In this document: piece after piece, positions 1-64,000 of the stretch
Position numbering within the stretch: the stretch's first letter is position 1
Layout of the letters: each line of letters opens with the position of its first letter
Source of the DNA: Candidatus Poribacteria bacterium
GTDB taxonomy: Bacteria; Poribacteria; WGA-4E; JAJDTR01
NCBI GenBank assembly: GCA_965232235.1
Contig: OZ246960.1
Span: 871,058 to 935,057, forward strand
Length of the DNA stretch: 64,000 nt
Direction of reading: 5' to 3'
The notes under the pieces: model-generated
Seen by the model: the letters and a program-made list of their open reading frames with translations, nothing else
Databases searched by the model: none
What the model was told of the DNA's origin: nothing
Program-made: the position numbers and the translations under genes

Positions 1-12
1 TTTACCTAAATC

Positions 13-336
13 ATGCGCGTCGACCCGCCGCCGACCCAGTGGGGCAACCCGCCCATCGGCGTCCTGACAAAACAGATTGGTGAGAACGAGAACGCGCAGG
101 AAATTGTTGAAATTCAGTTTTCGCGTTATCCCGAAAACTATGATGTCGTCGACCTGCACCTTCCCTGGCTGGACACCACGCCGATCGGTACCAAGGGGCT
201 GTCGAGCGGCACCATTCACAAAGCCATAATAACCACCCGCTGCCACGATCCCGATCACACCGGCTACCTCGCTTTTCGACTGAGCTGGGACACCGGCTTT
301 GCCGATTTCGTCTACAAATGCCCCGAAGAGAACTAA
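13..336 (+). CDS. hypothetical protein (107 aa), complete small ORF with a stop just upstream
   Basis: ORF track only; no recognisable motif. Confidence 0.25.
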   Translation: MRVDPPPTQWGNPPIGVLTKQIGENENAQEIVEIQFSRYPENYDVVDLHLPWLDTTPIGTKGLSSGTIHKAIITTRCHDPDHTGYLAFRLSWDTGFADFVYKCPEEN

Positions 337-369
337 CGAATCCTACTCCAGTCGAGTGAAAGGAAAAAC

Positions 370-837
370 ATGAAATACTTAACCCTGCTCCTCCTACTTC
401 CGCTCCTCGCCTGCGAAGTCGCCGATCACGACCATCCGCTGCATACGGAAGGCGCCTTCATTGTGGAAATCGATCCGCCGATATCCGTGATCTACGTTAC
501 CAAGGACGACAACCATATTACGTCGCAGCTTTACGAGGCTTTCAAAGGCATCCCGCCAAGGGCAATACACCTTGAAACCGGTGATTGGCGAACCGTCACC
601 GTGACCTTCTCTTCACCGCCTCAAAGGCTCTCGGTTTACCACAGTACCACAACGGACGGCGAATGCAACCTATTCCGCGGCCATCGTTTGGACGGTACCA
701 AGCTATACATAGATATCTACTGTCCGCAGGAGTTAACTCAGATGGAGACGGATGTAAGCCCCTATGGTAAGATCCACATCGTGTGGCAGAGCGGCAGTCA
801 AATTCTGCGCACCTGGTGCAATAGCATAAGAAGATAA
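370..837 (+). CDS. small lipoprotein, paralog A
   Basis: N-terminal signal peptide with lipobox LLAC (MKYLTLLLLLPLLAC); AAGGAAA ribosome-binding site about 6 nt upstream; the C-terminal half aligns with the next ORF. Confidence 0.5.
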   Translation: MKYLTLLLLLPLLACEVADHDHPLHTEGAFIVEIDPPISVIYVTKDDNHITSQLYEAFKGIPPRAIHLETGDWRTVTVTFSSPPQRLSVYHSTTTDGECNLFRGHRLDGTKLYIDIYCPQELTQMETDVSPYGKIHIVWQSGSQILRTWCNSIRR

Positions 838-845
838 GGAGCATC

Positions 846-1334
846 ATGAAACCATTCTTTATATTCCTTCTACTCCCGCTCCTCGCCTGCAGCCACGAAC
901 ACCCGCTGAAAGACCACCAGCACGAACACAATCTGACCGACCATGAGCACGACCTCGCCGACCATACCCACGATCTGGTCGCATATCCCGCTGCCCAACT
1001 CATCTGGGATGACCCGGGGGTCGTCGTAAGCGATAGACAACCCATCTCGATAGGCAGACTCACATACGAAGGATCTCAGTGGATCTTAGTCGTGTTTTCC
1101 CAACCGCCTATCGGCCTCACCGTCACCGACGTATCCGACCCCGACGGACGACCGACAATACCCATCTCGAGATGGCATGTGGAAAAGCGGTCACTGAAGA
1201 TCTTGGCATACTGTACGAACGAAACGGCCAATGCTGGCGTCGGCGGTATTGCGGTACGACTGCAATGGCATTCCGGCGGCGCACTGTTACGCTACGCGTG
1301 CGGAGATTGGCCGAGGGAGAGGGACCTTCATTGA
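846..1334 (+). CDS. His-rich small lipoprotein, paralog B (HEH / DHxH repeats)
   Basis: MKPFFIFLLLPLLAC lipobox, then SHEHPLKDHQHEHNLTDHEHDLADHTHDL; paralog of 370..837. Confidence 0.5.
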   Translation: MKPFFIFLLLPLLACSHEHPLKDHQHEHNLTDHEHDLADHTHDLVAYPAAQLIWDDPGVVVSDRQPISIGRLTYEGSQWILVVFSQPPIGLTVTDVSDPDGRPTIPISRWHVEKRSLKILAYCTNETANAGVGGIAVRLQWHSGGALLRYACGDWPRERDLH

Positions 1335-1589
1335 ACCCCTAACGCGGCCGATCATAATGACCCGGATGCACGTCGACCGCGCCAGTCGCGTCCCGGTCGC
1401 GTCAAAAATAGCGGCCACCACAAGTGCGCCTTGTACGGATTCAAACATTCAACGAAGGCTAACCTCCTGTCTTGATACATCGTTCACCTTCCCTACCTGC
1501 ATGTGGCGCCGGGCAAATCCCTCGGCCTCCTCCAACGTCGAAAACGAGTCCCAACTCATGCCCGAATCGCTCCACTACAGCGTATACGA

Positions 1590-1928
1590 ACCGTTCTCCG
1601 GACGGTAGAATAGCAGCGTCCGCTTGTTAATCACCGTTTCCCTAACGAGTTGGCGTTTCATAGACACATCCTAGAAATTGTTAAGACACAAGCACTGTTG
1701 TGAGAACTGCCAATGCCCCTCTTGCACAGAAAATGAACATTGGCGTTCATTTGTTAGATACGTAAGGGCGAAACGCTGGTGCGTCTCAGGAACACATCTG
1801 GGGACAATTCCAATGAAATCCGTGTGATAGCGCCAAGTGTGGGCAGCTTATGGACGTGGCACACAACTTGCTGACACTCTGCTAACACAGTCAATCCGAT
1901 TGCCATCGATTCTAAGGGAGCCAATCCA
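1590..1928 (+). repeat. duplicated gene-end + leader segment, copy A (also at 6130..6412 and 9880..10324)
   Basis: Long near-identical stretches shared with the other two copies, including ...ttctccggacggtag and ...gcactgttgNgagaactgccaaYgcccct... Confidence 0.7.
1857..1871 (+). promoter_or_regulatory. sigma-54 (RpoN) -24/-12 promoter match TGGCAC-acaac-TTGC, 58 bp upstream of the BNR1 ATG
   Basis: Exact GG-N10-GC spacing in TGGCACACAACTTGC; conserved in leader copies B and C. Confidence 0.55.
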
Positions 1929-3035
1929 ATGATATGGACTCGACGTTTAATGCGAACCGCTTTCATTTTCTTGGTAATGATGACTATATTGGCGAACGAA
2001 TCCGATGCGAATATCCGCGCCGAGTGGACTCAACTCACTGTCGCGCAGCCCATGGGGCGCGTGAACGCGCTTGAAACCGATGGACGCCGACTCTACGCCG
2101 GGACATGGAATGGTGTGTACATCTCCCTTGATGACGGTTACACCTGGGGTTCAAGCGAAGTCAAACACACGTGTACTGTAATTGCAACCCATCAAAATAC
2201 GGTGTATGCGGGAACATATGGCAACGGCGTAGTTCGCTCCGATGATCGTGGCGAGACATGGATGTCCAAAAACGACGGATTGCCCCTACCCGACGAACTC
2301 GACCAATACGGACGCGTTGAGCAAATCCTCGTCACCAGCTCCGGCACAGTCATCACTGTGACGAGCCTGGGTACGTATACATCGACCGACCGAGGTGAGA
2401 CATGGCACGGCGTAATAGACGACTGGATAGTGCACCAGGACGCGTGGGGAGCGCTCGACTGGCCAATAACCCGTAGTACGTTGTCGATGACTGAGTTCGA
2501 TGGTTATCTCTGGGGCGAAGCGGATGGCAGCATGTTCCGTTCCCCTGACAACGGCCACACGTGGGAATCTATTCCTCGTTTCGGACACCACCCGGCGCAC
2601 AACTGGGCGGTGTTCAATGATAAATTATATGTCGCCGGAGGAAAAGGCTTTGCACGATGGAACGAAGAAGGACTCCCTTTCCCTTGGGAGTATCGCATTA
2701 AAGGGTTTCCAAGCGATTCCGATGGGTATTTAGACTACGCGCCCAGTTTAACAAGCTTGGCTGTAAGCGGCGGCCGTCTATTTGCCGGACTTTACGATCA
2801 CGGCGTCTACATGTTTGATACACGCTCGGACACATGGATTCCCGCAGGTCTGCAGTGGCTTACAGTTAGTGCGCTCGTATCTCATCAATCCGAGCTGTAC
2901 GCAGCAACCTATGCGCTCGACGAAAGGCAGGCAGGCACCGTCCACACGCCCCAAGGGATCTACCGCGCTACAATTCTGGCCGTGCAGCCCTACGGCAAAG
3001 CCGCCACCACTTGGGGCGCCCTTAAAACAAAATGA
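1929..3035 (+). CDS. secreted BNR/Asp-box repeat beta-propeller protein, paralog 1 (368 aa)
   Basis: Signal peptide; Asp-box motifs SLDDGYTW, SDDRGETW, STDRGETW, SPDNGHTW; C-terminal tail PYGKAATTWGALKTK. Confidence 0.75.
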   Translation: MIWTRRLMRTAFIFLVMMTILANESDANIRAEWTQLTVAQPMGRVNALETDGRRLYAGTWNGVYISLDDGYTWGSSEVKHTCTVIATHQNTVYAGTYGNGVVRSDDRGETWMSKNDGLPLPDELDQYGRVEQILVTSSGTVITVTSLGTYTSTDRGETWHGVIDDWIVHQDAWGALDWPITRSTLSMTEFDGYLWGEADGSMFRSPDNGHTWESIPRFGHHPAHNWAVFNDKLYVAGGKGFARWNEEGLPFPWEYRIKGFPSDSDGYLDYAPSLTSLAVSGGRLFAGLYDHGVYMFDTRSDTWIPAGLQWLTVSALVSHQSELYAATYALDERQAGTVHTPQGIYRATILAVQPYGKAATTWGALKTK

Positions 3036-3817
3036 AATACCTAATCTTCATACTGAGTTTGTTAAGCCTTATTGTTGCCACTGTTCTGCTCGTGATCGCC
3101 ATCAGCTCTTGCACGCCGGACGTCCATGCCGAAATTCGGGCACTCTGGGTTCCACTCGTTGGCACGGAGTCCCTGAAGCACGTGAACGCACTTGAAACCG
3201 ACGAATTCCGTCTCTACGCCGGGACGTCTGCCGGACTCTACATCTCCCGAGATGACGGTGCCACCTGGAGTTTAACTGACCTTACACACGCTTGTCAGGC
3301 AATCGCAATCCGTCAAAATGCAGTGTATGCAGGAACACAAATGCGCGGGGTATTTCGCTCCGATAATCGCGGCAACACATGGAAGACCAAAAATAACGGA
3401 TTCCACGAAGTGCGTTGGGGCGGCGAAGATCGCGGATTTCCATTCATTCATCAGATCCTCTTCTCTAATACCGGCACAGTCATCACAGTGATGTACCACC
3501 AGGGCACGTATACATCGACCGACCGCGGCGAGACATGGGACAGCGTCATAGACGACTGGAGACTAGGCGACTGGCAAATAGGCGGTGATATCTGGTCGAT
3601 GACCGAGTTTGACGGATATCTCTGGAGCGCCATTTCGGTGCACACCACGCTCCGTTCCCCTGACAGCGGTCAGACGTGGGAACATATTGACCACTTCGAA
3701 CACACCCGGGTAATCGGCGTAGAGGTAGCCGTCCCGCTGTGTTTTGAACACATCCGGGGGTATTTCGTCCGGTACAGCGAAGCAGTGATGAACTATAGCC
3801 AGCCAGCAAACGAGTGA
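3032..3817 (+). CDS. BNR/Asp-box paralog 2, C-terminally truncated or diverged (261 aa, lacks the conserved tail)
   Basis: ATGA start/stop overlap with paralog 1; Asp-boxes SRDDGATW, SDNRGNTW, STDRGETW, SPDSGQTW; similarity to paralog 1 is lost after about aa 225, suggesting a frameshift. Confidence 0.55.
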   Translation: MKYLIFILSLLSLIVATVLLVIAISSCTPDVHAEIRALWVPLVGTESLKHVNALETDEFRLYAGTSAGLYISRDDGATWSLTDLTHACQAIAIRQNAVYAGTQMRGVFRSDNRGNTWKTKNNGFHEVRWGGEDRGFPFIHQILFSNTGTVITVMYHQGTYTSTDRGETWDSVIDDWRLGDWQIGGDIWSMTEFDGYLWSAISVHTTLRSPDSGQTWEHIDHFEHTRVIGVEVAVPLCFEHIRGYFVRYSEAVMNYSQPANE

Positions 3818-3851
3818 TACATATTTCACTTTCATGGTGCCACCCTCTTAT

Positions 3852-3890
3852 GTTTTTGTTCGTAGGTTGGGTTGAACACCGTGAAACCCA
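3852..3890 (+). repeat. REP-like element gtaggttgggttgaac..gtgaaacccaac
   Basis: GTAG followed by inverted repeat ttgggtt/aacccaa; the same family sits at 19680, 22770 and 27838. Confidence 0.6.
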
Positions 3891-3891
3891 A

Positions 3892-4836
3892 CTATCTAGC
3901 TTCCTGAACGCGGCGTTTTAAGCTGCCCCATGTAGTCGCCAGCTTGTTCTCGGGCTCCACTGCGAGCGAACCGCCGGGGAAGAGGTGATATCCGTTGCCG
4001 GACGAATCTCGATACATGGCGGCTCCGGGACCTTCATCAAAGTGCCACAACGCTATAGTCTGTACATCCAACCGGAGTCGACGTCTCGGACGAATTTCCG
4101 CCTCTCCGTAACGGAATCCCTTGGAAACCCGAACTTCGTCGATGTAGCCCTTCATGGATCCAAATCTGTATCCCCATCCCCAACCATTTCGTTTGGTGCC
4201 GCCAATTAGCAGCGGCGCATCGGTGCGGTTCATCGCGCTGCTAAAGGTGAAACCTCCCCAGTCGCCGTCATAATACCATATAACTTTCATACGATTTCCT
4301 TTCACAGAAATCTGATAGGCAATATGCACCCAACGCTTCAACGGGAAATCGTGGGGCGGAATCTCAGGTCCAAAAATCCCCGTACTCATGCCACTCTGTA
4401 CTCCATATTCGATATATGTAGTACCTTCTGGATCCCCCCGTCTAATACCAGAGCCTAAGTATCTTCCCGTAACAGAAACGAAATAGCTGCTGGGCTTGGC
4501 AAAGATATTCCACCGTCCCTCGTGAGAATTCGCAGCGAAATTCCAATCTTTCGGTTTATCGGTCAAATAAATCCACGCTTCAACCGTGATGCCCTTGCCT
4601 TCCACGTCGTCGAAGACACCGGGGTAATCGGCGTAGACATACCCGTCCGGGCGCAGTGTCAACACATCGCGGGGAACCTTCTCGGGTAAAGCGACTACTT
4701 TTGGCACGACAAATAACAATGCAATCAAGGTCAGGGCGCAAAATGAATATACTGTCCTGAATCTCATGATTCCCGCCGATTGAGTGTTTGCTAGTGTAAT
4801 CCCCTGCATTTCGATTCCTCCCATTTTATGTTTCAT
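3892..4836 (-). CDS. secreted LamG/concanavalin-A-like lectin-fold protein
   Basis: Hydrophobic signal from the internal Met (MRFRTVYSFCALTLIALLFV), so the likely start is 4767; WVHIAYQ..YIDEVRVS is laminin-G-like; C-terminus KLATTWGSLKRR shares the TWGxLK tail. Confidence 0.5.
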   Translation of the reverse strand: MKHKMGGIEMQGITLANTQSAGIMRFRTVYSFCALTLIALLFVVPKVVALPEKVPRDVLTLRPDGYVYADYPGVFDDVEGKGITVEAWIYLTDKPKDWNFAANSHEGRWNIFAKPSSYFVSVTGRYLGSGIRRGDPEGTTYIEYGVQSGMSTGIFGPEIPPHDFPLKRWVHIAYQISVKGNRMKVIWYYDGDWGGFTFSSAMNRTDAPLLIGGTKRNGWGWGYRFGSMKGYIDEVRVSKGFRYGEAEIRPRRRLRLDVQTIALWHFDEGPGAAMYRDSSGNGYHLFPGGSLAVEPENKLATTWGSLKRRVQEAR

Positions 4837-4903
4837 GTAGGTGTGCCGAGTGATCTTCCTTCATAAGTATTTTCCGCTAGAAGCCGATTTCCCTAACTAA
4901 TTC

Positions 4904-4918
4904 GCAAAAATCTTGCCA
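4904..4918 (-). promoter_or_regulatory. sigma-54 -24/-12 promoter match (minus strand TGGCAA-gattt-TTGC) upstream of the LamG gene
   Basis: Reverse complement of 4904..4918 is TGGCAAGATTTTTGC with GG-N10-GC spacing, about 70 bp upstream of ATG 4836. Confidence 0.45.
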
Positions 4919-4977
4919 ATCCCTAACCGTACAGGCGCACAAGCCAAAAAAAATCCGGGACGTGCAATGACTTGAAT

Positions 4978-5625
4978 TTATGAGCCAGCCGGGACAGATG
5001 CAAATCTGTGGCATGAGAGTAGGGCTAAATTGCGATACAACCCATAGCCATCAAGATAGAGATGATGTTCAAGAGGTACGGGACGCTCAAGTTCCTGAAC
5101 CACATCAATCTCGATCTCGCGGACGCTGCGCATCCAATCCCCGAACTGGTTGAGATTGGGTATGGTCGCGCTTAAACACGCAAATTTTATATGCTGTGGG
5201 GCGAAAATTATGCTCTCTTCCCATACCGTCCCTCGTTCAACATCGTTGATGTAATGAATCTCGTCGAATATTGCGTATTCTACATCCGCCAAGCGTTCTA
5301 TATCGTCGAAAATCGTGTTTCGGAAGATTTCCGTTGTCATCAACAGAATTTGGGCATAAGGATTGAGGACAACATCTCCCGTTAAAATACCGACCCGATC
5401 GCCATATCGCTCAAAGAAATCCCGATATTTTTGGTTGCTCAACGCTTTGATTGGCGCCGTGTAAATCACACGCCGATCGCCCTGAATGCATTTATCAACC
5501 GCATACTCCGCTACCACCGTTTTTCCCGCCCCGCTTGGAGCGGCGACAATCACAGAACGCTCATGATCTATTGCCCGGATAGCCTCTTCTTGGAACCGAT
5601 CTAGCTGTAAACCCCTGTAGAACAT
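4978..5625 (-). pseudogene. N-terminal fragment of a DEAD/DEAH-box (Ski2/Lhr-like) helicase
   Basis: Walker A APSGAGKT and DEIH box, but only about 200 aa; the reading frame ends at a 21-bp direct repeat (5022..5042) that recurs at 6052..6072. Confidence 0.55.
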
Positions 5626-5721
5626 TCAAATCTCCCAAACCCAAGTAACAGCCGCATGATTTTAACTGTTTCCACCCGTTTTGTCAAATGTGAATATCCG
5701 GGTGTAGGGGTCGCATCGCTT

Positions 5722-5800
5722 GGACCCATTGGGATCAACTTAAGGGATTTTGTCTAGTATCAGTGGTGTTCTCCGACGCAAAACCCTTAACTTAGTCCCA
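5722..5800. repeat. long imperfect palindrome (cccattgggatcaacttaaggg ... cccttaacttagtcccatagg)
   Basis: Inverted repeat seen directly; a half-copy recurs at 6030..6052. Confidence 0.45.
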
Positions 5801-5849
5801 TAGGATGGGGAGGAAATCTCTATCATCCCCCACACGGTAGGTGCGATCA

Positions 5850-5883
5850 AGCGAATGGATAATGAGTGCGATAGAGATCCCTT
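5850..5883 (-). repeat. copy of the R1 short repeat family (ctatcgcNctcattatccattcgcttgatc)
   Basis: Reverse complement matches the family consensus. Confidence 0.6.
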
Positions 5884-6129
5884 TCCAACCGCACCGGCAC
5901 CTACGGAAACCAGCGCCATGAGTCATCTCTTGTGGCGCACCCATCAGTGAACGAACTGGTATTCCCTCGCTCACGTCTACATGGAGATTAACAGTTCAAG
6001 ACATTGAAGCCGCGTGACTTGCACCCTAAAACGCTTAACTTGATCCCTATGGGGCTAAATTGCGATACAACCTATCCTGACGCTGAGCAACGTCAGACTA
6101 TCCGACGCATTCTTAATCGAATTGTGGTC

Positions 6130-6412
6130 CAAGATCGAACAGAAATGGTGCCCTACCAGCTTTGTTGAACGCGGGCACTGTTGGGAGAACTGCCAACGCC
6201 CCTCTTGTACAGAAATTGGACAACGATGTTCATATTTTAGGTACGAAAGCACGAAACGCCATTGCGTCTTAATGACACATCGGAGCACAATACCGATGAA
6301 ATTCGTGGGTTAGTGCCCGAATCGGGGCAACTTATGGGCGTGGCACACCACTTGCTCACGCTCTACTTGCGCAGTCAATCCGATAGCCATCAGTTCTAAG
6401 GGAGGCAATCCA
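6130..6412 (+). repeat. duplicated leader segment, copy B
   Basis: Shares the last ~280 bp of copy A, including the sigma-54 site and ribosome-binding-site region. Confidence 0.7.
6341..6355 (+). promoter_or_regulatory. sigma-54 promoter match TGGCAC-accac-TTGC, 58 bp upstream of ATG 6413
   Basis: Same position as in copy A. Confidence 0.55.
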
Positions 6413-7509
6413 ATGATATGGGCTCAAATTTTCACGCAAACCGCTTTCATTTTCTTAGTAATGATGACTATCCTAGCGAACGAATCGGATGCGAATATCC
6501 GCACACTTTGGCTTTCACTCACTGGCACGGAGGATATGGGAGAGATAAACACACTTGAATCCGATGGAAGCCGACTCTACGCCGGGACACGGGACGGACT
6601 CTACATCTCGGACGATAACGGTTACACCTGGCGTTTAACCGAGTTTAAACTGCCTGTTAAGGTAATGGCAACCAGCCCGCAATCAATATACGTAGGATCG
6701 AATGTTTATGACGGCCTCATTCAATCCGATGATCGTGGAAAGACATGGGAGCCCCTAAACAACGGGCTTGGATATATCGATGAAACCAACCGTTTAGACG
6801 ACGGTCCCGTTGGGTACGGAGTGTTTAAATACTTTGTGCACACCCCTTACGGCACCATAATCAGTGTAATGGCCTGCTGCACTGATGACTCGGCCGACGG
6901 CAGCGACACCTGGCGTGAGGCGCCATCCGACTGGCGAGTCGACGATACCGACTGGATATTAGGCTACGCTGTAAAGTTGTTGTACGGCATGGATCACTAT
7001 CTGGTGGCCGGCTGGGTTAGCGGTATACTACGCTCCCGTGAGGGACAACCCGGCGGCCGCCTCATCTCTTCCTTCGGTGGGAACGTCGACCAGATCGCTT
7101 GGCCGACCGCCTGGGCCGTGCTCAATAATAGAGTGTATGTAACCTGAGCACCATACTTGTCAAACGCCCCGTTTTTCGCGCTATACGACCCGGAGCGCAC
7201 TTGGCAGTATCTCAACGTAGGGCTTCCGGAGAGCGACGGTGTATGGCTCCGATACAATATAAACACCTTCGCTGCTAACCGCGGCCGCCTCTTCGCCGGA
7301 CTTAACCGCCCCGCGGCGTATACATGTTTGATGAGCGCTCCAAAACGTGGATTCCGGCAGGCCTAGACGGGTTGACCGTTAGTTCGCTCAAATCCCATCA
7401 AACCGATCTGTACGCAGCAACCAATGAAGGAATCTACCGCGCTTCAATCCCGACCGTGCAGCCCTACGGCAAAGCCGCCATCATCTGGGGCACCATCAAA
7501 CAAAAATGA
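6413..7509 (+). pseudogene. BNR/Asp-box paralog 3, disrupted by at least two frameshifts
   Basis: Homology to the intact paralogs continues across three frames (6413..7147, 7157..7366, 7324..7509); ends with the tail PYGKAAIIWGTIKQK. Confidence 0.6.
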
Positions 7510-8576
7510 AATACACAACCCTCATCGTCACTCTATTAGCCCTGCTCCTCGTCATCTCCCTCGCCCGCGCCGAGTGGGAACTCCTTCTTGCCACGCATAA
7601 CATGAGCGGCGTGACGGCACTTGAAACCGACGGCAGCCGCCTCTTCGCCGGGGGATCGTTGGAAGGACTGTATACCTCGGACGATAATGGTGACACCTGG
7701 TGTACAACCGCCCTGACGCACGGATACGTTCAGGCAATTGCTATCAGCGGCGATGCGGTATATGCATTCGTGAATGAGCACGGCATGTTTCGCTCCGACG
7801 ATTACGGGAAGACGTGGAACCCGATAAACGACGGGCTCCGCACAATTCATGACCATACCCTCGACATCCGGATCCCGTACATTAACCAAATACTCGTTAC
7901 CCGTTCCGATATGGTCATCGCTGCGGGCGGCTTTGATGGGACGTACATATCCCGCGACCGAGGAGAGACATGGCACTTCGCGGCCGATTGGTCGTTTCCC
8001 TGCCCCAAAGGGCCCGAGGTGCCCGACTTTACATTCAGCGATTCCATCGATTCGATGATCGAATACGACGGTTATTTGTGGGCAGCCGCGTGGTTCCACG
8101 TATACCGTTCCCCCGACGACGGCTCCACATGGGAATGCGTGCCAGTATTGCCAAGGCTCGGCGAAGCCTACGACTGGGCAGTGCTCAACAATCAATTATA
8201 CGTCGCCGGAGGACACGGATTTGTACGATGGAACGAAGGCGAACTCGCTTGGGACGATCTCAACAACGGGCTGCCGGATTCCCCTGATTTGAGAAGCCTT
8301 GCCGTTAACCGCGGCCGCATCTTTGCCGCAGTTAGGGCGTCATCTATGATCAGACCAGGGGCTTATAGGACTGTCGCACACGGCGTGTACGAGTTCGATG
8401 AGCAATCCGAAACCTGGTTTCCCGCAGGCCTAGAGGGAGTGGCGGTATACTTGGTCGCATCCGATCAATCCTACCTCTATGCCTCGACGTACAAGGGCAT
8501 TTACCGCGCTTCAATCCCCGTCGTGCAACCCTACGGCAAAGCCGCCGCCACGTGGGGCGCCATCAAACGACCATGA
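7506..8576 (+). CDS. secreted BNR/Asp-box beta-propeller protein, paralog 4 (356 aa)
   Basis: Signal peptide; SDDNGDTW, SDDYGKTW, SRDRGETW, SPDDGSTW; tail PYGKAAATWGAIKRP; ATGA overlap with the upstream gene. Confidence 0.75.
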   Translation: MKYTTLIVTLLALLLVISLARAEWELLLATHNMSGVTALETDGSRLFAGGSLEGLYTSDDNGDTWCTTALTHGYVQAIAISGDAVYAFVNEHGMFRSDDYGKTWNPINDGLRTIHDHTLDIRIPYINQILVTRSDMVIAAGGFDGTYISRDRGETWHFAADWSFPCPKGPEVPDFTFSDSIDSMIEYDGYLWAAAWFHVYRSPDDGSTWECVPVLPRLGEAYDWAVLNNQLYVAGGHGFVRWNEGELAWDDLNNGLPDSPDLRSLAVNRGRIFAAVRASSMIRPGAYRTVAHGVYEFDEQSETWFPAGLEGVAVYLVASDQSYLYASTYKGIYRASIPVVQPYGKAAATWGAIKRP

Positions 8577-8584
8577 AAATGTAT

Positions 8585-8618
8585 CTGGTGCTTCCTCTCG
8601 ATTGAAAGGAAGCACCAG
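8585..8618. terminator. bidirectional hairpin terminator between convergent genes
   Basis: Perfect 12-bp stem ctggtgcttcct / aggaagcaccag with a 10-nt loop; a U-run follows on the minus-strand side. Confidence 0.45.
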
Positions 8619-8629
8619 ATGAGACTCCC

Positions 8630-9145
8630 TTAAGCAACGGTTATCTCGTGAGTGTTTCCAGACGAACCCGGATTAGGTGCCGGCTTGGGCGGGCTGCCTT
8701 GCGTTTGCGCATTTTGGAAACCCACGCTAGTGTAGGCCTCGATCTTCACCTTGTCGCCCGGTTCGAGAGGATCATCCAACTCGAACGTATAGACACGATC
8801 ATTCTCCCAAGAGGAATTGCCTTTGAGGTCTTCCATGTCGTCTTCGTCAAACGTGTCGCCCGAGTCGACCCTTATCACGCCCTCGTTACGATTTTGTCGG
8901 GGTGGCGCCGTCTGATCGGAAAACACATCGGGAGGATAGCCTCCGCCTCTATCGATGTTAACCTCATGCTTATACTCGATATCGAAAGTCTGGCGGCCGT
9001 CGTCCTTGTTTTCGATATCAAATCGGTGTTTGCTCCGGGTTGTGATCTCATCCCTGGCGGCGTTCACCGATACATTAATGTCAAAGCACTCCAAAGACGC
9101 CGTGGTTTGGTGGCTGTTGTATTGCTTGAGTGGACCGCGTACCAT
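8630..9145 (-). CDS. hypothetical protein (171 aa)
   Basis: ORF track; no motif recognised. Confidence 0.3.
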   Translation of the reverse strand: MVRGPLKQYNSHQTTASLECFDINVSVNAARDEITTRSKHRFDIENKDDGRQTFDIEYKHEVNIDRGGGYPPDVFSDQTAPPRQNRNEGVIRVDSGDTFDEDDMEDLKGNSSWENDRVYTFELDDPLEPGDKVKIEAYTSVGFQNAQTQGSPPKPAPNPGSSGNTHEITVA

Positions 9146-9204
9146 AGTTAAATCTCCTTAATTTCACCCTCCTACGAGTGTCACCGCTTATACTGAGGTA
9201 TAAA

Positions 9205-9732
9205 ATGAAAAGACTAAGCCTGCTCATATTGCTCATCGCCGCCTGCGGCGCCGAAGACACGATGCGCGAGCCCGACATTGAGCCAGTCCTTCCGGTCGTC
9301 GACATCGGGGCCTACGACATCAACTCCCAGTATTTCGTATATCAACTCGAGTCTGATCACACGGTAGACCGACCCATATACGTCTGGGTAGTTAAGACCT
9401 ATAGAGGGCATTATTCGAACGACAGGTTTCGCCGCTTTGAAATCTGCGACGTCGGCGGGCCTGCAAGGATAATAGCGGGTCTGCAAGAGTGCATCGGAAT
9501 TGCGGAAAGAACGATTGGCACCAGGAAAGAAACGGATCATCAATTCTCTAAGTCCAATGTCCCCTTTCAAGAGGGCGAGCAGGGTATTGTCACCTCTGTC
9601 GTCATAGAAATTTCGCAGTTGCCGCCGCAGGCCGAATGGTATATAGAGAGAGGCCACCCATTCACCGTAGGCGTCTCCACCCTGATGTTCACGACGCATC
9701 AAAACATTATTCGTCGACAATGGCAAACGTGA
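9205..9732 (+). CDS. hypothetical lipoprotein
   Basis: MKRLSLLILLIAAC lipobox from the internal Met at 9205. Confidence 0.4.
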   Translation: MKRLSLLILLIAACGAEDTMREPDIEPVLPVVDIGAYDINSQYFVYQLESDHTVDRPIYVWVVKTYRGHYSNDRFRRFEICDVGGPARIIAGLQECIGIAERTIGTRKETDHQFSKSNVPFQEGEQGIVTSVVIEISQLPPQAEWYIERGHPFTVGVSTLMFTTHQNIIRRQWQT

Positions 9733-9809
9733 AGGCATAAAAAAGGCCGCTGTCGCCTGGGGAGCTATAAAACAACCACGACTAAAGTAGACATAGAACA
9801 AGGTGTATC

Positions 9810-9908
9810 ATGAAAATCTATCTGCTCGTACTGCTCGTGCTCCTCGGCTGCCGGGAGACGGAGAATCGACCTGTTGTCGAACAGCCCGAAGCGTTCTCCG
9901 GACGGTAG
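9810..9908 (+). pseudogene. remnant lipoprotein signal peptide (32 aa, MKIYLLVLLVLLGC...FSGR*) inside leader copy C
   Basis: Translation by eye; ends with the same ..FSGR stop context as 1231..1608. Confidence 0.4.
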
Positions 9909-10324
9909 AATCGCAGCGTCCGCTTGTTAATCACCGTTTCCCTCACGAGTTGGCGTTTCATAGACACATCCTTGAAATTGTTAAGACAGAGGCACTGTTG
10001 CGAGAACTGCCAATGCCCCTATTGCACAAAAAATGAACATTGGCGTTCACTTGTTAGATACGAATGCACGAACCGCTAAGACACAGCAGGAGGTGAGTTC
10101 GATGCAATTCGTGGGGTAGTGCTAATACAGGGTAACTTATGGACTAGGACAGTCCTGGGACGTGATAGATAGTGGCGCACAACTTGCATACATTCCAATA
10201 ACGCAATCAATTCGAGAACCATCAACTCTACAAGAGACGGCAAATTTTGTGCACTCAACTCGGATCGACTTTCACGAAGTGCTGCCGCTATGAGAACTAA
10301 CACTGCCGAAAAGGTGAAAACCCT
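9880..10324 (+). repeat. duplicated leader segment, copy C
   Basis: First ~200 bp nearly identical to copy A. Confidence 0.7.
10173..10187 (+). promoter_or_regulatory. sigma-54-like promoter match TGGCGC-acaac-TTGC
   Basis: GG-N10-GC spacing retained; 138 bp upstream of ATG 10325. Confidence 0.4.
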
Positions 10325-10972
10325 ATGAACGACTCCAACTTGTTCGGACGAATCGTTAAGGCGGCGGTGGTCGTCGCCCTATACGCATTCTTTTTCATCG
10401 GTGCTGTCGTCCTGATAATCGGCTGCGGCGAGGAACGTGAGGATATCCTGCAGCCGGCCTTGCCAACGATTAATCTGAGAGCACAAGACATCGATCCGAG
10501 CTTTCGTCAGTTTGCATATGCCATCACCGCCAGCGAGCCGCTCCCCTATTCTATAACACTGCGCGTAGACACCACTGCCGACGTATTCGCAAACGGGCAC
10601 TTCCAAATTGTGAGAAATAAGGAAATCCTCACTTTCAAGCGTGGTTCACAGACGGTCTACGGATTCTACAACAGATATTTCCTGCAAGCGTTCCTGTATC
10701 AAAACAGCTTTTTTTTCGATAAGGAGTTCGGGACGCTGGAATGCGTTCGCGGCGGCGGCGCCGGTTCCGTCCCAGACCCCCCGCGTGGGGCTCACCCCGT
10801 GATTCAGATAAAGGTAATGATCTCACATCCACTGCCCAACGACGACCATTGCGTCAGCCTTGCCGGCGGTGCCTACACTATTGAGAGTTCGAAACTCACT
10901 TTAAGGGCGCCTGACGATCTCATCGAGACGCTGTTTCCTGACCCGGACACCCGCCCATGGGAAGTCCGATAA
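10325..10972 (+). CDS. hypothetical membrane-anchored/lipoprotein (215 aa)
   Basis: N-terminal TM helix ending in IIGCG. Confidence 0.4.
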   Translation: MNDSNLFGRIVKAAVVVALYAFFFIGAVVLIIGCGEEREDILQPALPTINLRAQDIDPSFRQFAYAITASEPLPYSITLRVDTTADVFANGHFQIVRNKEILTFKRGSQTVYGFYNRYFLQAFLYQNSFFFDKEFGTLECVRGGGAGSVPDPPRGAHPVIQIKVMISHPLPNDDHCVSLAGGAYTIESSKLTLRAPDDLIETLFPDPDTRPWEVR

Positions 10973-11013
10973 TACCCCTTATCGGACTTCCTTAAACCCG
11001 AGGTAAAGCACCA

Positions 11014-11230
11014 TGAAATATACCTGCTGCTACTCGTTACCCTCTTCGCCTGCAGCGAAACCGATAATACACTTATGCCGGTAGCATGGTTCCATACGGG
11101 GAAGGAGTCTGGACCTGGTCTGGTAGACCCGACTGGCCCGATTACGACACCTAGATATTCGAGTCTTTCTGTCTGGTGTCGGATATCCCCATGCCGGCCA
11201 CAACCTACATTTTGGTAGAAGACCGTTTCG
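11014..11230 (+). pseudogene. frameshifted lipoprotein remnant
   Basis: The +1 frame after codon 4 reads LLLLVTLFACSETDNT.., a lipobox. Confidence 0.35.
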
Positions 11231-11419
11231 TCCACATGGCCGAAGGCGAGCTCCGATCCCAGGAAGTCGTTTTCTGGAGTATATGTCCGCCCCGGACCAC
11301 TAACGACTCGCCCCCTAGGTTCGAGGCGCAAATAAAGCCGATGCACGAACGATCCCGACACTTGCCGTCTAACCCTTGAAGTTAGATACTGTACAGCAAT
11401 TACTATCCATCAGAACACC

Positions 11420-12223
11420 GTGTATGCCGGAACATGGTACGACGGCGTATTTCGCTCCGACAGTCATGGCAACACATGGCAACCCATAAACAACGGAATC
11501 CGCTTAATCGATCGGGGTAGCGAAGAACTCGGGCCTCCAATCATTGAGCAAATACTCGTGACGAGTTCCGGAACCGTCATCGCTGTGGGGTACCACAGCG
11601 GTACGCATACATCGACCGACCGAGGCAAGACATGGCACGACGTAACACTAGAGTGGAAAGTGCGCCGAGACGCATGGGGACTGCCCGACCGGATAATAGG
11701 CGATGGTATCTGGTCGATGGCGGAGTTCGACGGCTATCTTTGGGCAGCCTATTCGAGATACCAAGTATTCCATTCCCGTGACAACGGCGTAACGTGGGAA
11801 CATACCAGCGGATTCGGGCATGGCCGGGTTGCCGACTGGGCGGTGCTTAATGATCGATTATACGTGGCCGGGGACGAAGGCTTTGGGCGATGGAACGAAG
11901 CCGAACTCGCGTGGGACGATCTCAGCCGAGGGCTTCCGCCAGCTGGCAGGTGGCCCGACCGTCCAGACCTCTCAATACAAACCCTGGTTGTTCATCGCGG
12001 ACGTATCTTCGCCGGGCTTCGGAACAACGGCGTGTGGACGTTTGATGAGCGCTCCGAAACGTGGATTCCCGCTGGTCTCGACGGGTTGACCGTTACCTCG
12101 CTCGTATCCCATCGATCCGATCTGTACGCAGCAACCAAAGAGGGCATCTACCGCGCTTCAATCCCGACCGTGCAACCCTCCGGTAAAGCCCTCACGACAT
12201 GGGGCACCGTTAAAACAAAATGA
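11420..12223 (+). CDS. BNR/Asp-box paralog 5, 5'-truncated
   Basis: Homology to paralog 1 starts about 11390 (..TAITIHQNTVYAGTWYDG..), equivalent to residue ~90 of the full-length proteins; no signal peptide; Asp-boxes and the tail PSGKALTTWGTVKTK are present. Confidence 0.55.
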   Translation: MYAGTWYDGVFRSDSHGNTWQPINNGIRLIDRGSEELGPPIIEQILVTSSGTVIAVGYHSGTHTSTDRGKTWHDVTLEWKVRRDAWGLPDRIIGDGIWSMAEFDGYLWAAYSRYQVFHSRDNGVTWEHTSGFGHGRVADWAVLNDRLYVAGDEGFGRWNEAELAWDDLSRGLPPAGRWPDRPDLSIQTLVVHRGRIFAGLRNNGVWTFDERSETWIPAGLDGLTVTSLVSHRSDLYAATKEGIYRASIPTVQPSGKALTTWGTVKTK

Positions 12224-12235
12224 CGGAGACCGCTC

Positions 12236-13309
12236 ATGAATAACAAACTCAGCTTAACGTTTATCCTAACCCCACTCCTGCTCGCGATCTGGCTCTCCAA
12301 TTTCGTCCAAGATGCCCGCGCGGAGTGGGAACATATCCCCGGCACCGAGGTCATCGGGAGCGTCGAACTGCTTGAAAGCGACGGTGTCCGTCTTTACGCC
12401 ATAGGTGACGCCGGCTTTTACCTCTCCTTCGATGACGGTTACACCTGGCGTCGCCGCAACATTGGTCGCGGCATCGAGGACTTTTATATCACCGCCATTG
12501 GAAGCGGGGATGGTGCCGTCTATGTCGGTACGGCAGACCACGGCGTGATCCGCTCCGACGACGGCGGCAACACCTGGGAGCACATTAACGAAGGGCTCCA
12601 CATCTTCGACAGCCCGAAATGGGGGGCCCACTACGGAAAGGTTGAACAAATGCTTGTCACAGGTTCCGGCATGGTCATCAACGTAGGATACCACCGTGGC
12701 ACGCACATATCTAACAACCGAGGCGAGAAATGGCGCGACGTAATGATGGAATGGAAGGCATCCCAAGGACCGGGACAGCACGATTGGGCTTTCGGCGACG
12801 GCATCTGGTCGATGACCGAGTTCGACGGCTATCTCTGGGCCGTCTATTCGGACGCCCCGGTATTCCGGTCCCCCGACCAGGGCGCCACTTGGGAGCTTCT
12901 TCCAATCCGAAGCTACGGCAGCATCCGCGACTTTGGGCGCGTACACGACTGGGCGGAGCTTGGGGATAAGCTGTACATCGCCGGAATCGGCGGCTTCGGG
13001 CGATGGAACGAAGCCGAACTTGCTTGGGACGATTTCAGCCAAGGACTCCCGCCGGAACGGATAGCAAGCCTAGCGGTTAATCGCGGCCGTATCTTCGCCG
13101 GAACAAGGAACAACGGCGTGTGGGTGTTTGATGGCCGATCCGAAAGGTGGATTCCCACAGGTCTGGACGGGTTGACCGTTACTTCGCTCGAACCCCATCA
13201 ATCCGATCTGTACGCGGCAACCAAAGAGGGCATCTACCGTGCTTCAATCTCGACCGTGCAACCCTACGGCAAAGCTGCCGCCACATGGGGCGCCATAAAA
13301 CAACGATGA
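12236..13309 (+). CDS. secreted BNR/Asp-box beta-propeller protein, paralog 6 (357 aa)
   Basis: Signal peptide; SFDDGYTW, SDDGGNTW, SPDQGATW; tail KAAATWGAIKQR. Confidence 0.75.
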   Translation: MNNKLSLTFILTPLLLAIWLSNFVQDARAEWEHIPGTEVIGSVELLESDGVRLYAIGDAGFYLSFDDGYTWRRRNIGRGIEDFYITAIGSGDGAVYVGTADHGVIRSDDGGNTWEHINEGLHIFDSPKWGAHYGKVEQMLVTGSGMVINVGYHRGTHISNNRGEKWRDVMMEWKASQGPGQHDWAFGDGIWSMTEFDGYLWAVYSDAPVFRSPDQGATWELLPIRSYGSIRDFGRVHDWAELGDKLYIAGIGGFGRWNEAELAWDDFSQGLPPERIASLAVNRGRIFAGTRNNGVWVFDGRSERWIPTGLDGLTVTSLEPHQSDLYAATKEGIYRASISTVQPYGKAAATWGAIKQR

Positions 13310-14427
13310 ATTACCTAATCTTCGTACTTGCACTATTAAGCTTTCTTGTTGCCTCCGCTCTCCTCGTGCTCTCCCTCGACAGTTGCTCGCCGAACGCAGA
13401 TGCCGCTTTCCAGGCCGACTGGATTCACCTCTCCGGCACTGAGGCGCTGGAGGCGGAGCTTCTCGAAACCGATGGCAACCGCCTCTACGCCGCCACTTGG
13501 GAAGGAGTGTACATCTCCTTGGATAATGGTTACACCTGGCGTTATGCCGAGATTGCCCACGGTCTTGAACAATTTTATATTATCGCAATTGGAATAGGGC
13601 GCAATGCCGTGTATGCAGGGACACAACACCACGGCGTATATCGCTCCGACAGCCACGGCAACACCTGGAAGCCCAAAAGAAACGGTATACACATATTCGA
13701 TTTAGATGAACCCGATCTAGAACCCCATTACGCAGCCGTTAAGCAAATACTCGTCACCCGTTCCGGCACAGTCATTGCCGTGGGGTACCATGCGGGCACC
13801 TATATATCCACCAACCGAGGCGAAGCATGGCATGGCACCGACGAGTGGCGGTACACCAGAGAACATCTGGGCTTGGACGACGTGCCAATAGGCTATGATA
13901 TCTGGTCGATGACCGAGTTCGACGGCTATTGGTGGGCAGTTACTTCGAGCGGTTCGTACAAATTGTGCCGTTCCTCTGACGACGGCGAAACGTGGGAAGG
14001 TCTTCCCTACTGGGTAGCCGGCGGAAGTATCGCCGAGTACCCTCATGTAGTCGATTGGATAGTGCTCAATGATCGGTTATACGTCGCCGGAGCTGGAGGC
14101 CTCGGGCGATGGAACGAAGCCGAACTTGCTTGGGACGATTTCAGCCAAGGACTCCCGCCGGAACGGATAGCAAGCCTAGCGGTTAATCGCGGCCGTATCT
14201 TCGCCGGAACAAGGAACAACGGCGTGTGGGTGTTTGATGAGCTATCCGAAACGTGGATTCCCGCTGGTCTCGACGGGTTGAACATTTACGACCTCATATC
14301 CCATCAATCCGACCTGTACGCCGCCACGGACGAGGGCATCTACCGCGCTTCAATCCCGACCGTGCAACCCTACGGCAAAGCCGCCGCAACTTGGGGCGCC
14401 CTGAAACACGAAGCTCTCGCCAAATAG
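13306..14427 (+). CDS. secreted BNR/Asp-box beta-propeller protein, paralog 7 (373 aa)
   Basis: True start is MNYLIFVLALLSF at 13306 (ATGA overlap); the upstream part of ORF 13147.. is an antisense artefact; 133 bp at 14103..14236 are identical to 13001..13133. Confidence 0.75.
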   Translation: MNYLIFVLALLSFLVASALLVLSLDSCSPNADAAFQADWIHLSGTEALEAELLETDGNRLYAATWEGVYISLDNGYTWRYAEIAHGLEQFYIIAIGIGRNAVYAGTQHHGVYRSDSHGNTWKPKRNGIHIFDLDEPDLEPHYAAVKQILVTRSGTVIAVGYHAGTYISTNRGEAWHGTDEWRYTREHLGLDDVPIGYDIWSMTEFDGYWWAVTSSGSYKLCRSSDDGETWEGLPYWVAGGSIAEYPHVVDWIVLNDRLYVAGAGGLGRWNEAELAWDDFSQGLPPERIASLAVNRGRIFAGTRNNGVWVFDELSETWIPAGLDGLNIYDLISHQSDLYAATDEGIYRASIPTVQPYGKAAATWGALKHEALAK

Positions 14428-14545
14428 CCCGAGTTTCTACGTATAGAAAATCCATCGGATTTACATCAGAGTTGAATTGGTCAACCGTTCGCTCCGGCAG
14501 CACGGCATGTTTAAACAGCGTCGATTTAACTCGCAAAGCCCCAGT

Positions 14546-14585
14546 GGGGCTCCAGCGAATGGACAGCTAGTGCGATAGAAGTCCC
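14546..14585 (-). repeat. R1-family short repeat copy
   Basis: Reverse complement matches the consensus. Confidence 0.5.
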
Positions 14586-14949
14586 TTTGCCCCGCTTTGG
14601 AGAGACTTGATTGACGCTATTAACGCACCGCAGATATATAGAACTGGTATTTCTACATAGAGTCCAGGTTTTCGATCCGGAGGATCGGTATGTCAATAGT
14701 ATACGATATGTCCGAATTTCCGCGTTCCAGCGGAGCGCAATGTGTGGCATACACTTATCCTGACGGGATGATTATCTCATCAAGCAATACTCCTTTTTTC
14801 GCCCTTTGACTGGCTTTGAATTAGTGTTACTTGTGAGAATCCAATAAGGGACATGACGCGCCCAAGCACGTGTGGTATAATTGAATTGTAGGACAAAAGG
14901 GCTGCCTGACGGAATCGGGGCCTTGATTAGGAGCGACACGAGGAAAGCA

Positions 14950-15558
14950 ATGTCATCTGCTGCCGTGCAATCTCATCTGGCACCGGAAGAGTATCTCGCT
15001 CTAGAACGCAAAGCAACGATCAAGAGCGAATACCGAGAGGGCCGCACGCACCCGATGTCAGGATCAAACCGGGCGCATAATCTCGTCAGCGGAAATATCA
15101 GCTGTGGACTCCATCTCCAGTTGAAGCAGCGTTCCTGCGAGGTCTATGCTTGTGACATGCGCCTAAAGGTTAGCGCGGCGGGACTATATACCTACCCCGA
15201 TATCCTTGTTGTCTGTGATGAACCACGATTTGAGGACGCCAATGTTGATACACTCTTAAATCCCACCGCCCTTTTTGAAGTCCTCTCACCGCGCACCGAG
15301 GCGTATGACCGAGGGGCGAAATTCGGGTACTATCGACAACTCGACTCCATGCAAGAATACACCCTCGTCTCACAGGATTTTATGCGCGTCGAACACTACC
15401 TCCGACATAACGAGCAGTGGATCCTGACAGAATTCGGCAGCCTCAATGATGTTGTTCGTCTGACTTCAATAGACTGCGAACTCCCACTGCGTGAAATTTA
15501 TGCGAAAGTAGATTTCCCTCCGAACGAGTCACCCCGCCAATCCCAACAGACCGTTTGA
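14950..15558 (+). CDS. Uma2-family (DUF820) PD-(D/E)xK endonuclease-like protein
   Basis: Start at the internal Met; the central and C-terminal layout and length are typical of Uma2. Confidence 0.5.
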   Translation: MSSAAVQSHLAPEEYLALERKATIKSEYREGRTHPMSGSNRAHNLVSGNISCGLHLQLKQRSCEVYACDMRLKVSAAGLYTYPDILVVCDEPRFEDANVDTLLNPTALFEVLSPRTEAYDRGAKFGYYRQLDSMQEYTLVSQDFMRVEHYLRHNEQWILTEFGSLNDVVRLTSIDCELPLREIYAKVDFPPNESPRQSQQTV

Positions 15559-15650
15559 AAATCCATTCCTGGCAGCCTCATCCCCCTTCCTCCCTTCAAC
15601 GGCGAGACTCCCTTTACTAGCCACTGACCACAGAGCACTGGCAACTATTC

Positions 15651-16757
15651 TTACCTACCACTCCAGACGGCTCTTAACAAATCCCCCGTGTAAATCGCGC
15701 TGGGCAACACCTCGTACTCCGCCCAGCACCCGGGGCACTTGTTGACCCATTCCCGCTGCTTCCCTATCCTGCCATTCGCCCACAAATCGGCGAATTTCTC
15801 CTCCTTCAGATTCCCGACGCTTGTCGTGTTGAACTGGCACGTCGGCACACGCCCATCCGGCAGCAGCCGCAGGTGCGAATTAAGTGCGACGCATTTCGGA
15901 TTGGGCACGCCCTCACCTTGAAGCAACCGATTCCGGATGCCCTGCAGGTAGTAGCGTTTCGCGAGCCGGTCAAGCAGCGGATAATTCGTGAGGTCCTTCT
16001 CAATCTCGTCGAACAGCGTTTGAAGATGCTCCTCCGTGAATTCGCCAAACGTCGTAAACTGACCAATCTGCGACGGAGCAACCTCCAGCTCCTCCTCCAA
16101 GTTATAGGTCGCGCTTAGGTCGTAAGCCATCACGACATTGTTCCGAACACCCAACGGCTCTAGGAACTCCCGCAAGCGCTTATAGTGTTCAACCCCCTCC
16201 GCATCAACTATCGACTGATTCACCGACAGACTCATCCGCAGCTCCTTCTGACGCGGCGCCAGAGCATTGAGCGTCCTCACGATGAAATCCCACGCCTTGT
16301 CATGGCCCCGCACATGGTTATGCTTCTCATCCATACCGTCAACGGAAACGAGCATACTCAACGGAACATCCCGCCGCCGCTTCTCGCAGAACTGCACAAT
16401 CCGGTCTGTCAGGAAACCGTTCGTCGTGACATGAATCATTAGCGGTTTAAGTTTGTCTTGGACGAGATGAGCGATGTCCAATAGGTCACGCCGAACAAAC
16501 GGCTCACCACCCGTCAACCGCACGGCGTCCATCCGCGGCAGTTTATTGAAGATGTTTCCAATCTCGTCAATGCTCAAATCGTTCGGCGAAGGCTTGCGCC
16601 ACGAGTCGCACATGATGCACCTCGCATTGCACGAGAACGTCACGATATACGTCAAACACCGGGGTAGTGTCACGGCGCGGCGGCGGGCGCGCCCAACCGT
16701 GTGAAGAAACGAGAGCAGGCGATTCTTGATCTCGAAATGAGACGGGTGTCCGCTCAT
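15651..16757 (-). CDS. radical SAM protein
   Basis: CNARCIMC (Cx3Cx2C) near the N-terminus; GGEP motif. Confidence 0.75.
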   Translation of the reverse strand: MSGHPSHFEIKNRLLSFLHTVGRARRRAVTLPRCLTYIVTFSCNARCIMCDSWRKPSPNDLSIDEIGNIFNKLPRMDAVRLTGGEPFVRRDLLDIAHLVQDKLKPLMIHVTTNGFLTDRIVQFCEKRRRDVPLSMLVSVDGMDEKHNHVRGHDKAWDFIVRTLNALAPRQKELRMSLSVNQSIVDAEGVEHYKRLREFLEPLGVRNNVVMAYDLSATYNLEEELEVAPSQIGQFTTFGEFTEEHLQTLFDEIEKDLTNYPLLDRLAKRYYLQGIRNRLLQGEGVPNPKCVALNSHLRLLPDGRVPTCQFNTTSVGNLKEEKFADLWANGRIGKQREWVNKCPGCWAEYEVLPSAIYTGDLLRAVWSGR

Positions 16758-17875
16758 GTGGCGAGCTCCTTCTTACGTGTGGCGGGGGGCAATGGTGAGG
16801 CGATAGGTTTATATCCCGGCAAATACTGATTGATAATATTTAGAGCGGCGGTGTTCCCATACACCTGCCGACGATTGATGCGAGCGCGAAATGCCTCGCA
16901 CCGCTCCATAAAATAGCGCGTATGTACCGGCGAAATCTGCTCCATTCCCACGCTCATACCGGCTCCCGAACGTTGGACAAAATGCCCGTTGATGCGTTGC
17001 TCGTGGTTGCGGTGTTCCGGCATGGCGAGCACCGGCTTTTCAAGATAGAGAGCTTCCCCGATGAGTTGGTTTCCAGCCGTGCTTATCAATGCGCGGCTCG
17101 TCGCTAGGTCTTCCACGAACCGGTGCATGTCGATCGGCAAGAATCGCAATCGCCCGGAAGACGACTGCTCTCCCAGTCCGTAAATGCGCACCTCGCACCC
17201 GCAGGCTTCAAGCGCGCCAAAAACTTCGCGCGAACCGAATCGCCGCAGATACACCACTAGATGATCGCCGCGCTCCGGTGCGGCTTCCAGAACTTCGGAC
17301 CTCAGCAATACGCCAATCTGGGTGACATCATGCGCTCTAGGTTTAAGCGGCGGAAAGTAGAACGACGAGACAACCGTTTGCAATTGACCACGGCAATAGC
17401 CGCGCACGATCTGTGCCATGAAGAACGCATGCCATCTTAGCTCCATGGGCAGCGAACTCAGGTCCGACGTAACTAGCACGTGTTGGTGATCCAGACTGAT
17501 GTAAGGAACGCCTGCGTGCCGTATGGCTCTGGGCAGCGCGGGCTCGAAATCGGTTATCGCCAAGTCGGGTGACTCTCGCTCAATATCCGACCGCAGCCGC
17601 CGAGAAAGCGCGGCGTACTTCGCGGCATAGGACAACCCCTTTATTCCCGTTCTTACGGGATTCAGCCGATGGCTGCGAGTGTAATGAAACGACAGCCCCG
17701 GAATGTGTCTAACGGTAACATCACTCTCTTGATACACCGGTTGTAACAGGTCGTAGGCTTGCCCCGGCGCGTAAATTACAATCCGATGATTCTTCCGCAA
17801 CTCCTCGACAATGGCGCGCACACGTGTGGCATGACCGCGCCCCTCACCGGACAAGCTATAGAATATAGTTGCCAT
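16754..17875 (-). CDS. glycosyltransferase (GT1/GT28, MurG/MGT-like)
   Basis: N-terminal YSLSGEGRGHATR Gly-rich loop; 373 aa GT-B-like. Confidence 0.55.
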   Translation of the reverse strand: MATIFYSLSGEGRGHATRVRAIVEELRKNHRIVIYAPGQAYDLLQPVYQESDVTVRHIPGLSFHYTRSHRLNPVRTGIKGLSYAAKYAALSRRLRSDIERESPDLAITDFEPALPRAIRHAGVPYISLDHQHVLVTSDLSSLPMELRWHAFFMAQIVRGYCRGQLQTVVSSFYFPPLKPRAHDVTQIGVLLRSEVLEAAPERGDHLVVYLRRFGSREVFGALEACGCEVRIYGLGEQSSSGRLRFLPIDMHRFVEDLATSRALISTAGNQLIGEALYLEKPVLAMPEHRNHEQRINGHFVQRSGAGMSVGMEQISPVHTRYFMERCEAFRARINRRQVYGNTAALNIINQYLPGYKPIASPLPPATRKKELAT

Positions 17876-17910
17876 AATTTATCTGTCCCCCGCATGTGGA
17901 AAACTGTAGG

Positions 17911-17950
17911 GTGTGATCAACCGAATGGATAATGAGGACGATAGAGATCC
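17911..17950 (-). repeat. R1-family short repeat copy
   Basis: caaccgaatggataatgaggacgatagagatcc. Confidence 0.5.
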
Positions 17951-17998
17951 TCTGCGCACCAGCCTTTGAAAGCACCCAAGTTCCGTTCGCCGACTTCT

Positions 17999-18976
17999 CT
18001 ATTCACGCCAAGAGGAGGTTCCTCGCGCGGAATCGTTCAAGGCAAGCAACCCCACAACTCCGAGGTGATCCGAAAGGATCTGCGTTTTGAGGACGGCGCT
18101 GTAACGCAACTTGACTCCCTCCCCATGAACCATCAATCCGTCAATGGCTTCCCGCTTTGGCGCTCTCCCGCTAAACCGGTTCACCCCCCTTCGAGTTAAC
18201 GGATTGAGGCGAGTATCGTAGGTTGCATCGGTGGCGGCGATATTAAACGGCTCTCCGTGTTTCGCGTTCAGTTCCACCCGGTGCGGATACGTCAAATTGT
18301 AATCACCGCCGACAACGAGATTGGGATAGATGGCTGCAAGGCTCAAGACCTCCCTGAACTGCGACTCCGTGAAGGCTCTGCCGGTAGTCCTCGGCGAATA
18401 CAGATGCGTGTTCCCCAACGTCAATCCGTTGCTGTCGGTGACCAGCAGCACCCCCTTTTCCGCATGGATCTCGTCTAACCTTCCGCCAACAGGTTTCCCG
18501 AAATACTTGTAAGTCGACTCATGCGGCTTCGTCGATTTGACCAGCGTGACCAAACCGCCCTTATTCATCAAATGGCGCTTCTGACCTGATCGGAACACCT
18601 GATATTCAGATAACCGTTTCTCTAACGCATTCACATCGCATGAGCACCACACCTCTTGCAGTAGAACATAATCCGGCTTGTGTTGCTTGATATACGAGAC
18701 AATCCGATTCTGTCGCGGCTTGTTTCTATACGACAACCAAAGAGGAAGCGCCCATACATTGAGAACAAGAATCGATCGCGACTCCTGCCGCGTCAATGCC
18801 GTTGGGCTTGCTTTTATCCATGATGGCGTTTCATCCATGAATTGAATCTCCCTTTCAATTCGGTGCCAGTGTTGAATTTCATGAAGCCTTGCGCCATTGG
18901 GAGTAACAGTGTGCTTTTCTGCTCGGCGCGTCCCTGACGCGCTAAGACCGGCTAGCACTACACAGCAGCATTCCAA
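17999..18976 (-). CDS. endonuclease/exonuclease/phosphatase (EEP) family hydrolase
   Basis: LVLNVWALP, VLLQEV, GGDYNLT motifs. Confidence 0.6.
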   Translation of the reverse strand: MECCCVVLAGLSASGTRRAEKHTVTPNGARLHEIQHWHRIEREIQFMDETPSWIKASPTALTRQESRSILVLNVWALPLWLSYRNKPRQNRIVSYIKQHKPDYVLLQEVWCSCDVNALEKRLSEYQVFRSGQKRHLMNKGGLVTLVKSTKPHESTYKYFGKPVGGRLDEIHAEKGVLLVTDSNGLTLGNTHLYSPRTTGRAFTESQFREVLSLAAIYPNLVVGGDYNLTYPHRVELNAKHGEPFNIAATDATYDTRLNPLTRRGVNRFSGRAPKREAIDGLMVHGEGVKLRYSAVLKTQILSDHLGVVGLLALNDSARGTSSWRE

Positions 18977-19827
18977 CGCAGAAACTCGTTATACCATTTC
19001 GCTTGAATAATAGTGCATACTCTGCCTTAAAACATATCATTCACTTAGCCCGTAGGTGGGGCTTCTTGCCCCGCCGACTTTGCGCGGAGACGAGACTTCT
19101 TGATCCGTTCCACGGAAATTTACTGACCTGATTCACGCGATCAATGCACAAGCATTATAGAGAAATGGTATAGCCGGCGTCAGCCGCATAACAGTGACGC
19201 TGAAAAGGCGTTTGCACCGTCAACGCCTTGGATGATAGCAGGGGCATGTTACAGACAGATGACGATTATGTGAATGCTATCTTTCTATTTTGTTACGATT
19301 CTGTCACATTCCTGCCCCGTTAACACTGTCTTGGGTGCCTGCTCGGGAGCCATCCCCACATCGCGAAAATTCATAGCAACACCCAACCACTGCAGTACCG
19401 AAACTACCCGGAACCCAGTCATATCAAGGCATACAGCCCTTCTCCCGTTTCCGATGAAAACTCCAATTGTTATGAAAAGTATGAAATTTCCCACGACGAC
19501 TATGCCTCTTCTTTAACCGGCGCGACCCGTCCCAAAACCGAATCTTTTACATTTTCTTTCCATGCCACTTCGCTTACCCTCCAACTTTCCATCATTCCGA
19601 TAGCGACTTTGCCGCCTGGTATTCAAGCACGTTCTCATATTTTCCAAACTTTTTAAGGGTAATATTGCGAAAACTATGCGATAATTACGTAGGTTGGGTT
19701 GAGCAGATTTCCATGAAGAATCACATATAGTAGGAAGGCTTTCGATATTTCCGGTTCGCTTGAAACGCCGAAATTCCAGTGAAACCCAACGCTTCATCTG
19801 ATTCATCACACCAGGAACCGAGCATTC

Positions 19828-20481
19828 ATGCGCATAGTGACATCCGAATTCCCCGGAGCCGCATTCCCGCCGGGGACGATAGTATCGTTCAGGACAAAGA
19901 CAGGCTTGCAGGAGGGCACCGTCCAAAAACTTCTGACACGGCGGGCGCGGGTTGGGACACGGCACGAAGGTTTATGGGACGTCCCGTACGGCGCCTTGAC
20001 TTGTACAACGCCGGCGGCAGCGCCCGCCATGCCGCTCAAAGAGGTTGAGGCGCTCGGGCTGCGACTCGTCCGAAAACACGAAGCGGTGAACGGTCTGAAA
20101 AAAGGGTGGGATTTTGCGTTCGATCTTGCGCCTGTGCGCGGAGGTGTCTGTAGGTACAAGGATAAGCTGATCGCGCTTTCCGTAACATACTGCTTGAAAG
20201 CATCCAAGCAGGAGATTACCGATACGATTCTGCACGAAATTGCCCACGCCATCGTCGGACCGAATCATGGCCACGATGAGGCGTGGAAAACCGTGGCGCG
20301 GCGGATTGGGTGTACGGCGAAACGCTGCCACCACGTCGACCACACGCCCGCGCGCTGGCGAGGAGCGTGTCCGTGCGGTAAGGAGTGGAAACGGCAGCGC
20401 CTGAGTCAGCGGACACGAAGGGGCCGTTGTCCGAAGTGCAAGGAGAGAATAACTTGGCAAAGGGCAGAGGCAGCATCGTGA
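19828..20481 (+). CDS. SprT-like zinc metallopeptidase domain protein with a C-terminal Cys-rich zinc ribbon
   Basis: HEIAHAIVGPNHGHDEAW (HExxH); CPCG..CPKC. Confidence 0.65.
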   Translation: MRIVTSEFPGAAFPPGTIVSFRTKTGLQEGTVQKLLTRRARVGTRHEGLWDVPYGALTCTTPAAAPAMPLKEVEALGLRLVRKHEAVNGLKKGWDFAFDLAPVRGGVCRYKDKLIALSVTYCLKASKQEITDTILHEIAHAIVGPNHGHDEAWKTVARRIGCTAKRCHHVDHTPARWRGACPCGKEWKRQRLSQRTRRGRCPKCKERITWQRAEAAS

Positions 20482-20632
20482 AGCGCAAACGGCTCACAGA
20501 AACTATACAGTCGGAAAATTGGCATTGAAAACCCACATTAGCGCCGCAATTCTGTGACATCGACCAAGTATGTTGCCCTCTACTGCCGAAGAGTACCAAT
20601 TCATCGCCGCTGATGCTACGGAGAAATCATTG

Positions 20633-22369
20633 ATGACTTACAACTGCCGACAAGTCTATAGTATCCTAACCGTCGTCGCCGTGCTCGTTTCAATCACGGT
20701 CCCCTTGGAAGCTGAATCGCCGGATTTCCCGGACCGTGTTCCGATGGTAGAACGCCCATTTTCGGATGATCCGGACAAGTTCAGCTTTGCTATCATCGGC
20801 GACAAGACCGGCGGCGGCGAGAACAAGTGGCACGTGTTCGACCGTGCCATAGCCGAAATCAATGCGCTAAAACCCGACTTTGCTATCATGGTCGGCGACC
20901 TGATTCAGGGGTACACGGAGGACATTAGGAAGATTGAGTCGGAATGGATTGAGTTCTGGGGGCGTCAATCGCCTTTGGAAGTCCCCTTTATACCGCTGCC
21001 CGGCAACCACGACATCACCAACCGCGTGATGTACGACTACTGGGTTGAAAATCTCGGGCGCACTTATTCGGCGTTCACCTACAAGCACTGCCTTTTTCTG
21101 CTGCTCAACACGGAGGAATGGCACGGTCTTCCCGAATCAGGCGATAGCGCGCCGGAGAACTGGTTCGGCGATCGGCAAATCGACTACGCGCTCACAGTGT
21201 TGGCGGAACACAATGACGTGCGGCACACCTTTGTTATGCTGCACAAACCCGCATGGCTGCATGAAGACTCGGGTTGGCTTGAGATTGAGGCGGGGCTTGC
21301 CGGACGTGAATACACGGTTTTTGCGGGGCACTACCACAACCTGACGCTGCACTCGCGGAACGACCGTCGCTATTTTGTTCTGGGCGCCACCGGCGGCGCT
21401 TTTACGCCGCGGGCGTCGAAGGAGTTCGGCGCGTTCGATCACTACAGCATCGTAACCGTGGACGGCGGCGATGTGGGCGTTGCGATCATCGAACCCGGCA
21501 ACGTTCATCCGGCGGACATTTCGACGGCGGAATTCAAAGAGAAACTGGCGAGCCTAGTCACATTCGAACCCGATTTCAAGGTCAGCAGGAAACAACCGCC
21601 GTCCCGCGGCACGATTGAAGTGCGGTTGAAGAACACGCTCGAAAATCGTGTCAAAGCCGAACTCGCTTTCATCACCGATACGAACTGGCGGGTAACGCCG
21701 CGCATAGTTACCCTCGAAGCTCAACCGGGGGAGGAGATGAGGAGAATCGTGAAGTTTTCCTGCGCAGCCGACGCGTTGCTCCCCTTCCCTACCTACGGCT
21801 ACGGGATTCTGTACGGTGGGGAGCGGTTGTACGGCCGCGCTGATATAATTAACCCGGTTGACCCGACGGACATGCATTCCGTCAAGGACTGGATGGTTCT
21901 AGGGCCGTTCGACCTGGGCGTGACACAAAAACCTACTACGCCGGGAGAATATCCGGCTGCGTTCACCTCAAACTTCCAGCCGAGGCTGGACACTTCAACC
22001 TACCCGGGGAAAACCGGGCAAATCGGCTGGCAGGAATACCGTACTGGAGATGGTCTGGTTAGTTTGGACGAGGCGTTTGGTGAACCGGATTGGGCAATCG
22101 GATACGGAGTGACCCATATCAAGAGCCCCGAGGATCGGACGGTTCTGGCGGCGGTGCAATGGAACGACATCGGGCGGCTCTTCCTCAACGGCGACGAACC
22201 CTGGGTGCAAATCACGGATAACCCACATTTGGGTTACGTCGAACTGCCATTGCGGGCGGGCTGGAACACCCTAATGGTAAAGTGCGCGAACTACACGGGC
22301 GCATGGAGCTTTCGGATAGCAATCGAAAACCCGCGGGACGACCTCCAATTCTCTAATCGGCAGAAGTAG
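20633..22369 (+). CDS. secreted calcineurin-like metallophosphoesterase with an extra C-terminal domain
   Basis: Signal peptide; GDKTGGGE, MVGDLIQ, PGNHD motifs. Confidence 0.65.
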   Translation: MTYNCRQVYSILTVVAVLVSITVPLEAESPDFPDRVPMVERPFSDDPDKFSFAIIGDKTGGGENKWHVFDRAIAEINALKPDFAIMVGDLIQGYTEDIRKIESEWIEFWGRQSPLEVPFIPLPGNHDITNRVMYDYWVENLGRTYSAFTYKHCLFLLLNTEEWHGLPESGDSAPENWFGDRQIDYALTVLAEHNDVRHTFVMLHKPAWLHEDSGWLEIEAGLAGREYTVFAGHYHNLTLHSRNDRRYFVLGATGGAFTPRASKEFGAFDHYSIVTVDGGDVGVAIIEPGNVHPADISTAEFKEKLASLVTFEPDFKVSRKQPPSRGTIEVRLKNTLENRVKAELAFITDTNWRVTPRIVTLEAQPGEEMRRIVKFSCAADALLPFPTYGYGILYGGERLYGRADIINPVDPTDMHSVKDWMVLGPFDLGVTQKPTTPGEYPAAFTSNFQPRLDTSTYPGKTGQIGWQEYRTGDGLVSLDEAFGEPDWAIGYGVTHIKSPEDRTVLAAVQWNDIGRLFLNGDEPWVQITDNPHLGYVELPLRAGWNTLMVKCANYTGAWSFRIAIENPRDDLQFSNRQK

Positions 22370-22736
22370 GGTGGGCACCGCCCACCGTTTCTCGTAGAGA
22401 TTAATCGGGCAAATAGACTAAGCTCGACTTTGTACATTTGAGCGACACAACAAGCGGTGTTAATCAAACGTTGAAGAAACATTGAGAGTGCGCCATTGTC
22501 CCTGTCGGAATAATTCTTTCAGCAAGCAACACTTTCTGGTCGGAGTCCCTTTCCTCGATCCAGAGGATCGAAATGTTAATAGAATGCGGCATGTCCAGAT
22601 TTCCGCGCTCCAGCGGAGCGCCATGTGGTGTATTGATAGATAGTGTTACTTGAGAGGATTTTAACCATCTGGTCTTTTCGGTTGACCTGTGAAAAAATCT
22701 CAGCGGTTTCTAGTGCCATCACAGCGGGGCAAGATG

Positions 22737-22885
22737 GGATCTCTATCGCACTCACTATTCACTCACTTGACCGTAGGTTGGGTTGAACGGTACCTCGAAA
22801 AACTCACACATGGAGCACACATACCTTCGAATCTCCACATCCGCTTATAGGCACCAAAATCTTCGTGAAACCCAACACCTCAGCC
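22737..22885 (+). repeat. R1 repeat copy followed by a REP-like gtaggttgggttgaac..(90 nt)..gtgaaacccaac
   Basis: Seen directly. Confidence 0.5.
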
Positions 22886-22910
22886 AACCTCAACAATGAA
22901 GGCAAGCTTT

Positions 22911-23702
22911 ATGTCCATTTACCTTGAACCGTCACAACTCAATTTTTGGGAAACTAACGGCTATCTCAGAATTCCCGGTTTTTTATCGGATAGCGAGGTT
23001 TCCGCACTGCGTCAATGGGTTGCCGAAATCGAAGGCTGGGAGCAGGATCCGGGTAGATGGATCCACCACTACGAATCGGTATCGGATGGCACCAGGCTCT
23101 CGCGTACCGAAGACTTCATTCCGTATCACGAGGGAATGAAATCGACACTGACGAGCGGCAAAGTGCCGGACGTTATCTCGGAGTTGACCGGAGAGCCAGC
23201 CGTTCTCTACAAAGAGAAAATCAACTACAAATATCCCGGCGGCGGCGGTTATGCCCCTCATCAGGATGCCCCCGCCTACGAGTTCGTCAAAAACCACACC
23301 ACATGCTTAATCTCGATAGATGCGTCGACGGCAGAGAACGGGTGTCTGTACTTCTCGCCCGGGCGGCATCGCGAGGGCATGATTGCGCTGGACGCTGACG
23401 GCTGTATTGATCCCGACGTTGCAGATAGCATGGATTGGGTTGCCGCGCCCACGCAGCCGGGCGACATTCTGTTGTTCAGCTCCTACGTTCCGCACAAGAG
23501 CGGCGAAAACGGCTCAAATCTCCCCAGACGCATCATCTACGCCGTCTACAATAACCTCTCCGACGGCGATTGGCGCGACAAATATTACGAGGACAAGCGT
23601 CAAGCTTTTTCACAATATGCGGGGGACGAGTCGGGAAAATCCGGTCAAATCAGTAAGATAGCCCATTTTCAAGGAAGGACGGTTTTGAACCATGAAGAAT
23701 AG
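22911..23702 (+). CDS. PhyH-family Fe(II)/2-oxoglutarate dioxygenase, PhnY-like candidate
   Basis: YAPHQDAPAY ..VPHKS.. HxD...H facial triad; PhyH-like N-terminus; about 265 aa. Confidence 0.5.
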   Translation: MSIYLEPSQLNFWETNGYLRIPGFLSDSEVSALRQWVAEIEGWEQDPGRWIHHYESVSDGTRLSRTEDFIPYHEGMKSTLTSGKVPDVISELTGEPAVLYKEKINYKYPGGGGYAPHQDAPAYEFVKNHTTCLISIDASTAENGCLYFSPGRHREGMIALDADGCIDPDVADSMDWVAAPTQPGDILLFSSYVPHKSGENGSNLPRRIIYAVYNNLSDGDWRDKYYEDKRQAFSQYAGDESGKSGQISKIAHFQGRTVLNHEE

Positions 23703-24288
23703 CCCCCACGAAACGCTCGCGGAGGACATGACAGGCGCATCGAGCAGTCAGAAGGTTGCCGCCTTATTCGACTTTATGATGCGGAGAGGACAGACTTTCT
23801 ACGACGAGTCCGTGACGCAACTTGAACACGCGCTCCAATGCGCCAACCAAGCGAAAATTCATGACGCCACGGCAACGCAGATAACAAGCGCCCTGCTGCA
23901 TGATCTCGGTCATTTTCTGCTGGACGAGCACAACGCCGACAAAGCGTTTTTGGCGGACGACCTGAATCACGAAGCGGTGGGCGCGGAGTTTATGGAGGCG
24001 TTCTTCCCGGATGCGGTAACGACGCCGGTGCGGTTGCACGTTCCCGCAAAACGCTACCTCTGCACGACAGACGCGGCGTACTACGACGGATTATCCGAAG
24101 CGTCAAAGCGAAGTTTACGAGTTCAGGGTGGTGTGATGTCGGATGAGGAGCGGTCCGCGTTTGAGCGAATCCCCCATTTCGAGGATGCGCTCAGCTTGCG
24201 CCGGTGGGACGATCTCGCGAAAGTGAAAAACCTCGAAACACCCGGGTTGGAGACTTACCGCGGCGTTGTAGAGAGTTGTTTGCGGTGA
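23692..24288 (+). CDS. HD-domain phosphohydrolase/oxygenase, PhnZ-like candidate
   Basis: ALLHDLGHFL HD motif; about 195 aa; start overlaps the stop of the PhyH gene. Confidence 0.45.
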   Translation: MKNSPHETLAEDMTGASSSQKVAALFDFMMRRGQTFYDESVTQLEHALQCANQAKIHDATATQITSALLHDLGHFLLDEHNADKAFLADDLNHEAVGAEFMEAFFPDAVTTPVRLHVPAKRYLCTTDAAYYDGLSEASKRSLRVQGGVMSDEERSAFERIPHFEDALSLRRWDDLAKVKNLETPGLETYRGVVESCLR

Positions 24289-24353
24289 GGCGTTAGGGAT
24301 TGCCAATTCGTATCGATGCACCGCCTGCGTACAGAATCACAGCGAAACCCAAC

Positions 24354-24680
24354 TTACGCATTTTCGGTGTTGACGCTTACACGTTCTCTGATTTCGGCGC
24401 GAAGATCGTTTGCTGCATTATTAAGTTGTTCTGTGAATTTCCTCGTGTCCTCATGAATCGCTTGGGAGTTGGCATCAATCTTATCGGAATGTCGTTGGAT
24501 TTCAGATCGCATGTGGCGCATCTCTTCGCGAATTTCATTAGTGATCGCAAGCGTTGCAGAAAATCCGTGATTAAGGGTAATTGTGAGTTTGGTGATCCTG
24601 CTACCTATGTGCTTTCCCCGTTTATCGATTGAGCGATCCATATCAACCTTGCTCTGAAATCGCCACCCCAACAAAAACAC
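24354..24680 (-). CDS. hypothetical coiled-coil protein (108 aa)
   Basis: ORF track only. Confidence 0.25.
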   Translation of the reverse strand: MFLLGWRFQSKVDMDRSIDKRGKHIGSRITKLTITLNHGFSATLAITNEIREEMRHMRSEIQRHSDKIDANSQAIHEDTRKFTEQLNNAANDLRAEIRERVSVNTENA

Positions 24681-24929
24681 CGTAACTCAGATTCCCAGAA
24701 ATGTACACAAATTGACTATAAGCAGAAGCCATACCGTCAAAACATCAATAGAGTTGTCCATTGTCTCAAACTCTACCTTCTACGCCAAATTCTCAAGCCG
24801 TTTCGCTCCAAATTAACTGCATACCCAAATCACACGCCGCCAATTAAAACGATTCAATTGTTTTGGATACATGCAGTCTGGACGAAGTCGGAAATTTTAT
24901 AGCCATCAATCGCACCCTTCAACTTGTGA

Positions 24930-26456
24930 TTACCCTAATATAAGCGGCAGGATGAAGGGCACAATCAACTTCTGAATCACGGTTAGCGTTCCAAAGATTG
25001 AATAAAACACGGCGCACAGCACCAGCCCAATCTGCCGCCAAACCGGAGGCCAAATCTCTTTCGGCAGGAACTTCCGGTTCACGTAAAGCGTGTGCAGCGA
25101 CGTAATCACCAGCAGGTATCCGCCAATCGTCGCGGAAACCAGAATCATGAAAAACGGTTTGGCTAGGTACATGGCGACGACGCCCCAAAGAATATAAACG
25201 ATGAGAATAGGATAATAGATGTATTTCGCATCCGATTCTTTCATTCCCCTCGCCTTTGAGAACCCTGTCCAGATGATGTCCGTGTAACGACGCGGAACCA
25301 TGTCCACGTTGCCCAACTGCGTGGAAAATAGCACCCAAAACCCGCACAACAGTGTAAGATACCAAAAGATTTGCCCACCCTTCTCCGCGAGTCCCTCCGC
25401 TTGGAATGCCGCTGCCGACCACTCGTCAATCGCCTGCCCCGCCGGGACAAATGAAATGGTTAGCATTGCGGGAAGCGCCATCCCGAAAAAGCAGCCTACC
25501 ACCCAGATATAGTATTGCTCGAAGCGGTTATACTTCCACCACTCGCGGAAGCGTTTCACGTTTTCCGGGGTAATTCGAAACACCTTGCCGAGATGCGACA
25601 GCGTCACCTTCTGCCCGCCGATTATCGACGGTATGGCTCCAACCAGTCTGCTCATGCCCCAGCCCTTATCGCGGACGTAGTTGGTAATGGTAATGTTCCC
25701 CAATCCGCCGCTGCCGGCGAACGCCGCAAACGCACCGAGCAGCAGCCAGTCAATCCCGCCGCCGCCCTCGTCCGGCGAAGGCAATGCGCCGAAACTAAAG
25801 AACCCTTTGATAACCGTCCACCAAACCTTCGGGGAGACCATGAAGATGTCGATGATGAGCAGGTATCCGATAATCCATACGACCATGACGAGTTGAACTT
25901 TCTCAAGGGCGTTATAGATTTTGCCGCCGAACAGAACAATAAAAAGACAAACGAAGAAGATGAGATACGCAAATGTCCGAACCGTTCCCTGATCGGCATC
26001 GGCGGGCATATACCCCAACCACGCGGCGGCAACGGCTGTAGCCGCCGCCATCGCCCAGCCGGGCCAGATCCCGAAGAAGTCGATGATTGAATAGAAGAAC
26101 GCCCAGAACCGCGACCCCGGACGGCACCGCATGTAGCCGCTCAACATCGGTTCGCCCGTGTAAAGGGTGTAGCGTATGGATTCCGTGTTGAGGAACGCCT
26201 GAAGGAAGATGGCAATCGACGCTATCCAGAGTAGCCTGCCGCCGTATTGTGCCGTAATCGCGGGACCTAACAGCCATTCCCCGCTGCCAATCGATCCGCC
26301 AAGCATGATGATTCCAGGACCCAGGATATTGCGAAATGCACCCCCGAAACGGTAGGCCGGCGGTGCGGGTAGATCATGAACCTCCCAGTCCGGCAAACAC
26401 CCGCCGGGGACCGTTTCCGCGGCTGATCTGTCCGTGTTATTTTGATTTTCTGCCAT
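24930..26456 (-). CDS. NRAMP-related polytopic membrane transporter (variant motif)
   Basis: LGPGIIMLGGSIGSGEW..YGGRLLW matches the NRAMP TM1 region, with GSGE in place of DPGN; more than 10 predicted TM helices. Confidence 0.45.
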   Translation of the reverse strand: MAENQNNTDRSAAETVPGGCLPDWEVHDLPAPPAYRFGGAFRNILGPGIIMLGGSIGSGEWLLGPAITAQYGGRLLWIASIAIFLQAFLNTESIRYTLYTGEPMLSGYMRCRPGSRFWAFFYSIIDFFGIWPGWAMAAATAVAAAWLGYMPADADQGTVRTFAYLIFFVCLFIVLFGGKIYNALEKVQLVMVVWIIGYLLIIDIFMVSPKVWWTVIKGFFSFGALPSPDEGGGGIDWLLLGAFAAFAGSGGLGNITITNYVRDKGWGMSRLVGAIPSIIGGQKVTLSHLGKVFRITPENVKRFREWWKYNRFEQYYIWVVGCFFGMALPAMLTISFVPAGQAIDEWSAAAFQAEGLAEKGGQIFWYLTLLCGFWVLFSTQLGNVDMVPRRYTDIIWTGFSKARGMKESDAKYIYYPILIVYILWGVVAMYLAKPFFMILVSATIGGYLLVITSLHTLYVNRKFLPKEIWPPVWRQIGLVLCAVFYSIFGTLTVIQKLIVPFILPLILG

Positions 26457-26741
26457 ATCGTCTCCGATTTCCCGTAGGGTGCGCGCTGCGCACCGGCCTT
26501 TTGCTCCTTCGCAACCAAGAGGCGATTTCTATCGCAGTGCGTCGGCAAATGATGGCGGGCAATGCCCACCCTACACATAGGCTATTCATTCGGTTGATCG
26601 CTATTCGCTCATTTGACTTCGTTATTCAGGCGCATAATCGATTGTTGGATATCGTTTGTTCCCACCCTTACATGCTATCGCGACCGGGAGGTCGCTCCTA
26701 CAAAATCCGTGTCAATTTACGCCATCCCATAGTTCCAATCT

Positions 26742-27716
26742 TTAAGGCGTTTGTGCGCCCTGTGTCTCCACATAGAGCGAATATAAAGATTGGCTGCCAG
26801 CCATAAACAGCCGATTCCTCTTGACGCCGCCGAAGCACAGATTGGCGCAAACCTCGGGGAGATGGATTCTGCCGATGAGGTCGCCGTCCGGGGCGAAGAC
26901 GTGTACCCCGTCGAATCCTTCGCCAGCCCAGCCCGCCGACGCCCACAGGTTGCCGTCAATGTCGCAGCGTATGCCATCCGAAGTTCCCGGCGCCATGTCG
27001 CAAAAATTCCTGCCGTTCGTCACGCTCGAACAGTCCACGACATCGTAGACGCGGATGTGACGAGAATGATCCGGCTTGTGCGAGACGCCGGTGTCAACCA
27101 GATAGAGACACGAGTAATCGGGCGAGAAACATAGTCCGTTCGGTTTCTCAAGTTCGTCTACCACCACGGTTGCCTCGCCGGTATCCGGATTGAGGCGGTA
27201 GACGTTGGTCGGTAACTCGAAATCTGCCCGGTGTCCCTCATAATTCAAGAGTATCCCGTACCCCGGATCGGTGAACCAAACGTGCCCGTCTTTGTGCACC
27301 ACCGCATCGTTGGGCGCGTTCAAGCGCTTGCCCTCGAACATGTCCATCAGTACCGTGATTGTGCCGTCAAGCTCGGTGCGCGTGACGCGGCGTGCGCCGT
27401 GTTCACAGGTAATCAGCCGCCCCTGTTTGTCGCGCGTGTTGCCGTTGCTGTTGTTGGAAGGCGATCGGTAGACGCTAACCTCGCCCGTCGCCTCCGTCCA
27501 ACGCAAGATTCTGTTATTGGGGATGTCGCTCCAAAGGAGATAGCGTCCATCGCCAAACCATACGGGGCCTTCCGCCCAGCGGCAACCGGTCCAGAGACGT
27601 TCCACCGCCGAATTTCCAATTGCATAATTTTTAAACCGCGGATCGAGTATTTCTATTGCCGGATCGGGATACCGAACCGGTCCCCCATCCCAATTTCTAT
27701 TCATAGATGCCTCCAC
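26742..27716 (-). CDS. SMP-30/gluconolactonase/LRE-like beta-propeller hydrolase
   Basis: EGPVW, LLWSDIPNNRI, NAPNDAVV, WFTDPGYG motifs. Confidence 0.75.
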   Translation of the reverse strand: MEASMNRNWDGGPVRYPDPAIEILDPRFKNYAIGNSAVERLWTGCRWAEGPVWFGDGRYLLWSDIPNNRILRWTEATGEVSVYRSPSNNSNGNTRDKQGRLITCEHGARRVTRTELDGTITVLMDMFEGKRLNAPNDAVVHKDGHVWFTDPGYGILLNYEGHRADFELPTNVYRLNPDTGEATVVVDELEKPNGLCFSPDYSCLYLVDTGVSHKPDHSRHIRVYDVVDCSSVTNGRNFCDMAPGTSDGIRCDIDGNLWASAGWAGEGFDGVHVFAPDGDLIGRIHLPEVCANLCFGGVKRNRLFMAGSQSLYSLYVETQGAQTP

Positions 27717-27943
27717 CGTGTTTCTCTACCGAATCCATAAGTAGGGTACGGCCCTTGTGCCGTACCGAAACCAGGAGTAACAATCATGATTGCCCCGACC
27801 GGACTGTTTGCGATCTACTGACGCCAATTGGGGAGAGGTCCGTAGGTTGGGTTGAACCCCGTGAAACCCAACATTTTGGCTTTCATTTCTTCGTTCGTTA
27901 AGATTTAGACGACGTGGAAGCGTACCTTCCACTCTTCCGTCCC

Positions 27944-29101
27944 TCACTCCGACGAAAACGTGAACAGAAGGCTGTGGCTATAGACATCTCCCGGACGCAG
28001 AATAACCGATTGCCAACCGGGCGTCCCCTCTTTGTTGATTGCATCCGGAAAGTGCTGGGTTTCGAGACAGAACCCCGCATGTTTTTTGTAGACCGTATCG
28101 TCCTTGCCGGTGAGTGAACCATCAAGGTAGTTGCCGGTGTAGAGTTGCACCCCCGGCGCGTCTGTGTGCACTTCCATCTTGCGACCGGAACTCGGTGCAC
28201 TGACACGTGCCGCCAATCTCATCTCCCCCGCCTCCCCATTGAGAGCGAAATTGATGTCGTATCCTCCCGGATCCTCGCCGCCATCCCCGGGCAACTGTCC
28301 AATGTCCCGTCCAATCGGTTTGGATTCGCGGAAATCGTACGGCGTGTTTTCCACCGATGCAATCTCGCCGGTGGGGATGACCGTTTCGTCGGTCGGCGTG
28401 TAGTTGTCGGCATTCAGGCTCAATTCGTGCTTGAGGATATCGCCGGCGTCATGCCCGGCGAGATTCCAGTACGCATGATTGGCAAGATTCACGATGGTGG
28501 GCGCATCGGTTTCTGCGCGCATATCTATCCGAAGGTCGCGCGTCATTAGGGTGTAAGTGACCGTCACCGTCAGGTTGCCGGGATAGCCCTCTTCGCCGTC
28601 GGGGCTGACGTATTTCATTGTCAAGAACGCACCGTCGGCGCCTTTCTTTGACTCTACGACATCCCACACCTTTTTGTCAAAGCCCTCCTCGCCGCCGTGC
28701 AGGTGGCTGGGACCGATGTTGGTCGCGAGTGTGTACTCCTTTCCATCAAGCGTGAATTTGCCGTCGGTGATGCGGTTCGCGACTCTGCCGACAGTGCAGC
28801 CGAAATACGGGTGACCGGCGAGGTAGCCGTCAAGCGTATCGAATCCGAGGGCGACATCGGCGTTCTCCCCGTTGCGGTCAGGGAGGTGAAGTTCCGTGAG
28901 GAGCGCCCCGTAGTTGGTGATTTTTGCGGTTATGCCGTACCCGTTCTTGAGCGTGTATAGATAAACGGGTGTGCCGCCAACCGTTCCCCATTCGCTTTTG
29001 TGGATACCTGCGCCGCCGTGCCCTGTAACGTGTGCTCGGGCGGACGTCACCAGTAAGCCCACCATGAGCATTAACGCAACTGTGTATACGGAAATTCCCA
29101 T
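27944..29101 (-). CDS. galM: aldose 1-epimerase (galactose mutarotase), secreted
   Basis: Signal peptide; HLHGG and characteristic mutarotase blocks. Confidence 0.75.
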   Translation of the reverse strand: MGISVYTVALMLMVGLLVTSARAHVTGHGGAGIHKSEWGTVGGTPVYLYTLKNGYGITAKITNYGALLTELHLPDRNGENADVALGFDTLDGYLAGHPYFGCTVGRVANRITDGKFTLDGKEYTLATNIGPSHLHGGEEGFDKKVWDVVESKKGADGAFLTMKYVSPDGEEGYPGNLTVTVTYTLMTRDLRIDMRAETDAPTIVNLANHAYWNLAGHDAGDILKHELSLNADNYTPTDETVIPTGEIASVENTPYDFRESKPIGRDIGQLPGDGGEDPGGYDINFALNGEAGEMRLAARVSAPSSGRKMEVHTDAPGVQLYTGNYLDGSLTGKDDTVYKKHAGFCLETQHFPDAINKEGTPGWQSVILRPGDVYSHSLLFTFSSE

Positions 29102-29410
29102 CGTTTACCTCCTTGGAATAGAGAATGAATTTCTTTTCGAATCTTCAGATTATCCTTCTAAATCTGTAGGGTGCGCACGGCGCACCAGCCTTTTCTCATG
29201 CAAGATACCCCGTAGATTGAATAGTGCACGGTAAAGAATCCAGACAACGAGTGCTTGCGGTAGGAGAGAATTCCAATTCCTGATGTGTGTGGATACTCAT
29301 CGCTCGGGATTAGCAATCAGGATTCTCTATCGCGCTCTCTATGCGGTCGCTTGTACCTTCCTTATTCAATCGCTTGATTATTACCACCGCAATCCAATAG
29401 CACTCACGAT

Positions 29411-29623
29411 TCATCTGCGCCAGTATGTGCGAGGCTTCTTCCGAGTTTTGCTAGCCTCGCGCTTTTTCTTCTCCTCTAGTTTCGCGTGGTAGAGTTGATG
29501 ACACTCACGGCAGAGCGCGGTTAAATCTGTGAGCCGCTCTTTGCCTCGGCGTTGGTAATTCACGTGATGCACCTCGGTGGCGGGGGCACCGCAGACGCGA
29601 CACTTCCCGCCAGATTTTTTCAT
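29411..29623 (-). CDS. small HNH nuclease-motif protein (70 aa)
   Basis: CRVCG..EVHHVNY..N..CRECHQLYH; the ORF could extend upstream into repeat-derived sequence. Confidence 0.45.
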   Translation of the reverse strand: MKKSGGKCRVCGAPATEVHHVNYQRRGKERLTDLTALCRECHQLYHAKLEEKKKREASKTRKKPRTYWRR

Positions 29624-29821
29624 GATGGTATCGCGCTTTGATTTCCATTTTGACGATCCCAGATACGACCTGTAATTGCGTTGACGTGTTTGCTTGGACG
29701 GTTGATGTTGTCTTTTTCGCTGCGCCACTGTGAACCATCCTTTCGAGTAAATGTCAGCACTCCTGTAGGGTGCGCACCTGTCGAAGTTATGAAATATGAG
29801 TAGGATGGGCGATCCCCCTGG

Positions 29822-30245
29822 GACCTCTATCGCGCTCATTATCCATTCGCTTGATTCTCCCACAATCGGGGAACAATAAGCTCTATCGGGATTGGATACC
29901 GTACCCAATGTCTCACGTGGCACTCCGCTGGAGTGCAGGAACTGGGACTTTTCCTTTCTATTGACATGCCGCCCCTCCGGGGCGGGGAGCCGCGTTCTGG
30001 AGGGGATCTCTGTGGGAACGCTATCGCGCTCATTATCCATTCGCTTGATCCTCCCACAATCGGGGAACAATAAGCTCTATCGGGATTGGATACCGTACCC
30101 AATGTCTCATATGGCACTCCGCTGGAGTGCAGGAATTGGGACTTTTCCTTTCTATTGACATGCCGCCCCTCCGGGGCGGGGAGTCGCGTTCTGGAGGGGA
30201 TCTCTGTGGGAACGCTATCGCGCTCATTATCCATTCGCTTGATCC
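29822..30245 (+). repeat. 194-bp tandem direct repeat (2.15 copies), each unit holding R1 + hairpin + ttctattgacat + GC hairpin
   Basis: The consensus starts at 29827, 30021 and 30215. Confidence 0.8.
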
Positions 30246-30291
30246 CCGCTCCTATGAAGATGGTGGGCGGTGCCCACCCTACAGATCTCGT

Positions 30292-31260
30292 TCAGGCCTC
30301 AGAGGCTTGTTGCTTTGCCCTTCGCTTGGCGGCGAAACGCTTGATGAACTCGTCGACCGTGACGCCGATCAGAATCACGCTACCGATCACCGTGAACTCG
30401 GACTCGGTGGCAACGTTTAGGAAAAACACCGCGTTCTTTATCACTTCGACCATCGCCGCCCCGCAGATGATGCCGCCGATAGTTCCCTCGCCGCCGCGAA
30501 GGCTGCACCCTCCGAGCACCGCGCCCGCAATGGCGTACAACTCGTAAAAGTTTCCGAACGTCGAGGGTTGAACCGAGTTCTGATCCAGCGCGAACAGCAT
30601 CCCTCCAAACCCCGCCAGCACCGAGCAGATCATGTAGGCACAGATGACCATCCGATCCGTGTTGATTCCGCTGAAGCGTGCCGCCTTTTCGTTTCGACCA
30701 AGCGCCAACAGGTAACGTCCGTATACCGTTTTGTTGAGAAAGAGCGCAGCGATGCCCCCGAGCAGCAGAACAATCACGAACGGCATCGGGATGACGTCAA
30801 ACACCCGGTACTTCACGATGAGGCGCAATCCCTGAAAATCGTTGCCGAAACCTTGGTTAATCTCACCCGTGATGTACCGGGCGACGCCGCGGTAGATGAA
30901 CAGCCCGCAGAGCGTGACGATGAAGGGTTGCAACTTGAGCTTGGTGATTAACAGCCCGTGCGCGAAGCCGATTGTCAACGCTAGAAAGATGACCAGAGCG
31001 AAACCGACGCCGACGGGCAGCCCTTTACCGACCAGAAAAAGCGGAAAGAGCGAACCGGACAGCCCGATCAGTGAGCCGATCGAGAGATCGATGCCGGAGG
31101 TGATAATTACAAACCCCGCCCCGATAGCCAGGATACCGTAGAGCCCCGTCCACCGCGCCATGTTCGTCAAGTTGCCGACTCCCAGAAAGAGCGGCTCGAT
31201 TATCCCGGTGATGAGGAAGATGACTGCCAAGAGCAGGAAAATTGCCAGCGTCTTTTTCAT
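30292..31260 (-). CDS. sugar ABC transporter permease (RbsC-like)
   Basis: 8-10 TM helices; family-typical blocks. Confidence 0.8.
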   Translation of the reverse strand: MKKTLAIFLLLAVIFLITGIIEPLFLGVGNLTNMARWTGLYGILAIGAGFVIITSGIDLSIGSLIGLSGSLFPLFLVGKGLPVGVGFALVIFLALTIGFAHGLLITKLKLQPFIVTLCGLFIYRGVARYITGEINQGFGNDFQGLRLIVKYRVFDVIPMPFVIVLLLGGIAALFLNKTVYGRYLLALGRNEKAARFSGINTDRMVICAYMICSVLAGFGGMLFALDQNSVQPSTFGNFYELYAIAGAVLGGCSLRGGEGTIGGIICGAAMVEVIKNAVFFLNVATESEFTVIGSVILIGVTVDEFIKRFAAKRRAKQQASEA

Positions 31261-31364
31261 GAATCTTAACCGTTATGCACTTCGGTTTGTAGAAGTTTGG
31301 TTCATCCAGGGTTGGGGATTGCGTTCACGGTCTAAAGACAACCTGCTATAGTATTTCAATGGGG

Positions 31365-31760
31365 ATTCTATCGCACCTGAGATTACTCGCTTGATTCCAC
31401 CCCACAACTATCCGGCCGGTTGATGTACGGCTGATTCATGCTTACGGAGTATTGGGGCATACCCCACATAGCGCTCCTCTGGAGCGCGGGGTTTTGGTCA
31501 TCGCTATTCTATTGACATTGCGCTCCTCTGGAGCGCGGAAATGGGACTAATACCATTTCGCTTGAATAACAGTGCATATAGAGCCTGTTTGAATACTCGA
31601 TAGCCAAGCAATTTTGGTCATTTATAGGAAGTTTTTTCGCGTTTTTATATTTGTCTGTCGCGTATCTGTCGCCCCGCTGGGGCTTAGGTGCATGGGGCTT
31701 TGGCGTTTCTATATACCTTCCGCCCACTGGGGCTTTTAAAGGCTGGTGCGCAGTGCGCAC
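31365..31760. repeat. intergenic repeat mosaic: R1 copy, ttctattgacat module flanked by gcgctcctctggagcgc hairpins, gccccgctggggc hairpins, REP gtagggtgcgcactgcgcacc
   Basis: Seen directly. Confidence 0.6.
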
Positions 31761-31942
31761 CCTACAAATGTACTTTTTAAACAGGTTCTATAGTGTTTTC
31801 CTTATACTATTATGAAATGCCCCATACCAACTGTTGCGCTTCACACCAAACCCCGTAGTCGGGAATCAAACTAACGAATAGTGAGTGCGATAGAGATTCC
31901 CTTGCCCCGCTTTGGAAAGACTTGATTGACGCGATTAATACA

Positions 31943-33484
31943 CTACCAATTTTCGGCTGACCCAGTTGCCAGTCCCATGACCGCCTCTTCACTGAGCATA
32001 TCGCGCCCGAGTTCACCCGCCAGCGCTCCATCGTGCATGACCAACACACGATCCGAAATCCGAAGAATCTCCTCAAGGTCACTGGAAATTGCCAAGATAG
32101 CTACACCCTGACCTGCCAGGTCTTCGATCAACTGGTAAATCTCGCTCTTGGAGCCGACATCAATACCCCTGGTAGGCTCGTCTAGGAGGAGGACTTTCGG
32201 TTTGAGGGAGATCCACTTGGCGAGCACCACTTTCTGTTGATTGCCGCCGGAGAGCAGCCCGACCTCGTTTTCGATGGAAGTTGTCTTCACATTGAACTCG
32301 TCCACCGCATCCGCCGCAAGGTCGGCGACCTCCTTCTGGCGCACGAACTTTCCTGTCTGATAGCGGTCTAGCGCGGACAACGAGATATTGTCGCGGACGG
32401 CTAACTCCGTAATCAGCCCGTAATCGCGGCGATCCTCAGGTACGAGCGCGATGCCCGCGTTGATTGCGTCGCGGGGGTTGTTGATTTCTACAATCTCTCC
32501 GTCTACCGCAATCGTCCCGGAGACAGCGCCGTCGACGCCGAAGATTGCCTGCGCCAACTCCGTCCGCCCCGCTCCCACGAGACCCGCCATGCCAACCACT
32601 TCGCCGGCGTGGAGCGTGAAATTGATGGGGCGATCCGTATGCCCGGGCACCACCAAATCGGCGACCTCAAGCACCGGCGCACCTCTCTGATGTTCTTCAT
32701 GTTGATAGAATTGCGTCAGCGATCTTCCCACCATCAGCGATACCATGCGCTCATGGTCAATCTCGCGGCGCTCCAACTCGCCGCTATTTTCACCGTCTCT
32801 GAGAACAATGACCCGGTCGGCTATCTGACCGACTTCCATCAGGCGATGGGAGATGTAGACGATACAGACGCCCCGGGATTTCAGACTTCGGATAAGATTG
32901 AAGAGGCGGTCCGTTTCGTGTTGAGTCAGGCTGCTCGTCGGCTCATCCATGATGATCATCCGGGCGTTCTGGGACAATGCCTTGGCGATCTCCACCATCT
33001 GCTGGTGCCCGATGGAAAGCTCACGGACGGTTGTCTCGGGATTGCAGTCCATCTCAAGTTGATCTAGGATATCGCGGGTGTCCCGGCGAATCGCTTTCTG
33101 GTCGATGATACCGATTCCCCCGAACTTGCGCGGCTCCCGTCCGAGGTAGATATTCGCCCCTACGCTCAAATTGTCCGAGAGATTGAGCTCTTGATGAATA
33201 AATGCGATTCCCAGCTCTGTTGCTTTGGAGACTGTCGTGATGGTCACCGGTTGCCCTTCAAGCGTGATGCTTCCCGCGTCGGGCGGATGGACGCCGGCGA
33301 TGACCTTCATCAACGTGCTTTTGCCCGCGCCGTTTTCCCCGATGACCGCAACGACCTCTCCGGCGTGAAAGACGGCATTCACGTGGTTCAGCGCGTGCAC
33401 CCCCGGGAAGCGTTTGTGTATTCCAGTCGCCTCCAGGAAGGGGTTTGCATCAGTGTTCGGCATAGTATTTCCGGGATTTGTCAT
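31943..33484 (-). CDS. sugar ABC transporter ATP-binding protein (duplicated NBD, RbsA/MglA-like)
   Basis: Two Walker A motifs (GENGAGKST, GLVGAGRTE), signature LSGGNQQK, Walker B. Confidence 0.85.
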   Translation of the reverse strand: MTNPGNTMPNTDANPFLEATGIHKRFPGVHALNHVNAVFHAGEVVAVIGENGAGKSTLMKVIAGVHPPDAGSITLEGQPVTITTVSKATELGIAFIHQELNLSDNLSVGANIYLGREPRKFGGIGIIDQKAIRRDTRDILDQLEMDCNPETTVRELSIGHQQMVEIAKALSQNARMIIMDEPTSSLTQHETDRLFNLIRSLKSRGVCIVYISHRLMEVGQIADRVIVLRDGENSGELERREIDHERMVSLMVGRSLTQFYQHEEHQRGAPVLEVADLVVPGHTDRPINFTLHAGEVVGMAGLVGAGRTELAQAIFGVDGAVSGTIAVDGEIVEINNPRDAINAGIALVPEDRRDYGLITELAVRDNISLSALDRYQTGKFVRQKEVADLAADAVDEFNVKTTSIENEVGLLSGGNQQKVVLAKWISLKPKVLLLDEPTRGIDVGSKSEIYQLIEDLAGQGVAILAISSDLEEILRISDRVLVMHDGALAGELGRDMLSEEAVMGLATGSAENW

Positions 33485-33594
33485 TTCACGGTAGAAGGTA
33501 TGAGGTAGGCGGGTATATTACGAATCTTTAGAGATAGAAACCGAGTTTTTTCTTCAAAACTCGGTTTCTCTAAATGAATTGCGCAACTCCTGAT

Positions 33595-34629
33595 TTATTC
33601 CGGCATCGGCTTGTTCATTAACTCGTCAATCACGCCCTGCCGCCGCTGCTGCGCATTCAGCACATCCAATTTCCCGACAAAAATCATCAGTTTGCCGCCG
33701 TCTGGCAGCGCCTCTTTGACCAACTTGCCAACCTGCCGCCCGCCGAGATAGTTATTCGTTCCGAGATAGAACAGGCGGTTGCTGTCGGGCGCGTCGCTGT
33801 CGTGGCACAGGAGGTCGACCTTCTCGGCTACCTTATTGAGAAGTTGCGTCTGATTCTTCGGATCAAGCGGGCTCACGGCAATCCCCTTAATTTCGTCTTT
33901 CTGGATAAGGGTTTCTAGGATCCGATTCTGTTCCGCCGATGAACCGTCGTGGGGAATCTTGAAATCGCAGAGCACGCCGAAATCCTGTTCCGCTTTATAG
34001 CAGCCGGCTCTGGCATAATTCCAGAACTCGTTGGGGACATTCACCACGAAAGCGAAATGATGCCCGCCCATGGGCTTTTCCGCGGCTTTCGCGGTTTCAC
34101 CCATCGCACTGAGTTCCTTGAGGTTCGCCCAAAATTCATCGACGTTGTCCTTCTTAATCACCTTGGTCGGGATGTCCAGCGTTTTGTTCGGCGGAATCAC
34201 GGAGGTGTCGCCCTCCGCCAGCGCGTTTAGGTATTTCATCGACTGGTAGCCGAATTCGTATGGCTGCTGCACGACGGTGCCGTGCACATGGCCGTCCTTG
34301 ATTCCCTGCAACGTCGAGCTATCTTCGTCGAACGAGATTAACTTCACCTTCCCCTCCACCCGTGCGTCCTTCACCGCTTCGAGGCATTGAGGGGTATTGT
34401 ACGCCCAAAGCCCGACCATGGCGTCGATGTCGGGATATTTCTTCAGGGTGTTTTCGGCGTTCTTCTTTGCCGCCGCCGAATCGCCCTGATCCGTCCGCGT
34501 GTCGAGAATGATATAGTTCCCAGCCACGATGGCGCTTGCCGGGAGATCGCTGCCCTTCTCACAGCCGCTCGCCGTGATAAGGAGCAACAAAATGAGTAGC
34601 AGTGGGATTACCGAGATTTGCCGTATCAT
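33595..34629 (-). CDS. periplasmic sugar-binding lipoprotein (LacI/RbsB-type binding fold)
   Basis: Lipobox LITASGC; family-typical size and blocks. Confidence 0.7.
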   Translation of the reverse strand: MIRQISVIPLLLILLLLITASGCEKGSDLPASAIVAGNYIILDTRTDQGDSAAAKKNAENTLKKYPDIDAMVGLWAYNTPQCLEAVKDARVEGKVKLISFDEDSSTLQGIKDGHVHGTVVQQPYEFGYQSMKYLNALAEGDTSVIPPNKTLDIPTKVIKKDNVDEFWANLKELSAMGETAKAAEKPMGGHHFAFVVNVPNEFWNYARAGCYKAEQDFGVLCDFKIPHDGSSAEQNRILETLIQKDEIKGIAVSPLDPKNQTQLLNKVAEKVDLLCHDSDAPDSNRLFYLGTNNYLGGRQVGKLVKEALPDGGKLMIFVGKLDVLNAQQRRQGVIDELMNKPMPE

Positions 34630-35019
34630 GTGAGCTCCTTTGATTGTTGGACCGTTATTCCGTCATGTGAATCACGAAGGTCGTTTGACGACATTTTAGC
34701 AGAAGCGGGAACTTTGAGCAACTTCAAAGCGACTGCCGCGGATGCCCAACACCCCTGAAATCGCCGAGTCGTCACATTTTTAGGTTTACATCACACATCA
34801 GATTCTGTTGCAAGTGGTTTGGCGATGCGTGCGCAGGTAGAAGTGTCGGTTGGGTTGTGCCGGCAAGGGAGTGGATAACGAGAGACCAGATGAGTTTGAA
34901 GTTTAGGACCACGTCCTTGTGAACGAGATTGCGACGAATCGTGGCACGGTTGAAGAAAGGAAATCAATCAGGGCAAGATGCCCCTCCTACATGTGGGAAA
35001 TAGGGAATGGCGGGCAGAA

Positions 35020-35130
35020 GATCTTTATCGCGCTCCTTATCCAGTCGCTTGATCCTACGAACGGAGTGGGGAATCGCGATTCGGCGATCGCTCCTACAGA
35101 AGGATGGCCCAGGTTCTTTATCGCGCGAGA
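35020..35130 (+). repeat. R1-family repeats at the left border of the lower-GC island
   Basis: gatctttatcgcgctccttatccagtcgcttgatcc. Confidence 0.5.
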
Positions 35131-35463
35131 CCAAAGTTGCCTGTGGCTGGAGGCGGGAACCGCGCCCCTACGGGAATTGGGGGAGGCAAGATACTCCAAT
35201 GTAACCGGGAATGAGTATGCCTGAGCACACTAAGGTAAATTGTTGTCCACCAACCTTGCTTGCTCAATGACTTGGCAGCAGACCCAGCAGAGAATTAGCG
35301 ATGTAGCCGAATATGGAATGCAAGTTGAGGTGTCGTGTATGTTAACTGCTAGAGTTAGTTAGAGGACGGAGCCGCGCGCACTCACACTGTAATTGATTGT
35401 GAAATCGGCAACGAAGTTAGACGTTTCGTTCCTTGCATTATCCCCGTATGTTCTGAAGGAAAG

Positions 35464-36261
35464 TTATTTGCTCACCGCGCGAACTATGCTGAAAAAACCG
35501 ATAATTAAAACGAAAGCGATGAGTATATTACCGTCCGGTTCGCGCTTTTTCGGTTTGGAGGGAGGTGGACGGGTGAACATGATTTTATTATCGATACTGC
35601 CGCCTTCCAGTATCACCCGTATGCTGTCTGTCGTCCCGGGGTAATATTGTGTCCATTGTGTGGATATGCCTGCTGGTAGGGAAGTCGGGGCGAAACTCTC
35701 GTAATATAAATTGTAAGGTAAGGCCTCCTTGTCGTGAAATTCGGTAATGATGGCAGCTTGTTCATAGGCACGATAAATACTAACAACCGCGTCAAAAATG
35801 CTGTCCACCAGTGTATCTCCATGCGAGGACGGATAAGAGGTGTTCAATCGGGCAATTTGCGCCGCCTCTCGCCAATTCCCGCCGTACAATTTATACATTA
35901 CATGATCAAGTGGTAGTGGTTTCACGATAGAATTCCTAGCATCAATGACCTGTAGCGGGTTGAACTCTAATAGGTAAGTGTTCGGATTGTTATTGCGACA
36001 AGAGACGCTAATGCCAATAAAGCTATTAGTGGAGTTCTCAAGTTGACGGAATTGCGTACAAATCATTTCGAACGTTAGTCCTTCGTTCTCTAACTTGCCA
36101 ATTTCGACCGTTGCACCGTGGATTTCCTGCGGTGTGTGCCACAGATGGGATTGCCATTGACGCGCATAAGGGGTAGTGCAACCCATTGTCAGGGTCACTA
36201 GAGTTAGAATGAGTAAGGCTTTCAATTCATGGGTCTCCTTTCGCCGGAAGCCAACAATCAT
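35464..36261 (-). CDS. hypothetical lipoprotein with a C-terminal hydrophobic anchor (island gene 4)
   Basis: Internal Met start gives MIVGFRRKETHELKALLILTLVTLTMGC; C-terminal ILIAFVLIIGFFSIV. Confidence 0.35.
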   Translation of the reverse strand: MIVGFRRKETHELKALLILTLVTLTMGCTTPYARQWQSHLWHTPQEIHGATVEIGKLENEGLTFEMICTQFRQLENSTNSFIGISVSCRNNNPNTYLLEFNPLQVIDARNSIVKPLPLDHVMYKLYGGNWREAAQIARLNTSYPSSHGDTLVDSIFDAVVSIYRAYEQAAIITEFHDKEALPYNLYYESFAPTSLPAGISTQWTQYYPGTTDSIRVILEGGSIDNKIMFTRPPPSKPKKREPDGNILIAFVLIIGFFSIVRAVSK

Positions 36262-36373
36262 CGGCAAATAGAAGCATTGTACCGAATAATTAATATGCCG
36301 GGACCAAACACGAGTTAAGGTGTCATACATGCCAGTCGTGGAAGAGCTAGTATTGGTGAAGTTGGGCATGGAA

Positions 36374-36871
36374 CTAATCGATTTCGAGCTCTATTGCGCG
36401 ACAGGTAAATGCGAAAGTACCAAAAACGTCATCGGCACGGCTTTTGCTGTTGGGATAGCCCAAAGCCACAATGCCGTGAGGGTATGGTGATTTCTGTACG
36501 CCAAATGCGACGTGGGCGGTGACACGAAAAGCATTTCGCTTGTCATCATACCATTTTACAACACTTGCGATCTTATGTAGGTCAATTTCAACATCGTCCA
36601 GGCTGTGCACAAACCTGTCGTTTACCGGACCATCGTTTAAGAGTTTTCGTTGCTGAATGTACGCAAATTCTTTGGTGCAAGGCCCTTTCAGAATGACGAC
36701 TTTTTCACGTTCATCTGCTAAACAGTTTAACGGCCCGCAATTATTCGGAAAATGTGCCAAGAGTTGATGACCGCTCTCATAGGGGTGGCATGTGATGCGT
36801 CGAATAAACCTAAGATTAATCAAAGCTTCGACGGGTATACAGGCAGCGCCGTTTGGAATTTTCAGGAACAT
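36374..36871 (-). CDS. hypothetical protein (165 aa, island gene 3)
   Basis: ORF track; lower GC. Confidence 0.35.
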   Translation of the reverse strand: MFLKIPNGAACIPVEALINLRFIRRITCHPYESGHQLLAHFPNNCGPLNCLADEREKVVILKGPCTKEFAYIQQRKLLNDGPVNDRFVHSLDDVEIDLHKIASVVKWYDDKRNAFRVTAHVAFGVQKSPYPHGIVALGYPNSKSRADDVFGTFAFTCRAIELEID

Positions 36872-37042
36872 AGAGGTGTAGCTCCGATTTGAGATTTAGG
36901 GGACAGTACGCGGCAGTTTCTCACAATGTAGTATATTTCCGATGGTCACTTTCCACGTCATCGTAACGCTTTGATACCGTGGTGGGCAATTTCTGCAATT
37001 CATCGGGTTTGAGAATGAAGATTGTAGCTACTGTCAACTTCG

Positions 37043-38212
37043 TCAACGCAGGCTCATAAGCTGGTATTTCGGCTTGGTGATTTCATCTGTGGTCTCATGT
37101 CTTTCGGTAATCTCTTGAATTCTTGCCGTGTACTCGGCGCTCATTCTTGCCGTGCTAATGGCCTCAATGGCTTCGTCAGCAATGGAGCCAGAATAGACTT
37201 TGCCATTAGCATCAATTTCGAATCTTTTGGATTTCAGAGACGCGCCTATTAGCGTACCGGTAATGGTAACCGTTGACGGATCTTCTTCTTGAAATCTCTG
37301 CAGAATTTCAATTACCTCCTGCATCTGCGTTTTGGACAGGTACGCGGCTCCGCCTCGTTCAGGATGTGGTGAGGTCCATGTGAGATTGGTGTCGCTTACG
37401 GATTCGGTGAGCGATTTTAGGAGTTTGGTATAGTTCTCTGCAACTCTTGTTCTGAGATGTCCAAGGAGTTTTTTGAGTTTGTCTTGGTCATTTCCGGCAT
37501 TGAGAAGTTCCAAGAATTTTTCGATCGCATCTCCGAAATCAGAATTACTGAAAAGGTCAACGTTTTCTGTGGACGCTAGTCGAATATCGAATGATCCTGC
37601 CCCAATTCCTATTAGTGAAATTTGCATCCTACGTCTGAGGTCCTCTGTGACTTGATTTAAGTTAAAGCATATCATTCCGACTGTGTTAATGACGTCTTGA
37701 AGTGTTCCAAGAATCTGGCTTAGGGCAGTGGCAGGTGCTTCTGTACCGAAGACGCCCTCAAAATTGAGAGTTAAATGCAGAATTTCTTGCCTTCTGGATT
37801 TCGCTATATTTTCGGGACTACTCAGCACCGGGAGCGTATTGGTTTTAATATTGAGACGTTCACCGGGGATTGGGAGCATGTCTTCAGAGATTTGATCGGG
37901 CAGGATGGAGTCGAATTCGATTTCGGTCTGACTGTCGTACGGAACTATTGCCTGGACCAAATAGCCATTCTCTGGATCAGCGAATGCGTGATGCAGGTCA
38001 ATTGCTCCGGCTCGAATGCAATTGAGACGTCCCTCGGAGACCGCACCGTACAGCCATGTCTCATTTTGCTCGTTTTCATCGGCGGCTACAACCAGGTAGA
38101 GATGTCCAGCAGCGTTCCTACAGGAAAAGAGGACTGGCTGATCGTAGTATTCGAAGGTTTCTAAAATTTCGAGTCTACCCAACACGCGGTTATTGAGTAA
38201 GTCATCCATCAT
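37043..38212 (-). CDS. hypothetical protein (389 aa, island gene 2)
   Basis: ORF track; lower GC. Confidence 0.4.
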   Translation of the reverse strand: MMDDLLNNRVLGRLEILETFEYYDQPVLFSCRNAAGHLYLVVAADENEQNETWLYGAVSEGRLNCIRAGAIDLHHAFADPENGYLVQAIVPYDSQTEIEFDSILPDQISEDMLPIPGERLNIKTNTLPVLSSPENIAKSRRQEILHLTLNFEGVFGTEAPATALSQILGTLQDVINTVGMICFNLNQVTEDLRRRMQISLIGIGAGSFDIRLASTENVDLFSNSDFGDAIEKFLELLNAGNDQDKLKKLLGHLRTRVAENYTKLLKSLTESVSDTNLTWTSPHPERGGAAYLSKTQMQEVIEILQRFQEEDPSTVTITGTLIGASLKSKRFEIDANGKVYSGSIADEAIEAISTARMSAEYTARIQEITERHETTDEITKPKYQLMSLR

Positions 38213-38242
38213 ATACCTCTGTGTTATTCGACTGTTCGCTAT

Positions 38243-38662
38243 CTAACTGTTGATAACGTTAAAAACAGTCCAAGGCTTTCCTTCAACGGGTACCCACCAA
38301 GTATGATGTGATTCCTCTTTTGACGGTGTGTGTTGAATCATGCCAAACGTTGGATTTAGACTACCTTTTGCAATCTGTCTGTTTTTGAATTTTCTGGACC
38401 GCTTCTTAAGTCGTTCCCGTAGTCGCTCGCTGTCTGATATGTCTCTATGGACGGAGAGTCCATAGATCTTGAGAGTTTTCTTTTTTATGGCTCCTCGTGG
38501 GTTTTCTTCAAAGACTGATTTGAAATCTTCTGCCCGTGCCGGGTCGTGTTTCACGAGGCGGTACACTTTTCCGGAAGCAGGTTCGGCTTCCGCTGGAGGA
38601 CAGTTTTCTGGAAAAAAATCTGGCCATGTCAACTTCGTAAGGCTGTCGCCCTCGTTATTCAC
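38243..38662 (-). CDS. hypothetical protein (139 aa, island gene 1)
   Basis: ORF track; basic C-terminal half. Confidence 0.35.
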   Translation of the reverse strand: MNNEGDSLTKLTWPDFFPENCPPAEAEPASGKVYRLVKHDPARAEDFKSVFEENPRGAIKKKTLKIYGLSVHRDISDSERLRERLKKRSRKFKNRQIAKGSLNPTFGMIQHTPSKEESHHTWWVPVEGKPWTVFNVINS

Positions 38663-39089
38663 TCGGTTGATCCTTTCATTTTATAGGTGATTGACTACCG
38701 AGTGTCGTCCTATCAGCCTTTTTGAACACTTCGGCAAATATACTATACATATATTAAGTTGTCAAGTCTATATTGGTGTGCGGATATAGACTCTGTAATT
38801 GGTACAGTTTTGGAGAGGGCACACATCACTGGGTGGCGTAACGCATCCTGTCGCTCAAATAACGTGCATAGTGTGCCAGAATGTCGAAGGTGCTGTCAAT
38901 GAAAAATGCCGTCACTGTCTACCCAATGCTTGTCGAATAGGCGCGTCTGTTGTAGCGCAGTCGGATTCGGAACGCCCGCGGTCTAGAGAGCCGAGTTTGA
39001 GCAGTTCTGCGGGAACAGAGCGGGACGTTTTCGGGGCGGGGCAAGATGCCCCTCCTACATGTGGGAAACAAGCCATGGTGGGCAGAAAA

Positions 39090-39270
39090 TCGCTATCGCG
39101 CTCATTATCCATTCGCTTGATCTCCGTCTGGAGTGGGGAGTCGCGATTCGGAGCGGATCTCTATCGCAGGATTTACTATCGCCCGGGATCAACTATCGGG
39201 ATTCACTATCGCGCTCATTATCCATTCGCTTGATCGTACGTTATTCACTCACTTGATTCTTATCAGCCGG
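39090..39270 (+). repeat. cluster of R1-family repeats
   Basis: At least four consecutive tatcgc..ttgatc units. Confidence 0.6.
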
Positions 39271-39479
39271 TTGATCGATTCATTGATCAGTGCGCGCCCT
39301 AGACTTTTGAAACGCTGTTGGTATTTCATTTGAAACACGGTTACATTTGTGGTATGCTTTTGACGAATAGCGAGGCGCGCTTTGAACGCTTTGCGGAAGG
39401 AATCCGTAGCTCACAACGGCACCGTCAATAGCATCCCGTCCCCTCTTTGGAGTAATCTTACCTCAACCTTGAATACGCC

Positions 39480-40112
39480 ATGCGGCTTGAAGTCGGTATC
39501 ATCGCGCTTGTTGCCGAAGTGTTGGGCGTTCCCGCCGATCGCAATGCACAATTCGATTGGCTGACGAACAAGCCGACAGCGGAGCATTTTGGAGAGCATT
39601 ACTCGAAAATTCTTCAACTCTTCGAGGAATTGGGCGGCGATAAGGACGGACTGATCGGGAAGGCGGACGGCTACTTGACTCCGGACGCCTATTTCGCGGA
39701 GCCTTATAACTTTATCTTTGAGTTTGACGAACTGCAGCACTTCACCGTCCCTCGGCAGAAAACGTTGGCGCTGTATCCGGCGGAGGTGTCGTTGGCGTAT
39801 GACCGGGGACAATACCTTCGGTTCTGCGCGGAATACCACGAGGCGGCGGTTCGGAAGGGAACGGATCGATTTCGGCGCAAAACCGCTGATTTCCCTTTCG
39901 TAAATGGACGCGCCGCGCAGCGCGCTTTCTTCGACACGTTTCGAGATTGGCTGCCGCCGCTGCACGGGCTTAGTCCGACGCTGCGCATCGCCGAGTTTGA
40001 AGTTGCCAAAGTCCTTCGCGGGGAGCTCACGGGCAAAGCCGCAAGGGAGTACGTCGCCGCATTACTGGAACCGCGGCTGGGGACGAGGTTTGAGCATACT
40101 TTTTCAAATTAG
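39480..40112 (+). CDS. hypothetical protein (210 aa)
   Basis: ORF track; FEFDELQH could be a PD-(D/E)xK-like motif, which is speculative. Confidence 0.3.
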   Translation: MRLEVGIIALVAEVLGVPADRNAQFDWLTNKPTAEHFGEHYSKILQLFEELGGDKDGLIGKADGYLTPDAYFAEPYNFIFEFDELQHFTVPRQKTLALYPAEVSLAYDRGQYLRFCAEYHEAAVRKGTDRFRRKTADFPFVNGRAAQRAFFDTFRDWLPPLHGLSPTLRIAEFEVAKVLRGELTGKAAREYVAALLEPRLGTRFEHTFSN

Positions 40113-40189
40113 GAACTTGTGCAACTGCACGGGGATTGTGCCTGTTATTTTGTATAGACTTCGTTTAGGAATGGACACCACACCGTATA

Positions 40190-41119
40190 ATGAGTAACCA
40201 AGCCGCGTACGACGCGGACCCTTCGACGTACCCCATCCTTCAACAGATTGGTAACACGCCTCTGGTCAAGATCAACATTTTTTCCGACGAATTTCCAGAG
40301 GTTGAAATCTACGCGAAAGCCGAGATGTACAACCCGGGCGGGTCGATCAAGGATCGTTCCGTACTGCGGATGTTGATAGAAGCTATCCGGACCGGGGAGC
40401 TGAATCGGGATAAAATAATTCTGGACTCAAGCTCGGGTAACGCCGGAATAGCGTATGCCATGATTGGCGCGGTGTTGGGGTACCGCGTGGAGCTTGTTAT
40501 CCCGGACAACGCGAGCGAGGAGCGAAAAAAACGCATCACGGCGCACGGCGCGGATATTGTGTACACGGACGCCATTCTCGGATATGACGAGGCGCTGCGC
40601 GAGGTCCACCGCCGCTTCGAGGCGTCGCCCGACAAATACTTCTTCGCCGACCAGTACACAAACGAGAACAACTGGCGTGCCCATTACGACACGACAGCCG
40701 TCGAAATCTTGGAACAGAGCCGCGGCGAACTAACGCATTTCGTCGGGGGCGTGGGAACGGGCGGCACCGTGACGGGAACCGGACGACGACTCAAAGAGTA
40801 CAATCCTGACATCCAAATCTGCTGCATCACTCCGGACGAGTTTCCGGGAATCGAAGGTCTCAAGCCGCTCGGCAATCCGGGGGACATCGTGCCGGAAATC
40901 CTTGACGAGAGCATTATTGATTGCAAGATCCCGGTCAACATCTATCAGGCGCACGGTATATGCAGCCGTCTGGCAAAACGCGGGTGGTTCGTCGGACAAT
41001 CGTCCGGGGGCTATCTGCAGGGCGCCTACGAGGTCGCCAAGCAGATCGGGAAGGGAACCATCGTGACGGTGTTCAATGATCTCGGGGAGCGCTATTTCAG
41101 CGCGCATCTATGGGATTGA
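40190..41119 (+). CDS. PLP-dependent cysteine synthase family enzyme (CysK/CysM/CBS-like)
   Basis: GSIKDR and SSGNAGIAYAMIGAVLGY motifs. Confidence 0.8.
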   Translation: MSNQAAYDADPSTYPILQQIGNTPLVKINIFSDEFPEVEIYAKAEMYNPGGSIKDRSVLRMLIEAIRTGELNRDKIILDSSSGNAGIAYAMIGAVLGYRVELVIPDNASEERKKRITAHGADIVYTDAILGYDEALREVHRRFEASPDKYFFADQYTNENNWRAHYDTTAVEILEQSRGELTHFVGGVGTGGTVTGTGRRLKEYNPDIQICCITPDEFPGIEGLKPLGNPGDIVPEILDESIIDCKIPVNIYQAHGICSRLAKRGWFVGQSSGGYLQGAYEVAKQIGKGTIVTVFNDLGERYFSAHLWD

Positions 41120-41197
41120 CCGTTCATTTATTTTGCGCCGCAAAGGATTACGCTGCGTCTGTTGAGATGATTCCTTCCAAACATCGGAGATGGTCGC

Positions 41198-41467
41198 ATG
41201 TCTTATAGCAATTACACGCCGCAAGAAATCGAATCAAGAGGTGAAGCCATATACGTCCGGCAGATTCGAGACAAGGTGAATCCCGATCACAAAGGCAAGT
41301 TCGTCGTCATCGACATTGAAACGGGTGAATACGAGGTAAATGAAGACGACTTGGCAGCTACAAAACAGTTGCTTACACATTGTCCCGATGCCGTGATTTA
41401 CGGTTTGCGGATTGGGTTTCCCACCGCTTATCGAATCGGTAGCGGATTTGCAGCGAAAACAGAATGA
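41198..41467 (+). CDS. hypothetical small protein (89 aa), translationally coupled to the protease gene
   Basis: ATGA overlap with the next ORF. Confidence 0.35.
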   Translation: MSYSNYTPQEIESRGEAIYVRQIRDKVNPDHKGKFVVIDIETGEYEVNEDDLAATKQLLTHCPDAVIYGLRIGFPTAYRIGSGFAAKTE

Positions 41468-41853
41468 TCACAGGACGTGTGTCAGCCAACCGCGAAGCCA
41501 TCATAGAATTGGAAATTGTTCCTTCAAATCGGAAAAACGAAACAGTTGAAGTGGCGATTGATACTGGTTTCGATGGTTACCTCACCTTACCGAGAAATAT
41601 CGTTAAACGCCTCAAACTTCAACCGGCGGGAAATCGACGTGCCACTCTTGGAGACGGGAATACGGTTGTGTTAGATGTGTATCTTGCGAAAGTATTGTGG
41701 CATAGGAAAGAACGGGAAATCCTTGTGTTGCAAGCAGAGGGTGGTCCGTTGGTCGGGATGTCGTTGCTTAATGGAAATCGTGTGACAATAATGGTTGTAA
41801 CCGGTGGTGCCGTAACGATAGCGCCCGTGGGGCAGATTAAGCGCGTTTTCTGA
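41464..41853 (+). CDS. retropepsin-like (clan AA) aspartic peptidase domain protein
   Basis: AIDTGFDGYLTLP DTG motif; about 130 aa. Confidence 0.55.
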   Translation: MITGRVSANREAIIELEIVPSNRKNETVEVAIDTGFDGYLTLPRNIVKRLKLQPAGNRRATLGDGNTVVLDVYLAKVLWHRKEREILVLQAEGGPLVGMSLLNGNRVTIMVVTGGAVTIAPVGQIKRVF

Positions 41854-42062
41854 TCCGTCATTACAGTTTCCATGCGTCCGGTAGATACATGGTAAGTATG
41901 ACGAAATCATCAAGTTTCTCTGTGCTCCTCCGAGATGGAAATCCTCCCATACACACCCGATATGGTGTTTACCTTAACTTGTAAGAGCGATCTCTAGGTC
42001 GCGACCTCGTGTTGCTAATGTAAGGCCTAAATCTGTCAATTAAAAACAAAGGAAATTATTAA

Positions 42063-42482
42063 ATGAATGGAAGAACAGTAGGATTGGCTTTCCTACTGGT
42101 TGGGTGCGCGCTTTGGGTCTGTGGTTGCGGCGCAAGTTTCGACGATTCCGCGGAGGAACTCGGATTGGTATTCGACAGTCCGGGGGACGGCGGCAGGCAC
42201 AGCCCATCGTTTCAGAATGATATTCTCCCTATACTGACGCAACGGTGCGCGCTCTCCGGTTGCCATGTTGCCGATGGACCGCACGGCATCGATCTCAGGA
42301 GCTATGAGGCGCTGCAGCAGGGAGGAGAGCACGGCGACATCATTATAGCGAGGAATGCTCGTGGGAGTGAACTCGTCGAAGAGATTGTTGAAGGCAAGAT
42401 GCCTCCAGAGGGCCCTCCTTTGGACGCAGCTCAGATTCAACTCATTATTGACTGGGTTAATGAAGGCGCCAAGAATAACTGA
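42063..42482 (+). CDS. small lipoprotein with a PSCyt1-like (planctomycete cytochrome c-type) domain
   Basis: Lipobox; ILTQRCALSGCHV ... GIDLRSYEAL..GG..G ... MPPEGPPL ... IDWVNEGA. Confidence 0.55.
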   Translation: MNGRTVGLAFLLVGCALWVCGCGASFDDSAEELGLVFDSPGDGGRHSPSFQNDILPILTQRCALSGCHVADGPHGIDLRSYEALQQGGEHGDIIIARNARGSELVEEIVEGKMPPEGPPLDAAQIQLIIDWVNEGAKNN

Positions 42483-42577
42483 ACCTAGGATTTGCGGCTA
42501 ACCTAGGACTACCGTGTAAGCAGGAAGCGACCAATTTCGTTTTCGAAACTTTCAGTGAAAAGGAAAGGATTATTGCT

Positions 42578-42978
42578 ATGAATGGAATAAAATTAGGAAT
42601 GGCGTTACTACTGACAGCGTTCACGTTTTGGGTTTGCGGCTGCGGCACGAGCGATGATGGCACGGGCGGGGTAGTCGGTGGTGAGACGGGCAGCGTAGTC
42701 TCTTTTCAAAACGATGTCTTGCCTATACTCACGCAGCGGTGTGCGCTGTCAGGGTGTCATGTCGCCGGGGGGGACCGCGCGGGATTGATCTCCGAAGCTA
42801 TGAGTCAGTTTTGGAGGGCGGGCAACGCGGCGCCATCGTCGTTGCGGGGGATGCGGCTGGAAGCGAAATCGTCAACCAGATCGCCACGGGGAATATGCCG
42901 CCCGGCGGACCGCCTCTGGAAGACGCTCAGGTTCAACTCATAACGGATTGGATCAACGACGGCGCCGAAAACAATTAA
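42578..42978 (+). pseudogene. PSCyt1-like lipoprotein paralog, frameshifted near 42770
   Basis: Homology continues in the +1 frame (42739..42978: GIDLRSYESVLEGG..MPPGGPPL..DWINDGA). Confidence 0.5.
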
Positions 42979-43317
42979 AAGCAGCGATCTGTTGCCAGTG
43001 GCTAGTGACCAGTGAGTATTAACTTCAAGAAATGCTCAATATTTCTCACACGTCATCGGGTGCCGCGAATTCCTGTTGCGCGTGGCTCTTGAACAAACAC
43101 CACTCGTCTCAATTGGATGATTGTCTTGGTTCCACCCAAACGTATTCCCCGGCAGGATGCTTTGGTTGGAGAACGGGCGAGGAGTCGCGACCTGGACGGG
43201 ATATCTATCAAGACTTACTATCGCCCTCCTTTTTCAGTCCGTCGATCAGTCATTATTCATTCCTTTGATCTCCTACAGATATCCCTCCGCCCCGCATTGA
43301 AATATTCTGAATCTCTT

Positions 43318-43923
43318 GTAGGGTGGGCATTGCCCACCATCTCCCTCTTGGTGCAAACCCCCAGTCCTAGCGCAACCACAGCCCAATTTCCGAGGCGACG
43401 ACCATTTTTCCGGCTTTGAACAATCAAGCTACGTGCACGCGTGTTCTCGGAACGGGCGGGGAAACCCCGCCCCTACATTGTTTTCCTCGAACTGCCCACC
43501 CGGTTGAATTATCTTACGTTATAGACGGAAAAAGGCTGGTGCGCGGTGCGCACCCTACGATGCTATCGCGACCAGGAGGTCGCTCCTACCAAATCCTACA
43601 ATCACAACAATTTTACGTGAGTAGGGTGGGCATTGCCCACCATCTCCCTCTTGGTGCAAACCCCCAGTCCTAGCGCAACCACAGCCCAATATCCGTGGCG
43701 ACGGCATTTTTCCGGATTTGATAAATCGAGCAACGTACCTGCGTGTTTTCGGAACGGGCGGGGAAACCCCGCCCCTACATTGTTTTCCTCGAACTGCCCA
43801 CCCGGTTGAATTATCTCACGTTATAGACGGAAAAAGGCTGGTGCGCGGTGCGCACCCTACGACACTATCGCGACCGGGAGGTCGCTCCTACCAAATCCTA
43901 CAATCACAACAATGTTACGTTAG
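43318..43923 (+). repeat. 303-bp tandem duplication (2 copies) made of four REP-like hairpins
   Basis: Copies start at 43318 and 43621; each contains gtagggtgggcattgcccacc, ggcggggaaaccccgcccctaca, ggctggtgcgcggtgcgcaccctac, atcgcgaccgggaggtcgctcctac. Confidence 0.8.
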
Positions 43924-45210
43924 TTAAGCGGCTGCGCGAATGTTCGCTCTCGTACCGCCGATGTCGAAACAGTCGAACTGATTATCCCGCATAATGCGTT
44001 CGGCGATAGCCATGGCTCGCTTTTCGGTCATATAACCGTCCGCTATCTCCGATTCGAGCGCGCGGGTGATTTCAGACCGCGCTTGGATGGCGTACGCCAT
44101 GGCGCTGGTGGGCCAGTGGGTGTCGCCGCCGAATGCAAAAATCTTGTTAATCGGCACCGCATGGATAAAGCGGCGTAAAAAGTCGCGGGAACTGTAGGGG
44201 TCGATGCTCCACGCCCAACACATGTCCACCCAGATGTTTCGATAGTGCTTCGCTAGTGCGACCAGCTCATCGTTGTACGGGTAGGCGATGTGCATCAGGA
44301 CGAATTTTGCGTCCGGGTAACGGGCGAAGAGTTCGCACATGTTCCCTGCCGCAATCCGGCTCACGGGCATGCGGTCGTTTCCGGCGTAGTAGCCGGTATG
44401 GATTTTGAACGGCAGGTTGTGTTCGATTGTCAGTTCGACGCCGCGCGCCCAGCACCAATCACCGAGGCAGAGTTGGGATTGGAGGTGCATCTCCTCTCCG
44501 CGCAACGCGGCTGCGAGGGCGGTGGACGCTTCCGCGTCGCTGCGCTCCGTCCAATCGAGGGTTCGGCTGTATGCGTGCTGAGCTTTTACGGCAATGGCAT
44601 TGGGAGCGTGTTTTGAAAAGATGGCTTCCATGCCGCGTTTGAGCGAGCCGAGATCGGTCACCACGACGCCGGTTTCCGCCTCGATTTTCTCGGGATCAAT
44701 TTCGCCGTTGCAGAACGTCCGCCACGAAAGGTCGTAGAGAAAGAAGTCCAGCCCCGATTTATCCGGCGCGCACTCCCACTGCCCGTCATCGGTCTGCGTG
44801 TGGTCAAGGTTGGCTACGTCGTGCAGCAGCCGGTAGCGTTCGCCCGGTTCTCGAAGGACGCGGTTCTTGTGCTGCGCCATTTCGATGGATTTTCCGGACA
44901 GTTCGTCGATGTCGTAGGCGTGATTTGCGATGAGTCGGACCGCTTCGCCGTATCCGGTAAACTGCGTCGCCTCCCATGCCCTCCGGACACCTTCAAATCG
45001 TCCGGCGATATCCGGGTCGTTTCCATCCTTGAGGCGGGACATCGCCTGCGGCGACGCACCGGCGGTGATGAGGTCCGCGACGACGTAATTCCCGAACAGG
45101 TCTTGCAGTATATCGGGACCGTTGTCCACCCATGCGGGTTCTCGATCTAGGTGTTCGTGCGTATCGACCATTGGAGTTTCTTGAATGTGTTGCGCCAAAT
45201 CGGTCGGCAT
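43924..45210 (-). CDS. amidohydrolase-superfamily metal-dependent hydrolase (TIM barrel)
   Basis: N-terminal VDTHEHL metal-binding His pair; 428 aa. Confidence 0.45.
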   Translation of the reverse strand: MPTDLAQHIQETPMVDTHEHLDREPAWVDNGPDILQDLFGNYVVADLITAGASPQAMSRLKDGNDPDIAGRFEGVRRAWEATQFTGYGEAVRLIANHAYDIDELSGKSIEMAQHKNRVLREPGERYRLLHDVANLDHTQTDDGQWECAPDKSGLDFFLYDLSWRTFCNGEIDPEKIEAETGVVVTDLGSLKRGMEAIFSKHAPNAIAVKAQHAYSRTLDWTERSDAEASTALAAALRGEEMHLQSQLCLGDWCWARGVELTIEHNLPFKIHTGYYAGNDRMPVSRIAAGNMCELFARYPDAKFVLMHIAYPYNDELVALAKHYRNIWVDMCWAWSIDPYSSRDFLRRFIHAVPINKIFAFGGDTHWPTSAMAYAIQARSEITRALESEIADGYMTEKRAMAIAERIMRDNQFDCFDIGGTRANIRAAA

Positions 45211-45612
45211 GTTTTAGTCTCCTATCCTTTTAGCTGCGATTGGGGCTTGAGTATCATCTCCTACGCTATTTTTTGACTATCACCGCCGGTCTCATTTCGC
45301 TGATGTGTCCCCGCCCACGATAGGCGCGTAGATGGTGGTTTTGTCCATAGTCATGACTGCCTTGAATGTCATTATAGCACGGGCGCAAAGGGATTGAAAC
45401 GGAAAAGGTGGTGCCCTCCGAGGGCGCATCCAATTGTAGGTGGTTGCATGCGGGATGGCGCAGGGCGGTTCAACAGTAGTAGACTTTAGAGTCGTGTCGT
45501 GATAGGCTGTCGTGTCGCGAGCGTCAAGGCGGGATTGGCTTCACAACTATTGAACCGAAGGGCTGAAATAGACGGAAGAGGGCAAAGCATTTATCCGGCA
45601 GGGGAGGGAGCA

Positions 45613-46728
45613 ATGACACTTCTGAGAGTTGTTTTGATAGTGGTTCTGGCGGCAGCCTCGAATCCGGTAGTTGCCGACCTAAAGATTCGTTTTTGGTCAG
45701 ACCGCGATGACGGCGAAAGTTCACTCTTCGTCATGAATCCTGACGGATCCGACCCGGTTAATGTAAAAGAGGAGATGGTTCTACCCACAGCGCCAGCCTG
45801 GTCGCCCGACAGAACGAAGATTGCCTTCACGTTTGGCCGCTATGAGAAATCCGATATTTATGTGATTGATATTGACGGTTCCAATCTTGTGAATCTTAGC
45901 AATAAAGGCGGCGGCGACTACAGCCCACGTTGGTCTCCGGATGGAACGAAGGTGCTCTGGTATGGATGGCCGCCGAGGAAGGGTGAAGGAGGCGCAAGAA
46001 TCTTCGTGAATGATGCGGACAGCTCAAATCTGCGTGACTTGGGCCCGGGTATCTGGCCCAAATGGTCACAAGATGGGACGATGATTGGCTTTACTCTCTA
46101 CGGGATCGTAGAAACTGCATTTATAGTAAACGCCAATGGTTCAGGCAGGCGCGCGGTGACCGAGCGGATTATAGACACTCAATTTCTTTCTTGGTCGCCC
46201 GATGAAACGAAGATTGGTCTTGCCAAACATATTCAGCATAACTCACACAAGGATCTTACGCAGTGGTGCGTCTATGTAATAGACATTGATGGTTCCAATT
46301 TAGTGCATCTTTCAAAAGATCTCCGAAACCTCGACGCCCATGGCGCTGCTTGGTCGCGGGATGGGAGGAAGATTGCTTTTTACACAAACGGCCTTGCCGT
46401 CGATGTTGGCGATATTTTCGTCGCGAATGCTGATGGCACGAACCGGATTAATCTCACTGAACACCATCCTCGCGGAAAAGACCGCAGCCCGCAATGGTCT
46501 AGAGATGGAAGGGAGATCCTGTTTGAAACCGACCGAGACGGCAACCGTGAGGTCTACATTATGAACGCGGACGGCACGAATCCGGTAAATCTCACGAATC
46601 ACCCCGCGGACGACGGGGCGGCGTCTTGGTTCACGTTCGACACCGACCTTCTTACAAGAGTCCCCTTGCCGTGGGAAACGCTGATTACGACGTGGGGACA
46701 GATAAAGGCAGTTGCCAGTGACCGGTGA
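45613..46728 (+). CDS. secreted PD40/TolB-like beta-propeller repeat protein, paralog 1
   Basis: Signal peptide from the internal Met; repeated WSPDGTKIAF/WSRDGRKIAF/WSQDGTMIGF units; tail LITTWGQIKAVASDR. Confidence 0.65.
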   Translation: MTLLRVVLIVVLAAASNPVVADLKIRFWSDRDDGESSLFVMNPDGSDPVNVKEEMVLPTAPAWSPDRTKIAFTFGRYEKSDIYVIDIDGSNLVNLSNKGGGDYSPRWSPDGTKVLWYGWPPRKGEGGARIFVNDADSSNLRDLGPGIWPKWSQDGTMIGFTLYGIVETAFIVNANGSGRRAVTERIIDTQFLSWSPDETKIGLAKHIQHNSHKDLTQWCVYVIDIDGSNLVHLSKDLRNLDAHGAAWSRDGRKIAFYTNGLAVDVGDIFVANADGTNRINLTEHHPRGKDRSPQWSRDGREILFETDRDGNREVYIMNADGTNPVNLTNHPADDGAASWFTFDTDLLTRVPLPWETLITTWGQIKAVASDR

Positions 46729-47005
46729 CCAGTGGTGAGTGAGGAAGTGCGGTAAAGCAGAAGACGAGAGAACGAGAAAACGGGAGGGGGCGGTGGAGTG
46801 GGGATGTGCGATGCAGGGAAACGCTATCATGGGACGGCACGGGGGCCGTCCCCTACAGATGGGGTGTTTGCGTTTCTAGAGGCCAGCTCGTACAATTGTG
46901 CATTACGGGGGACGGGGCGGAATTCCATATTCACTACTTACGCCAAAAAACGTTATGTGAATCCAAAAAGATACGGTATTCTCTGATGGAAAGGAAACGG
47001 GCGCA

Positions 47006-48118
47006 ATGAAATATCTGATGGTTGTATTGACATTAGTCTTGCTAGTTGCCTCAACGAGTTACCCAGTATTCGCCGATCTAAAGATTTTCTTTGAGTCCGG
47101 CAGAGATAACGAAACTTGGTCCTGGTTCTCGCTCTTTATGATGGATCCTGATGGCTCCAACCCTGTCAATCTTTCCAAGGCACTCGGCGTAAAATTAGGC
47201 GCCGTCTGGTCACCTGATGGGACAAAAGTTCTTTATTCGTCAGGCCCCGATTTTGAACGCGAGATACTTATGATGGATCTGGACAGTTCTAATGTTTTAA
47301 ATCTTACGAATGACCCCGGATCAGACAGTTTTCCGCGCTGGTCGCCTGATGGAACGCTGATTGCTTGGAATAGATGGCCGCCGCGCGGACTTGGCGGAGC
47401 AGTGGAGATCTTCACGATGAATGCCGACGGCTCCAATCCGCGCAACTTGGGGCGCGGTTTTCGTCCCAAGTGGTCTCCCGATGGGACAATGATAGGGTTT
47501 ATTCTCTCTGGCAGACCGGATAATGCTTTCGTAATGAATGCCGATGGCAGCGGTCGGCGGCGGGTGACCAATGACCTTCCGAACACTAAGTTTGTTTCGT
47601 GGTCGCGCGACGGAACAAAGATCGCCTTTTATCATCGACCTTTGATTGGATTTAATAAGAATAAGATCTACGTCGTAAACCTTGACGGAACCGGTTTGGT
47701 CGAACTCACCAAAGACCTAGCTGATATTGACCATTTCGGCGCCGCTTGGTCGCCGGACGGAACGAAGATAGCTTTTTATTCCTCGGAACTAGGCTTGAAT
47801 TGGTCCCACATCTACGTCGTGAATACCGATGGCACGAATCGGGTTAATCTTACCATACACCATCCACTTGGCATCAACAGGGTGCCCCAGTGGTCTCCGG
47901 ACGGAAGGGAAATTCTGTTTCAAACCAAACGCGATGGCAACTGGGAGATTTACCTCATGAACGCGGACGGTTCCGATCCGGTAAATCTCACGAATAACCC
48001 GTTCAACGATGAGCATCCCGCCTGGTTCAGATTCGATCTCCCGACAACATCGATCTCGCCGCAGGAAAAACTAATCACTTCTTGGGGACAGATAAAGGCA
48101 GTGGCCAGTGATCGGTGA
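47006..48118 (+). CDS. secreted PD40/TolB-like beta-propeller repeat protein, paralog 2
   Basis: Signal peptide; WSPDGTK repeats; tail LITSWGQIKAVASDR. Confidence 0.65.
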   Translation: MKYLMVVLTLVLLVASTSYPVFADLKIFFESGRDNETWSWFSLFMMDPDGSNPVNLSKALGVKLGAVWSPDGTKVLYSSGPDFEREILMMDLDSSNVLNLTNDPGSDSFPRWSPDGTLIAWNRWPPRGLGGAVEIFTMNADGSNPRNLGRGFRPKWSPDGTMIGFILSGRPDNAFVMNADGSGRRRVTNDLPNTKFVSWSRDGTKIAFYHRPLIGFNKNKIYVVNLDGTGLVELTKDLADIDHFGAAWSPDGTKIAFYSSELGLNWSHIYVVNTDGTNRVNLTIHHPLGINRVPQWSPDGREILFQTKRDGNWEIYLMNADGSDPVNLTNNPFNDEHPAWFRFDLPTTSISPQEKLITSWGQIKAVASDR

Positions 48119-48289
48119 ACAATGGCTAGTGGCTGGAGGAGGGTGGGGAAGGATGGAAAGATTGGAAGGATTCGGTCAAGCGAACTCTGAGTATACGTTT
48201 GGGACGACATGGGTCCGACTAGGATTTCAATCGATCAAGTGAGTAAATAGCGAACGATCAACTGACTGGACTAGGAAGGCGACAGAAAG

Positions 48290-48410
48290 TCTTGTTAGTC
48301 CATCCTATTCCTTAATCGGTTGCTTGATCTATTCACTCGGTTGCGGGATTTCTATCGCATAAGATGTACTATCGCCCTCGCTATTCACTCGGTTGATCCT
48401 CTCCAATGCT
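48290..48410 (+). repeat. R1-family repeat cluster
   Basis: Seen directly. Confidence 0.5.
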
Positions 48411-49961
48411 CGAACTCGTCGCTAGTAGCGCCTTCCGAAGTACCTCGTTATCAAACGCCTCAAGCAACGCGCTGCCATAAATTTGCACGTAGGCATCGAT
48501 TGCCATCTTTTCGGCAGCGTCGATAGGCTCATCCAACCGCGCCGCGGTCAATTCCCCGCTTTCGAGAATCTCGGAAATGGTTTTCGAGAAACTTCTAATC
48601 TCTTCGTCACTCGCCGCGCCGATCCCTTCCAACGCTCTCGCGGCTTGCGTCAAGTCTGTTAGCGTTTGCGTGCCAGCAAGTTCCGGGTGTTCCGCATAAT
48701 CTTGAAGTTGCTGCTCCAGTTCATCCGCCCCGTGAAACGCTTCAATTTCGATATCCAGTTCCTCCAACCGCTCGAGCGATTCCTTCATAAGATGCCCCGC
48801 CGTCACTAACGACTGCCTATTGGAAATGCGTGAACTTTCATCGACCTCCTCAGCACCTTGTACCGCGATAAGCAGCAGTTCGGCAACCCGCTGCTTATCC
48901 CCTCGGTCAGCCGCCTCGCCAATCGCGAAACGCAGCCCCGTCTTCACATCATCCGGCACTGTCGTTGTCCCTGTCTCAAATAATTCCCGAAACTCCTCAA
49001 ACGCTTCCGATTCTCCTCCCGCCTCAATCGATTCTCGGAATTTATCGAACCTATCGGAGCCCGACGGCAGTTTGGCGACCCCTTCCGCGATTTGCTTGAG
49101 CGTATCCGTAGCTGTCTCGTTCCTTCCGTCGGCTGAACCAAACATCTCCTCACCCAAAGCGGTTATCCGATCAGTCTCCGTTGATGTCAGGTCAACGCCC
49201 TCAAAGATTGACGGATCGGCGCCGCCCTCCTCCTTGCTGCTGCCGACATCTCCAGTCATTCTCACTCTTTTCTGGTGGATCATCTTCACTCCCGCCTCGT
49301 CTCCGATAACTCCGGATGTCACCGCCTCCTCCACATCACTCGCAAACTCCAAGAACGTGTCGATCTCAATCCGTTCAGCGCCTGGCGCCGAATCCTCGGG
49401 CAATCCATCTATCTCTCGCAGGCCCGACTCATAACGTCCGTTATTTTCCGTCGGCGTGTCCCCGAGCAACCCTCCATCATACAGGTTCGTCCACTGATCC
49501 GCCTTCCGCTTCCGTTCCGCCTCGTCCACTTCCGTTTTTGTCTCCGGCGGCGTCTCCAACTCAATCCCGATCCGCTTCAGAATCGCCTTTTCAAACCTGT
49601 CCGCTTTTTCCGTATTTCCCGTCTTTTCCGCTCTATCCAGCAGATTCCCGAGAACCTCCAGATCCGCCTTCTTCGTTTCGTTTTCCTGCTTTAGCTCGTG
49701 TTCGGACGTTTCCCGCTCTTGCTCCGCCGCTTCTTCCGTCCACTGATCCTGAATCTCCTGTAGCTGCACCCGCTTGTCGTCAAGCAACTGCTGCGCCAAC
49801 CGCTTCTCACGCTCCGTCTCCGCCTGATGCACCATCACCTTCGCCTCAAGGTAGGCGCGAATCCCGGCGGCTAAGCGCCGTGCGGTGTCTGCCCCGATTT
49901 GCGTGCCAACGGGCGGTTGGTACGATGTGGTTTGTCCATCGATTCTCTGAATGTTTGGCAT
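48381..49961 (-). CDS. acidic coiled-coil protein (526 aa), possibly phage scaffold-like
   Basis: Glu/Asp-rich, low complexity; the N-terminal ~20 codons overlap an R1 repeat. Confidence 0.35.
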   Translation of the reverse strand: MPNIQRIDGQTTSYQPPVGTQIGADTARRLAAGIRAYLEAKVMVHQAETEREKRLAQQLLDDKRVQLQEIQDQWTEEAAEQERETSEHELKQENETKKADLEVLGNLLDRAEKTGNTEKADRFEKAILKRIGIELETPPETKTEVDEAERKRKADQWTNLYDGGLLGDTPTENNGRYESGLREIDGLPEDSAPGAERIEIDTFLEFASDVEEAVTSGVIGDEAGVKMIHQKRVRMTGDVGSSKEEGGADPSIFEGVDLTSTETDRITALGEEMFGSADGRNETATDTLKQIAEGVAKLPSGSDRFDKFRESIEAGGESEAFEEFRELFETGTTTVPDDVKTGLRFAIGEAADRGDKQRVAELLLIAVQGAEEVDESSRISNRQSLVTAGHLMKESLERLEELDIEIEAFHGADELEQQLQDYAEHPELAGTQTLTDLTQAARALEGIGAASDEEIRSFSKTISEILESGELTAARLDEPIDAAEKMAIDAYVQIYGSALLEAFDNEVLRKALLATSSSIGEDQPSE

Positions 49962-50108
49962 GAATTACCTCCGTAATGCGTAATAGGGCCTCTATCGCAC
50001 GGGACTTAACTATCGATCAACGGAACGGATAGTGACTGCGATAGGAAGTCCTACTCGTTATTCGCTCGTGTGATCGTTAGCAGCCAATTTGCTTAGCATA
50101 GTCTGTTC

Positions 50109-50137
50109 TTGACTCTAATCTCACAATCTGCTATAAT
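50109..50137 (+). promoter_or_regulatory. near-consensus sigma-70 promoter TTGACT-N17-TATAAT
   Basis: TTGACT at 50109..50114, 17-nt spacer, TATAAT at 50132..50137; AAGGAAA ribosome-binding site then ATG at 50196. Confidence 0.6.
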
Positions 50138-50195
50138 GCCATCGTCGCTAGCGAAACGCGACAATGCGAATCCTCCTCTTGCAAAGGAAAACGCT

Positions 50196-50651
50196 ATGAA
50201 CCTCAGCGACACAGCCCAAATCGCAGGTCTAGTCATTTTATACCTAGGTGGCATATTCCTAATCGGCAACTACATGGCAACCACACTCGGTAAACGCATG
50301 GATGATCTGGGCAAACGCATGGACGACATGCGATCCGACATCAACGCCCGTATGGGCGATATGAACACCCGTATGGACGAGATGCGAACCGACTTGCTTA
50401 TGCGCATGGGCGACATGCAATCCAACATCAACGCCCGCATGGGTGACGTTAACAATCGCATAGACGATATGAACACCCGCATGGATGAGATGCGAACCGA
50501 CTTGCTTTCGCGCCTGGGCGACATGCAATCCAACACCAACGCCCGCATGGGCGATATGAACACCCGATTTGACGATATGAACACGCACATGGATGAGATG
50601 CGATCCGACCTGCTTACGCGCATGGACGACATGCGATTCCAACTCAGCTGA
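50196..50651 (+). CDS. membrane-anchored Met-rich tandem-repeat protein (151 aa)
   Basis: Start moved to the Met downstream of the promoter; N-terminal TM helix, then about 11 repeats of RM[DG]DMxxxINA / RMDEMRTDLL. Confidence 0.55.
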   Translation: MNLSDTAQIAGLVILYLGGIFLIGNYMATTLGKRMDDLGKRMDDMRSDINARMGDMNTRMDEMRTDLLMRMGDMQSNINARMGDVNNRIDDMNTRMDEMRTDLLSRLGDMQSNTNARMGDMNTRFDDMNTHMDEMRSDLLTRMDDMRFQLS

Positions 50652-50800
50652 GAACACGATACCCTGGCGACAAAAGTCGACACCATCGATCAAAAGCTAA
50701 CCCACCACATCGGCGATCACGAAATTCATGAAAAATGGCAAACATGATTTCCTGATAAATACACAAGGCCACCGTCTCTCCTCTCCGTGCTCTTCATGTT

Positions 50801-52594
50801 TCACACCCTGACAACACTTCGCCTCTGTTTCCTAACTGCTGCCTGATCGATCCTCTGCTGCGCTGTCGTCATGATGCGAGAGCGGCAGGCGCCCTGCACC
50901 GCGTCCGGTGCATCGTTGTGATCCGCCGACGGGAATTGCCTGAACTGCTTCCAGAACTCCGGCGGCAACTCCCGCTCGTTGAACGCCAGCCATCCGTTCG
51001 CTATCGCAGGCTCAAGCGTTTCGATCCGGTCTTCCTTGTTCTGGTGCTGCTCGTGATACGTAATCACCCCTTCAAAGCGATGGCGCTCTTTCGTGGCACG
51101 AAACGCATGATCGGTTGACATTCGTATTGTGCCGTCCGTGTCCGGTCTCTGTTCGCATACGAAGTTGGTCTTCGGGTAAGCGGGCGCCAACATCGCTTCC
51201 GCGCGCTGCGCCAGCAGGATGGCGTTCTCCATCTGCTCCGTCAACGGAGCGCGCTCCAGCCACGCCAGCATCACGTACCCGTTCACTCCGGATAGCGAGT
51301 CGGGATTCATCGATTGCCCGCCGAGGAGCGGCTCCCACGCCACCACAACGGCGCACGCATAACTGTTCGCAACCGCATCGCGGCCGCCCATGGTGTCGAG
51401 ATACGTCGTGAATCCGCCGATATCGTGCCACGGCACGACACGCCCGTCGCTCCGGCGAAAGCCTTCGTCCGTGACGGAGAACGTGATCGCTGCGTCCATG
51501 TTGAACAGCGACATGGAGGGATCGCGCGCATCGTTCTGGAGTTCGCGCATGACGCTGTGGTAGCCGCGTTCCACGACCTCCTTCCGCACTCGGAGATACG
51601 GCAACTCCTTCTCCCACAGCATCGACACGCCCGCCGTCATCTCATTCTCATGTTCGTTGAAGAACGCGTCCGCCTTGCTCTCGCGATCCAGGTCATCGAG
51701 CGTCGTGTCGCTGTAGAACCGCTCCCACTCTTTCCACAGATACTCGGCGGTAGGGTGATAAACATCTTTGGGATAACGCACCGCTTCGTAGCGCAGCGTC
51801 TCCCAACCGGGCACGGTGCGGAGATGTTCGGACAGCGATTCGGGGTGTTTCACCGTGTCAACTATCATGGTGTTGGAGTGCTTGCTCCCCAAGTCGCCGG
51901 CGTACATAAAGTCGGTCATGAACCAGTCCCTGTCTTCTTCGCGCAGCTCGGGATTCAGGCAGCGTTTCGGATCTTCGATGTCGTCGCACAGTTTCAACGT
52001 CGGGCGCACATCGCCGAGCAGTGCGCCCCGAGGCGACGCGCCCCGTCCGAGCGGTCTTAGCCCAACGCCGTTGCTGGTATCGGTCTCCGTCTTTGACCAC
52101 GGATCGCCGACCAGGTCGCCAAAATCTTGTCTGATAAAAGGATTGCGTTCGAGGACTTGGCGAATTTCGGTGATGCGTTGGCGCGCCATGCGCTCGTTTC
52201 GGCCCACGATGAGGATAAACTCCTCAGGCGGTCTATCCATGGCGATATCGAAGTCCTTGTAGCAGATCCGCCAGATGGGGATTAGGCGGTTGACAATTGT
52301 TGTCTTTCCGGTGCCGCGCGGCGCTTGGACGTTTACCTGTTGCCCGTAGTCGCCGGGTTTTATCGCGTTCAATATCTGAAGATGAAAGTCTTGAAATTCG
52401 AGGATGCGATAGCTGATGTTTCTGATATAGTACCAGATGAATAGTTCCGGATACAGATATCCGGCGTGCGCTCTAAGACTCCTCGCCATCTTCGGATTCT
52501 TGCGCATCTGCCTCACAACATGCTGCGATATAAGTAATCGCGGCAGCGTTGACATCGTCTGGATGAGAGTCTTCGAGGGTACTATCTTTGTCAT
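50801..52594 (-). CDS. phage terminase large subunit (TerL)
   Basis: Walker A VQAPRGTGKTT; acidic LKLCDDIED box; C-terminal RNaseH-like nuclease motifs including SADHNDAPDAV; the real start may be the internal Met at 52489. Confidence 0.65.
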   Translation of the reverse strand: MTKIVPSKTLIQTMSTLPRLLISQHVVRQMRKNPKMARSLRAHAGYLYPELFIWYYIRNISYRILEFQDFHLQILNAIKPGDYGQQVNVQAPRGTGKTTIVNRLIPIWRICYKDFDIAMDRPPEEFILIVGRNERMARQRITEIRQVLERNPFIRQDFGDLVGDPWSKTETDTSNGVGLRPLGRGASPRGALLGDVRPTLKLCDDIEDPKRCLNPELREEDRDWFMTDFMYAGDLGSKHSNTMIVDTVKHPESLSEHLRTVPGWETLRYEAVRYPKDVYHPTAEYLWKEWERFYSDTTLDDLDRESKADAFFNEHENEMTAGVSMLWEKELPYLRVRKEVVERGYHSVMRELQNDARDPSMSLFNMDAAITFSVTDEGFRRSDGRVVPWHDIGGFTTYLDTMGGRDAVANSYACAVVVAWEPLLGGQSMNPDSLSGVNGYVMLAWLERAPLTEQMENAILLAQRAEAMLAPAYPKTNFVCEQRPDTDGTIRMSTDHAFRATKERHRFEGVITYHEQHQNKEDRIETLEPAIANGWLAFNERELPPEFWKQFRQFPSADHNDAPDAVQGACRSRIMTTAQQRIDQAAVRKQRRSVVRV

Positions 52595-53117
52595 TCAGTA
52601 ACTTTTGCAACTTCTCCCCGTGCGCAGCCGCCCTGTCTTGCGCTTCCAACGATTGCACCCGCGCCCGCATCTGGCTCAGATGTGTGCTGTCGCTCTCGGC
52701 GTTCATCGCCTTGATGTCGGCAATCAGCCCCTTCATGGCTTCCACATGGGCGGGGATGAGCAGACCCGTCGTGCGTTCCAACTCCTCCTGCCTCGCACGG
52801 TGCGCTATCGCGCCGTATTTTTCGCTGTCAAAGTGAGGGCTGTGCGGATTAAATGCCTGAATCGCCTCTTCTATCTCCCGATAATCCTTACAATAGTTCT
52901 GCTGGGGTGTCTTGTCCTCAATTTTAGATTGGCAATCGGGACAGGCCTCATAGATTTCGCGGATAACCGTATCGGGCGAGTCAAGTATCGCGAGTTTCCT
53001 CGCAATCATCTCGCGTATGGCTTTCCCTTCAAGATGCTTATTCCATTCAACTCTTTCCTGTGCCACATCCACATGAGAACTCCTGAACCCCGGTGGTGAG
53101 TAAATAAAGACTCGCAA
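52473..53117 (-). CDS. hypothetical protein; candidate small terminase subunit by position only
   Basis: Immediately upstream of, and overlapping, the TerL start; CPDC Cys pair. Confidence 0.25.
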   Translation of the reverse strand: MRVFIYSPPGFRSSHVDVAQERVEWNKHLEGKAIREMIARKLAILDSPDTVIREIYEACPDCQSKIEDKTPQQNYCKDYREIEEAIQAFNPHSPHFDSEKYGAIAHRARQEELERTTGLLIPAHVEAMKGLIADIKAMNAESDSTHLSQMRARVQSLEAQDRAAAHGEKLQKLLNDKDSTLEDSHPDDVNAAAITYIAACCEADAQESEDGEES

Positions 53118-53908
53118 AAGTAAGTCTCGATCGTCAGATCAAGATGGAGCCCTTTCTGGCTCGCAAGTCTCCATTACTCACTGTTCCTTAAATCACCACT
53201 GTCGACCCTACGACAATCTCTAGGCTTTACGTTCTGGCGGCAATCCTCGCGTCTGCACTACGAAGTTGGTTCATGCAATAAAAAAAACCCGCCAGCGGTG
53301 TCACTAAAAAGCAGTGGCTAGCGGCCAGTCGCCAGTGACCAGTGAAAGCCAGGAGATTCTCTTGGCGTTACTGACCACTAACTGCTGACCACAAGCCACT
53401 GGGTTTCAATGACTTCCACTAACGGGCTTGTCTTGGTTGCGTTTTCCGATGAACGCGGTTCAAATTGTTTTATGTACGGCTGCTATGAGGACGAGTGCCG
53501 ACAGCGGCAACCGACGTAATTTTACCATGTTGGGGCGGGTTTTTCAATCGTCAAAAATAAGTTTGAACACTGGGGGAGAAGCAGTGAGGAGGGAAGGATG
53601 AGGGGGCAGAGACGGGAAGAAGAGAGTAGGGGAATGCGTGGAAACAATAGATCGGAGAAAATAGAGGAATGGGCACGGTGGTTGGGTAAGAGGATTGGTT
53701 AAAGGGATTCTAGAGATTCCTTTCGCCATCATTATGGGAAATCTGTCGCACCGGATGTGCTTTCGTTTAACCTCCTTTGATCGAATTGTATCCAGTAGGA
53801 CATGGTGGAGAAACTCCTTTCTTTTGCTTGGCGTTTCCGAGCCCTATTGTCGCCCAGATGATGACCATTGTTCCAGTCGAATGGATCTCTTATTCAACTG
53901 TCTAGTTT

Positions 53909-54313
53909 TTGGGGGTAATTACAGCTTTCTATCTGACTTTGAACACGGCGTTTCTGGCACTGATTGGATATACCCTCAGATCTGGTACAAACAATGAAAA
54001 TTTAACTTCGATACTTTTTATTCCCATTGCATCATTATTGGGGTTAGTTCTATCTCACTTGTGGTTCAGAACAATAAAATCTCATAAGCAACTCAATATT
54101 GGGAAGTTTGATGTTATTCTTCTGATGGAAAGAGAGTTGCCGTTTGCGCCATACACTGCCGAATGGAAATCTCTTGAAGAAGGAAAGAATCCCAATAGGT
54201 ATCAAGAAATTACAAACATTGAGTCGAGGCTACCGAAGATTTTTGCCGGAATGTACGTGGTATTCGGAACACTGCACATTGTTCCAATATTAGTCAGTAA
54301 AATCGGCGGGTAA
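53909..54313 (+). CDS. small 2-TM membrane protein (134 aa) inside the cassette
   Basis: Two hydrophobic helices at the N-terminus and another at the C-terminus; low-GC codon usage. Confidence 0.4.
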   Translation: MGVITAFYLTLNTAFLALIGYTLRSGTNNENLTSILFIPIASLLGLVLSHLWFRTIKSHKQLNIGKFDVILLMERELPFAPYTAEWKSLEEGKNPNRYQEITNIESRLPKIFAGMYVVFGTLHIVPILVSKIGG

Positions 54314-54520
54314 AACGTCAAGCACCTCTATCGTTTTCCATGCCCACTCCCTATCACTTTCTTTCTCTTCCTCAGATAAATCATCATAGTTGATTTTAAT
54401 TTGGCGGCGCCATCTGGAAATATTTTCGTCTGTGAGGTTCTCAAGCATATAACTCGTCCAGTGCGCCCATTGCTCATGTTCGAGCGCTGCGAGCTTTTCA
54501 ATCAGTTCTTTGGAAACCAT
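54290..54520 (-). CDS. small hypothetical protein (76 aa) inside the cassette, convergent with the membrane protein
   Basis: ORF track from the internal Met MVSKELIEKL. Confidence 0.3.
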   Translation of the reverse strand: MVSKELIEKLAALEHEQWAHWTSYMLENLTDENISRWRRQIKINYDDLSEEEKESDREWAWKTIEVLDVLPADFTD

Positions 54521-55347
54521 TTTTTCTTCCTTAAATACTATGATTGTTAAGCAACCGTAACTAACAAAATTACAGATCAATATTATAACAGTTTCTCATA
54601 ACATGTCAACTCGTTCCGTCCCCACCCTTGCTTGAACCTTCATCACTTCCACCCGTTATACGTCCCCGCCTGATAAAAAGCTACTAATAAACTAGTAGTC
54701 ATTATGTACTCTTTCCGCAGCACATTTGTCTCTTAATGATATAAAACACTGTTCTGGCGGAAAATTTTTTCGCAAACACGCATTCCAGCGACGTGGTAGA
54801 TGCTTGATGCTGAGTCAAGTCGATCTCTATTGGACTAACTATGGGAACTAACACCGCCTTCGCTATTCACACAGTTGATCGCTCGGTTATTCGCAATCCA
54901 CTTGCGTGAGGGATTTTCTATCGCGGTCATTATTCATGCGCTTGATCGGACGAGTGCCAACGGGGTCAGCCGAGATAATTTTAACATGTTGGGGCGGGTT
55001 TTTCAATCGTCAAAAATCCTGCTGAACATTGGAGAGGGCTGTGGCGAGTCGGGAGGGATGAGGGGGAGAAGACGGGAATTCGTGAAACAAAAAAAAAGCC
55101 CGCTAGCGGGAGCGTTCATGGAGGCGAAACCACTTCCGCTGACGGGCTCGGCTTGGTGTTGCACACTGGAACTTGTAGTGTGCGACTAGCTTGTTTTTAT
55201 ACACGTTAGGAGGTGTATATTTTCATAGACGGGATCGGTTTTTGGAGGTTTAGAGAGAAGGGCGTTTTTTTTGGGGATTAAGGGGAACCGCGGGGGAATG
55301 GATAGCCAGAAAACGGGGATGGATAGAGCGCGCCGATTGACTGTTGA

Positions 55348-55704
55348 TTAATTGTCCCGTAATCTGGGCGCGGTGAAACGGAACAGCAGGATTAATGCGA
55401 TCACGATGGTTAGCACCAGGAGCACTCGATTATTGGTTTCTCTGTCTCTTTTCTCGCGGTGCTCACGCACGTCTATCTGTGTCCTGAGGTTGGCATTTTC
55501 GACTTCTGCTTCGGAAAGTACGAGTTTGAGTTTCGCGTTCTCTTCCCTCAAACCCTTGATTGTCTCGCCCTGATCGACGGTACTAATCGTGTCCTCGGAA
55601 CCCACATCGGCTCTTACGACCGTCCTTGAAGCGCCAAAATGGGGTGGCACACAGATCGCACATAGGAGTATTATGCACCGGAAAAGGGTTTTCGGGTCGA
55701 GCAT
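55348..55704 (-). CDS. small coiled-coil protein with an N-terminal signal and a C-terminal TM helix
   Basis: ORF track. Confidence 0.3.
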   Translation of the reverse strand: MLDPKTLFRCIILLCAICVPPHFGASRTVVRADVGSEDTISTVDQGETIKGLREENAKLKLVLSEAEVENANLRTQIDVREHREKRDRETNNRVLLVLTIVIALILLFRFTAPRLRDN

Positions 55705-56057
55705 GTTTGGCTCCGTGTGCGTCGGGTTGGGGCGCGTGACGGAGGAAGGGCGCCCTCAGTGATGTTAAACATAGCACGGCTGCCGCGGTTTGTCAACGGG
55801 AGGAGGCAGGATTGGACAGACTTGTCGCGTGGTGCGGCGGTCGGGCGGCGCAACCGAGATCGGTGATGACGGAGAAAACGGGAGGGATGGGAGTGGAAAC
55901 CATGGAGTCTGTCAGGAGATGCATTCGGATAGAGTGTTGTTCATGGGTGTAATGAGAAACATCTTGACGCGAGGGACTGCCTCCCGTAGTATGAAGGATA
56001 GGTGACACCGCGAACGGAGACGGACCGACCAAGATTTTGAAGTGTCTATAAGGTACA

Positions 56058-57023
56058 ATGACGAAGATGATTAAAAGGGACCTACAATATTACGTGGAGA
56101 AGATGAAGCGCTTGAAGATTGACAGGGCGCACGGTCCGGCGCCGCATAAGCCGGCGCTGCTGCTGTCGGTCATCGCGCTGATTGAGGATGGGCTAGTTAC
56201 AGAGAATCGAATTGAGTTGTCCCCCGAAATGGCGGAGATCTTCATCCGATATTGGTCGAGGGTCACTAATCGAAAGCCTGATATTTCGTTGCCATTTTTC
56301 CACCTGCAGAGTGATGAGTTCTGGCATCTGCACCCAAACACGGGTTACGAAACGGCTCTGCGTGTTGCCAACCAGATTAAAGGGATTTCTCGGATTCGCG
56401 AGGTTGTTGCATACGCTGGTTTGGACGATGAGTTATTTCTGTTACTCACTGACGCGGTCGATAGAGAGACGATTCGTCGAACACTAATACGTACGTATTT
56501 CCAGGAATATATTAAACAGATTGGGGAGTTGATTGAGGAGGAGCAGCAGATCGGAGCGTACAGAGAATCGTTAATTGACGAAGTTGAATCGCCGTTTTCA
56601 ACGACGAAACCAAAAAGGCAAACTGGGGCTTACACCAAGGTACGCGATGCCGGGTTTCGGCAAGCGATCATGCGACTATACGATTACACTTGTGCGGTTT
56701 GCGAGTTGCGTATCGTCACTATGGATGGCGAGAGTGCAAGTGAAGCGGCTCATATCATCCCGTTTCGTGTTTCGCAGAATGACGATACACGGAACGGAGT
56801 CTCATTGTGCAAATTGCACCATTGGGCGTTCGACAGAGGACTGTTTTCGTTGAGCGAGAACCATCGGGTGGTTGTTTCCGGGTTGATGTCGGAGGATCGT
56901 CCAACGGAGTGGAAGTTGACGGAACTTGAAGACACACGTATTCAGTTACCGGATAGGGTTCAATTTCGCCCTGCACAGGAAGCAATGGCGTGGCACCGGG
57001 AAAATGTGCTCAAGCAGAATTGA
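56058..57023 (+). CDS. HNH_2-type endonuclease with an N-terminal DNA-recognition-like domain; candidate modification-dependent (type IV) restriction enzyme
   Basis: CAVCEL..EAAHIIPF..NGVSLCKLHHWAFDRGLFSL HNH motif at the C-terminus; N-terminal HKPALLLSVIALIEDG block. Confidence 0.5.
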   Translation: MTKMIKRDLQYYVEKMKRLKIDRAHGPAPHKPALLLSVIALIEDGLVTENRIELSPEMAEIFIRYWSRVTNRKPDISLPFFHLQSDEFWHLHPNTGYETALRVANQIKGISRIREVVAYAGLDDELFLLLTDAVDRETIRRTLIRTYFQEYIKQIGELIEEEQQIGAYRESLIDEVESPFSTTKPKRQTGAYTKVRDAGFRQAIMRLYDYTCAVCELRIVTMDGESASEAAHIIPFRVSQNDDTRNGVSLCKLHHWAFDRGLFSLSENHRVVVSGLMSEDRPTEWKLTELEDTRIQLPDRVQFRPAQEAMAWHRENVLKQN

Positions 57024-57239
57024 GTAATCGGTGTGATCGGAGAGATTTGTGTCGCGCGGGTTTGGGGGCAGAACAGAATGAGCGCCGGAACCTAGGATCC
57101 CTATCGCCCTCCCTATCCGGTCGGTTAATCTCACGCTGGAGCGGGGAATCGCGACCGGGAGGTCGCTCCCACAAAGGCTGGTGCGCGGTGCGCACCCTAC
57201 ATATAGATTTGTTCCCACCCCACAACTACTCCCGTGACG

Positions 57240-58031
57240 TCACTTGCGCTGATCCGGAGGGGTGGGTTTACGCTTTGGAGGTGTGGGTTGGTTCATTTTT
57301 CTTAATTCGGCCCATGCATTGCTTGAGATCCACTTATCGGGGTGCTTTTCCAGCCGTTGAAGCCCCTTCTTCCTCTGGTCAAGATCGGGGATGGACATGA
57401 CTTCGCAGAATGCTTCCAAGACCGGGAGTTTTTTCTGGTAGTATTCCCGGGACAATTGCCAGGTGGCTTGCTCGTTGCGAATGGAAGCTTCGAAGTAATG
57501 CTCTTCCGTCATGTCGAGTTTGGTTCGAATTTCGGATTCGCGGGCGTGCATGCTCCAATTCTCATCCAAGATCACGGCATTGTCGGGAACGAATTCGGGG
57601 AATTTTGAGATCTTCAGGAAGTAGACCAGGTCCTCCGTCTCTGAAAACATAGGACCTTCCGTGTGACCTGAGATATCGCACTGATACGCGAGAAGGGTCG
57701 CCGGGCTGCGTTCAGGTTGCGGCTTTAGTTTCTTGTTGATTTCTTTCAGGTCGCGTTCGGAAAAGAGGGCTTGTACGATCTTTTCTTTCGCGTAGAGTAC
57801 CCGGTTGATTCGGATTGTATGCAAGGAACCGTCGTCTGATGTATCGATGATGGGTGACTTCCAATTGACAATGACGAACTGGGTGCTGGTGACCCTTCCG
57901 AAGAACACGATATCGGATTTCTCGACGAGTTCGTGAATATGAATCACCGACGAGATGGCGTGAGCCAGAATGGTTGGAATGACGGATAGCGCTAGAACGG
58001 CGATGCCTGATAACCAAGAATGGCGTTTCAT
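57240..58031 (-). CDS. secreted hypothetical protein (263 aa)
   Basis: Signal peptide MKRHSWLSGIAVLALSVIPTILAHA. Confidence 0.35.
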   Translation of the reverse strand: MKRHSWLSGIAVLALSVIPTILAHAISSVIHIHELVEKSDIVFFGRVTSTQFVIVNWKSPIIDTSDDGSLHTIRINRVLYAKEKIVQALFSERDLKEINKKLKPQPERSPATLLAYQCDISGHTEGPMFSETEDLVYFLKISKFPEFVPDNAVILDENWSMHARESEIRTKLDMTEEHYFEASIRNEQATWQLSREYYQKKLPVLEAFCEVMSIPDLDQRKKGLQRLEKHPDKWISSNAWAELRKMNQPTPPKRKPTPPDQRK

Positions 58032-58129
58032 TTTTGCCTCCGACGGCGGTTGGTCGATGGTGTTGTCCGTGACGATGCTGGGAATGCAGGGGTTCGTTGG
58101 GGGACATTATCGCACATGAGCTGCCGATT

Positions 58130-58720
58130 TTGCAAACCGTATGGGATCAAGCGAATGAAAAATGAGTGCGATTGGGATTCTAAGGCGATGGAAATTTCTA
58201 ATGGCTATTCGCAGATTGTAGAGGGTGGAGTTCTGTTGCGGGGATAGGGCGGGCGTGGGAGATCTATGTCGTCGTACGGATGAGATCACAATCTAACAGA
58301 TTGTGGTACTGGGATCGGGCGCGGGAACCGCGCCCCTACGACGCATCGGGTTTGTTGAGGGATTTGCTATTGCGCACACATCTTTATCGGCGTAGAGAGA
58401 GATCACAATCTAACAGATTGTGGTACATGGCTTTTGTGCTTGATCACATGCGGCTAATCGGGGCAAGGGAATCTCTATCGCGGTCGCTATCCACTCCCTT
58501 GATTCCCTCCTACAACCGGGCGGAGGGAGATTTCTGTTGCGGGGATGGGGCGCGGAGACCGCGCCCCTACGAACCCGACTGGGCAGGGGATTTCTATCGC
58601 GCGAAGATCTCTATCGGGATGGACTATCGCGTTCCCTATTCGGTCACTTGATCCCTCACTATCCGTTCGGTTGATCTTATCCAGTCGGTTGATTCCCGCC
58701 TACAGATTTATTCAGAAGGG
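58130..58720. repeat. dense cluster of R1-family repeats, GTAG-REP hairpins and a duplicated palindrome atcacaatctaacagattgtggtac (58283, 58400)
   Basis: Seen directly. Confidence 0.65.
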
Positions 58721-58721
58721 C

Positions 58722-59285
58722 TTACGATCTGGCGGCAAAACTTGCGTCAAGCGTGCCGCCGGGAGAGAAAATATCCCCCAAGCCGACCGGTGTCTCTTTC
58801 GTCTGATCGCCGCCGCCTGAATCGCCCTCGACATGCAATTCCATATCTTTCGCGGCTTGCTGGCTCTCCTTTTCAGCCGCCGTCTGATACATCTTACCGA
58901 AGATGTCGGACACGCCGATCACGTCTCCGCGCAAAAACGCATACGCCGCCTCCCAGAGTTGCGGCTCCGAGGCGTCGGGGTGTTTCATGCGGATTTCCTT
59001 CTCCGTCTCAAGAATCTTCATCTTCAAATCCTGCCGATACTGATTCTCAAGGATAAGCCGCTGTTCCTCGGTAATCTCGTCGCCGTTCTGCTGCGGCAGG
59101 CCGCCCAGACTCTCGATGATAGTCGCAATCTTCTGATCCATCGACAACGCTGCGGACGGTTCGGGCAATCCCTCGATCTGGATGCCTTGTTTCCCCAAGG
59201 TATCAATAACTTCGTCGAGGGTCATGGTGCGCTTGGTGTCGGTGTCTTGCTGCTGGTTTTGTTCTGTTGGTTGAGTTGGTGCCAT
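58722..59285 (-). CDS. acidic hypothetical protein (187 aa)
   Basis: ORF track. Confidence 0.3.
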   Translation of the reverse strand: MAPTQPTEQNQQQDTDTKRTMTLDEVIDTLGKQGIQIEGLPEPSAALSMDQKIATIIESLGGLPQQNGDEITEEQRLILENQYRQDLKMKILETEKEIRMKHPDASEPQLWEAAYAFLRGDVIGVSDIFGKMYQTAAEKESQQAAKDMELHVEGDSGGGDQTKETPVGLGDIFSPGGTLDASFAARS

Positions 59286-59319
59286 GATATGTCCTCCTGG
59301 TGCGGATGAGTTTGGTTTG

Positions 59320-59960
59320 CGTAACGGGCGAGGGAAGATCTCTATCGCCTTCCTTGTTCAGTCAGTTGATCCTCGCCCCTACAGGTCAAATGGCTCGACA
59401 GAGCATAGTCGCGATTCGGAGATCGCTCCTACAACCGTATAGCTCACATTGCACTCCGCTGGAGTGCGGAGATTTGACGTATGGTGTTTCTATTGACATT
59501 GCACTGCGCTGCAGTGCGATGGAAGGTGTGGGACTTACTATCGCGCTCGTTATTCACTCGCTTGATCCCACCCTACAACTGCTAAATCGCGACCTGGAAA
59601 TCGCTCCTACAAATGGAGAGAAATCTCTATAGCGCCCGATGCCTCACATTGCGCTCCGCTGGAGCGCATAGGCGAATATGGCGATTTTCTATTGACATGC
59701 CGCTCCGCTGGAGCGGGGAATCGCGACCGGGAGGGGGATTTCTATCGTCCTCGTTATCCACTCGCTTGATCGTTCCTACAGGTCAAATCATGCCGGTGTC
59801 CATGCCCGACGCGACATTTTGGTTAAGGGGATTTCCTATCGTCCTCCCTATCCGGTCGGTTGATGGATTCCCGCGGGATTTACTATTAGGATTTGCTACC
59901 GCACTCACTATCCGTTCGCTTGATCCCTCGCTATTCGGTCGGTTGATCTCCGTTGGTTGA
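59320..59960. repeat. dense cluster of R1 repeats plus two ttctattgacat+hairpin modules and GTAG-REPs
   Basis: Seen directly. Confidence 0.65.
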
Positions 59961-61504
59961 ACCGGTTGCGAAAACGTGTCATCATCCCAACCGTAGCCGG
60001 TGTCGAATCCCACAAACTTGATTAACTCGCTAATTGACATGTGCGCGCCCAGCGCCGCCATGATCTGCGCGATCTCCAGCTTGCCAGCCGGCGTGTTCGG
60101 CAGTGAGGTCGCGTCGGGCATCTTCATGCGGTATCCGATATACCGCGCCTCCTCCCTGAGCGAATCAGGGAAATCAATACCCCGCCGCCAAATATGAGCC
60201 GCAAGCGGACGGCGGGCAAACTGTTGTGTCAACGAAATCAGCAACCGCATCCGATGAAGCCGGAATTCGTTCATCTCGCGGACGTTGTTGCTTATCTGGT
60301 TAAACGCCGCCCACTGCAGCGTGTTCACCATTCTGCCGCTGGCGTTGGAGGACGGGGCTTGCCCGGCGAACACCGGATTCAGAGACGGCATCATGTCCGC
60401 AATCCCTTGAATCGAGTGTTGCAAGAGATTGTACAGAATCGGCGGCACCGCTTCCGTTGGAAACGGTTTGATATCTCTATCAAGGTCGTACTCCTCCTCG
60501 ACCTCGATGTTGACGCCGTATCCCGTAAACACCTGCTCCATATCCAGCGCGCCGCGCTTCGATATCATGCGGCCTATCGACAATCGACGCAGCATCAGGA
60601 TAAGGTTGGAGTAAACCTCGTCGAGAAACTTCTGCTGCGACCAGCACAGTGCTCCGTAACCGTGTCCCCAAAACGATCGCGATTGATTACTGCTGTGTTT
60701 GATGACGGGGAAATTCCGCCACGTCGCAAACGGGAAATCGGGGTAATAGTACGGCGTTGTCCGAATCCGCACGACGTCGTTGTCGATTGCCGTCGCATAG
60801 AAAACCTCCGTGTCGCCCGCGTCCTTCACCTGTATGCCCTGCATCTCGGCAATCCATCGCCGCATCCACAGTTCCCGAATCCTGAACTGTCGCTGCTCAT
60901 TATCCAGATTTGAGCCGGTTTTTGAATCGGAAATCTGGTAGTCGGGATAGTGGTAGCGGATATAGCGCTCGTTCTGTGTCGTCTCGTGCACCAGGAATCC
61001 CGCATTCGACAAATCCGTGCTCGTTGCGTCCGGATCGACGGAGAACGCCAGCGGCGAAATCGGTACCATCCGCACCACGCGATAGCGCGGGTCATACACC
61101 GCTTTCGAGATGGCGTGTCCGAAGATCAGGTTGTGGTAAACCGCATCTTCAAGGCGCTCACCCTCCTTGTCCACCTCCTGAAACATCTGGGTCCACTGTT
61201 TCAAATCCTCGATATTCTCGGCATCCTCAATGCTGTGGCGGCTCCTGTCCGGCAGCAGTTCTATCCGTGCCGCCTGCTCCGTGAACGCCGGCACCAGACG
61301 CAGGATTCCCTTCTGAATCTCGGGATTCAGGCTCTCATGCGTTATCGGAGACACATTCCCAATAGACGTGCCATCGACGTACGCACTGCGATTATTGTAA
61401 ATCGCGAGCTCATGACGCATCCGGCTGTGGTGTTCCTGCGCCGCACCCTGCGCCTCGTCCATGAGGCTGAAAAATTTTTCGGCTGATTTTTTGTTTATCA
61501 TCAC
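59783..61504 (-). CDS. putative phage portal protein; the C-terminal ~55 codons are repeat-derived
   Basis: Size and position in the module; the last part of the ORF reads through the R1 repeats (..ERIVSAVANPNSKSRGNP..). Confidence 0.35.
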   Translation of the reverse strand: MMINKKSAEKFFSLMDEAQGAAQEHHSRMRHELAIYNNRSAYVDGTSIGNVSPITHESLNPEIQKGILRLVPAFTEQAARIELLPDRSRHSIEDAENIEDLKQWTQMFQEVDKEGERLEDAVYHNLIFGHAISKAVYDPRYRVVRMVPISPLAFSVDPDATSTDLSNAGFLVHETTQNERYIRYHYPDYQISDSKTGSNLDNEQRQFRIRELWMRRWIAEMQGIQVKDAGDTEVFYATAIDNDVVRIRTTPYYYPDFPFATWRNFPVIKHSSNQSRSFWGHGYGALCWSQQKFLDEVYSNLILMLRRLSIGRMISKRGALDMEQVFTGYGVNIEVEEEYDLDRDIKPFPTEAVPPILYNLLQHSIQGIADMMPSLNPVFAGQAPSSNASGRMVNTLQWAAFNQISNNVREMNEFRLHRMRLLISLTQQFARRPLAAHIWRRGIDFPDSLREEARYIGYRMKMPDATSLPNTPAGKLEIAQIMAALGAHMSISELIKFVGFDTGYGWDDDTFSQPVQPTEINRPNSEGSSERIVSAVANPNSKSRGNPSTDRIGRTIGNPLNQNVASGMDTGMI

Positions 61505-62178
61505 AGTCCCATATAATTAAAGCCGATTGGTTGTTTTTCATAGCGTCGGGTGAACGGATTCAGAAATCGCGCGTTTGGGCTATTTCTCCATACATCGGGA
61601 TCAGCGATATATCCTTCGCCTGGCAGCGAATCAAGTATCGCTTGCGCGTCCGAACCGCCAAACAGTGTGTCCACGGCGCCATTAGTCGTTTCGTCGTCGG
61701 GGTTTTGACCTATTTTTTTCAGGTACGCAAGGTTCTTGATAATCGAGGCGAGATCCTCCATGAACGACGAATCACCCGACAGATTCTTGAGCCGATCGTT
61801 CACTGTCTTAGACAGACCGGACAACGATGCGCCGTACTGCGAGCTTGCCGCTTGCATCGCCGCGTTAATCGGCGCCTGCTGCGCCTGCTGCAGCAGCGCC
61901 AGACCCGCGGGGCTGGACGGCCCCAACCGAGCAGCGATATTACCGGACGCCGCCTGCATCTGAGGCCCCGCGTTCTGGCGTATCATCGCCAGTTCCGCTT
62001 CGGTAAACTTCCCGCGGCTGCGGCGTTGAAGATCTCTGTTGAACTGCACTTGCTGATTCAACACCTCTTGTTGCAGCCTGTAGAGATCTCGGTTCGCGAT
62101 TCGGTCATAAATTCCGAGTCCGAGATTCGCCAACGCGCTTCCGCCCGCTATGAGCGCCATTGTCGTGGGTTCTGCCAT
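61501..62178 (-). CDS. hypothetical phage-module protein (225 aa)
   Basis: 4-nt overlap with the portal start. Confidence 0.3.
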   Translation of the reverse strand: MAEPTTMALIAGGSALANLGLGIYDRIANRDLYRLQQEVLNQQVQFNRDLQRRSRGKFTEAELAMIRQNAGPQMQAASGNIAARLGPSSPAGLALLQQAQQAPINAAMQAASSQYGASLSGLSKTVNDRLKNLSGDSSFMEDLASIIKNLAYLKKIGQNPDDETTNGAVDTLFGGSDAQAILDSLPGEGYIADPDVWRNSPNARFLNPFTRRYEKQPIGFNYMGL

Positions 62179-62179
62179 T

Positions 62180-62371
62180 TTAAATCACCTTTTCCGTGGA
62201 CACTTTAAACCATCCGTCAATCAGAAATTTGTACAATTCGCCATCCATCACAACTTCATCGCCGAACTGTGCACTTCCGGGCAGTTCTCGAACTTCTCGC
62301 ACCCTGTCCTGCTTTTCGTCGTCCACATGTCTCGTTAACGCATCCAAGGATTGCTGTTCTTTCAGTGGCAT
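62180..62371 (-). CDS. small hypothetical protein (63 aa)
   Basis: Tight coupling to the neighbours. Confidence 0.25.
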   Translation of the reverse strand: MPLKEQQSLDALTRHVDDEKQDRVREVRELPGSAQFGDEVVMDGELYKFLIDGWFKVSTEKVI

Positions 62372-62512
62372 TGCCGCCTCATTGATTATGAAAAACGCGA
62401 TGAGTTGACCGAATAGGAAATCAGGTTTCCTTTGGGAGTTCTATCGGGATTTTCTATCGCGGTCACTATTCGTTCCCTTGATCCCAGTTGATTGATAGAA
62501 AGACTACCGGCG

Positions 62513-63985
62513 TTACACGTACGCTCGAACCTTCAACCCTCTAATTGTCGCGCCGCCCGTTCCGGCAATCTTGAACCGCATCGCAAATCCCCGACGGTCT
62601 ATCCGAACCCGCACATAATCGAATCTTTCCCCGCCCATCCTATTCGCCGTGATAGTTTTCTCGACCGGCTCTTGATCATCGATGTAAAATGCGGCGGTTA
62701 CGTCTTTCTCCGCGTTCCCGTCAATCACCAGTTCCTTGAAGGTTTTCATCTCGCTTCCAAGCCCCTGCGAGTTCCAATCAAGCTGCTGCGATTCCCAAGC
62801 CCAATCAATTTCCTCCGTGGGAGCGCCCTCTTGCCCCGTGTACTTCGTTAAGCCGTCAACCGTTTCGTCATCGACCACCCAATCGAGCAGGCGCGGTGAG
62901 CGCTGCCCGTCGGCGATCACGCCCGTCAGCGGCTGTTCGTCAAACTTCACCGAAGCGTATTGACGGATGTGCGCCCCGTCAGGGACTTCTATCGCACGGG
63001 ATTTACTATCAGGTTTTACTATGGGATTAGCTATCGCAGTCGCTATCCGCTCCTTTGATCCTTCGTTATCAAGATCTCTATCGCACTCGTTATTCACTCG
63101 CTTGATCTCAGTTGATCCTTGCGCGAAGCGCACCCAATCGTTGCCATCATTAACAAAATAGATGATATCGGTATTGCCGGTCGACTTATGGCGGCGGCGA
63201 ATCCCCCACAGGCTCGCATTGTTCGGCAGCATACCCACAAACCCGTCGTCCACCTCGTACCGATTGAAATATCCTTTCAACTGGGGCACAGACTCCGGCG
63301 CAGCCGTTCCGTCCGTCAGGTAGAGCCCGTCACTCCCCACAAAGCCGAAGGCTTTTTCGAGCACACTCCACGCATGGGGTGATGCCGGACCGCGTGCCGA
63401 AATTCGGTCGTATCGAAACGTCTGTGGTGATGTGCCGCTGAGCCGGTGAAGATTATCGGCCGCGCCGAACAGCAGCATCCCTCGATATTCGGCGCAGAAC
63501 TCAATGCGCTGACCGGTGGTGATGGCATTTATGACAGGCCAAGCATGCCACCGCGGTGTCAAATTGCGCACGTCACTAAATCGGAGTTCGTTTCCGTTTG
63601 CGCCAAACAGCCGGTCGTTAAATCTTTCTATCTGTGAAATACTCGGAGGCATTCGGCTGCTGTCCGTTAGCGGGTTCGACACATCGATTACGATTTCCCC
63701 ATCTTCAAGTTCATAATTGTCGTCGTCAAATTCAACGTCTTCATCGCCGATTTCAACCTCGCCGACGCGATAGTATGTAATGTTCGCGTCGTTTTCAAAT
63801 AGGTCGAAAGCGCCGCCGCTCCGGTATATGCGAACTGCTGTTACGCGGCTATCGTCGGAATGCGGTATATTGCGCAACGTTGCCAGCGGAACGTCTTGGA
63901 CCGGCGTTTGGCGGTAATTGATTGCGCGCCGTTCTGAAGCGGGTGATTCGATGGATCCTACGCGGCTGAACGCTACATAGGTCAA
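62513..63985 (-). CDS. phage-module structural-size protein (490 aa) with an in-frame repeat-derived segment
   Basis: The reading frame stays open across the R1 repeat cluster 62985..63110 (..SKERIATAIANPIVKPDSKSRAIEVPD..). Confidence 0.35.
   Translation of the reverse strand: MTYVAFSRVGSIESPASERRAINYRQTPVQDVPLATLRNIPHSDDSRVTAVRIYRSGGAFDLFENDANITYYRVGEVEIGDEDVEFDDDNYELEDGEIVIDVSNPLTDSSRMPPSISQIERFNDRLFGANGNELRFSDVRNLTPRWHAWPVINAITTGQRIEFCAEYRGMLLFGAADNLHRLSGTSPQTFRYDRISARGPASPHAWSVLEKAFGFVGSDGLYLTDGTAAPESVPQLKGYFNRYEVDDGFVGMLPNNASLWGIRRRHKSTGNTDIIYFVNDGNDWVRFAQGSTEIKRVNNECDRDLDNEGSKERIATAIANPIVKPDSKSRAIEVPDGAHIRQYASVKFDEQPLTGVIADGQRSPRLLDWVVDDETVDGLTKYTGQEGAPTEEIDWAWESQQLDWNSQGLGSEMKTFKELVIDGNAEKDVTAAFYIDDQEPVEKTITANRMGGERFDYVRVRIDRRGFAMRFKIAGTGGATIRGLKVRAYV
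62985..63110. repeat. R1-family repeat cluster embedded in-frame in CDS 62513..63985
   Basis: Four tatcgc..ttgatc units. Confidence 0.6.
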
Positions 63986-64000
63986 TTTGTAAAAATGGTA

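Follow-up and report, generated by a model that had tools for sequence, protein, structure and literature searches.

A family of repeats, R1, recurs throughout the 64-kb stretch of Candidatus Poribacteria DNA that was analysed here (the window), and it probably ranks as a new relative of the tiniest mobile DNA elements known. On balance, and with some reserve, we favor the view that R1 is a family of 36-nt non-autonomous, hairpin-dependent interspersed mobile elements, probably moved in trans. The repeat has a fold backed by covariation, lies within other hairpins, is gained and lost in whole units between sequences that are 97% identical, differs in abundance from lineage to lineage and occupies genes in frame.

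The family is confirmed as real. The original prediction described a high-copy repeat, and an nhmmer profile matched every position it listed together with a cluster it had missed (26581-26642). With the 30-mer as query and up to 3 mismatches allowed, the window gave 10 matches and 100 shuffles gave none, and a repeat search of the window returned families with 16-21 copies. A covariance model (CM) run with filters off identified 31 full copies with E values no higher than 3.5e-5, and a further copy scored 1.1e-4; one strand carries 25 of these and the other 7. In all, the window has 31-32 full copies, spread over about 20 separate loci on both strands, plus roughly a dozen partial modules; by chance, none would be expected. 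A wider sample comprised 363 copies from 13 species-level Poribacteria assemblies; 97% of copies were intergenic, and R1 was seen here in Candidatus Poribacteria genomes only. Any replication-strand bias is suggestive only, and the divergence of orthologous copies (2.1%, versus 3.4% for other intergenic DNA) rests on 8 differences and gives no clear contrast. Because its spacing is irregular and its arrangement nested, R1 is not CRISPR, as had been predicted.

The unit is 36 nt (GGATnnnCTATCGCnnTCnnTATyCnnTCnnTTGAT) rather than the 30 bp first proposed, since indels of exactly 36 nt separate the window from a close relative. Its modules are a head of sequence GGGATyTCTATCG and a body of 23 nt. 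The purine-rich strand folds into an imperfect hairpin of 27 nt, 5'-ATC AA NN GA NN GrATA N'N' GA N'N' GC GAT-3', in which ATC/GAT is followed in turn by the AA/GC loop, two base pairs, the tandem GA/GA loop, two more base pairs and the GrATA loop. The structure has 7 bp in three short helices with purine-purine loops between them, and is not a simple palindrome. A conserved tail, AGnnATCC, comes after the hairpin, and the right boundary of R1 lies some 10 nt from the hairpin foot on its 3' side.

Four base pairs of this hairpin covary strongly across the 363 copies. In a ranking of all position pairs by mutual information, the top three and the fifth were 18-26, 14-30, 15-29 and 19-25; these are nested and antiparallel, and are Watson-Crick in 75-91% of cases versus 31-46% expected. 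Pairing is kept in almost all of the 105 stem haplotypes, each of which occurs in several genomes. Furthermore, in 150 copies that lay outside the scan pattern, pairing is present in 96.8% of cells; double-change cells number 265, versus 41.7 in shuffles, none of the 500 attaining 265, and at most 18 in slid controls. RNAalifold, unprompted, gave the identical structure, and in the window all 7 pairs are kept by 23 of 31 copies, each variable pair showing 3-4 pair types. Stem letters are free to vary if paired and the AA/GC, tandem GA/GA and GrATA loops are invariant, which is the pattern expected if a protein reads the structure. The purine-rich strand is the folding strand, because non-canonical cells are G.U on that strand in 76 cases and of the reciprocal kind in about 7. 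The free energy of single copies is no better than that of shuffles (z ~0), so the fold rests on covariation, which could reflect function at each site instead of selection for mobility. The covarying hairpin was absent from the original prediction, as were the nesting in REP palindromes and the REP-associated transposases of related genomes.

The close relative L001 is 97.3% identical to the window over 12.7 kb. Of the nine indels of at least 8 nt, seven consist of R1 modules; three of these measure exactly 36 nt and one 17 nt, two lie in the ORF (57 and 42 nt), and the remaining one is 231 nt long. As the comparison is without outgroup polarity, some of these could be deletions rather than insertions. 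The inserted units are unlike their neighbors in sequence and so are not fresh tandem duplicates. Copy number in the orthologous region is 15 in L001, 1 in L118, 0 in L119 and 1 in L120. Additionally, R1 lies within R1: 11 copies are strictly nested and 33 more have the host body directly downstream, versus a single head-to-tail tandem; a shifted control gave no nested case. The order is head-head-body-body, and the host site is an internal or apical loop of the other copy. Junctions are non-uniform, often with 1-2 target bases replaced and in some cases with microhomology to the R1 tail; their comparison yielded no single cleavage rule and no fixed tetranucleotide target. A search for target-site duplication at the junctions found none, and R1 has no clear terminal inverted repeats.

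R1 sits in frame within at least two phage-like structural genes. The predicted in-frame cluster in the 490-aa ORF, whose N-terminus lies outside the window because the ORF runs past its end, was borne out; homologs of this protein measure 509-810 aa. Nine of 18 aligned orthologs are insert-free at the site, which speaks against a native conserved domain, and the others carry repeat-derived peptide of unrelated lengths at the same hotspot. Orthologs are colinear on both sides of the insert, so that this is one gene and not two. The site is empty in L118 and L119 and carries +33 nt in L001, +69 in L120 and +141 in L074. For the portal gene an in-frame repeat had likewise been correctly foreseen; it was, however, placed in the last ~55 codons, whereas the insert is internal and the conserved native 17-codon C-terminal tail GNPLNQNVASGMDTGMI comes after it. 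One nested 36-nt unit of this insert (~59889-59924) is missing from L001. Further in-frame inserts were found in other Poribacteria genes, and all credible coding inserts have the folding strand in the mRNA. Overall, the interpretation first offered is supported.

Table 1. R1 copies and R1-bearing genes in the window. For R1 rows, the strand is that of the purine-rich folding strand.
Feature	Position	Strand	Evidence
Full copy between REP-like hairpin arms GGTGCGGTTGGAAA / CGCACCTACC	5843..5883	+	CM 61.7 bits, E 5e-15; 7/7 pairs
Degenerate copy	14547..14587	+	CM 28.1 bits, E 1.1e-5; 5/7 pairs
Full copy within REP-a hairpin (GGCTGGTGCGCAG ... ACACCCTAC)	17913..17953	+	CM 54.8 bits; flanks
Full copy	22734..22774	-	CM 48.2 bits
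Three partial body modules, newly found	26581..26642	-	nhmmer 26581-26601, 26598-26616, 26619-26642
Degenerate copy + extra body module	29318..29378	-	CM 31.6 bits; nhmmer
Full copy, 1st of three in 194-nt x 2.2 tandem mosaic	29818..29858	-	CM 55.4 bits; TRF 29819-30245
Full copy, 2nd in mosaic 29819-30245, flanks GTGGGA / TCCCAC	30012..30052	-	CM 56.3 bits
Full copy, 3rd in mosaic 29819-30245	30206..30246	-	CM 57.4 bits
Degenerate copy + body fragments	31359..31426	-	CM 24.5 bits, E 1.1e-4; nhmmer
Full copy within GCGGGGCAAG / TCCCGACTAC hairpin	31862..31902	+	CM 48.3 bits; flanks
Full copy, then CCTAC	35016..35056	-	CM 50.9 bits
Copy	38634..38674	-	CM 41 bits
Full copy	39084..39124	-	CM 54.3 bits
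Nested cluster, H H B B: host head(s), complete inner unit 39197-39237, host body modules	39153..39281	-	CM 56.9 bits (inner unit); nesting pattern
Degenerate copy + body module	43209..43271	-	CM 26.3 bits; nhmmer
Copy (48254-48294) + body module	48228..48294	+	CM 38.1 bits; nhmmer
Full copy, forming last 5 codons (DQPSE) + TAG stop of ORF 48381-49961(-)	48360..48400	-	CM 50.6 bits; translation
Copy + body module of opposite orientation	50013..50077	+	CM 38.4 bits; nhmmer
Degenerate copy	54842..54882	-	CM 28.1 bits
Full copy	54909..54949	-	CM 47 bits
Full copy; additional 17-nt head module in L001	57092..57132	-	CM 50.4 bits; indel
Full copy	58143..58183	+	CM 46.1 bits
Full copy, with another 36-nt unit nested between CTATCG and C in L001	58466..58506	-	CM 56.4 bits; 36-nt indel
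Nested cluster: head, inner unit 58615-58655, two more body modules	58585..58701	-	CM 49.4 bits; nhmmer
Full copy	59333..59373	-	CM 52.8 bits
Full copy, flanks GTGGGA / CCCACCCTAC	59529..59569	-	CM 55.4 bits
Full copy, immediately 3' of portal stop codon	59733..59773	-	CM 53.7 bits
P22-like portal gene hosting R1 insert	59783..61504	-	Pfam PF16510 29 bits; 52 homologs; alignment
In-frame R1-derived insert in portal gene, 114 nt, 38 codons, EINRPNSEGSSERIVSAVANPNSKSRGNPSTDRIGRTI; units 59827-59867, 59887-59927 + a body module	59837..59950	-	CM; ortholog alignment; empty-site DNA of L118, L120
Full copy nested in truncated host copy; L001 +231 nt R1/REP mosaic	62445..62485	-	CM 57.7 bits; indel
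Host gene of unassigned function (490-aa ORF), phage-like module	62513..63985	-	36 homologs of 423-810 aa; synteny in L001, L118-L120
In-frame R1-derived insert in 490-aa ORF, 132 nt, 44 codons; units 63022-63062, 63069-63109 + head fragments	62987..63118	-	CM; protein alignment; empty sites

R1 is often found inside GTAG-tagged REP palindromes, one of them centred on CGATCG, and the same REP families occur both empty and R1-filled at the same junction (35 and 10 for REP-a, 29 and 4 for REP-b). Flanking arms of at least 5 bp surround 44 of the 363 copies versus 14.4 with shuffled partners. R1 might be a true REP subclass or cargo in a REP loop, spreading only in REP/REPIN units via existing RAYTs and not mobile by itself, a reading that we consider unlikely. 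A REP tag, which reads CTAC on the plus strand of R1, does lie no more than 18 nt from about 30% of copies, the folding strand is the GTAG-tagged REP strand in 107 cases versus 10, and many copies follow the canonical layout of a REP, with GTAGG immediately 5' of the hairpin. The R1 AA/GC mismatch also matches a determinant of E. coli REPs, where a conserved AA-GC mismatch is needed for cleavage (PMC8266576). Genomes with R1 hold RAYT genes and many GTAG REPs as well, and in a related genome two RAYT genes (NF047646, 180 and 126 bits; cutoff 80) are both flanked by REP arrays, some of whose REPs hold nested R1, although this adjacency is biased because the loci were picked for containing R1. 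However, for 248 of the 363 copies GTAG/CTAC is absent from the nearest 18 nt, R1 occupies at least eight different arm families at differing positions (loop or foot) of which empty versions are commoner, and both its nesting in R1 and its entry into coding genes occur where REP arms are lacking. No RAYT with R1 as its immediate cognate repeat was found, both RAYTs being seen flanked by other REP families, and no transposase or RAYT gene was found in the window.

It is quite unlikely, in our judgment, that R1 acts as RNA, with the hairpin being bound or processed by an RNase or RNA-binding protein of the host (for instance in mRNA stabilisation or small-RNA production) and the covariation reflecting function at each locus. 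Tolerance of G.U wobbles is confined to one strand, and the tandem G.A loops are common protein-binding motifs of RNA. The mRNA-sense folding strand of coding inserts also fits, yet hydrophilic reading frames explain that bias equally well. Moreover, R1 shows no orientation bias between co-directional genes (92 vs 98), is held alike by divergent, convergent and tandem intergenic regions, and matched no Rfam family even at E <= 1; presence or absence of units at 97% identity argues against an indispensable local role. The conservation of the consensus in 13 species-level assemblies, the ATC motifs spaced about 12 nt apart, the two GATC sites and the weak local co-orientation of separate clusters (190/302 vs 154.6) would suit a DNA-level host element, such as a BIME-like nucleoid-protein, gyrase or replication-associated binding site in extruded hairpin form, kept by selection and spread mainly by recombination. 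This seems improbable to us, as same-region copy number ranges from 0 to 15 between relatives, nesting and gene invasion are hard to square with a placed functional site, and covariation with free stem letters is unfit for a double-stranded DNA recognition site. Lastly, the clusters would be very improbable products of slippage or unequal recombination only, as minisatellite-like arrays without transposition and with native low-complexity repeats as coding segments. Two identical 36-nt units do stand in tandem in the L074 array (SSERIASAIENP x2) and 17-nt head-module indels exist, but head-to-tail tandems are rare (1 versus 11-44 nested), inserted units differ from their neighbors and insert-free orthologs are known for both genes. 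Such an origin is largely refuted by the dispersal over about 20 loci on both strands and by the nesting.

Read as a mobile element dependent on its hairpin, R1 resembles REPs and the small dispersed repeats (SDR1-8) found in Nostoc and related cyanobacteria, the latter reportedly described by Elhai and colleagues in 2008. By their description, SDRs share with R1 a length of tens of nt, dispersal, non-coding character, a fold backed by compensatory changes, mutual nesting, confinement to one coherent lineage and insertion into a short palindrome (SDR5 in HIP1, R1 in REP palindromes). The two are set apart by description, not sequence: SDRs are 21-27 nt long, belong to another phylum and have HIP1 or heptamer arrays as hosts instead of GTAG REPs, and R1, unlike SDRs, enters protein-coding genes in frame. 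Such in-frame repeats are said to have been described by Ogata and colleagues in 2000 as Rickettsia palindromic elements (RPEs), and this parallel, drawn in the original prediction, holds for both genes: the gene stays open, a peptide is gained and orthologs exist without the segment. RPEs, however, are palindromes of ~100-150 bp, whereas R1 is mostly intergenic and nested in other repeats. Correia/NEMIS and other MITEs, the second parallel drawn, are likewise abundant, non-autonomous, intergenic and occasionally within ORFs. MITEs are 100-400 bp long with terminal inverted repeats and target-site duplications, and the parallel is weak because R1, at only 36 nt, has none of these hallmarks. 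BOX elements of Streptococcus pneumoniae (A-Bn-C, modules of 45-59 nt) are also modular with a variable number of internal modules, which are linear in BOX and nested (H H B B) in R1. The subterminal hairpins of IS200/IS605 are similarly imperfect, with unpaired bases, single-strand reading (as would apply to R1) and no target duplication, and the right end of IS608 has its boundary similarly placed relative to the hairpin foot, which provides a lead. R1 differs from IS200/IS605 in having only one hairpin and no transposase gene enclosed by its ends, and its junctions revealed no fixed tetranucleotide target. REPs and REPINs, like R1, are small, mostly extragenic hairpins with conserved stem mismatches (PMC8266576), and one specific strand is acted on, as may also be true of R1. 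Unlike these, R1 itself carries neither a GTAG nor a CGTC tag and has no inverted-pair arrangement as in REPIN/BIME, and its place is within REPs, not next to a RAYT whose cognate repeat it would be. RPEs are mentioned in PMC1779305, and SDR-like repeats have been reported only in Nostocaceae (PMC5861425).

R1 would be copied or moved as single-stranded DNA by a trans-acting enzyme, for which a Y1/HUH transposase of the RAYT/IS200 type is the likeliest candidate. RAYTs act on the GTAG-tagged REP strand, and loops and mismatches in folded single-stranded hairpins are recognised by RAYTs and IS200/IS605 transposases (PMC8266576). The candidate enzyme may insert R1 where other folded hairpins leave bases unpaired. 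Most R1 copies are probably selfish or neutral, and those in genes would persist only where the frame is kept and hydrophilic antisense frames are read (IKRVDNECDRD or SSERIASAIENP type).

R1 is a real repeat family, far above chance. The 30-mer on which the original prediction was built had 10 matches in the window at up to three mismatches, compared with none in 100 dinucleotide-preserving shuffles, and an nhmmer profile recovered R1 at every coordinate predicted, as well as in a cluster that had been overlooked. The repeat was thus borne out, but its proposed length of 30 bp was not, since 36-nt indels between the window and L001 (a contig from another sample, 97.3% identical to positions 51293-64000) define the unit as GGATnnnCTATCGCnnTCnnTATyCnnTCnnTTGAT. 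Repeat grouping of the window returned families of 16-21 copies. A covariance model run on the window with filters off identified 31 full-length copies at E ≤ 3.5e-5, one more at 1.1e-4 and additional partial modules; the copies split 25 to 7 between the two strands. R1 density in the window is about 0.5 copies per kb, and there are hundreds of copies per genome. When one genome per species was scanned with a degenerate pattern, at least 116 stretches in at least 13 assemblies were found, and all among the matches listed were Candidatus Poribacteria MAGs. IMG/VR viral contigs gave no match to the structural pattern, Rfam gave none at gathering thresholds over the whole window and no R1 match at E ≤ 1 over 58000-63200, and our literature search found nothing on Poribacteria repeats. 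R1 is mostly extragenic, with 14 of 447 matches within open frames of at least 250 codons, compared with 57% of random positions.

The window itself is ordinary chromosome that encodes ABC transporters, a radical SAM enzyme, a glycosyltransferase and a block of BNR-propeller paralogs (Pfam). At about 57-64 kb it carries a phage-like module, including a P22-type portal (Pfam); this module may represent a prophage that has been conserved or a particle that has been domesticated.

Features of the window and RAYT genes of related DNA, with their coordinates
Feature	Position	Description
BNR/Sortilin-like block	1929-14427	seven tandem paralogs of a ~360-aa beta-propeller protein, 60-83% DNA identity in blocks; R1 copies at the edges (5843, 14547)
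GTAG-tagged REPs	22366-22386, 26474-26494, 27741-27766, 29166-29186, 31745-31765, 43318-43891, 46831-46856, 57180-57200, 58317-58570	
Overlooked R1 cluster	26581-26642	nhmmer profile
Tandem duplication of mosaic	29819-30245	194 nt x 2.2; R1 and other small hairpins, e.g. GCACTCCGCTGGAGTGC
Periplasmic-binding-protein ORF	33595-34629	Pfam domain match in two separate stretches, the best beginning at residue 195; no R1 copy
Tandem duplication of repeat mosaic	43318-43924	302 nt x 2; REP-b, REP-a, others
526-aa ORF	48381-49961(-)	R1 sequence at 48381-48400
Coiled-coil-like ORF	50109-50651	in-frame tandem repeat at 50336-50643, 108 nt x 2.8 with a 21-nt sub-period, unrelated to R1
Segment missing from L001	53536-54996	1461 nt; 8xMP membrane-protein gene and two R1 copies; bounded by a ~40-nt direct repeat (TTTTTGACGATTGAAAAACC..CCCCAACATGnTAAAATTA)
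Phage-like module	57240-64000	SU10-adaptor-like, 233-aa, 5xx-aa, 63-aa, 225-aa, P22-like portal and 187-aa proteins; synteny shared with large chromosomal contigs from several Poribacteria species (L001, L118, L119, L120); distant portal homologs on contigs of about 40-45 kb
Portal gene	59783-61504(-)	R1 insert at 59837-59950, +114 nt, 38 codons
490-aa ORF	62513-63985(-)	R1 insert at 62987-63118, 132 nt, 44 codons
RAYT gene	L052:2654-3232	chromosome OZ244829; NF047646, 180 bits
RAYT gene	L044:3845-4318	chromosome OZ244829; NF047646, 126 bits

Free-energy folding gave z about 0 for single units and for nested clusters, so the fold of R1 emerged only from covariation. We gathered 363 distinct full copies from about 1 Mb of Poribacteria DNA, in which invariant and variable columns alternate along the unit. 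Among all position pairs, the top mutual information belonged to 18-26, 14-30 and 15-29, with 19-25 in fifth place. These four pairs are nested and antiparallel, are 75-91% Watson-Crick compared with 31-46% expected, and together with an invariant ATC/GAT helix form a 27-nt hairpin within the 36-nt unit. The 363 copies comprise 105 stem haplotypes, each present in several genomes, and nearly all of these keep pairing. To avoid ascertainment bias, 150 copies lying outside the genome-scan pattern were used as a test set. In this set 96.8% of cells were paired, and 265 cells had changed on both sides, compared with 41.7 in shuffles (none of 500 reached the observed number) and at most 18 with slid partners. 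RNAalifold, unprompted, gave the identical structure. Even in the window alone, all seven pairs are present in 23 of 31 copies, with three to four pair types per variable pair.

Among the cells that are not Watson-Crick, G.U occurs 76 times on the purine-rich strand and the reciprocal kind about 7 times, an asymmetry that identifies the purine-rich strand as the folding strand. It reads ATC AA NN GA NN GrATA N'N' GA N'N' GC GAT, followed by the tail AGnnATCC. The hairpin therefore has an invariant AA/GC loop and a tandem GA/GA loop between its three short helices, and GrATA caps it. In most copies each foot of the hairpin also bears a GATC site (positions 2-5 and 33-36), and ATC motifs recur at intervals of about 12 nt. 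A connection with GATC methylation, or with hemimethylation after replication, is conceivable.

Comparison of the window with L001 indicates that R1 is polymorphic in unit-sized steps. Seven of the nine indels of at least 8 nt are R1 modules: 57 and 42 nt in the 490-aa ORF, 231 nt in the next spacer, three of 36 nt and one of 17 nt that corresponds to the head module. The phage-like region holds 15 copies in L001, but its orthologs in three other species have 1, 0 and 1, which argues for lineage-specific proliferation. Since the inserted units differ in sequence from their host copies, they are not fresh duplications; one array, in L074, is an exception with two identical units in tandem. Orthologous copies differ by 2.1% between the window and L001, compared with 3.4% for other intergenic DNA, a comparison that comprises only eight differences and is uninformative.

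Each of the three 36-nt indels lies inside another R1 copy, between CTATCG and C, so that clusters take the order head1-head2-body2-body1. Eleven of the 363 copies are strictly nested and another 33 are followed immediately by a host body, whereas a shifted control gave no nested copies and a head-to-tail tandem was seen only once. Of the 11 strictly nested copies, 7 have a host with CTATCA ahead of the GGAT of the insert, in place of the otherwise invariant CTATCG, and insertion seems to replace or mutate the junction base.

Nesting is not confined to R1 hosts. Complementary arms that vary between copies enclose many R1 copies, and arms of at least 5 bp flank 44 of the 363, compared with 14.4 when partners were shuffled. 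Pairing flanks are not a property of all copies, as they are found in only ~12% (44/363), and a looser test gave 3.56 compared with 3.37. The enclosing arms belong to GTAG-tagged perfect palindromes resembling classical REP elements, which are commoner empty than filled. REP-a (GGTGCGC-AGT-GCGCACC-CTAC) was found 35 times empty and 10 times filled by R1, REP-b (GGTGGGC-AGT-GCCCACC-CTAC) 29 times empty and 4 times filled, and there are several more families, including the perfect palindrome GTAGGGAATAACGATCGTTATTCCCTAC. In REP-a and REP-b, which are the best sampled, R1 takes the place of TG and is preceded by AG of the loop; a further family has it lodged between GTAGG and the stem. The folding strand of R1 is the strand carrying the GTAG of the REP in 107 cases and the opposite one in 10. 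At least 20 such REPs occur in the window, in six or more stem families, and the stems that serve as hosts are GGTGCGC, GGTGGGC, GGTACGGC, GGGCGCGG, GGGACGGC, GGGCGGGG and GAGCGACC.

REP loops filled by R1 lose one or two bases, and across junctions either 1-2 target bases are replaced or there is microhomology to the R1 tail. No one rule of insertion emerged. A model of GATC target duplication was also rejected, since the junctions of REP-a and REP-b disagree with it.

A minority of R1 copies lie within genes. The original prediction placed an in-frame cluster of about 40 codons in the 490-aa ORF, and we confirmed it between the conserved motifs DGNDWVR and HIRQY. It is absent from 9 of 18 aligned orthologs, and the remainder carry different repeat-derived peptides. 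At the DNA level, two orthologs (L118 and L119) are empty and three others are longer by 33 (L001), 69 (L120) and 141 nt (L074), so that, with the 132 nt of the window, all length differences at this site are multiples of three. Homologs of the protein include one from a Candidatus Poribacteria MAG (NCBI), and it has no Pfam match. Its AlphaFold2 model (pLDDT 46.6) is too weak to use and has its lowest confidence in the insert region. A second cluster, thought to form the last 55 codons of the portal gene, is indeed within that gene but is an internal insert, located between VQPT and a conserved native tail, GNPLNQNVASGMDTGMI. Most of 25 portal orthologs lack it, and one (P0041) has a single 12-codon unit. 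Other Poribacteria genes contain the R1 peptides INRVNSEGDRNSRAIEIP (L054), IKRVDNERDRDL (L022) and EWLASAVEKP (L006). In every credible coding case the purine-rich strand is read, and its two open frames are hydrophilic. Furthermore, the 526-aa ORF ends in R1 sequence, which supplies its final five codons (DQPSE) and its TAG stop and may have taken the place of the native C-terminus of this protein.

Where the genes on either side of R1 are co-directional, the folding strand coincides with the transcript strand in 98 cases and with its complement in 92, a balance that rules out transcription-linked orientation and makes an mRNA-linked role unlikely. In contrast to the expectation of 154.6 ± 9.6, 190 of 302 pairs of clusters within 8-kb blocks are co-oriented, a value reached in 11 of 2000 shuffles. 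Association with GC skew of the block was not significant (chi-square about 2.7). Along one complete chromosome, R1 strand shifts in a manner compatible with replichores, and a replichore bias is only suggestive.

A Pfam scan of 41 window ORFs found no transposase and no REP-associated Y1 tyrosine transposase (RAYT). In the ~1 Mb of related DNA, two RAYT genes exceed the 80-bit cutoff of NCBIfam NF047646. They are diverged (25% identical), and each is bordered by its own REP/REPIN arrays, in the case of L044 by GTAGGAGGGAATTCCGATTCCCGAC ... GTCGCGATTCGGAGATCGCTCCTAC units, which indicates several REPtrons per Poribacteria genome. Some of these REPs hold nested R1. Both RAYTs adjoin other REP families and none in this ~1 Mb is flanked by bare R1; adjacency of RAYT and R1 is not countable as enrichment because the loci were fetched for containing R1. 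For RAYT and IS200/IS605 transposases, loops and mismatches are the features by which a folded single-stranded hairpin is recognised, and E. coli REPs require a conserved AA-GC mismatch (PMC8266576). By resemblance, the fixed AA/GC and GA/GA loops of R1, with free stem letters, would fit recognition of the RAYT type.

Several known classes of repeat share features with R1. The prediction that it is not a CRISPR array holds, as its spacing is irregular, both orientations and nested units occur, and copies differ in sequence, unlike identical direct repeats at regular spacing; no Cas family was found among the 41 window ORFs. Like REPs, R1 is a short imperfect palindrome of the 20-40 nt class that forms a stem-loop, is mainly extragenic and has a high copy number. 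Unlike REPs, it has no GTAG/CGTC foot tag of its own: GTAG/CTAC is missing within 18 nt of 248 of the 363 copies, and where one is nearby it belongs to the host REP and lies at variable distance. With the tag missing from the unit, R1 falls outside the REP definition. The original prediction also drew a parallel to Rickettsia palindromic elements and Neisseria Correia elements. The first half stands for coding behaviour, since the ORF is intact, the frame is kept and the insert is absent in orthologs, although R1 is not of that family. The second half is weak, because R1 differs from Correia-type MITEs in size (36 nt compared with about 100-400 bp), in having no target-site duplication at the junctions of the 36-nt indels, and in lacking terminal inverted repeats, apart from a weak GGGATC/GATCCC complementarity that some copies show.

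The small dispersed repeats (SDRs) of Nostocaceae, reportedly described by Elhai et al. in 2008, are said to be very small, to form hairpins with compensatory changes, and to nest in one another and in the HIP1 palindrome. R1 is alike in being a dispersed repeat of tens of nucleotides, with a hairpin supported by compensatory changes, that nests in repeats and palindromes. Judged by description, SDRs would be its closest counterparts, alongside REP/REPIN-RAYT systems and, for coding behaviour, Rickettsia palindromic elements. SDRs have been reported in Nostocaceae only (PMC5861425).

Together, the results fit a non-autonomous small element defined by its hairpin, and we infer a single-stranded DNA route with a Y1 enzyme. 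R1 would be copied into unpaired stretches of other hairpins; copies would usually be neutral, and those in genes would survive only when in frame and hydrophilic. The fuller proposal, that R1 is actively mobile and structure-defined, the first 'very small mobile element' of SDR type to be seen beyond cyanobacteria, and a source of length variation in proteins, is tentative and we consider it rather doubtful. Under this proposal a dedicated single-stranded-DNA enzyme, a candidate Y1/HUH protein not yet tied to R1, would both recognise the tandem-G.A hairpin and integrate R1 into unpaired loops of other folded hairpins, REPs included. If true, the nesting of R1 in REPs would make it a parasite of a parasite, and its 12-codon unit, open in hydrophilic frames, would supply ready-made length variation for surface loops of Poribacteria proteins, including those of phage-like particles.

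R1 and the REP mosaics are a likely cause of assembly breaks and gene-calling errors (spurious ORFs, altered stops or starts, inflated protein lengths) in Poribacteria MAGs. More generally, little is yet understood of how REPs and SDRs, the smallest repeats of bacteria, are propagated, and SDR-like elements were previously known from one cyanobacterial family only, to which R1 adds a second, independent system. R1 offers clean signals: fixed mismatches with free stem letters, hundreds of copies, empty and filled target hairpins, unit-sized differences in near-identical genomes, and candidate Y1 enzymes in the same genomes. Its recognition and integration rules are therefore directly testable in vitro, which makes the spread of such repeats experimentally approachable. 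R1 also illustrates protein remodelling by selfish DNA in an uncultivated phylum, comparable to that by palindromic elements in Rickettsia.

What the first reader, a model, noticed from the sequence alone, without database searches (positions are those of the whole stretch)
20633..24288. Phosphorus-scavenging cluster: secreted metallophosphoesterase plus PhnY/PhnZ-like oxidative phosphonate C-P cleavage pair
A PhyH-family 2OG dioxygenase of about 265 aa is immediately followed, with overlap, by an HD-domain protein of about 195 aa. That is the size and order of PhnY/PhnZ, which hydroxylate 2-aminoethylphosphonate and then cleave the C-P bond oxidatively. A signal-peptide metallophosphoesterase lies upstream. 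If correct, the organism uses organophosphonates as a phosphorus source.
Basis: partly seen in the sequence, partly recalled or inferred. Interest (0 to 1): 0.55.

Follow-up and report, generated by a model that had tools for sequence, protein, structure and literature searches.

The report
Poribacterial oxidative phosphonate-cleavage gene pair
A sponge-symbiont (Poribacteria) genome carries the known two-enzyme oxidative route for breaking carbon-phosphorus bonds, next to a secreted phosphoesterase; the pair was already reported in this phylum, but it resembles the methylphosphonate-specific version more than the 2-aminoethylphosphonate version it was first assigned to.

Summary
Three same-strand genes lie at 20633-24288: a signal-peptide metallophosphoesterase, a PhyH-family 2-oxoglutarate/Fe(II) dioxygenase and an HD-domain protein that overlaps it by 11 nt.

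The HD protein keeps all six PhnZ diiron ligands (H46, H70, D71, H93, H116, D173) and the catalytic His (H74). The dioxygenase keeps the HxD...H triad and the Arg.

The window comes from a Candidatus Poribacteria genome. The pair is adjacent and overlapping in 73 of 76 poribacterial loci, and the phosphoesterase sits directly upstream in about 47-50.

The closest characterised family is the Gimesia PhnY*/PhnZ1 type (methylphosphonate to hydroxymethylphosphonate to formate plus phosphate):
- The dioxygenase is 52-53% identical and the HD protein 59% identical to the Gimesia proteins.
- Identity to the 2-aminoethylphosphonate enzymes of clone HF130 is only 39-40%.
- Both window proteins score below NCBIfam's equivalog cut-offs, which only Gimesia proteins passed among those tested.

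So the pathway class is secure, while methylphosphonate as substrate is inferred.

Kamke et al. (2014) already reported this pair, with the adjacent phosphohydrolase, in Poribacteria as a 2-aminoethylphosphonate pathway. This is therefore a new member of a known kind with a likely substrate reassignment. No phosphonate transporter lies in the window.

The parts
20633..22369 (+). Extracytoplasmic metallophosphoesterase (MPE), 578 aa. It has an N-terminal signal peptide or anchor, a dimetal phosphoesterase domain, a beta-sandwich region and a galactose-binding-like jelly-roll C-terminal domain. An alternative upstream ATG at 20570 would give 599 aa.
   Evidence: Pfam PF00149 covers residues 73-256 of the 599-aa ORF.

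The motif residues D57, D89, N125-H126-D127, H204 and H233/H235 are invariant in 37 orthologues.

Every listed full-length homologue that carries a source name is poribacterial. The PDB holds no sequence relative.
22370..22386 (+). G+C-rich hairpin (GGTGGGCACCGCCCACC) followed by GTTTCTCG, immediately after the MPE stop codon. It is terminator-like.
   Evidence: 7 pairs, 6 of them G-C. The number of such sites in the region is no greater than in shuffled sequence, so this is weak evidence on its own. The GTGGG...CCCACC arms are conserved in L003, L004 and L008.
22387..22910 (.). Unusually long spacer between MPE and the dioxygenase gene. It is filled with short dispersed intergenic repeats. 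The last ~105 nt are conserved with the closest relative and presumably hold the promoter of the pair.
   Evidence: Spacer lengths across loci are typically 90-130 nt, against 526 nt here. Repeat copies recur elsewhere in the window and in other poribacterial loci, and the last ~105 nt are 81% identical to L004. No Rfam family matches.
22911..23702 (+). PhnY*-type 2-oxoglutarate/Fe(II) phosphonate alpha-hydroxylase (PhyH fold), 263 aa. The ORF extends upstream to the ATG at 22896, which would give 268 aa.
   Evidence: PF05721 at 104.5 bits. NF052437 'methylphosphonate hydroxylase' at 354.8 bits, end to end, below its cut-off of 500. It is 52-53% identical to Gimesia proteins that pass that cut-off. 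H122-x-D124, H200 and R211/R212 are invariant in 73 orthologues.
23670..23679 (+). Shine-Dalgarno-like AAGGAAGGA inside the end of the dioxygenase gene, 13 nt before the HD start codon.
   Evidence: Read directly from the sequence. Together with the 11-nt overlap it suggests translational coupling.
23692..24288 (+). PhnZ-type HD-domain mixed-valent diiron oxygenase, 198 aa.
   Evidence: NF052439 at 267.9 bits (cut-off 300), TIGR03276 at 201.3 and TmpB model at 152.9. PDB PhnZ 4mlm at E = 2e-33.

The ligands H46, H70, D71, H93, H116 and D173, the catalytic H74 and the loop Y37-D38-E39 are all present.

It is 59% identical, without gaps, to the PhnZ1 partner in Gimesia fumaroli and 39% identical to HF130 PhnZ.

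Best explanation
The two overlapping genes encode a PhnY*/PhnZ-type oxidative carbon-phosphorus cleavage pathway of the Gimesia (methylphosphonate) type.

Proposed mechanism:
1. The 2-oxoglutarate/Fe(II) dioxygenase hydroxylates the carbon attached to phosphorus. The most likely reaction is methylphosphonate to hydroxymethylphosphonate.
2. The HD-domain diiron oxygenase then uses O2 to cleave the C-P bond, giving formate and inorganic phosphate.

The pair is co-transcribed and translationally coupled.

The upstream gene encodes a secreted or membrane-anchored dimetal phosphoesterase with a carbohydrate-binding-like C-terminal domain. It is a lineage-specific companion, conserved next to the pair in about two thirds of Poribacteria. 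It probably frees phosphate or phosphonate from esterified organic phosphorus outside the cell.

Basis of each step:
- Shown: gene order, overlap, catalytic residues, clade membership and conservation of the neighbourhood.
- Inferred: the substrate (methylphosphonate), co-regulation with the phosphoesterase, and the uptake route.
For: Catalytic residues
- All six diiron ligands and the catalytic His are present, and they are conserved in more than 150 family representatives.
- The facial triad and Arg of the dioxygenase are invariant in 73 orthologues.

Linkage
- The dioxygenase and HD genes overlap by 8, 11 or 17 nt in all 73 poribacterial loci that have an intact pair.
- PhyH-HD fusion-length proteins (438-512 aa, with the HD part C-terminal) occur among the family representatives.

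Clade
- Best NCBIfam models are the Gimesia maris methylphosphonate hydroxylase and hydroxymethylphosphonate dioxygenase.
- The dioxygenase is 52-53% identical to Gimesia proteins that pass the equivalog cut-off.
- The HD protein is 59% identical to G. fumaroli PhnZ1, which scores 409 bits on NF052439, and both share the same FYDE loop.
- HF130 PhnZ (the 2-AEP enzyme) is only 39% identical and scores 124.7 bits on that model, against 267.9 for the window protein.
- In a neighbour-joining tree of 112 family members, the smallest clade holding the window protein and Gimesia PhnZ1 has 9 taxa: all Poribacteria, Gimesia and two fragments. The clade has 16 taxa or fewer in 28 of 30 bootstraps.
- 85 of the 109 poribacteria-invariant dioxygenase positions are identical in all three Gimesia equivalogs. 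The remaining differences are mostly conservative, and none adds an acidic residue.

Companion phosphoesterase
- It lies directly upstream on the same strand in about 47-50 of 76 poribacterial loci.
- It has an intact dimetal motif set and a signal peptide.

Literature
- GmPhnY* is specific for methylphosphonate, while GmPhnZ cleaves both HMP and (R)-HAEP (PMC10574752).
Against: - Both proteins fall below NCBIfam's equivalog cut-offs (354.8 against 500; 267.9 against 300). At 52-59% identity, substrate specificity can differ.
- I had no HF130 PhnY* or Prochlorococcus sequence for a direct comparison of the hydroxylase. The figure of 40% identity to HF130 PhnY comes from Kamke et al. 2014 and refers to orthologues from single-cell genomes, not to this protein.
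- The residues that determine PhnY* specificity are not known to me, so they could not be checked.
- No phosphonate transporter is in the window, and the DUF5690 membrane protein that precedes the Gimesia pair has no homologue here.
- 2-Aminoethylphosphonate is plentiful in sponge lipids according to Kamke et al. A study of the Aplysina aerophoba microbiome found no methylphosphonate synthase (PMC9999580), so methylphosphonate would have to come from seawater.
- The phosphoesterase gene is separated from the pair by a hairpin and 526 nt, so co-expression is not shown.
Confidence: 0.6

Rival explanations
1. The pair is a 2-aminoethylphosphonate pathway, as in clone HF130. PhnY* would make (R)-1-hydroxy-2-aminoethylphosphonate and PhnZ would cleave it to glycine and phosphate. 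The substrate would come from sponge phosphonolipids, and the upstream phosphoesterase would act like a sphingomyelinase to release the phosphonate head group.
For: - This is the published interpretation for Poribacteria (Kamke et al. 2014, PMC3909097).
- Sponge tissues contain 2-AEP lipids (same paper).
- The HD protein keeps the Tyr and Glu of the substrate loop (Y37, E39). In PhnZ that Glu contacts the substrate amino group (PMC8177086).
- GmPhnZ itself also cleaves (R)-HAEP.
Against: - Identity to the HF130 enzymes is only 39-40%, against 52-59% to the Gimesia enzymes.
- HF130 PhnZ scores 124.7 bits on the Gimesia model, against 267.9 for the window protein.
- The window protein clusters with Gimesia in the tree.
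- The loop is one residue shorter than the YxxE loop of HF130 and TmpB and is identical to that of Gimesia.
- GmPhnY* does not accept 2-AEP, and the poribacterial dioxygenase shares 85 of its 109 invariant positions with the Gimesia equivalogs, with no added acidic residue.
Confidence: 0.17
2. The pair acts on a different small phosphonate, for example 2-hydroxyethylphosphonate, an N-methylated aminoethylphosphonate, or hydroxymethylphosphonate taken up directly. Poribacteria would then hold a fifth specificity class of the PhnY*/PhnZ scheme.
For: - The proteins are below the equivalog cut-offs.
- Four specificity versions of this pathway are already known, so further ones are plausible.
- A few non-conservative differences from Gimesia lie at poribacteria-invariant positions: L68/P, L138/S, A164/H, W226/L.
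- The gene neighbourhood differs from that of Gimesia: a phosphoesterase and, in 60 other loci, an alpha/beta hydrolase in place of the DUF5690 membrane protein.
- Polysaccharides of high-molecular-weight dissolved organic matter carry both methylphosphonate and 2-hydroxyethylphosphonate esters (PMC5649143).
Against: No positive evidence points to any particular alternative substrate. The closest characterised relatives on both proteins are the methylphosphonate enzymes.
Confidence: 0.18
3. The HD protein is an ordinary HD phosphohydrolase and the PhyH protein an unrelated hydroxylase. The adjacency would then be coincidental.
For: - The Pfam HD match is sub-threshold (16.9 bits).
- Sources annotate relatives as 'HD family phosphohydrolase'.
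- Poribacteria carry many PhyH paralogues.
Against: - The protein has the six-ligand diiron set, not the four-residue hydrolase set.
- Its strongest matches are PhnZ and TmpB.
- The overlap with the dioxygenase gene is conserved in 73 loci, and fusion-length proteins exist.
- The other PhyH paralogues are only 24-29% identical to this one.
Confidence: 0.03

Closest known systems
GmPhnY*/GmPhnZ1 of Gimesia maris DSM 8797 (methylphosphonate to hydroxymethylphosphonate to formate + Pi; Gama et al. 2019; NCBIfam NF052437 and NF052439)
   Same: - Two-gene order with overlapping reading frames, and similar protein lengths (about 260 and 200 aa).
- End-to-end matches to both models.
- 52-53% and 59% identity to congeneric equivalogs.
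- Identical FYDE substrate loop, and all catalytic residues.
- Nearest clade in the tree.
   Different: - Both proteins are below the equivalog cut-offs. Among the proteins I tested, only those from the genus Gimesia pass.
- The Gimesia pair is preceded by an overlapping DUF5690 membrane protein, which has no homologue here.
- Here the pair is preceded by a secreted metallophosphoesterase.
- The activity of the poribacterial enzymes is untested.
HF130 PhnY*/PhnZ (2-aminoethylphosphonate to glycine + Pi; PDB 4mlm, 4mln, 4n6w)
   Same: Same two-enzyme chemistry and fold. The six ligands, H62 (H74 here), and the Tyr and Glu of the loop are conserved.
   Different: - 39% identity with three gaps.
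- The substrate loop is YxxE in HF130 and Y-D-E here, one residue shorter.
- HF130 PhnZ scores 124.7 bits on the Gimesia-type model.
- The substrate carries an amino group.
TmpA/TmpB of Leisingera caerulea (trimethyl-2-aminoethylphosphonate; PDB 6npa)
   Same: The HD oxygenase is homologous (E = 3e-32; model NF049941 at 152.9 bits).
   Different: From my own knowledge, the hydroxylase partner TmpA belongs to a different 2OG-oxygenase family (gamma-butyrobetaine-hydroxylase-like). The window dioxygenase gave no hit to such a model. The TmpB model score is far below its cut-off of 300.
The poribacterial phnY/phnZ locus described by Kamke et al. 2014 (single-cell genomes 3G and 4E)
   Same: It is the same locus type: a PhyH gene, an HD gene and 'another predicted phosphohydrolase' adjacent. 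A contig of genome WGA-3G is locus L065 in my set, where the three proteins are 65%, 69% and 55% identical to those of the window.
   Different: That paper assigned 2-AEP as substrate, before the Gimesia enzymes were characterised. It did not analyse the phosphoesterase.
GpdQ / purple acid phosphatase / PhoD-type dimetal phosphoesterases
   Different: - Sequence identity is only 13-17%, and the PDB holds no sequence-level relative.
- About 300 additional C-terminal residues form a beta-sandwich and a galactose-binding-like domain.
- Named full-length homologues are all poribacterial.
- Whether it is a monoesterase or a diesterase cannot be told.

Membership tests
[quoted passage not shown] | Six metal ligands H...HD...H...H...D (PhnZ H34, H58, D59, H80, H104, D161) | tested here: met
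   H46, H70, D71, H93, H116 and D173 align to the PDB 4mlm ligands. These columns are conserved in 149-164 of 164 aligned family members.
[quoted passage not shown] | Catalytic His after the HD dyad (PhnZ H62) | tested here: met
   H74 (HDLGH). The column is His in 159 of 164 sequences.
[quoted passage not shown] | Mobile YxxE substrate loop (Y24/E27 in PhnZ, Y30/E33 in TmpB; PMC8177086) | tested here: inconclusive
   The Tyr and Glu are present (Y37, E39), but the spacing is Y-D-E, one residue shorter. The same FYDE loop is found in Gimesia PhnZ1.
[quoted passage not shown] | Encoded next to a 2OG/Fe(II) hydroxylase that makes its substrate | tested here: met
   There is an 11-nt overlap with the PhyH gene. 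Overlaps of 8-17 nt occur in 73 poribacterial loci.
[quoted passage not shown] | O2-dependent C-P cleavage of a 1-hydroxyphosphonate | not testable with these tools
   This needs an enzyme assay.
Hydroxymethylphosphonate dioxygenase PhnZ1 (NCBIfam NF052439, equivalog) | Score at or above the curated cut-off of 300 bits | tested here: not met
   The window protein scores 267.9 bits. For comparison, G. fumaroli PhnZ1 scores 409.2 and HF130 PhnZ 124.7. Ten other 50%-identity representatives score 179-258.
Phosphonate degradation HD-domain oxygenase (TIGR03276) | Score at or above the cut-off of 214.6 bits | tested here: not met
   The window protein scores 201.3 bits. This cut-off does not discriminate here: G. 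fumaroli PhnZ1, the partner of a protein that passes NF052437, scores 202.9, and residues 3-184 of the characterised HF130 PhnZ score 189.6.
PhnY*-type phosphonate hydroxylases (PhyH fold, 2OG/Fe(II)) | PhyH domain with the HxD...H iron triad and a 2OG-binding Arg | tested here: met
   PF05721 at 104.5 bits. H122, D124, H200, R211 and R212 are invariant in 73 orthologues.
Methylphosphonate hydroxylase PhnY* (NCBIfam NF052437, equivalog) | Score at or above the curated cut-off of 500 bits | tested here: not met
   The window protein scores 354.8 bits over model positions 1-256 of 260. Only the Gimesia proteins pass (512-540 bits). Other Planctomycetota and Verrucomicrobia score 337-386, and other Poribacteria 353-360.
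Methylphosphonate hydroxylase PhnY* (NCBIfam NF052437, equivalog) | Accepts methylphosphonate and rejects 2-aminoethylphosphonate | not testable with these tools
   There is only indirect support: 52-53% identity to equivalogs, and 85 of 109 invariant positions shared with them.
Calcineurin-like metallophosphoesterases (PF00149) | Domain match plus the conserved metal-binding blocks (D, GD, GNH[DE], H, GHxH) | tested here: met

The most novel reading that the evidence does not exclude
The conserved poribacterial unit is a three-step pathway for harvesting phosphonate that is ester-linked to glycans.
1. The secreted phosphoesterase uses its carbohydrate-binding-like domain to dock on polysaccharides that carry methylphosphonate (or 2-hydroxyethylphosphonate) esters, and it hydrolyses the ester.
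2. The free phosphonate is imported.
3. It is oxidised by PhnY*/PhnZ to formate and phosphate, without releasing methane.

This would give a named enzyme for the unassigned 'phosphonate ester release' step in the turnover of marine dissolved organic matter. It would also make sponge holobionts a non-methanogenic sink for methylphosphonate.
Probability: 0.15. Interest if true: 0.6.

Novelty: new member of a known kind. Interest (0 to 1): 0.3.

Why it matters
The pathway itself is known, and its presence in Poribacteria was published in 2014, so the locus is not a discovery.

The modest new point is the substrate. The poribacterial pair groups with the methylphosphonate-specific Gimesia enzymes, not with the 2-aminoethylphosphonate enzymes it was first compared with.

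That has a practical edge. Cultivation media designed for Poribacteria have used 2-AEP as the phosphorus source on the strength of the earlier assignment (PMC7042410). The Gimesia hydroxylase does not accept 2-AEP.

It also bears on methane budgets in sponges. Oxidative use of methylphosphonate yields formate rather than methane, whereas recent work on sponge microbiomes considered only C-P lyase (PMC9999580).

The pair is near-universal in Poribacteria and sits next to a lineage-specific secreted phosphoesterase. Together they mark a core phosphorus-acquisition trait of a dominant, still uncultured symbiont phylum.

Tried and rejected
1. Reference sequences. I looked for the G. maris sequences and the paper by Gama et al. 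2019; the paper is not held. I used NCBIfam models and Gimesia proteins that pass the equivalog cut-off instead.
2. Gimesia PhnZ1 among representatives. Ten 50%-identity representatives of the HD family were scanned to locate it. None passed, probably because Gimesia and Poribacteria fall in one 50% cluster.
3. Planctomycete relatives. Loci of P0402 and P0400 were fetched to find paired hydroxylases. Both turned out to be orphan HD genes.
4. Transporter. Pfam scans of 29 window proteins found only a sugar-type ABC system and an Nramp-like transporter, not a phosphonate transporter. The DUF5690 protein of the Gimesia locus has no homologue in the window or in any fetched poribacterial locus.
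5. Nramp-like gene as a functional partner (iron supply): rejected. It is adjacent only in the window's close relatives (HD protein at least 82% identical), so it reflects plain synteny.
6. Endonuclease/exonuclease/phosphatase gene at 17999-18976 as a phosphonolipid-cleaving partner: not supported. It is on the opposite strand, separated by a SprT gene, and conserved only in the closest relatives.
7. RNA elements. No Rfam family matches anywhere in the window, and the spacer has no match in plasmids.
8. Promoter and terminator scans gave no more sites than shuffled sequence, so no regulatory claim is made. A Pho box was not assessed because no poribacterial Pho-box consensus is known to me.
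9. The afdb50 fold library was unavailable.

Full report
**What is there**

The + strand between 20570 and 24288 holds three ORFs:
- A 599-aa protein, or 578 aa from the ATG at 20633.
- A 268-aa protein at 22896-23702.
- A 198-aa protein at 23692-24288.

Pfam assigns them to Metallophos (36.4 bits), PhyH (104.5 bits) and, below threshold, HD (16.9 bits).

The last two genes overlap by 11 nt (ccATGAAGAATAGcc), and an AAGGAAGGA run lies 13 nt before the second start codon. The alignments to the NCBIfam model and to the Gimesia proteins begin at residue 6 of the PhyH ORF, so its real start is probably the ATG at 22911, giving 263 aa.

The phosphoesterase gene is set apart from the pair. A G+C-rich hairpin with a T-rich tail follows its stop codon at 22370-22386, and 526 nt separate it from the next gene.

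**Organism and conservation**

A scan of one genome per species found the HD gene in 80 loci. About 75 come from Candidatus Poribacteria, the sponge symbionts, and the closest are 82-89% identical. The window is therefore poribacterial.

In my comparison of those loci, 73 of 76 poribacterial-type loci have the dioxygenase ORF ending 8, 11 or 17 nt inside the HD ORF. The roughly 580-aa phosphoesterase lies directly upstream on the same strand in about 47-50 of them.

A 226-aa alpha/beta hydrolase (Pfam Abhydrolase_11) follows the HD gene in 60 loci. It is absent from this window.

**The HD protein**

It matches the solved PhnZ structures at E = 2e-33 and TmpB at E = 3e-32. Mapping PhnZ numbering onto the window protein gives:
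- the six diiron ligands H34, H58, D59, H80, H104 and D161 as H46, H70, D71, H93, H116 and D173;
- the catalytic H62 as H74.

These columns are conserved in 149-164 of 164 aligned family members.

The mobile substrate loop is YxxE in PhnZ and TmpB (PMC8177086). Here it is Y37-D38-E39, one residue shorter.

**The dioxygenase**

H122-x-D124, H200 and R211/R212 are invariant in 73 orthologues. The only NCBIfam model it matches meaningfully is NF052437, 'methylphosphonate hydroxylase' (354.8 bits, E = 2.7e-106, model positions 1-256 of 260).

Poribacteria carry many other PhyH genes, as Kamke et al. noted, and several loci hold two to five of them. Those paralogues are only 24-29% identical to this protein.

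**Which version of the pathway**

According to the review PMC10574752, four versions are known:
- HF130 PhnY*/PhnZ, acting on 2-AEP;
- Gimesia maris PhnY*/PhnZ1, where the hydroxylase is specific for methylphosphonate and the oxygenase also accepts (R)-HAEP;
- TmpA/TmpB;
- the fused fungal PhoF.

I could not obtain the G. maris paper. The search with the dioxygenase, however, returned Gimesia proteins that NCBI names methylphosphonate hydroxylase.

Comparison with the Gimesia enzymes:
- Three Gimesia dioxygenases score 512-540 bits on NF052437, above its cut-off of 500. All other Planctomycetota, Verrucomicrobia and Poribacteria that I tested score 337-386. The model is therefore genus-narrow, and the window protein's sub-threshold score is what any non-Gimesia relative gets.
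- The window dioxygenase is 52% identical to one of these Gimesia proteins with a single gap.
- The gene downstream of the G. fumaroli hydroxylase encodes a PhnZ1 that scores 409 bits on NF052439. It is 59% identical to the window HD protein without any gap and has the same FYDE loop.

Comparison with the HF130 enzyme:
- HF130 PhnZ is 39% identical to the window protein, with three gaps.
- It scores 124.7 bits on NF052439, against 267.9 for the window protein.

Two further tests point the same way.
- In a neighbour-joining tree of 112 family members rooted on HF130 PhnZ, the smallest clade containing both the window protein and Gimesia PhnZ1 has nine members: all the Poribacteria, Gimesia and two fragments. 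It has 16 members or fewer in 28 of 30 bootstraps.
- Of 109 positions invariant among poribacterial dioxygenases, 85 are identical in all three Gimesia equivalogs. The differences are mostly conservative, and none introduces an acidic side chain that could pair with an amino group.

Together these results place the pair in the Gimesia clade. Methylphosphonate is therefore the most likely substrate, but that remains an inference from 52-59% identity.

**The phosphoesterase**

Every listed full-length homologue that carries a source name is poribacterial, and the PDB holds no sequence relative.

The five metal-binding blocks (D57, GD89, GNHD124-127, H204, GHxH232-235) are invariant in 37 orthologues. 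The N-terminus has a conserved signal-peptide pattern.

An AlphaFold model (mean pLDDT 75.8) gives these matches:

The fold does not say whether the enzyme is a monoesterase or a diesterase. Its conserved position suggests a role in the same phosphorus-acquisition task. The hairpin and long spacer here mean that co-transcription is not shown.

**Uptake and surroundings**

No phosphonate transporter is in the window. The neighbours are a SprT-like protein, an endonuclease/exonuclease/phosphatase-family protein, a glycosyltransferase, an Nramp-like transporter, a gluconolactonase-like protein, aldose epimerase and a sugar-type ABC system.

In Gimesia the pair is preceded by an overlapping DUF5690 membrane protein. 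That protein has no homologue in the window or in the poribacterial loci. A comparative study lists phosphonate transport among poribacterial functions (PMC8546597), so a transporter presumably lies elsewhere in the genome.

**What is already known**

Kamke et al. 2014 (PMC3909097) reported this arrangement in poribacterial single-cell genomes 3G and 4E:
- a PhyH gene 40% identical to the HF130 phnY;
- an adjacent HD phnZ;
- 'another predicted phosphohydrolase' of unknown role.

They read it as 2-AEP utilisation. A contig of genome WGA-3G is locus L065 in my set. My searches of the held literature for phnZ with sponge symbionts found nothing later that revisits the substrate. Absence from that library does not prove that no such work exists.

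**Verdict**

The locus is an ordinary member of a known pathway, and it has already been noted in this phylum.

The added value is twofold: the likely reassignment of the substrate to the methylphosphonate type, and a description of the lineage-specific secreted phosphoesterase with a carbohydrate-binding-like domain.

The most novel reading not excluded is that this enzyme releases phosphonate esters from polysaccharides. Marine high-molecular-weight dissolved organic matter carries methylphosphonate and 2-hydroxyethylphosphonate esters (PMC5649143). I give that reading a low probability, because nothing here distinguishes it from a general secreted phosphatase.

Noticed in passing
window 22387-22895; copies at about 31459-31548, 14672-14744, 59645-59720, 31876-31914, 5844-5881, 63073-63105, 58459-58502: The spacer before the dioxygenase gene is inflated to 526 nt by short dispersed intergenic repeats. 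Most Poribacteria have 90-130 nt there. The repeats recur elsewhere in the window and in other poribacterial loci, and they are tandem in L007 at 14350-14457. They look like REP- or MITE-type elements.
   Followed up: partly
L012-L078, directly downstream of the HD gene (e.g. L016:9570-10250, L075:8716-9393): A 226-aa alpha/beta hydrolase (Pfam Abhydrolase_11, 141.8 bits) follows the HD gene in 60 of the fetched loci. It is missing from this window and its closest relatives. It may be a fourth member of the unit in most Poribacteria.
   Followed up: partly
many loci, e.g. L018:551-5075, L053:1418-4909, L076:1463-4923: Arrays of two to four further PhyH-family genes (about 283-285 aa, 24-29% identical to the PhnY*-type protein) lie a few kb upstream of the pair in about 46 loci. 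This is consistent with the PhyH expansion reported for Poribacteria. Their function is unknown.
   Followed up: no
L077, L079-L082; L083-L086: HD genes 59-63% identical to the window protein occur without any adjacent PhyH gene in Latescibacterota and Spirochaetia metagenome-assembled genomes. Orphan relatives also occur in Planctomycetota. The substrate of these orphans, and whether the first group arose by transfer from Poribacteria, is open.
   Followed up: partly
L075:5992-8573; L011 (=L002):3732-8597: Two variants of the unit. In L075 the phosphoesterase gene is followed directly by the HD gene, with no dioxygenase between them. In L011 an IS element (DDE_Tnp_1) sits between the phosphoesterase gene and the pair.
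   Followed up: no
proteins P0127, P0134, P0135, P0137, P0139 (438-512 aa): Family representatives of fusion length carry the HD part at the C-terminus. They may be bacterial PhyH-HD fusions analogous to fungal PhoF. Their N-terminal parts were not examined.
   Followed up: no
window 24930-26456 (-): A 508-aa membrane protein matches NCBIfam 'Nramp family divalent metal transporter' (195.9 bits, cut-off 50) but no Pfam family. It is convergent with the HD gene. The adjacency is kept only in the closest relatives.
   Followed up: partly
window 1929-14427 (+): A run of at least seven paralogous genes encodes BNR/Asp-box (Sortilin-Vps10-like) repeat proteins.
   Followed up: no
window 15651-17875 (-): A radical SAM/SPASM gene and a family-1 glycosyltransferase gene overlap by 4 nt. 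The same pair is found in L001.
   Followed up: no
window 17999-18976 (-): An endonuclease/exonuclease/phosphatase-family protein (PF03372, 50.2 bits) lies two genes upstream of the phosphoesterase on the other strand. This family includes neutral sphingomyelinases, so a role in releasing phosphonolipid head groups is conceivable. Only close relatives keep the gene here.
   Followed up: partly

Follow-up and report, generated by a model that had tools for sequence, protein, structure and literature searches.

A probable REP/BIME-like mosaic of short interspersed hairpin repeats in the intergenic DNA of Poribacteria, likely maintained at the DNA level

Modular intergenic repeats with stable stem-loops, a high copy number and a distribution restricted to one lineage are exemplified by BOX in Streptococcus pneumoniae and Correia/NEMIS in Neisseria. 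BOX contains a variable number of an internal unit of about 45-50 nt (boxB). Both BOX and Correia have defined inverted termini, and Correia elements also show TA duplications, a promoter and IHF sites. The insertion sequences IS608 and ISDra2 have two similar subterminal hairpins in direct orientation on one strand, read as single-stranded DNA. The SDR of heterocystous cyanobacteria, ascribed to Elhai et al. in 2008 and cited in PMC3116915, are reportedly shorter than 40 nt and inserted within other repeats and hairpins. In REPs, one end carries a GTAG or CGTC tag that stays unpaired (PMC3733652), and the REP consensus listed for H. influenzae is GTAGGGTG[CG]GC..GC[CG]CACC (PMC2817692). Insertion of the IS200/IS605 type occurs without target duplication and beside a short specific sequence (PMC6006769).

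The window, i.e. the whole stretch of 64,000 nucleotides of Poribacteria DNA that was analysed, contains a 194-bp tandem duplication. This duplication had been noticed in an earlier sequence-only reading and was borne out by TRF, with a period of 194 bp, 2.2 copies and 96% matches at 29819-30245. The 194-bp unit consists of one hairpin module and a degenerate GCGACC-type REP broken by a short repeat, the box (CTATCGCGCTCATTATCCATTCGCTTGAT). Three box copies, starting at 29827, 30021 and 30215, bound and punctuate the tandem, one at the start of the array, one between the units and one at the end. The features of this region are:

29819..30245, + strand: tandem array of 2.2 x 194 bp (from TRF, box positions and sequence)
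29827..29855, 30021-30049 and 30215-30243, + strand: box copies, direct repeats bracketing the duplicated 194-bp unit
30262..30282, - strand: canonical GTAG REP (GGTGGGC ggt GCCCACC CTAC), separating the tandem from the stop codon of the ABC permease gene
31267..31961, strand unassigned: 695-nt repeat block between the ABC ATPase and permease genes

Module c3 lies in the 695-nt block, accompanied by two boxes, GCCCC hairpins and a GTAG REP (31745-31765). An exact-protein look-up of the ABC permease of the window returned no record. The repeats create spurious ORFs, for example 29411-30070.

The order of parts in a module is a C(A/G)CAT tag, hairpin A with a 7-bp stem and a 3-nt loop, a spacer of 19-20 nt, the 12-mer TTCTATTGACAT and hairpin B. 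The five modules described in the sequence-only reading were all recovered, with the 12-mer exact at 29956, 30150, 31507, 59488 and 59687, always on the + strand, but two diverged copies on the minus strand had been missed, which gives a total of 7 in the window. The 13-mer TTTCTATTGACAT is exact in only four of the five, because the sequence at 31506 is ATTCTATTGACAT. With up to 2 mismatches to the 12-mer there are 9 matches in the window against 1.42 expected, a number that none of 100 shuffles reached; the match at 47021 is without hairpins and was counted as a chance match. The hairpins flank the 12-mer where they had been placed, with perfect 7-bp stems (8 bp once) and 3-nt loops, and the three hairpin variants quoted were correct. 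The spacer before the 12-mer exists as well, although it measures 19-20 nt and not 17-20 nt. The tag 5' of hairpin A (CTCACAT, CCACAT) corresponds to the GACAT 5' of hairpin B, and the hairpin starts are 49-50 nt apart; the module is therefore a head-to-tail doublet of one unit of about 50 nt. The modules and the repeats beside them are:

29912..29985, + strand: module c1, tag CTCACGT, hairpin A 29920-29936, 12-mer 29956-29967, hairpin B 29969-29985
30106..30179, + strand: module c2, hairpin A 30114-30130, 12-mer 30150-30161, hairpin B 30163-30179
31464..31536, + strand: module c3, tag CCACAT, hairpin A 31471-31487, 12-mer 31507-31518, hairpin B 31520-31536
59443..59517, + strand: module c4, tag CTCACAT, hairpin A 59451-59467, 12-mer 59488-59499, hairpin B 59501-59517 (GCACTGC/GCAGTGC)
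59538-59566, + strand: box 3' of module c4
59643..59716, + strand: module c5, tag CTCACAT, hairpin A 59650-59668 (8 bp), 12-mer 59687-59698, hairpin B 59700-59716
59723..59782, + strand: GCGACC-type REP (GCGACC GGGA GG^TCGt TCCTACA) directly 3' of c5, split by a box at 59735-59769
22549-22628 (core), - strand: module c6, diverged, 12-mer variant TTCTATTAACAT
22482..22659, - strand: full-length element of about 175 nt, subfamily A, containing module c6
14666..14745, - strand: module c7, diverged, 12-mer variant TACTATTGACAT, hairpin A with one mismatch, hairpin B CGATCC/GGATCG

In module c3 hairpins A and B are identical in sequence and a partial box follows at 31553-31566. The subfamily A element around c6 is laid out as CAAGTAACAC, the two hairpins and GTGTTGCTTG, followed by a tail running from GAATTATTCC to GGGACAATGG, and has 94-96% identity to copies in another species (OZ244829.1).

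A pattern scan with GGAGYGC-N17-22-TTCTATTGACAT, in which matches were listed as 8-kb stretches, gave at least 115 stretches. Among the matches listed, 110 came from nine Poribacteria species genomes; the other 5 are without hairpins and were regarded as chance, as was a single match in viral contigs, located in AT-rich DNA without hairpins. No module was present in the 21 kb examined of a more distant relative. At least 243 12-mer sites (at most 1 mismatch) were counted in 939 kb, in the window and in the listed loci, whose selection depended on the 12-mer and on the 3' arm of hairpin A. The copy number is high; at least 83 of these sites are in 36 stretches (288 kb) of one chromosome that was sampled. 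Throughout the family the unit of about 50 nt is made up of a short tag that is unpaired and ends in ACAT, a GC-rich hairpin with a perfect 7-bp stem and an NCT loop, and a spacer with TTCTATTG at its end; nearly all copies have C(A/G)CAT as the tag of hairpin A and TTGACAT as that of hairpin B. Usually two and sometimes three hairpins follow one another head to tail, and the joined units are set in elements of 150-260 nt. Distances between 12-mers on the same strand have maxima at 50 nt (17 pairs) and 150-260 nt. The elements form mainly intergenic arrays (26 of 238 12-mer sites are within crude ORF calls, and at least part of these calls are spurious, being ORFs that run through repeats) in which nearly all copies of a locus have the same orientation and are mixed with canonical GTAG REPs and the box. 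Hairpin types and spacer types combine freely, and at least six different palindrome sequences, each exactly compensated, occupy the same position. A literature search found no description of intergenic repeats in Poribacteria.

The compensatory changes in the hairpins that the sequence-only reading had pointed out are frequent, with 136 double-sided changes and 97.8% of 1260 stem cells in Watson-Crick pairs, compared with 20-48% paired in slid controls. Only 3 of the 1260 cells are G-U pairs, the counts being taken over copies and not over independent events. T.G and C.A mismatches in the stems are equally rare, with no strand asymmetry. In 48 copies of one subfamily the per-site diversity is about 0.01 or less in the 12-mer, hairpin B and its loop and 0.11-0.32 in the spacer, closing stem and tail, and the low-diversity core persists when copies are collected via the tail.

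Copies are polymorphic for presence and absence at orthologous sites, where relatives are empty, differently filled or have a swapped cassette. The ABC junction measures 8 nt in the syntenic relative OZ242354.1 and 695 nt of repeats in the window, with no target-site duplication seen at this insert. The c4/c5 site is module-free in L091, and at a place where 122 nt are found in the window, L091 has three modules in tandem. In L035, two modules of another subfamily with a period of 238 nt occupy the site of the 194-bp tandem. In one pair with flanks 92-99% identical, one element differs by an exchanged spacer and hairpin B, and another element occurs in only one of the genomes. One composite filled site of 401 nt could be compared with its empty site and has a 7-bp direct repeat, TTCTATC, at the flanks; a repeat resembling a target duplication was seen in this case only, and the insertions seen are composite. 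An automatic search for filled and empty sites gave four events, one ordinary IS and otherwise composite ones, and no single-element pair with defined termini, and further indels, aligned by hand, proved too scrambled for interpretation. The family behaves like gained-and-lost repetitive DNA and not like a promoter.

The box is a separate, non-palindromic repeat of about 36 nt with the full sequence RGGATYT-CTATCGCRCTC-RYTATYCAYTCGYTTGATC, of which 29827..29855 is the core. It iterates with a 23-nt period and contains TTATCCAC, which resembles a DnaA box; resemblances to attC, dif/Xer, IHF and DnaA-box sequences are only partial. The box is found in arms and loops of hairpins of three different repeat families and splits about one quarter of the hairpins. 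Excision of the box restores a perfect hairpin by a strict test in 37 of 296 cases and in 40 of 587 controls, a value weakly above the control; the test for stems across the box is clearer, with 21 of 289 against 3-4 in the control. In nesting inside hairpins the box, but not the module, resembles SDR, to which it is unrelated in sequence, and its mobility would follow from positions alone.

Compared with known systems the module family is most similar to REP/BIME repeats (Di Nocera et al. 2013, PMC3733652; Nunvar et al. 2010, PMC2817692). In these sources REPs appear as GC-rich palindromes of 20-40 nt with an unpaired conserved end tag, hundreds of extragenic copies, mosaic blocks shared with other short motifs, several stem variants per genome and other repeats nested in or around the palindromes, and all of these have counterparts here. 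The GTAG REPs in the same Poribacteria arrays have the H. influenzae consensus given above (PMC2817692). The substrate of REP processing is folded single-stranded DNA with a 5' tag (Corneloup et al. 2021, PMC8266576), and the layout of the module is the same. The differences are the ACAT tag, the fixed head-to-tail pitch of 49-50 nt in place of inverted (HH/TT) dimers, the invariant 12-mer between the hairpins, a RAYT gene not flanked by modules and, relative to classical REPs, arrays that are commoner between divergent than between convergent genes (24 and 10). As in the REPIN/RAYT system (Bertels and Rainey 2011, PMC3116915), non-autonomous hairpin repeats occur in a genome with a single-copy, syntenic RAYT. 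The replicative unit of REPINs is, however, an inverted doublet, whereas module hairpins have inverted neighbours in only 3 pairs among 259 hairpins (939 kb), and the search turned up no RAYT that would belong to the ACAT-tagged hairpins. Two direct-orientation hairpins on one strand are also a feature of IS200/IS605 ends and their gene-less derivatives (PATEs), but no TnpA/TnpB gene with such ends was found in the 939 kb and the window, the module hairpins are only 32 nt apart, units are sometimes triplicated and no defined element ends were found. With BOX and Correia the module has no sequence similarity, and inverted termini, TA duplications and promoter/IHF sites were not seen here.

The search for a mobilising enzyme was made by tblastn with IS200 TnpA and RayT sequences and with the Poribacteria RAYT as queries. 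RAYT (in L039 at 2654-3232) was the only Y1 transposase found in the 939 kb and the window; it is closest to cyanobacterial RAYTs (about 58% identity) and is present in these genomes together with the canonical GTAG REPs. No candidate gene bracketed by inverted module hairpins was found in the 939 kb. Multi-copy ORF families near modules, considered as transposases, proved to be ordinary paralogues (FG-GAP, PD40, PhyH, sulfatase, DUF6785) with no fixed position relative to the modules.

We consider it probable, from the comparison of sequences, that the modules form a new REP/BIME-like mosaic of short interspersed intergenic repeats that is specific to Poribacteria and maintained at the DNA level. 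Among the possibilities raised in the sequence-only reading, a MITE with hairpin termini comes closest to the evidence, the family being dispersed, lineage-specific and polymorphic for presence. It is not a classical MITE, because the hairpins are direct and not inverted, target-site duplications were not seen consistently and conservation outruns the inverted repeat: the TIR-like pair CAAGTAACAC/GTGTTACTTG encloses the hairpins in one subfamily, with conservation running about 40 nt past it, and is absent from the + copies of the window.

Small structured RNAs (sRNAs or cis-acting), with the closing stem, both hairpins and the tail hairpin as RNA helices and the 12-mer as a single-stranded recognition sequence, would account for stems kept through double changes and for the full-length element folding as a closing stem and two hairpins. 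The identity of the c6-type element across species exceeds that of coding DNA and would fit a functional RNA or a binding site as well. The closing-stem variant GTGTTGCTTG retains pairing on the module strand alone, in the form of U.G (23 T.G against 15 A.C/C.A), and placement free of orientation is compatible with independent sRNA genes. We nevertheless judge a family of RNA genes unlikely: Rfam 15 gave no match at the gathering score in the whole window and none at E<=5 in 22300-32000, the folding z-scores are weak and alike on both strands (-1.7 and -1.6), G-U pairs are nearly absent from the hairpins with loops invariant within a subfamily, and the closing stem has no compensatory double changes, only the recurrent T.G variant. 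Gain, loss and cassette swaps at orthologous sites and the splitting of hairpins by the box likewise argue against RNA genes, and scans for promoters and terminators found no sigma-70-type promoter or intrinsic terminator at the modules. A dispersed sigma-70 promoter, in which the TTGACA of the 12-mer would be the -35 element, had also been suggested and is extremely improbable. The hexamer is perfect and invariant and the arrays are somewhat enriched between divergent genes, but no -10 hexamer is found 16-18 nt 3' of any module TTGACA, because that position falls in the GC-rich hairpin B; the sequences there are, for example, GAGGAA, GAAACC and GCAGAC, with no TAnnnT in any subfamily. The promoter scan of 29700-31960 gave nothing at modules, and all 7 modules of the window are antisense, pointing away from or against the flanking genes. 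Family-wide, 47 arrays are antisense and 31 in the same sense to both flanking genes (p=0.09, a non-significant bias), with 24 between divergent and 10 between convergent genes. The orientation of copies showed no replichore pattern relative to chromosome position or GC skew, the strand counts among the matches listed being probably biased.

The near invariance of the 12-mer, hairpin B and its loop points to constraint on sequence rather than structure, as would be the case if the arrays were bound by a chromosomal protein, be it nucleoid-associated, regulatory or replication-related, that reads the 12-mer and/or the palindromes as duplex, and were retained for host use in the way proposed for BIMEs that bind IHF and gyrase. 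The 17-bp palindromes resemble dimer sites, and the regular 50-nt pitch, the enrichment between divergent genes and the accompanying box with its 23-nt period and TTATCCAC could be read in the same way. Six or more exactly compensated palindromes at one position nevertheless fit a folded hairpin better than a protein reading duplex, no candidate protein was found and turnover between species is rapid, which leaves host-retained binding sites distinctly unlikely, although such a role is compatible with the REP/BIME-like mosaic and does not exclude it. That the module hairpins are themselves canonical REPs, i.e. substrates of the resident RAYT (TnpA-REP) like the local GTAG REPs, appears very unlikely from the sequence comparisons in spite of the common geometry (a GC-rich stem of 7 bp, a loop of 3 nt and a short 5' tag left unpaired), the shared arrays and the RAYT encoded in these genomes. 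The tag is ACAT and not GTAG or CGTC, the REPs beside RAYT at four loci (L039, L122, L123 and L124) all carry the GTAG tag, with no adjoining ACAT-tagged hairpin, and the module hairpins are head to tail and not in the inverted dimers that are typical of REPINs and BIMEs (PMC3733652).

For the REP/BIME-like mosaic, the constraint would be on DNA, and the tag and hairpin, folded as single-stranded DNA, are probably recognised by a protein specific for both sequence and structure, either an enzyme or a DNA-binding one, much as HUH/Y1 enzymes read REPs and IS200/IS605 ends. The activity of such an enzyme, together with recombination among copies, may have spread and homogenised them. The 194-bp tandem is presumably secondary: a composite unit with a box copy on either side could have been duplicated by replication slippage or unequal recombination between the two boxes, box-X-box becoming box-X-box-X-box. 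A more speculative possibility, to which we give little weight, is an undescribed mobility system in which a putative enzyme acting on folded single-stranded DNA moves or copies the ACAT-tagged head-to-tail units and the box, with their shared core TTCTAT as recognition or joining site; the resident GTAG-REP/RAYT pair would not be part of this system.

Poribacteria are uncultivated sponge symbionts, and their genomes are known from MAGs and long-read assemblies only. The repeats take up the space between their genes and disrupt short-read assemblies; two cotranscribed transporter genes can be pushed 0.7 kb apart by them. The coexistence of a canonical REP/RAYT pair with a second hairpin family, which has another tag, and with a very small box nested in hairpins makes these genomes a natural system for the origin, diversification and recognition of hairpin repeats, and the near-invariant 12-mer suggests that there may be a specific reader worth seeking.

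The 194-bp tandem duplication and the five modules claimed by the sequence-only reading are both present in the window. Tandem Repeats Finder gave a 194-bp period with 2.2 copies and 96% matches, and a scan for perfect GC-rich hairpins placed hairpins with a 7-bp stem (once 8 bp) and a 3-nt loop on both sides of all five exact copies of the 12-mer TTCTATTGACAT. The total is seven modules rather than five, as two diverged minus-strand copies had been overlooked; a further hairpin-arm scan found none beyond these in the window. The one-nucleotide-longer form (13-mer), with at most two mismatches, has nine sites in the window against 1.42 expected, a number reached by no shuffle.

Repeat features of the window and the transposase gene of a relative
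14666-14745, minus strand: module c7, diverged
22549-22628, minus strand: module c6, diverged
29819-30245: 194-bp tandem duplication
29956, 30150, 31507, 59488 and 59687, plus strand: exact 12-mers of modules c1-c5
29827-29855, 35025-35053, 39093-39121, 39206-39234, 57101-57129 and 62454-62482: examples of the box, a second repeat
22366, 26474, 29166, 30262 (minus), 31745 (minus), 43318, 43538 (minus), 43621, 43840 (minus) and 57180 (minus): GTAG REPs, hairpin repeats intermixed with modules
31267-31961, ATPase stop to permease start: 695-nt ABC block with module c3, boxes, a GTAG REP and other hairpins
2654-3232 of the relative's stretch L039: RAYT, a 192-aa Y1 transposase with a Pfam Y1_Tnp match

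Alignment of the five copies showed a conserved tag, CTCACAT or CCACAT, before hairpin A and TTGACAT before hairpin B, with 49-50 nt between the hairpin starts. The matching tags and this pitch show the module to be one unit repeated head to tail, the unit being made up of a tag ending in ACAT, a hairpin and a spacer. The tandem has the layout box-X-box-X-box, being bracketed and punctuated by the box CTATCGCGCTCATTATCCATTCGCTTGAT at 29827, 30021 and 30215. A complete or partial box lies within about 45 nt after each plus-strand module of the window, so the 194-bp unit is made up of a module and a degenerate REP that is split by a box. The tandem appears to be a secondary duplication between the box copies on its flanks, for which unequal recombination or slippage would be the mechanism. 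ORFs of 88-219 aa across the tandem (29411-30070 and 29839-30234, minus strand; 29892-30158, plus strand) are almost certainly spurious products of the repeats, since a relative has a different sequence in the orthologous region.

The box is non-palindromic and about 36 nt long (consensus RGGATYT CTATCGCRCTC RYTATYCAYTCGYTTGATC); the window has 26 copies of it, and 939 kb of relatives (L006-L120) have 289-296. About a quarter of the module hairpins are interrupted (hairpin B 45 of 231, hairpin A 56 of 231), and in these the box separates GCAC from TCC in the 5' arm. It is also hosted by GTAG REP loops, a GTAG REP at 5838-5905 has it in reverse, and it splits the GCGACC-type REP at 59723-59782, directly after module c5. 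Its 3' 23-nt half can iterate (59904-59948). The box core TTATCCAC shows a possible resemblance to a DnaA box. The hexamer TTCTAT has 44 copies in the window against 21.5 expected. Three repeat families contain it, in the 12-mer, in the box start TTCTATCGC and in GGCGTTTCTATATACC (31700-31716).

Other repeats are found in the same window. A 302-bp tandem duplication at 43318-43924 (2.0 copies, 93%) combines GTAG REPs, GGGCGGGG hairpins and GCGACC REPs, and is a mosaic array of the same kind without the module. Dispersed elements at 5870-6054, 9982-10143, 18991-19172 and 31579-31789 are 85-97% identical to sequences of other Poribacteria species; the last has GCCCC-nnn-GGGGC hairpins, with a GTAG REP at its end. 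At 1900-14430 is a series of paralogous ORFs, each about 1.1 kb long, with many segments 60-85% identical (repeat families D1, D5-D20); module c7 is a short way downstream of the final ORF. A 108-nt tandem repeat at 50336-50643 (2.8 copies, 83%, internal 21-nt period) is apparently within a coding region (ORF 50109-50651).

Homologues of the ABC permease (30292-31260, minus strand) are 78-81% identical and carry the name Candidatus Poribacteria. Scanning one genome per species with the pattern GGAGYGC-N17-22-TTCTATTGACAT gave at least 115 stretches of 8 kb, and among the matches listed 110 came from nine Poribacteria species genomes. The other five listed, in Faecalibacterium, Algoriphagus, Dyadobacter, Bacteroidales and Armatimonadota, were rejected as single chance matches, as was the one pattern match in viral contigs. 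The 12-mer with at most one mismatch has at least 243 sites in these loci and the window, and at least 83 in 36 stretches (288 kb) of the chromosome OZ244829.1. The repeats are absent from 21 kb of a more distant relative (permease 81% identical, GC 49.5%).

In other genomes the module is embedded in longer elements. The commonest subfamily, about 165 nt, has CAAGTAACAC, CCACAT, hairpin A, a spacer and the 12-mer, followed by hairpin B (TCGATCC TCT GGATCGA), GGAAAGGGACTCCGACTAGAAA, GTGTTACTTG and a tail hairpin GAATTATTCC..GGGATAATGG. The window copy at 22482-22659 (minus strand) belongs to it and is 94-96% identical to copies in OZ244829.1, the figure for orthologous genes of the nearest sampled relative being 83-91%. 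Elements of mixed subfamilies abut head to tail in arrays, almost all copies within a locus have one orientation, and neighbours in inverted orientation are very rare (3 of 259 hairpins). Same-strand spacing between 12-mers peaks at 150-260 nt and at 50 nt (17 pairs), the latter representing three hairpins in succession.

Canonical GTAG REPs, GTAGGGTG[CG]GC-nnn-GC[CG]CACC, occur in the window and in relatives, and the H. influenzae (Haemophilus influenzae) REP in the list of Nunvar et al. (PMC2817692) has the same consensus. The L039 RAYT shares about 58% identity with proteins from cyanobacteria that bear the name REP-associated tyrosine transposase, and 36.6% with an E. coli RayT sequence. 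GTAG REPs flank it, and the loops of several contain a box. Orthologues from two further genomes (L122-L124) have the same gene neighbourhood, once inverted, and only GTAG REPs as flanks; the gene is single-copy and syntenic in relatives. Another insert of about 36 nt, GTCGGTGATTATCAAATCACTGATTTCCGATCTTAC, lies a short distance upstream of the RAYT gene (L123 and L124, 2800-3000), within GTAG REPs arranged in tandem, so REP hairpins there host more than one kind of small insert. Two published accounts define REPs by a GTAG or CGTC tag and by flanking a RAYT (PMC3733652, PMC8266576); the module hairpins do not fit this description and were rejected as canonical REPs. No transposase other than RAYT was found near modules in the sampled loci of relatives, where the recurrent gene neighbours are ordinary paralogue families.

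Per-site diversity was calculated for 48 copies of one subfamily, drawn from five genomes: it is at most about 0.01 in the 12-mer, hairpin B and its loop, and reaches 0.11 in the tail, 0.18 in the tail hairpin, 0.19 in the spacer and 0.32 in the 5' closing arm. Hairpin B is within one mismatch in 58 of 60 copies collected via the tail; the 16 without an adjacent 12-mer mostly have boxes between 12-mer and hairpin. The near-invariance of this core indicates that something reads it by sequence, loop included. As a role for the modules, binding by a host protein appears unlikely. The dispersed promoter proposed earlier is very unlikely: the modules have a -35 hexamer alone, the place of a -10 is taken by hairpin B in every subfamily, and a promoter and terminator scan reported none at modules.

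An RNA function would be favoured by the paired stems. In 90 distinct gap-free modules (1260 stem cells), standard pairs make up 97.8%, against 88.8% in shuffles and 20-48% with partners slid, and the compensatory changes noticed earlier hold, with both sides changed in eight pairs (136 cells), counted on copies that are not independent events. Loci were ascertained via the 12-mer and the 3' arm of hairpin A, which leaves hairpin B as the unbiased hairpin. G-U occurs in only 3 of 1260 cells and T.G and C.A mismatches are equally rare, so the stems are discrete, exactly complementary alleles (GCACTCC, GCGCTCC, TCGATCC, TCACTCC, GCACTGC, CCGCCCC and others), which combine freely with three spacer types. 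Gradual RNA compensation seems to explain such a pattern less well than a constraint on a DNA palindrome, or the shuffling of copies, would. Folding of the full-length element yields a closing stem and two hairpins, with modest z-scores alike on both strands (-1.7, -1.6); the closing stem has no double changes and only a frequent T.G variant. Rfam gave no match in the whole window at gathering score and none at E<=5 for 22300-32000. Arrays are antisense to both flanking genes in 47 cases, sense in 31, between divergent genes in 24 and between convergent genes in 10 (antisense versus sense, p=0.09), and two complete chromosomes showed no orientation pattern along their length. The antisense arrangement of all seven window modules is thus not a family property. 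An RNA function appears unlikely.

Comparison of orthologous sites shows turnover. OZ242354.1 is syntenic with the window, and the gap between ABC ATPase and permease is 8 nt there against 695 nt in the window; the last ATPase codons differ, which indicates that insertion of the block reshaped the gene end. The 614-nt c4/c5 spacer corresponds to 275 nt without a module in the OZ242354.1 stretch L091, which has three tandem modules with a 256-nt period where the window has 122 nt. The site of the 194-bp tandem is occupied in a relative by two modules from a different subfamily, which have a 238-nt period. Between CBDBEE and OZ244829, with flanks 94-96% identical, a module-bearing 401-nt block is present or absent (L071 6119-6519 versus L050 2249-2255), with the 7-bp direct repeat TTCTATC on both flanks. 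Between OZ244829 and JAJDTR (flanks 92-99% identical) the left and right parts of one element are common to both, but its spacer, hairpin B and tail have been replaced by those of a different subfamily, and a second element is in one genome only. The filled/empty comparisons gave no clean single-element insertions with defined ends. An ORF at 59783-61504 (minus strand) has a weak P22-like portal match (E=5e-7), which suggests that the region from 59783 to about 64000 may be prophage-like; it is syntenic in L091, and the positions colonised by the repeats differ between the two genomes.

For the module family, REP/BIME-type repetitive DNA is the explanation with the best support, and we regard it as fairly probable. 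The units persist as exact palindromes with a sequence-specific core, copies are gained, lost and exchanged, and together with GTAG REPs and the box they make up mosaics. An enzyme that reads single-strand hairpins may move or homogenise them, by analogy with REP/RAYT and IS200/IS605; none was identified among the sampled loci. Less usual features are the ACAT-tagged doublets joined head to tail, the invariant 12-mer and the nesting of the 36-nt box in hairpins of three repeat families. No paper on intergenic repeats of this type in Poribacteria was found, the repeat sequences appear in no relevant paper, and the family is undescribed in the literature searchable here. The finding in the window is real: it represents a single local cluster within a large family of intergenic hairpin repeats specific to Poribacteria.
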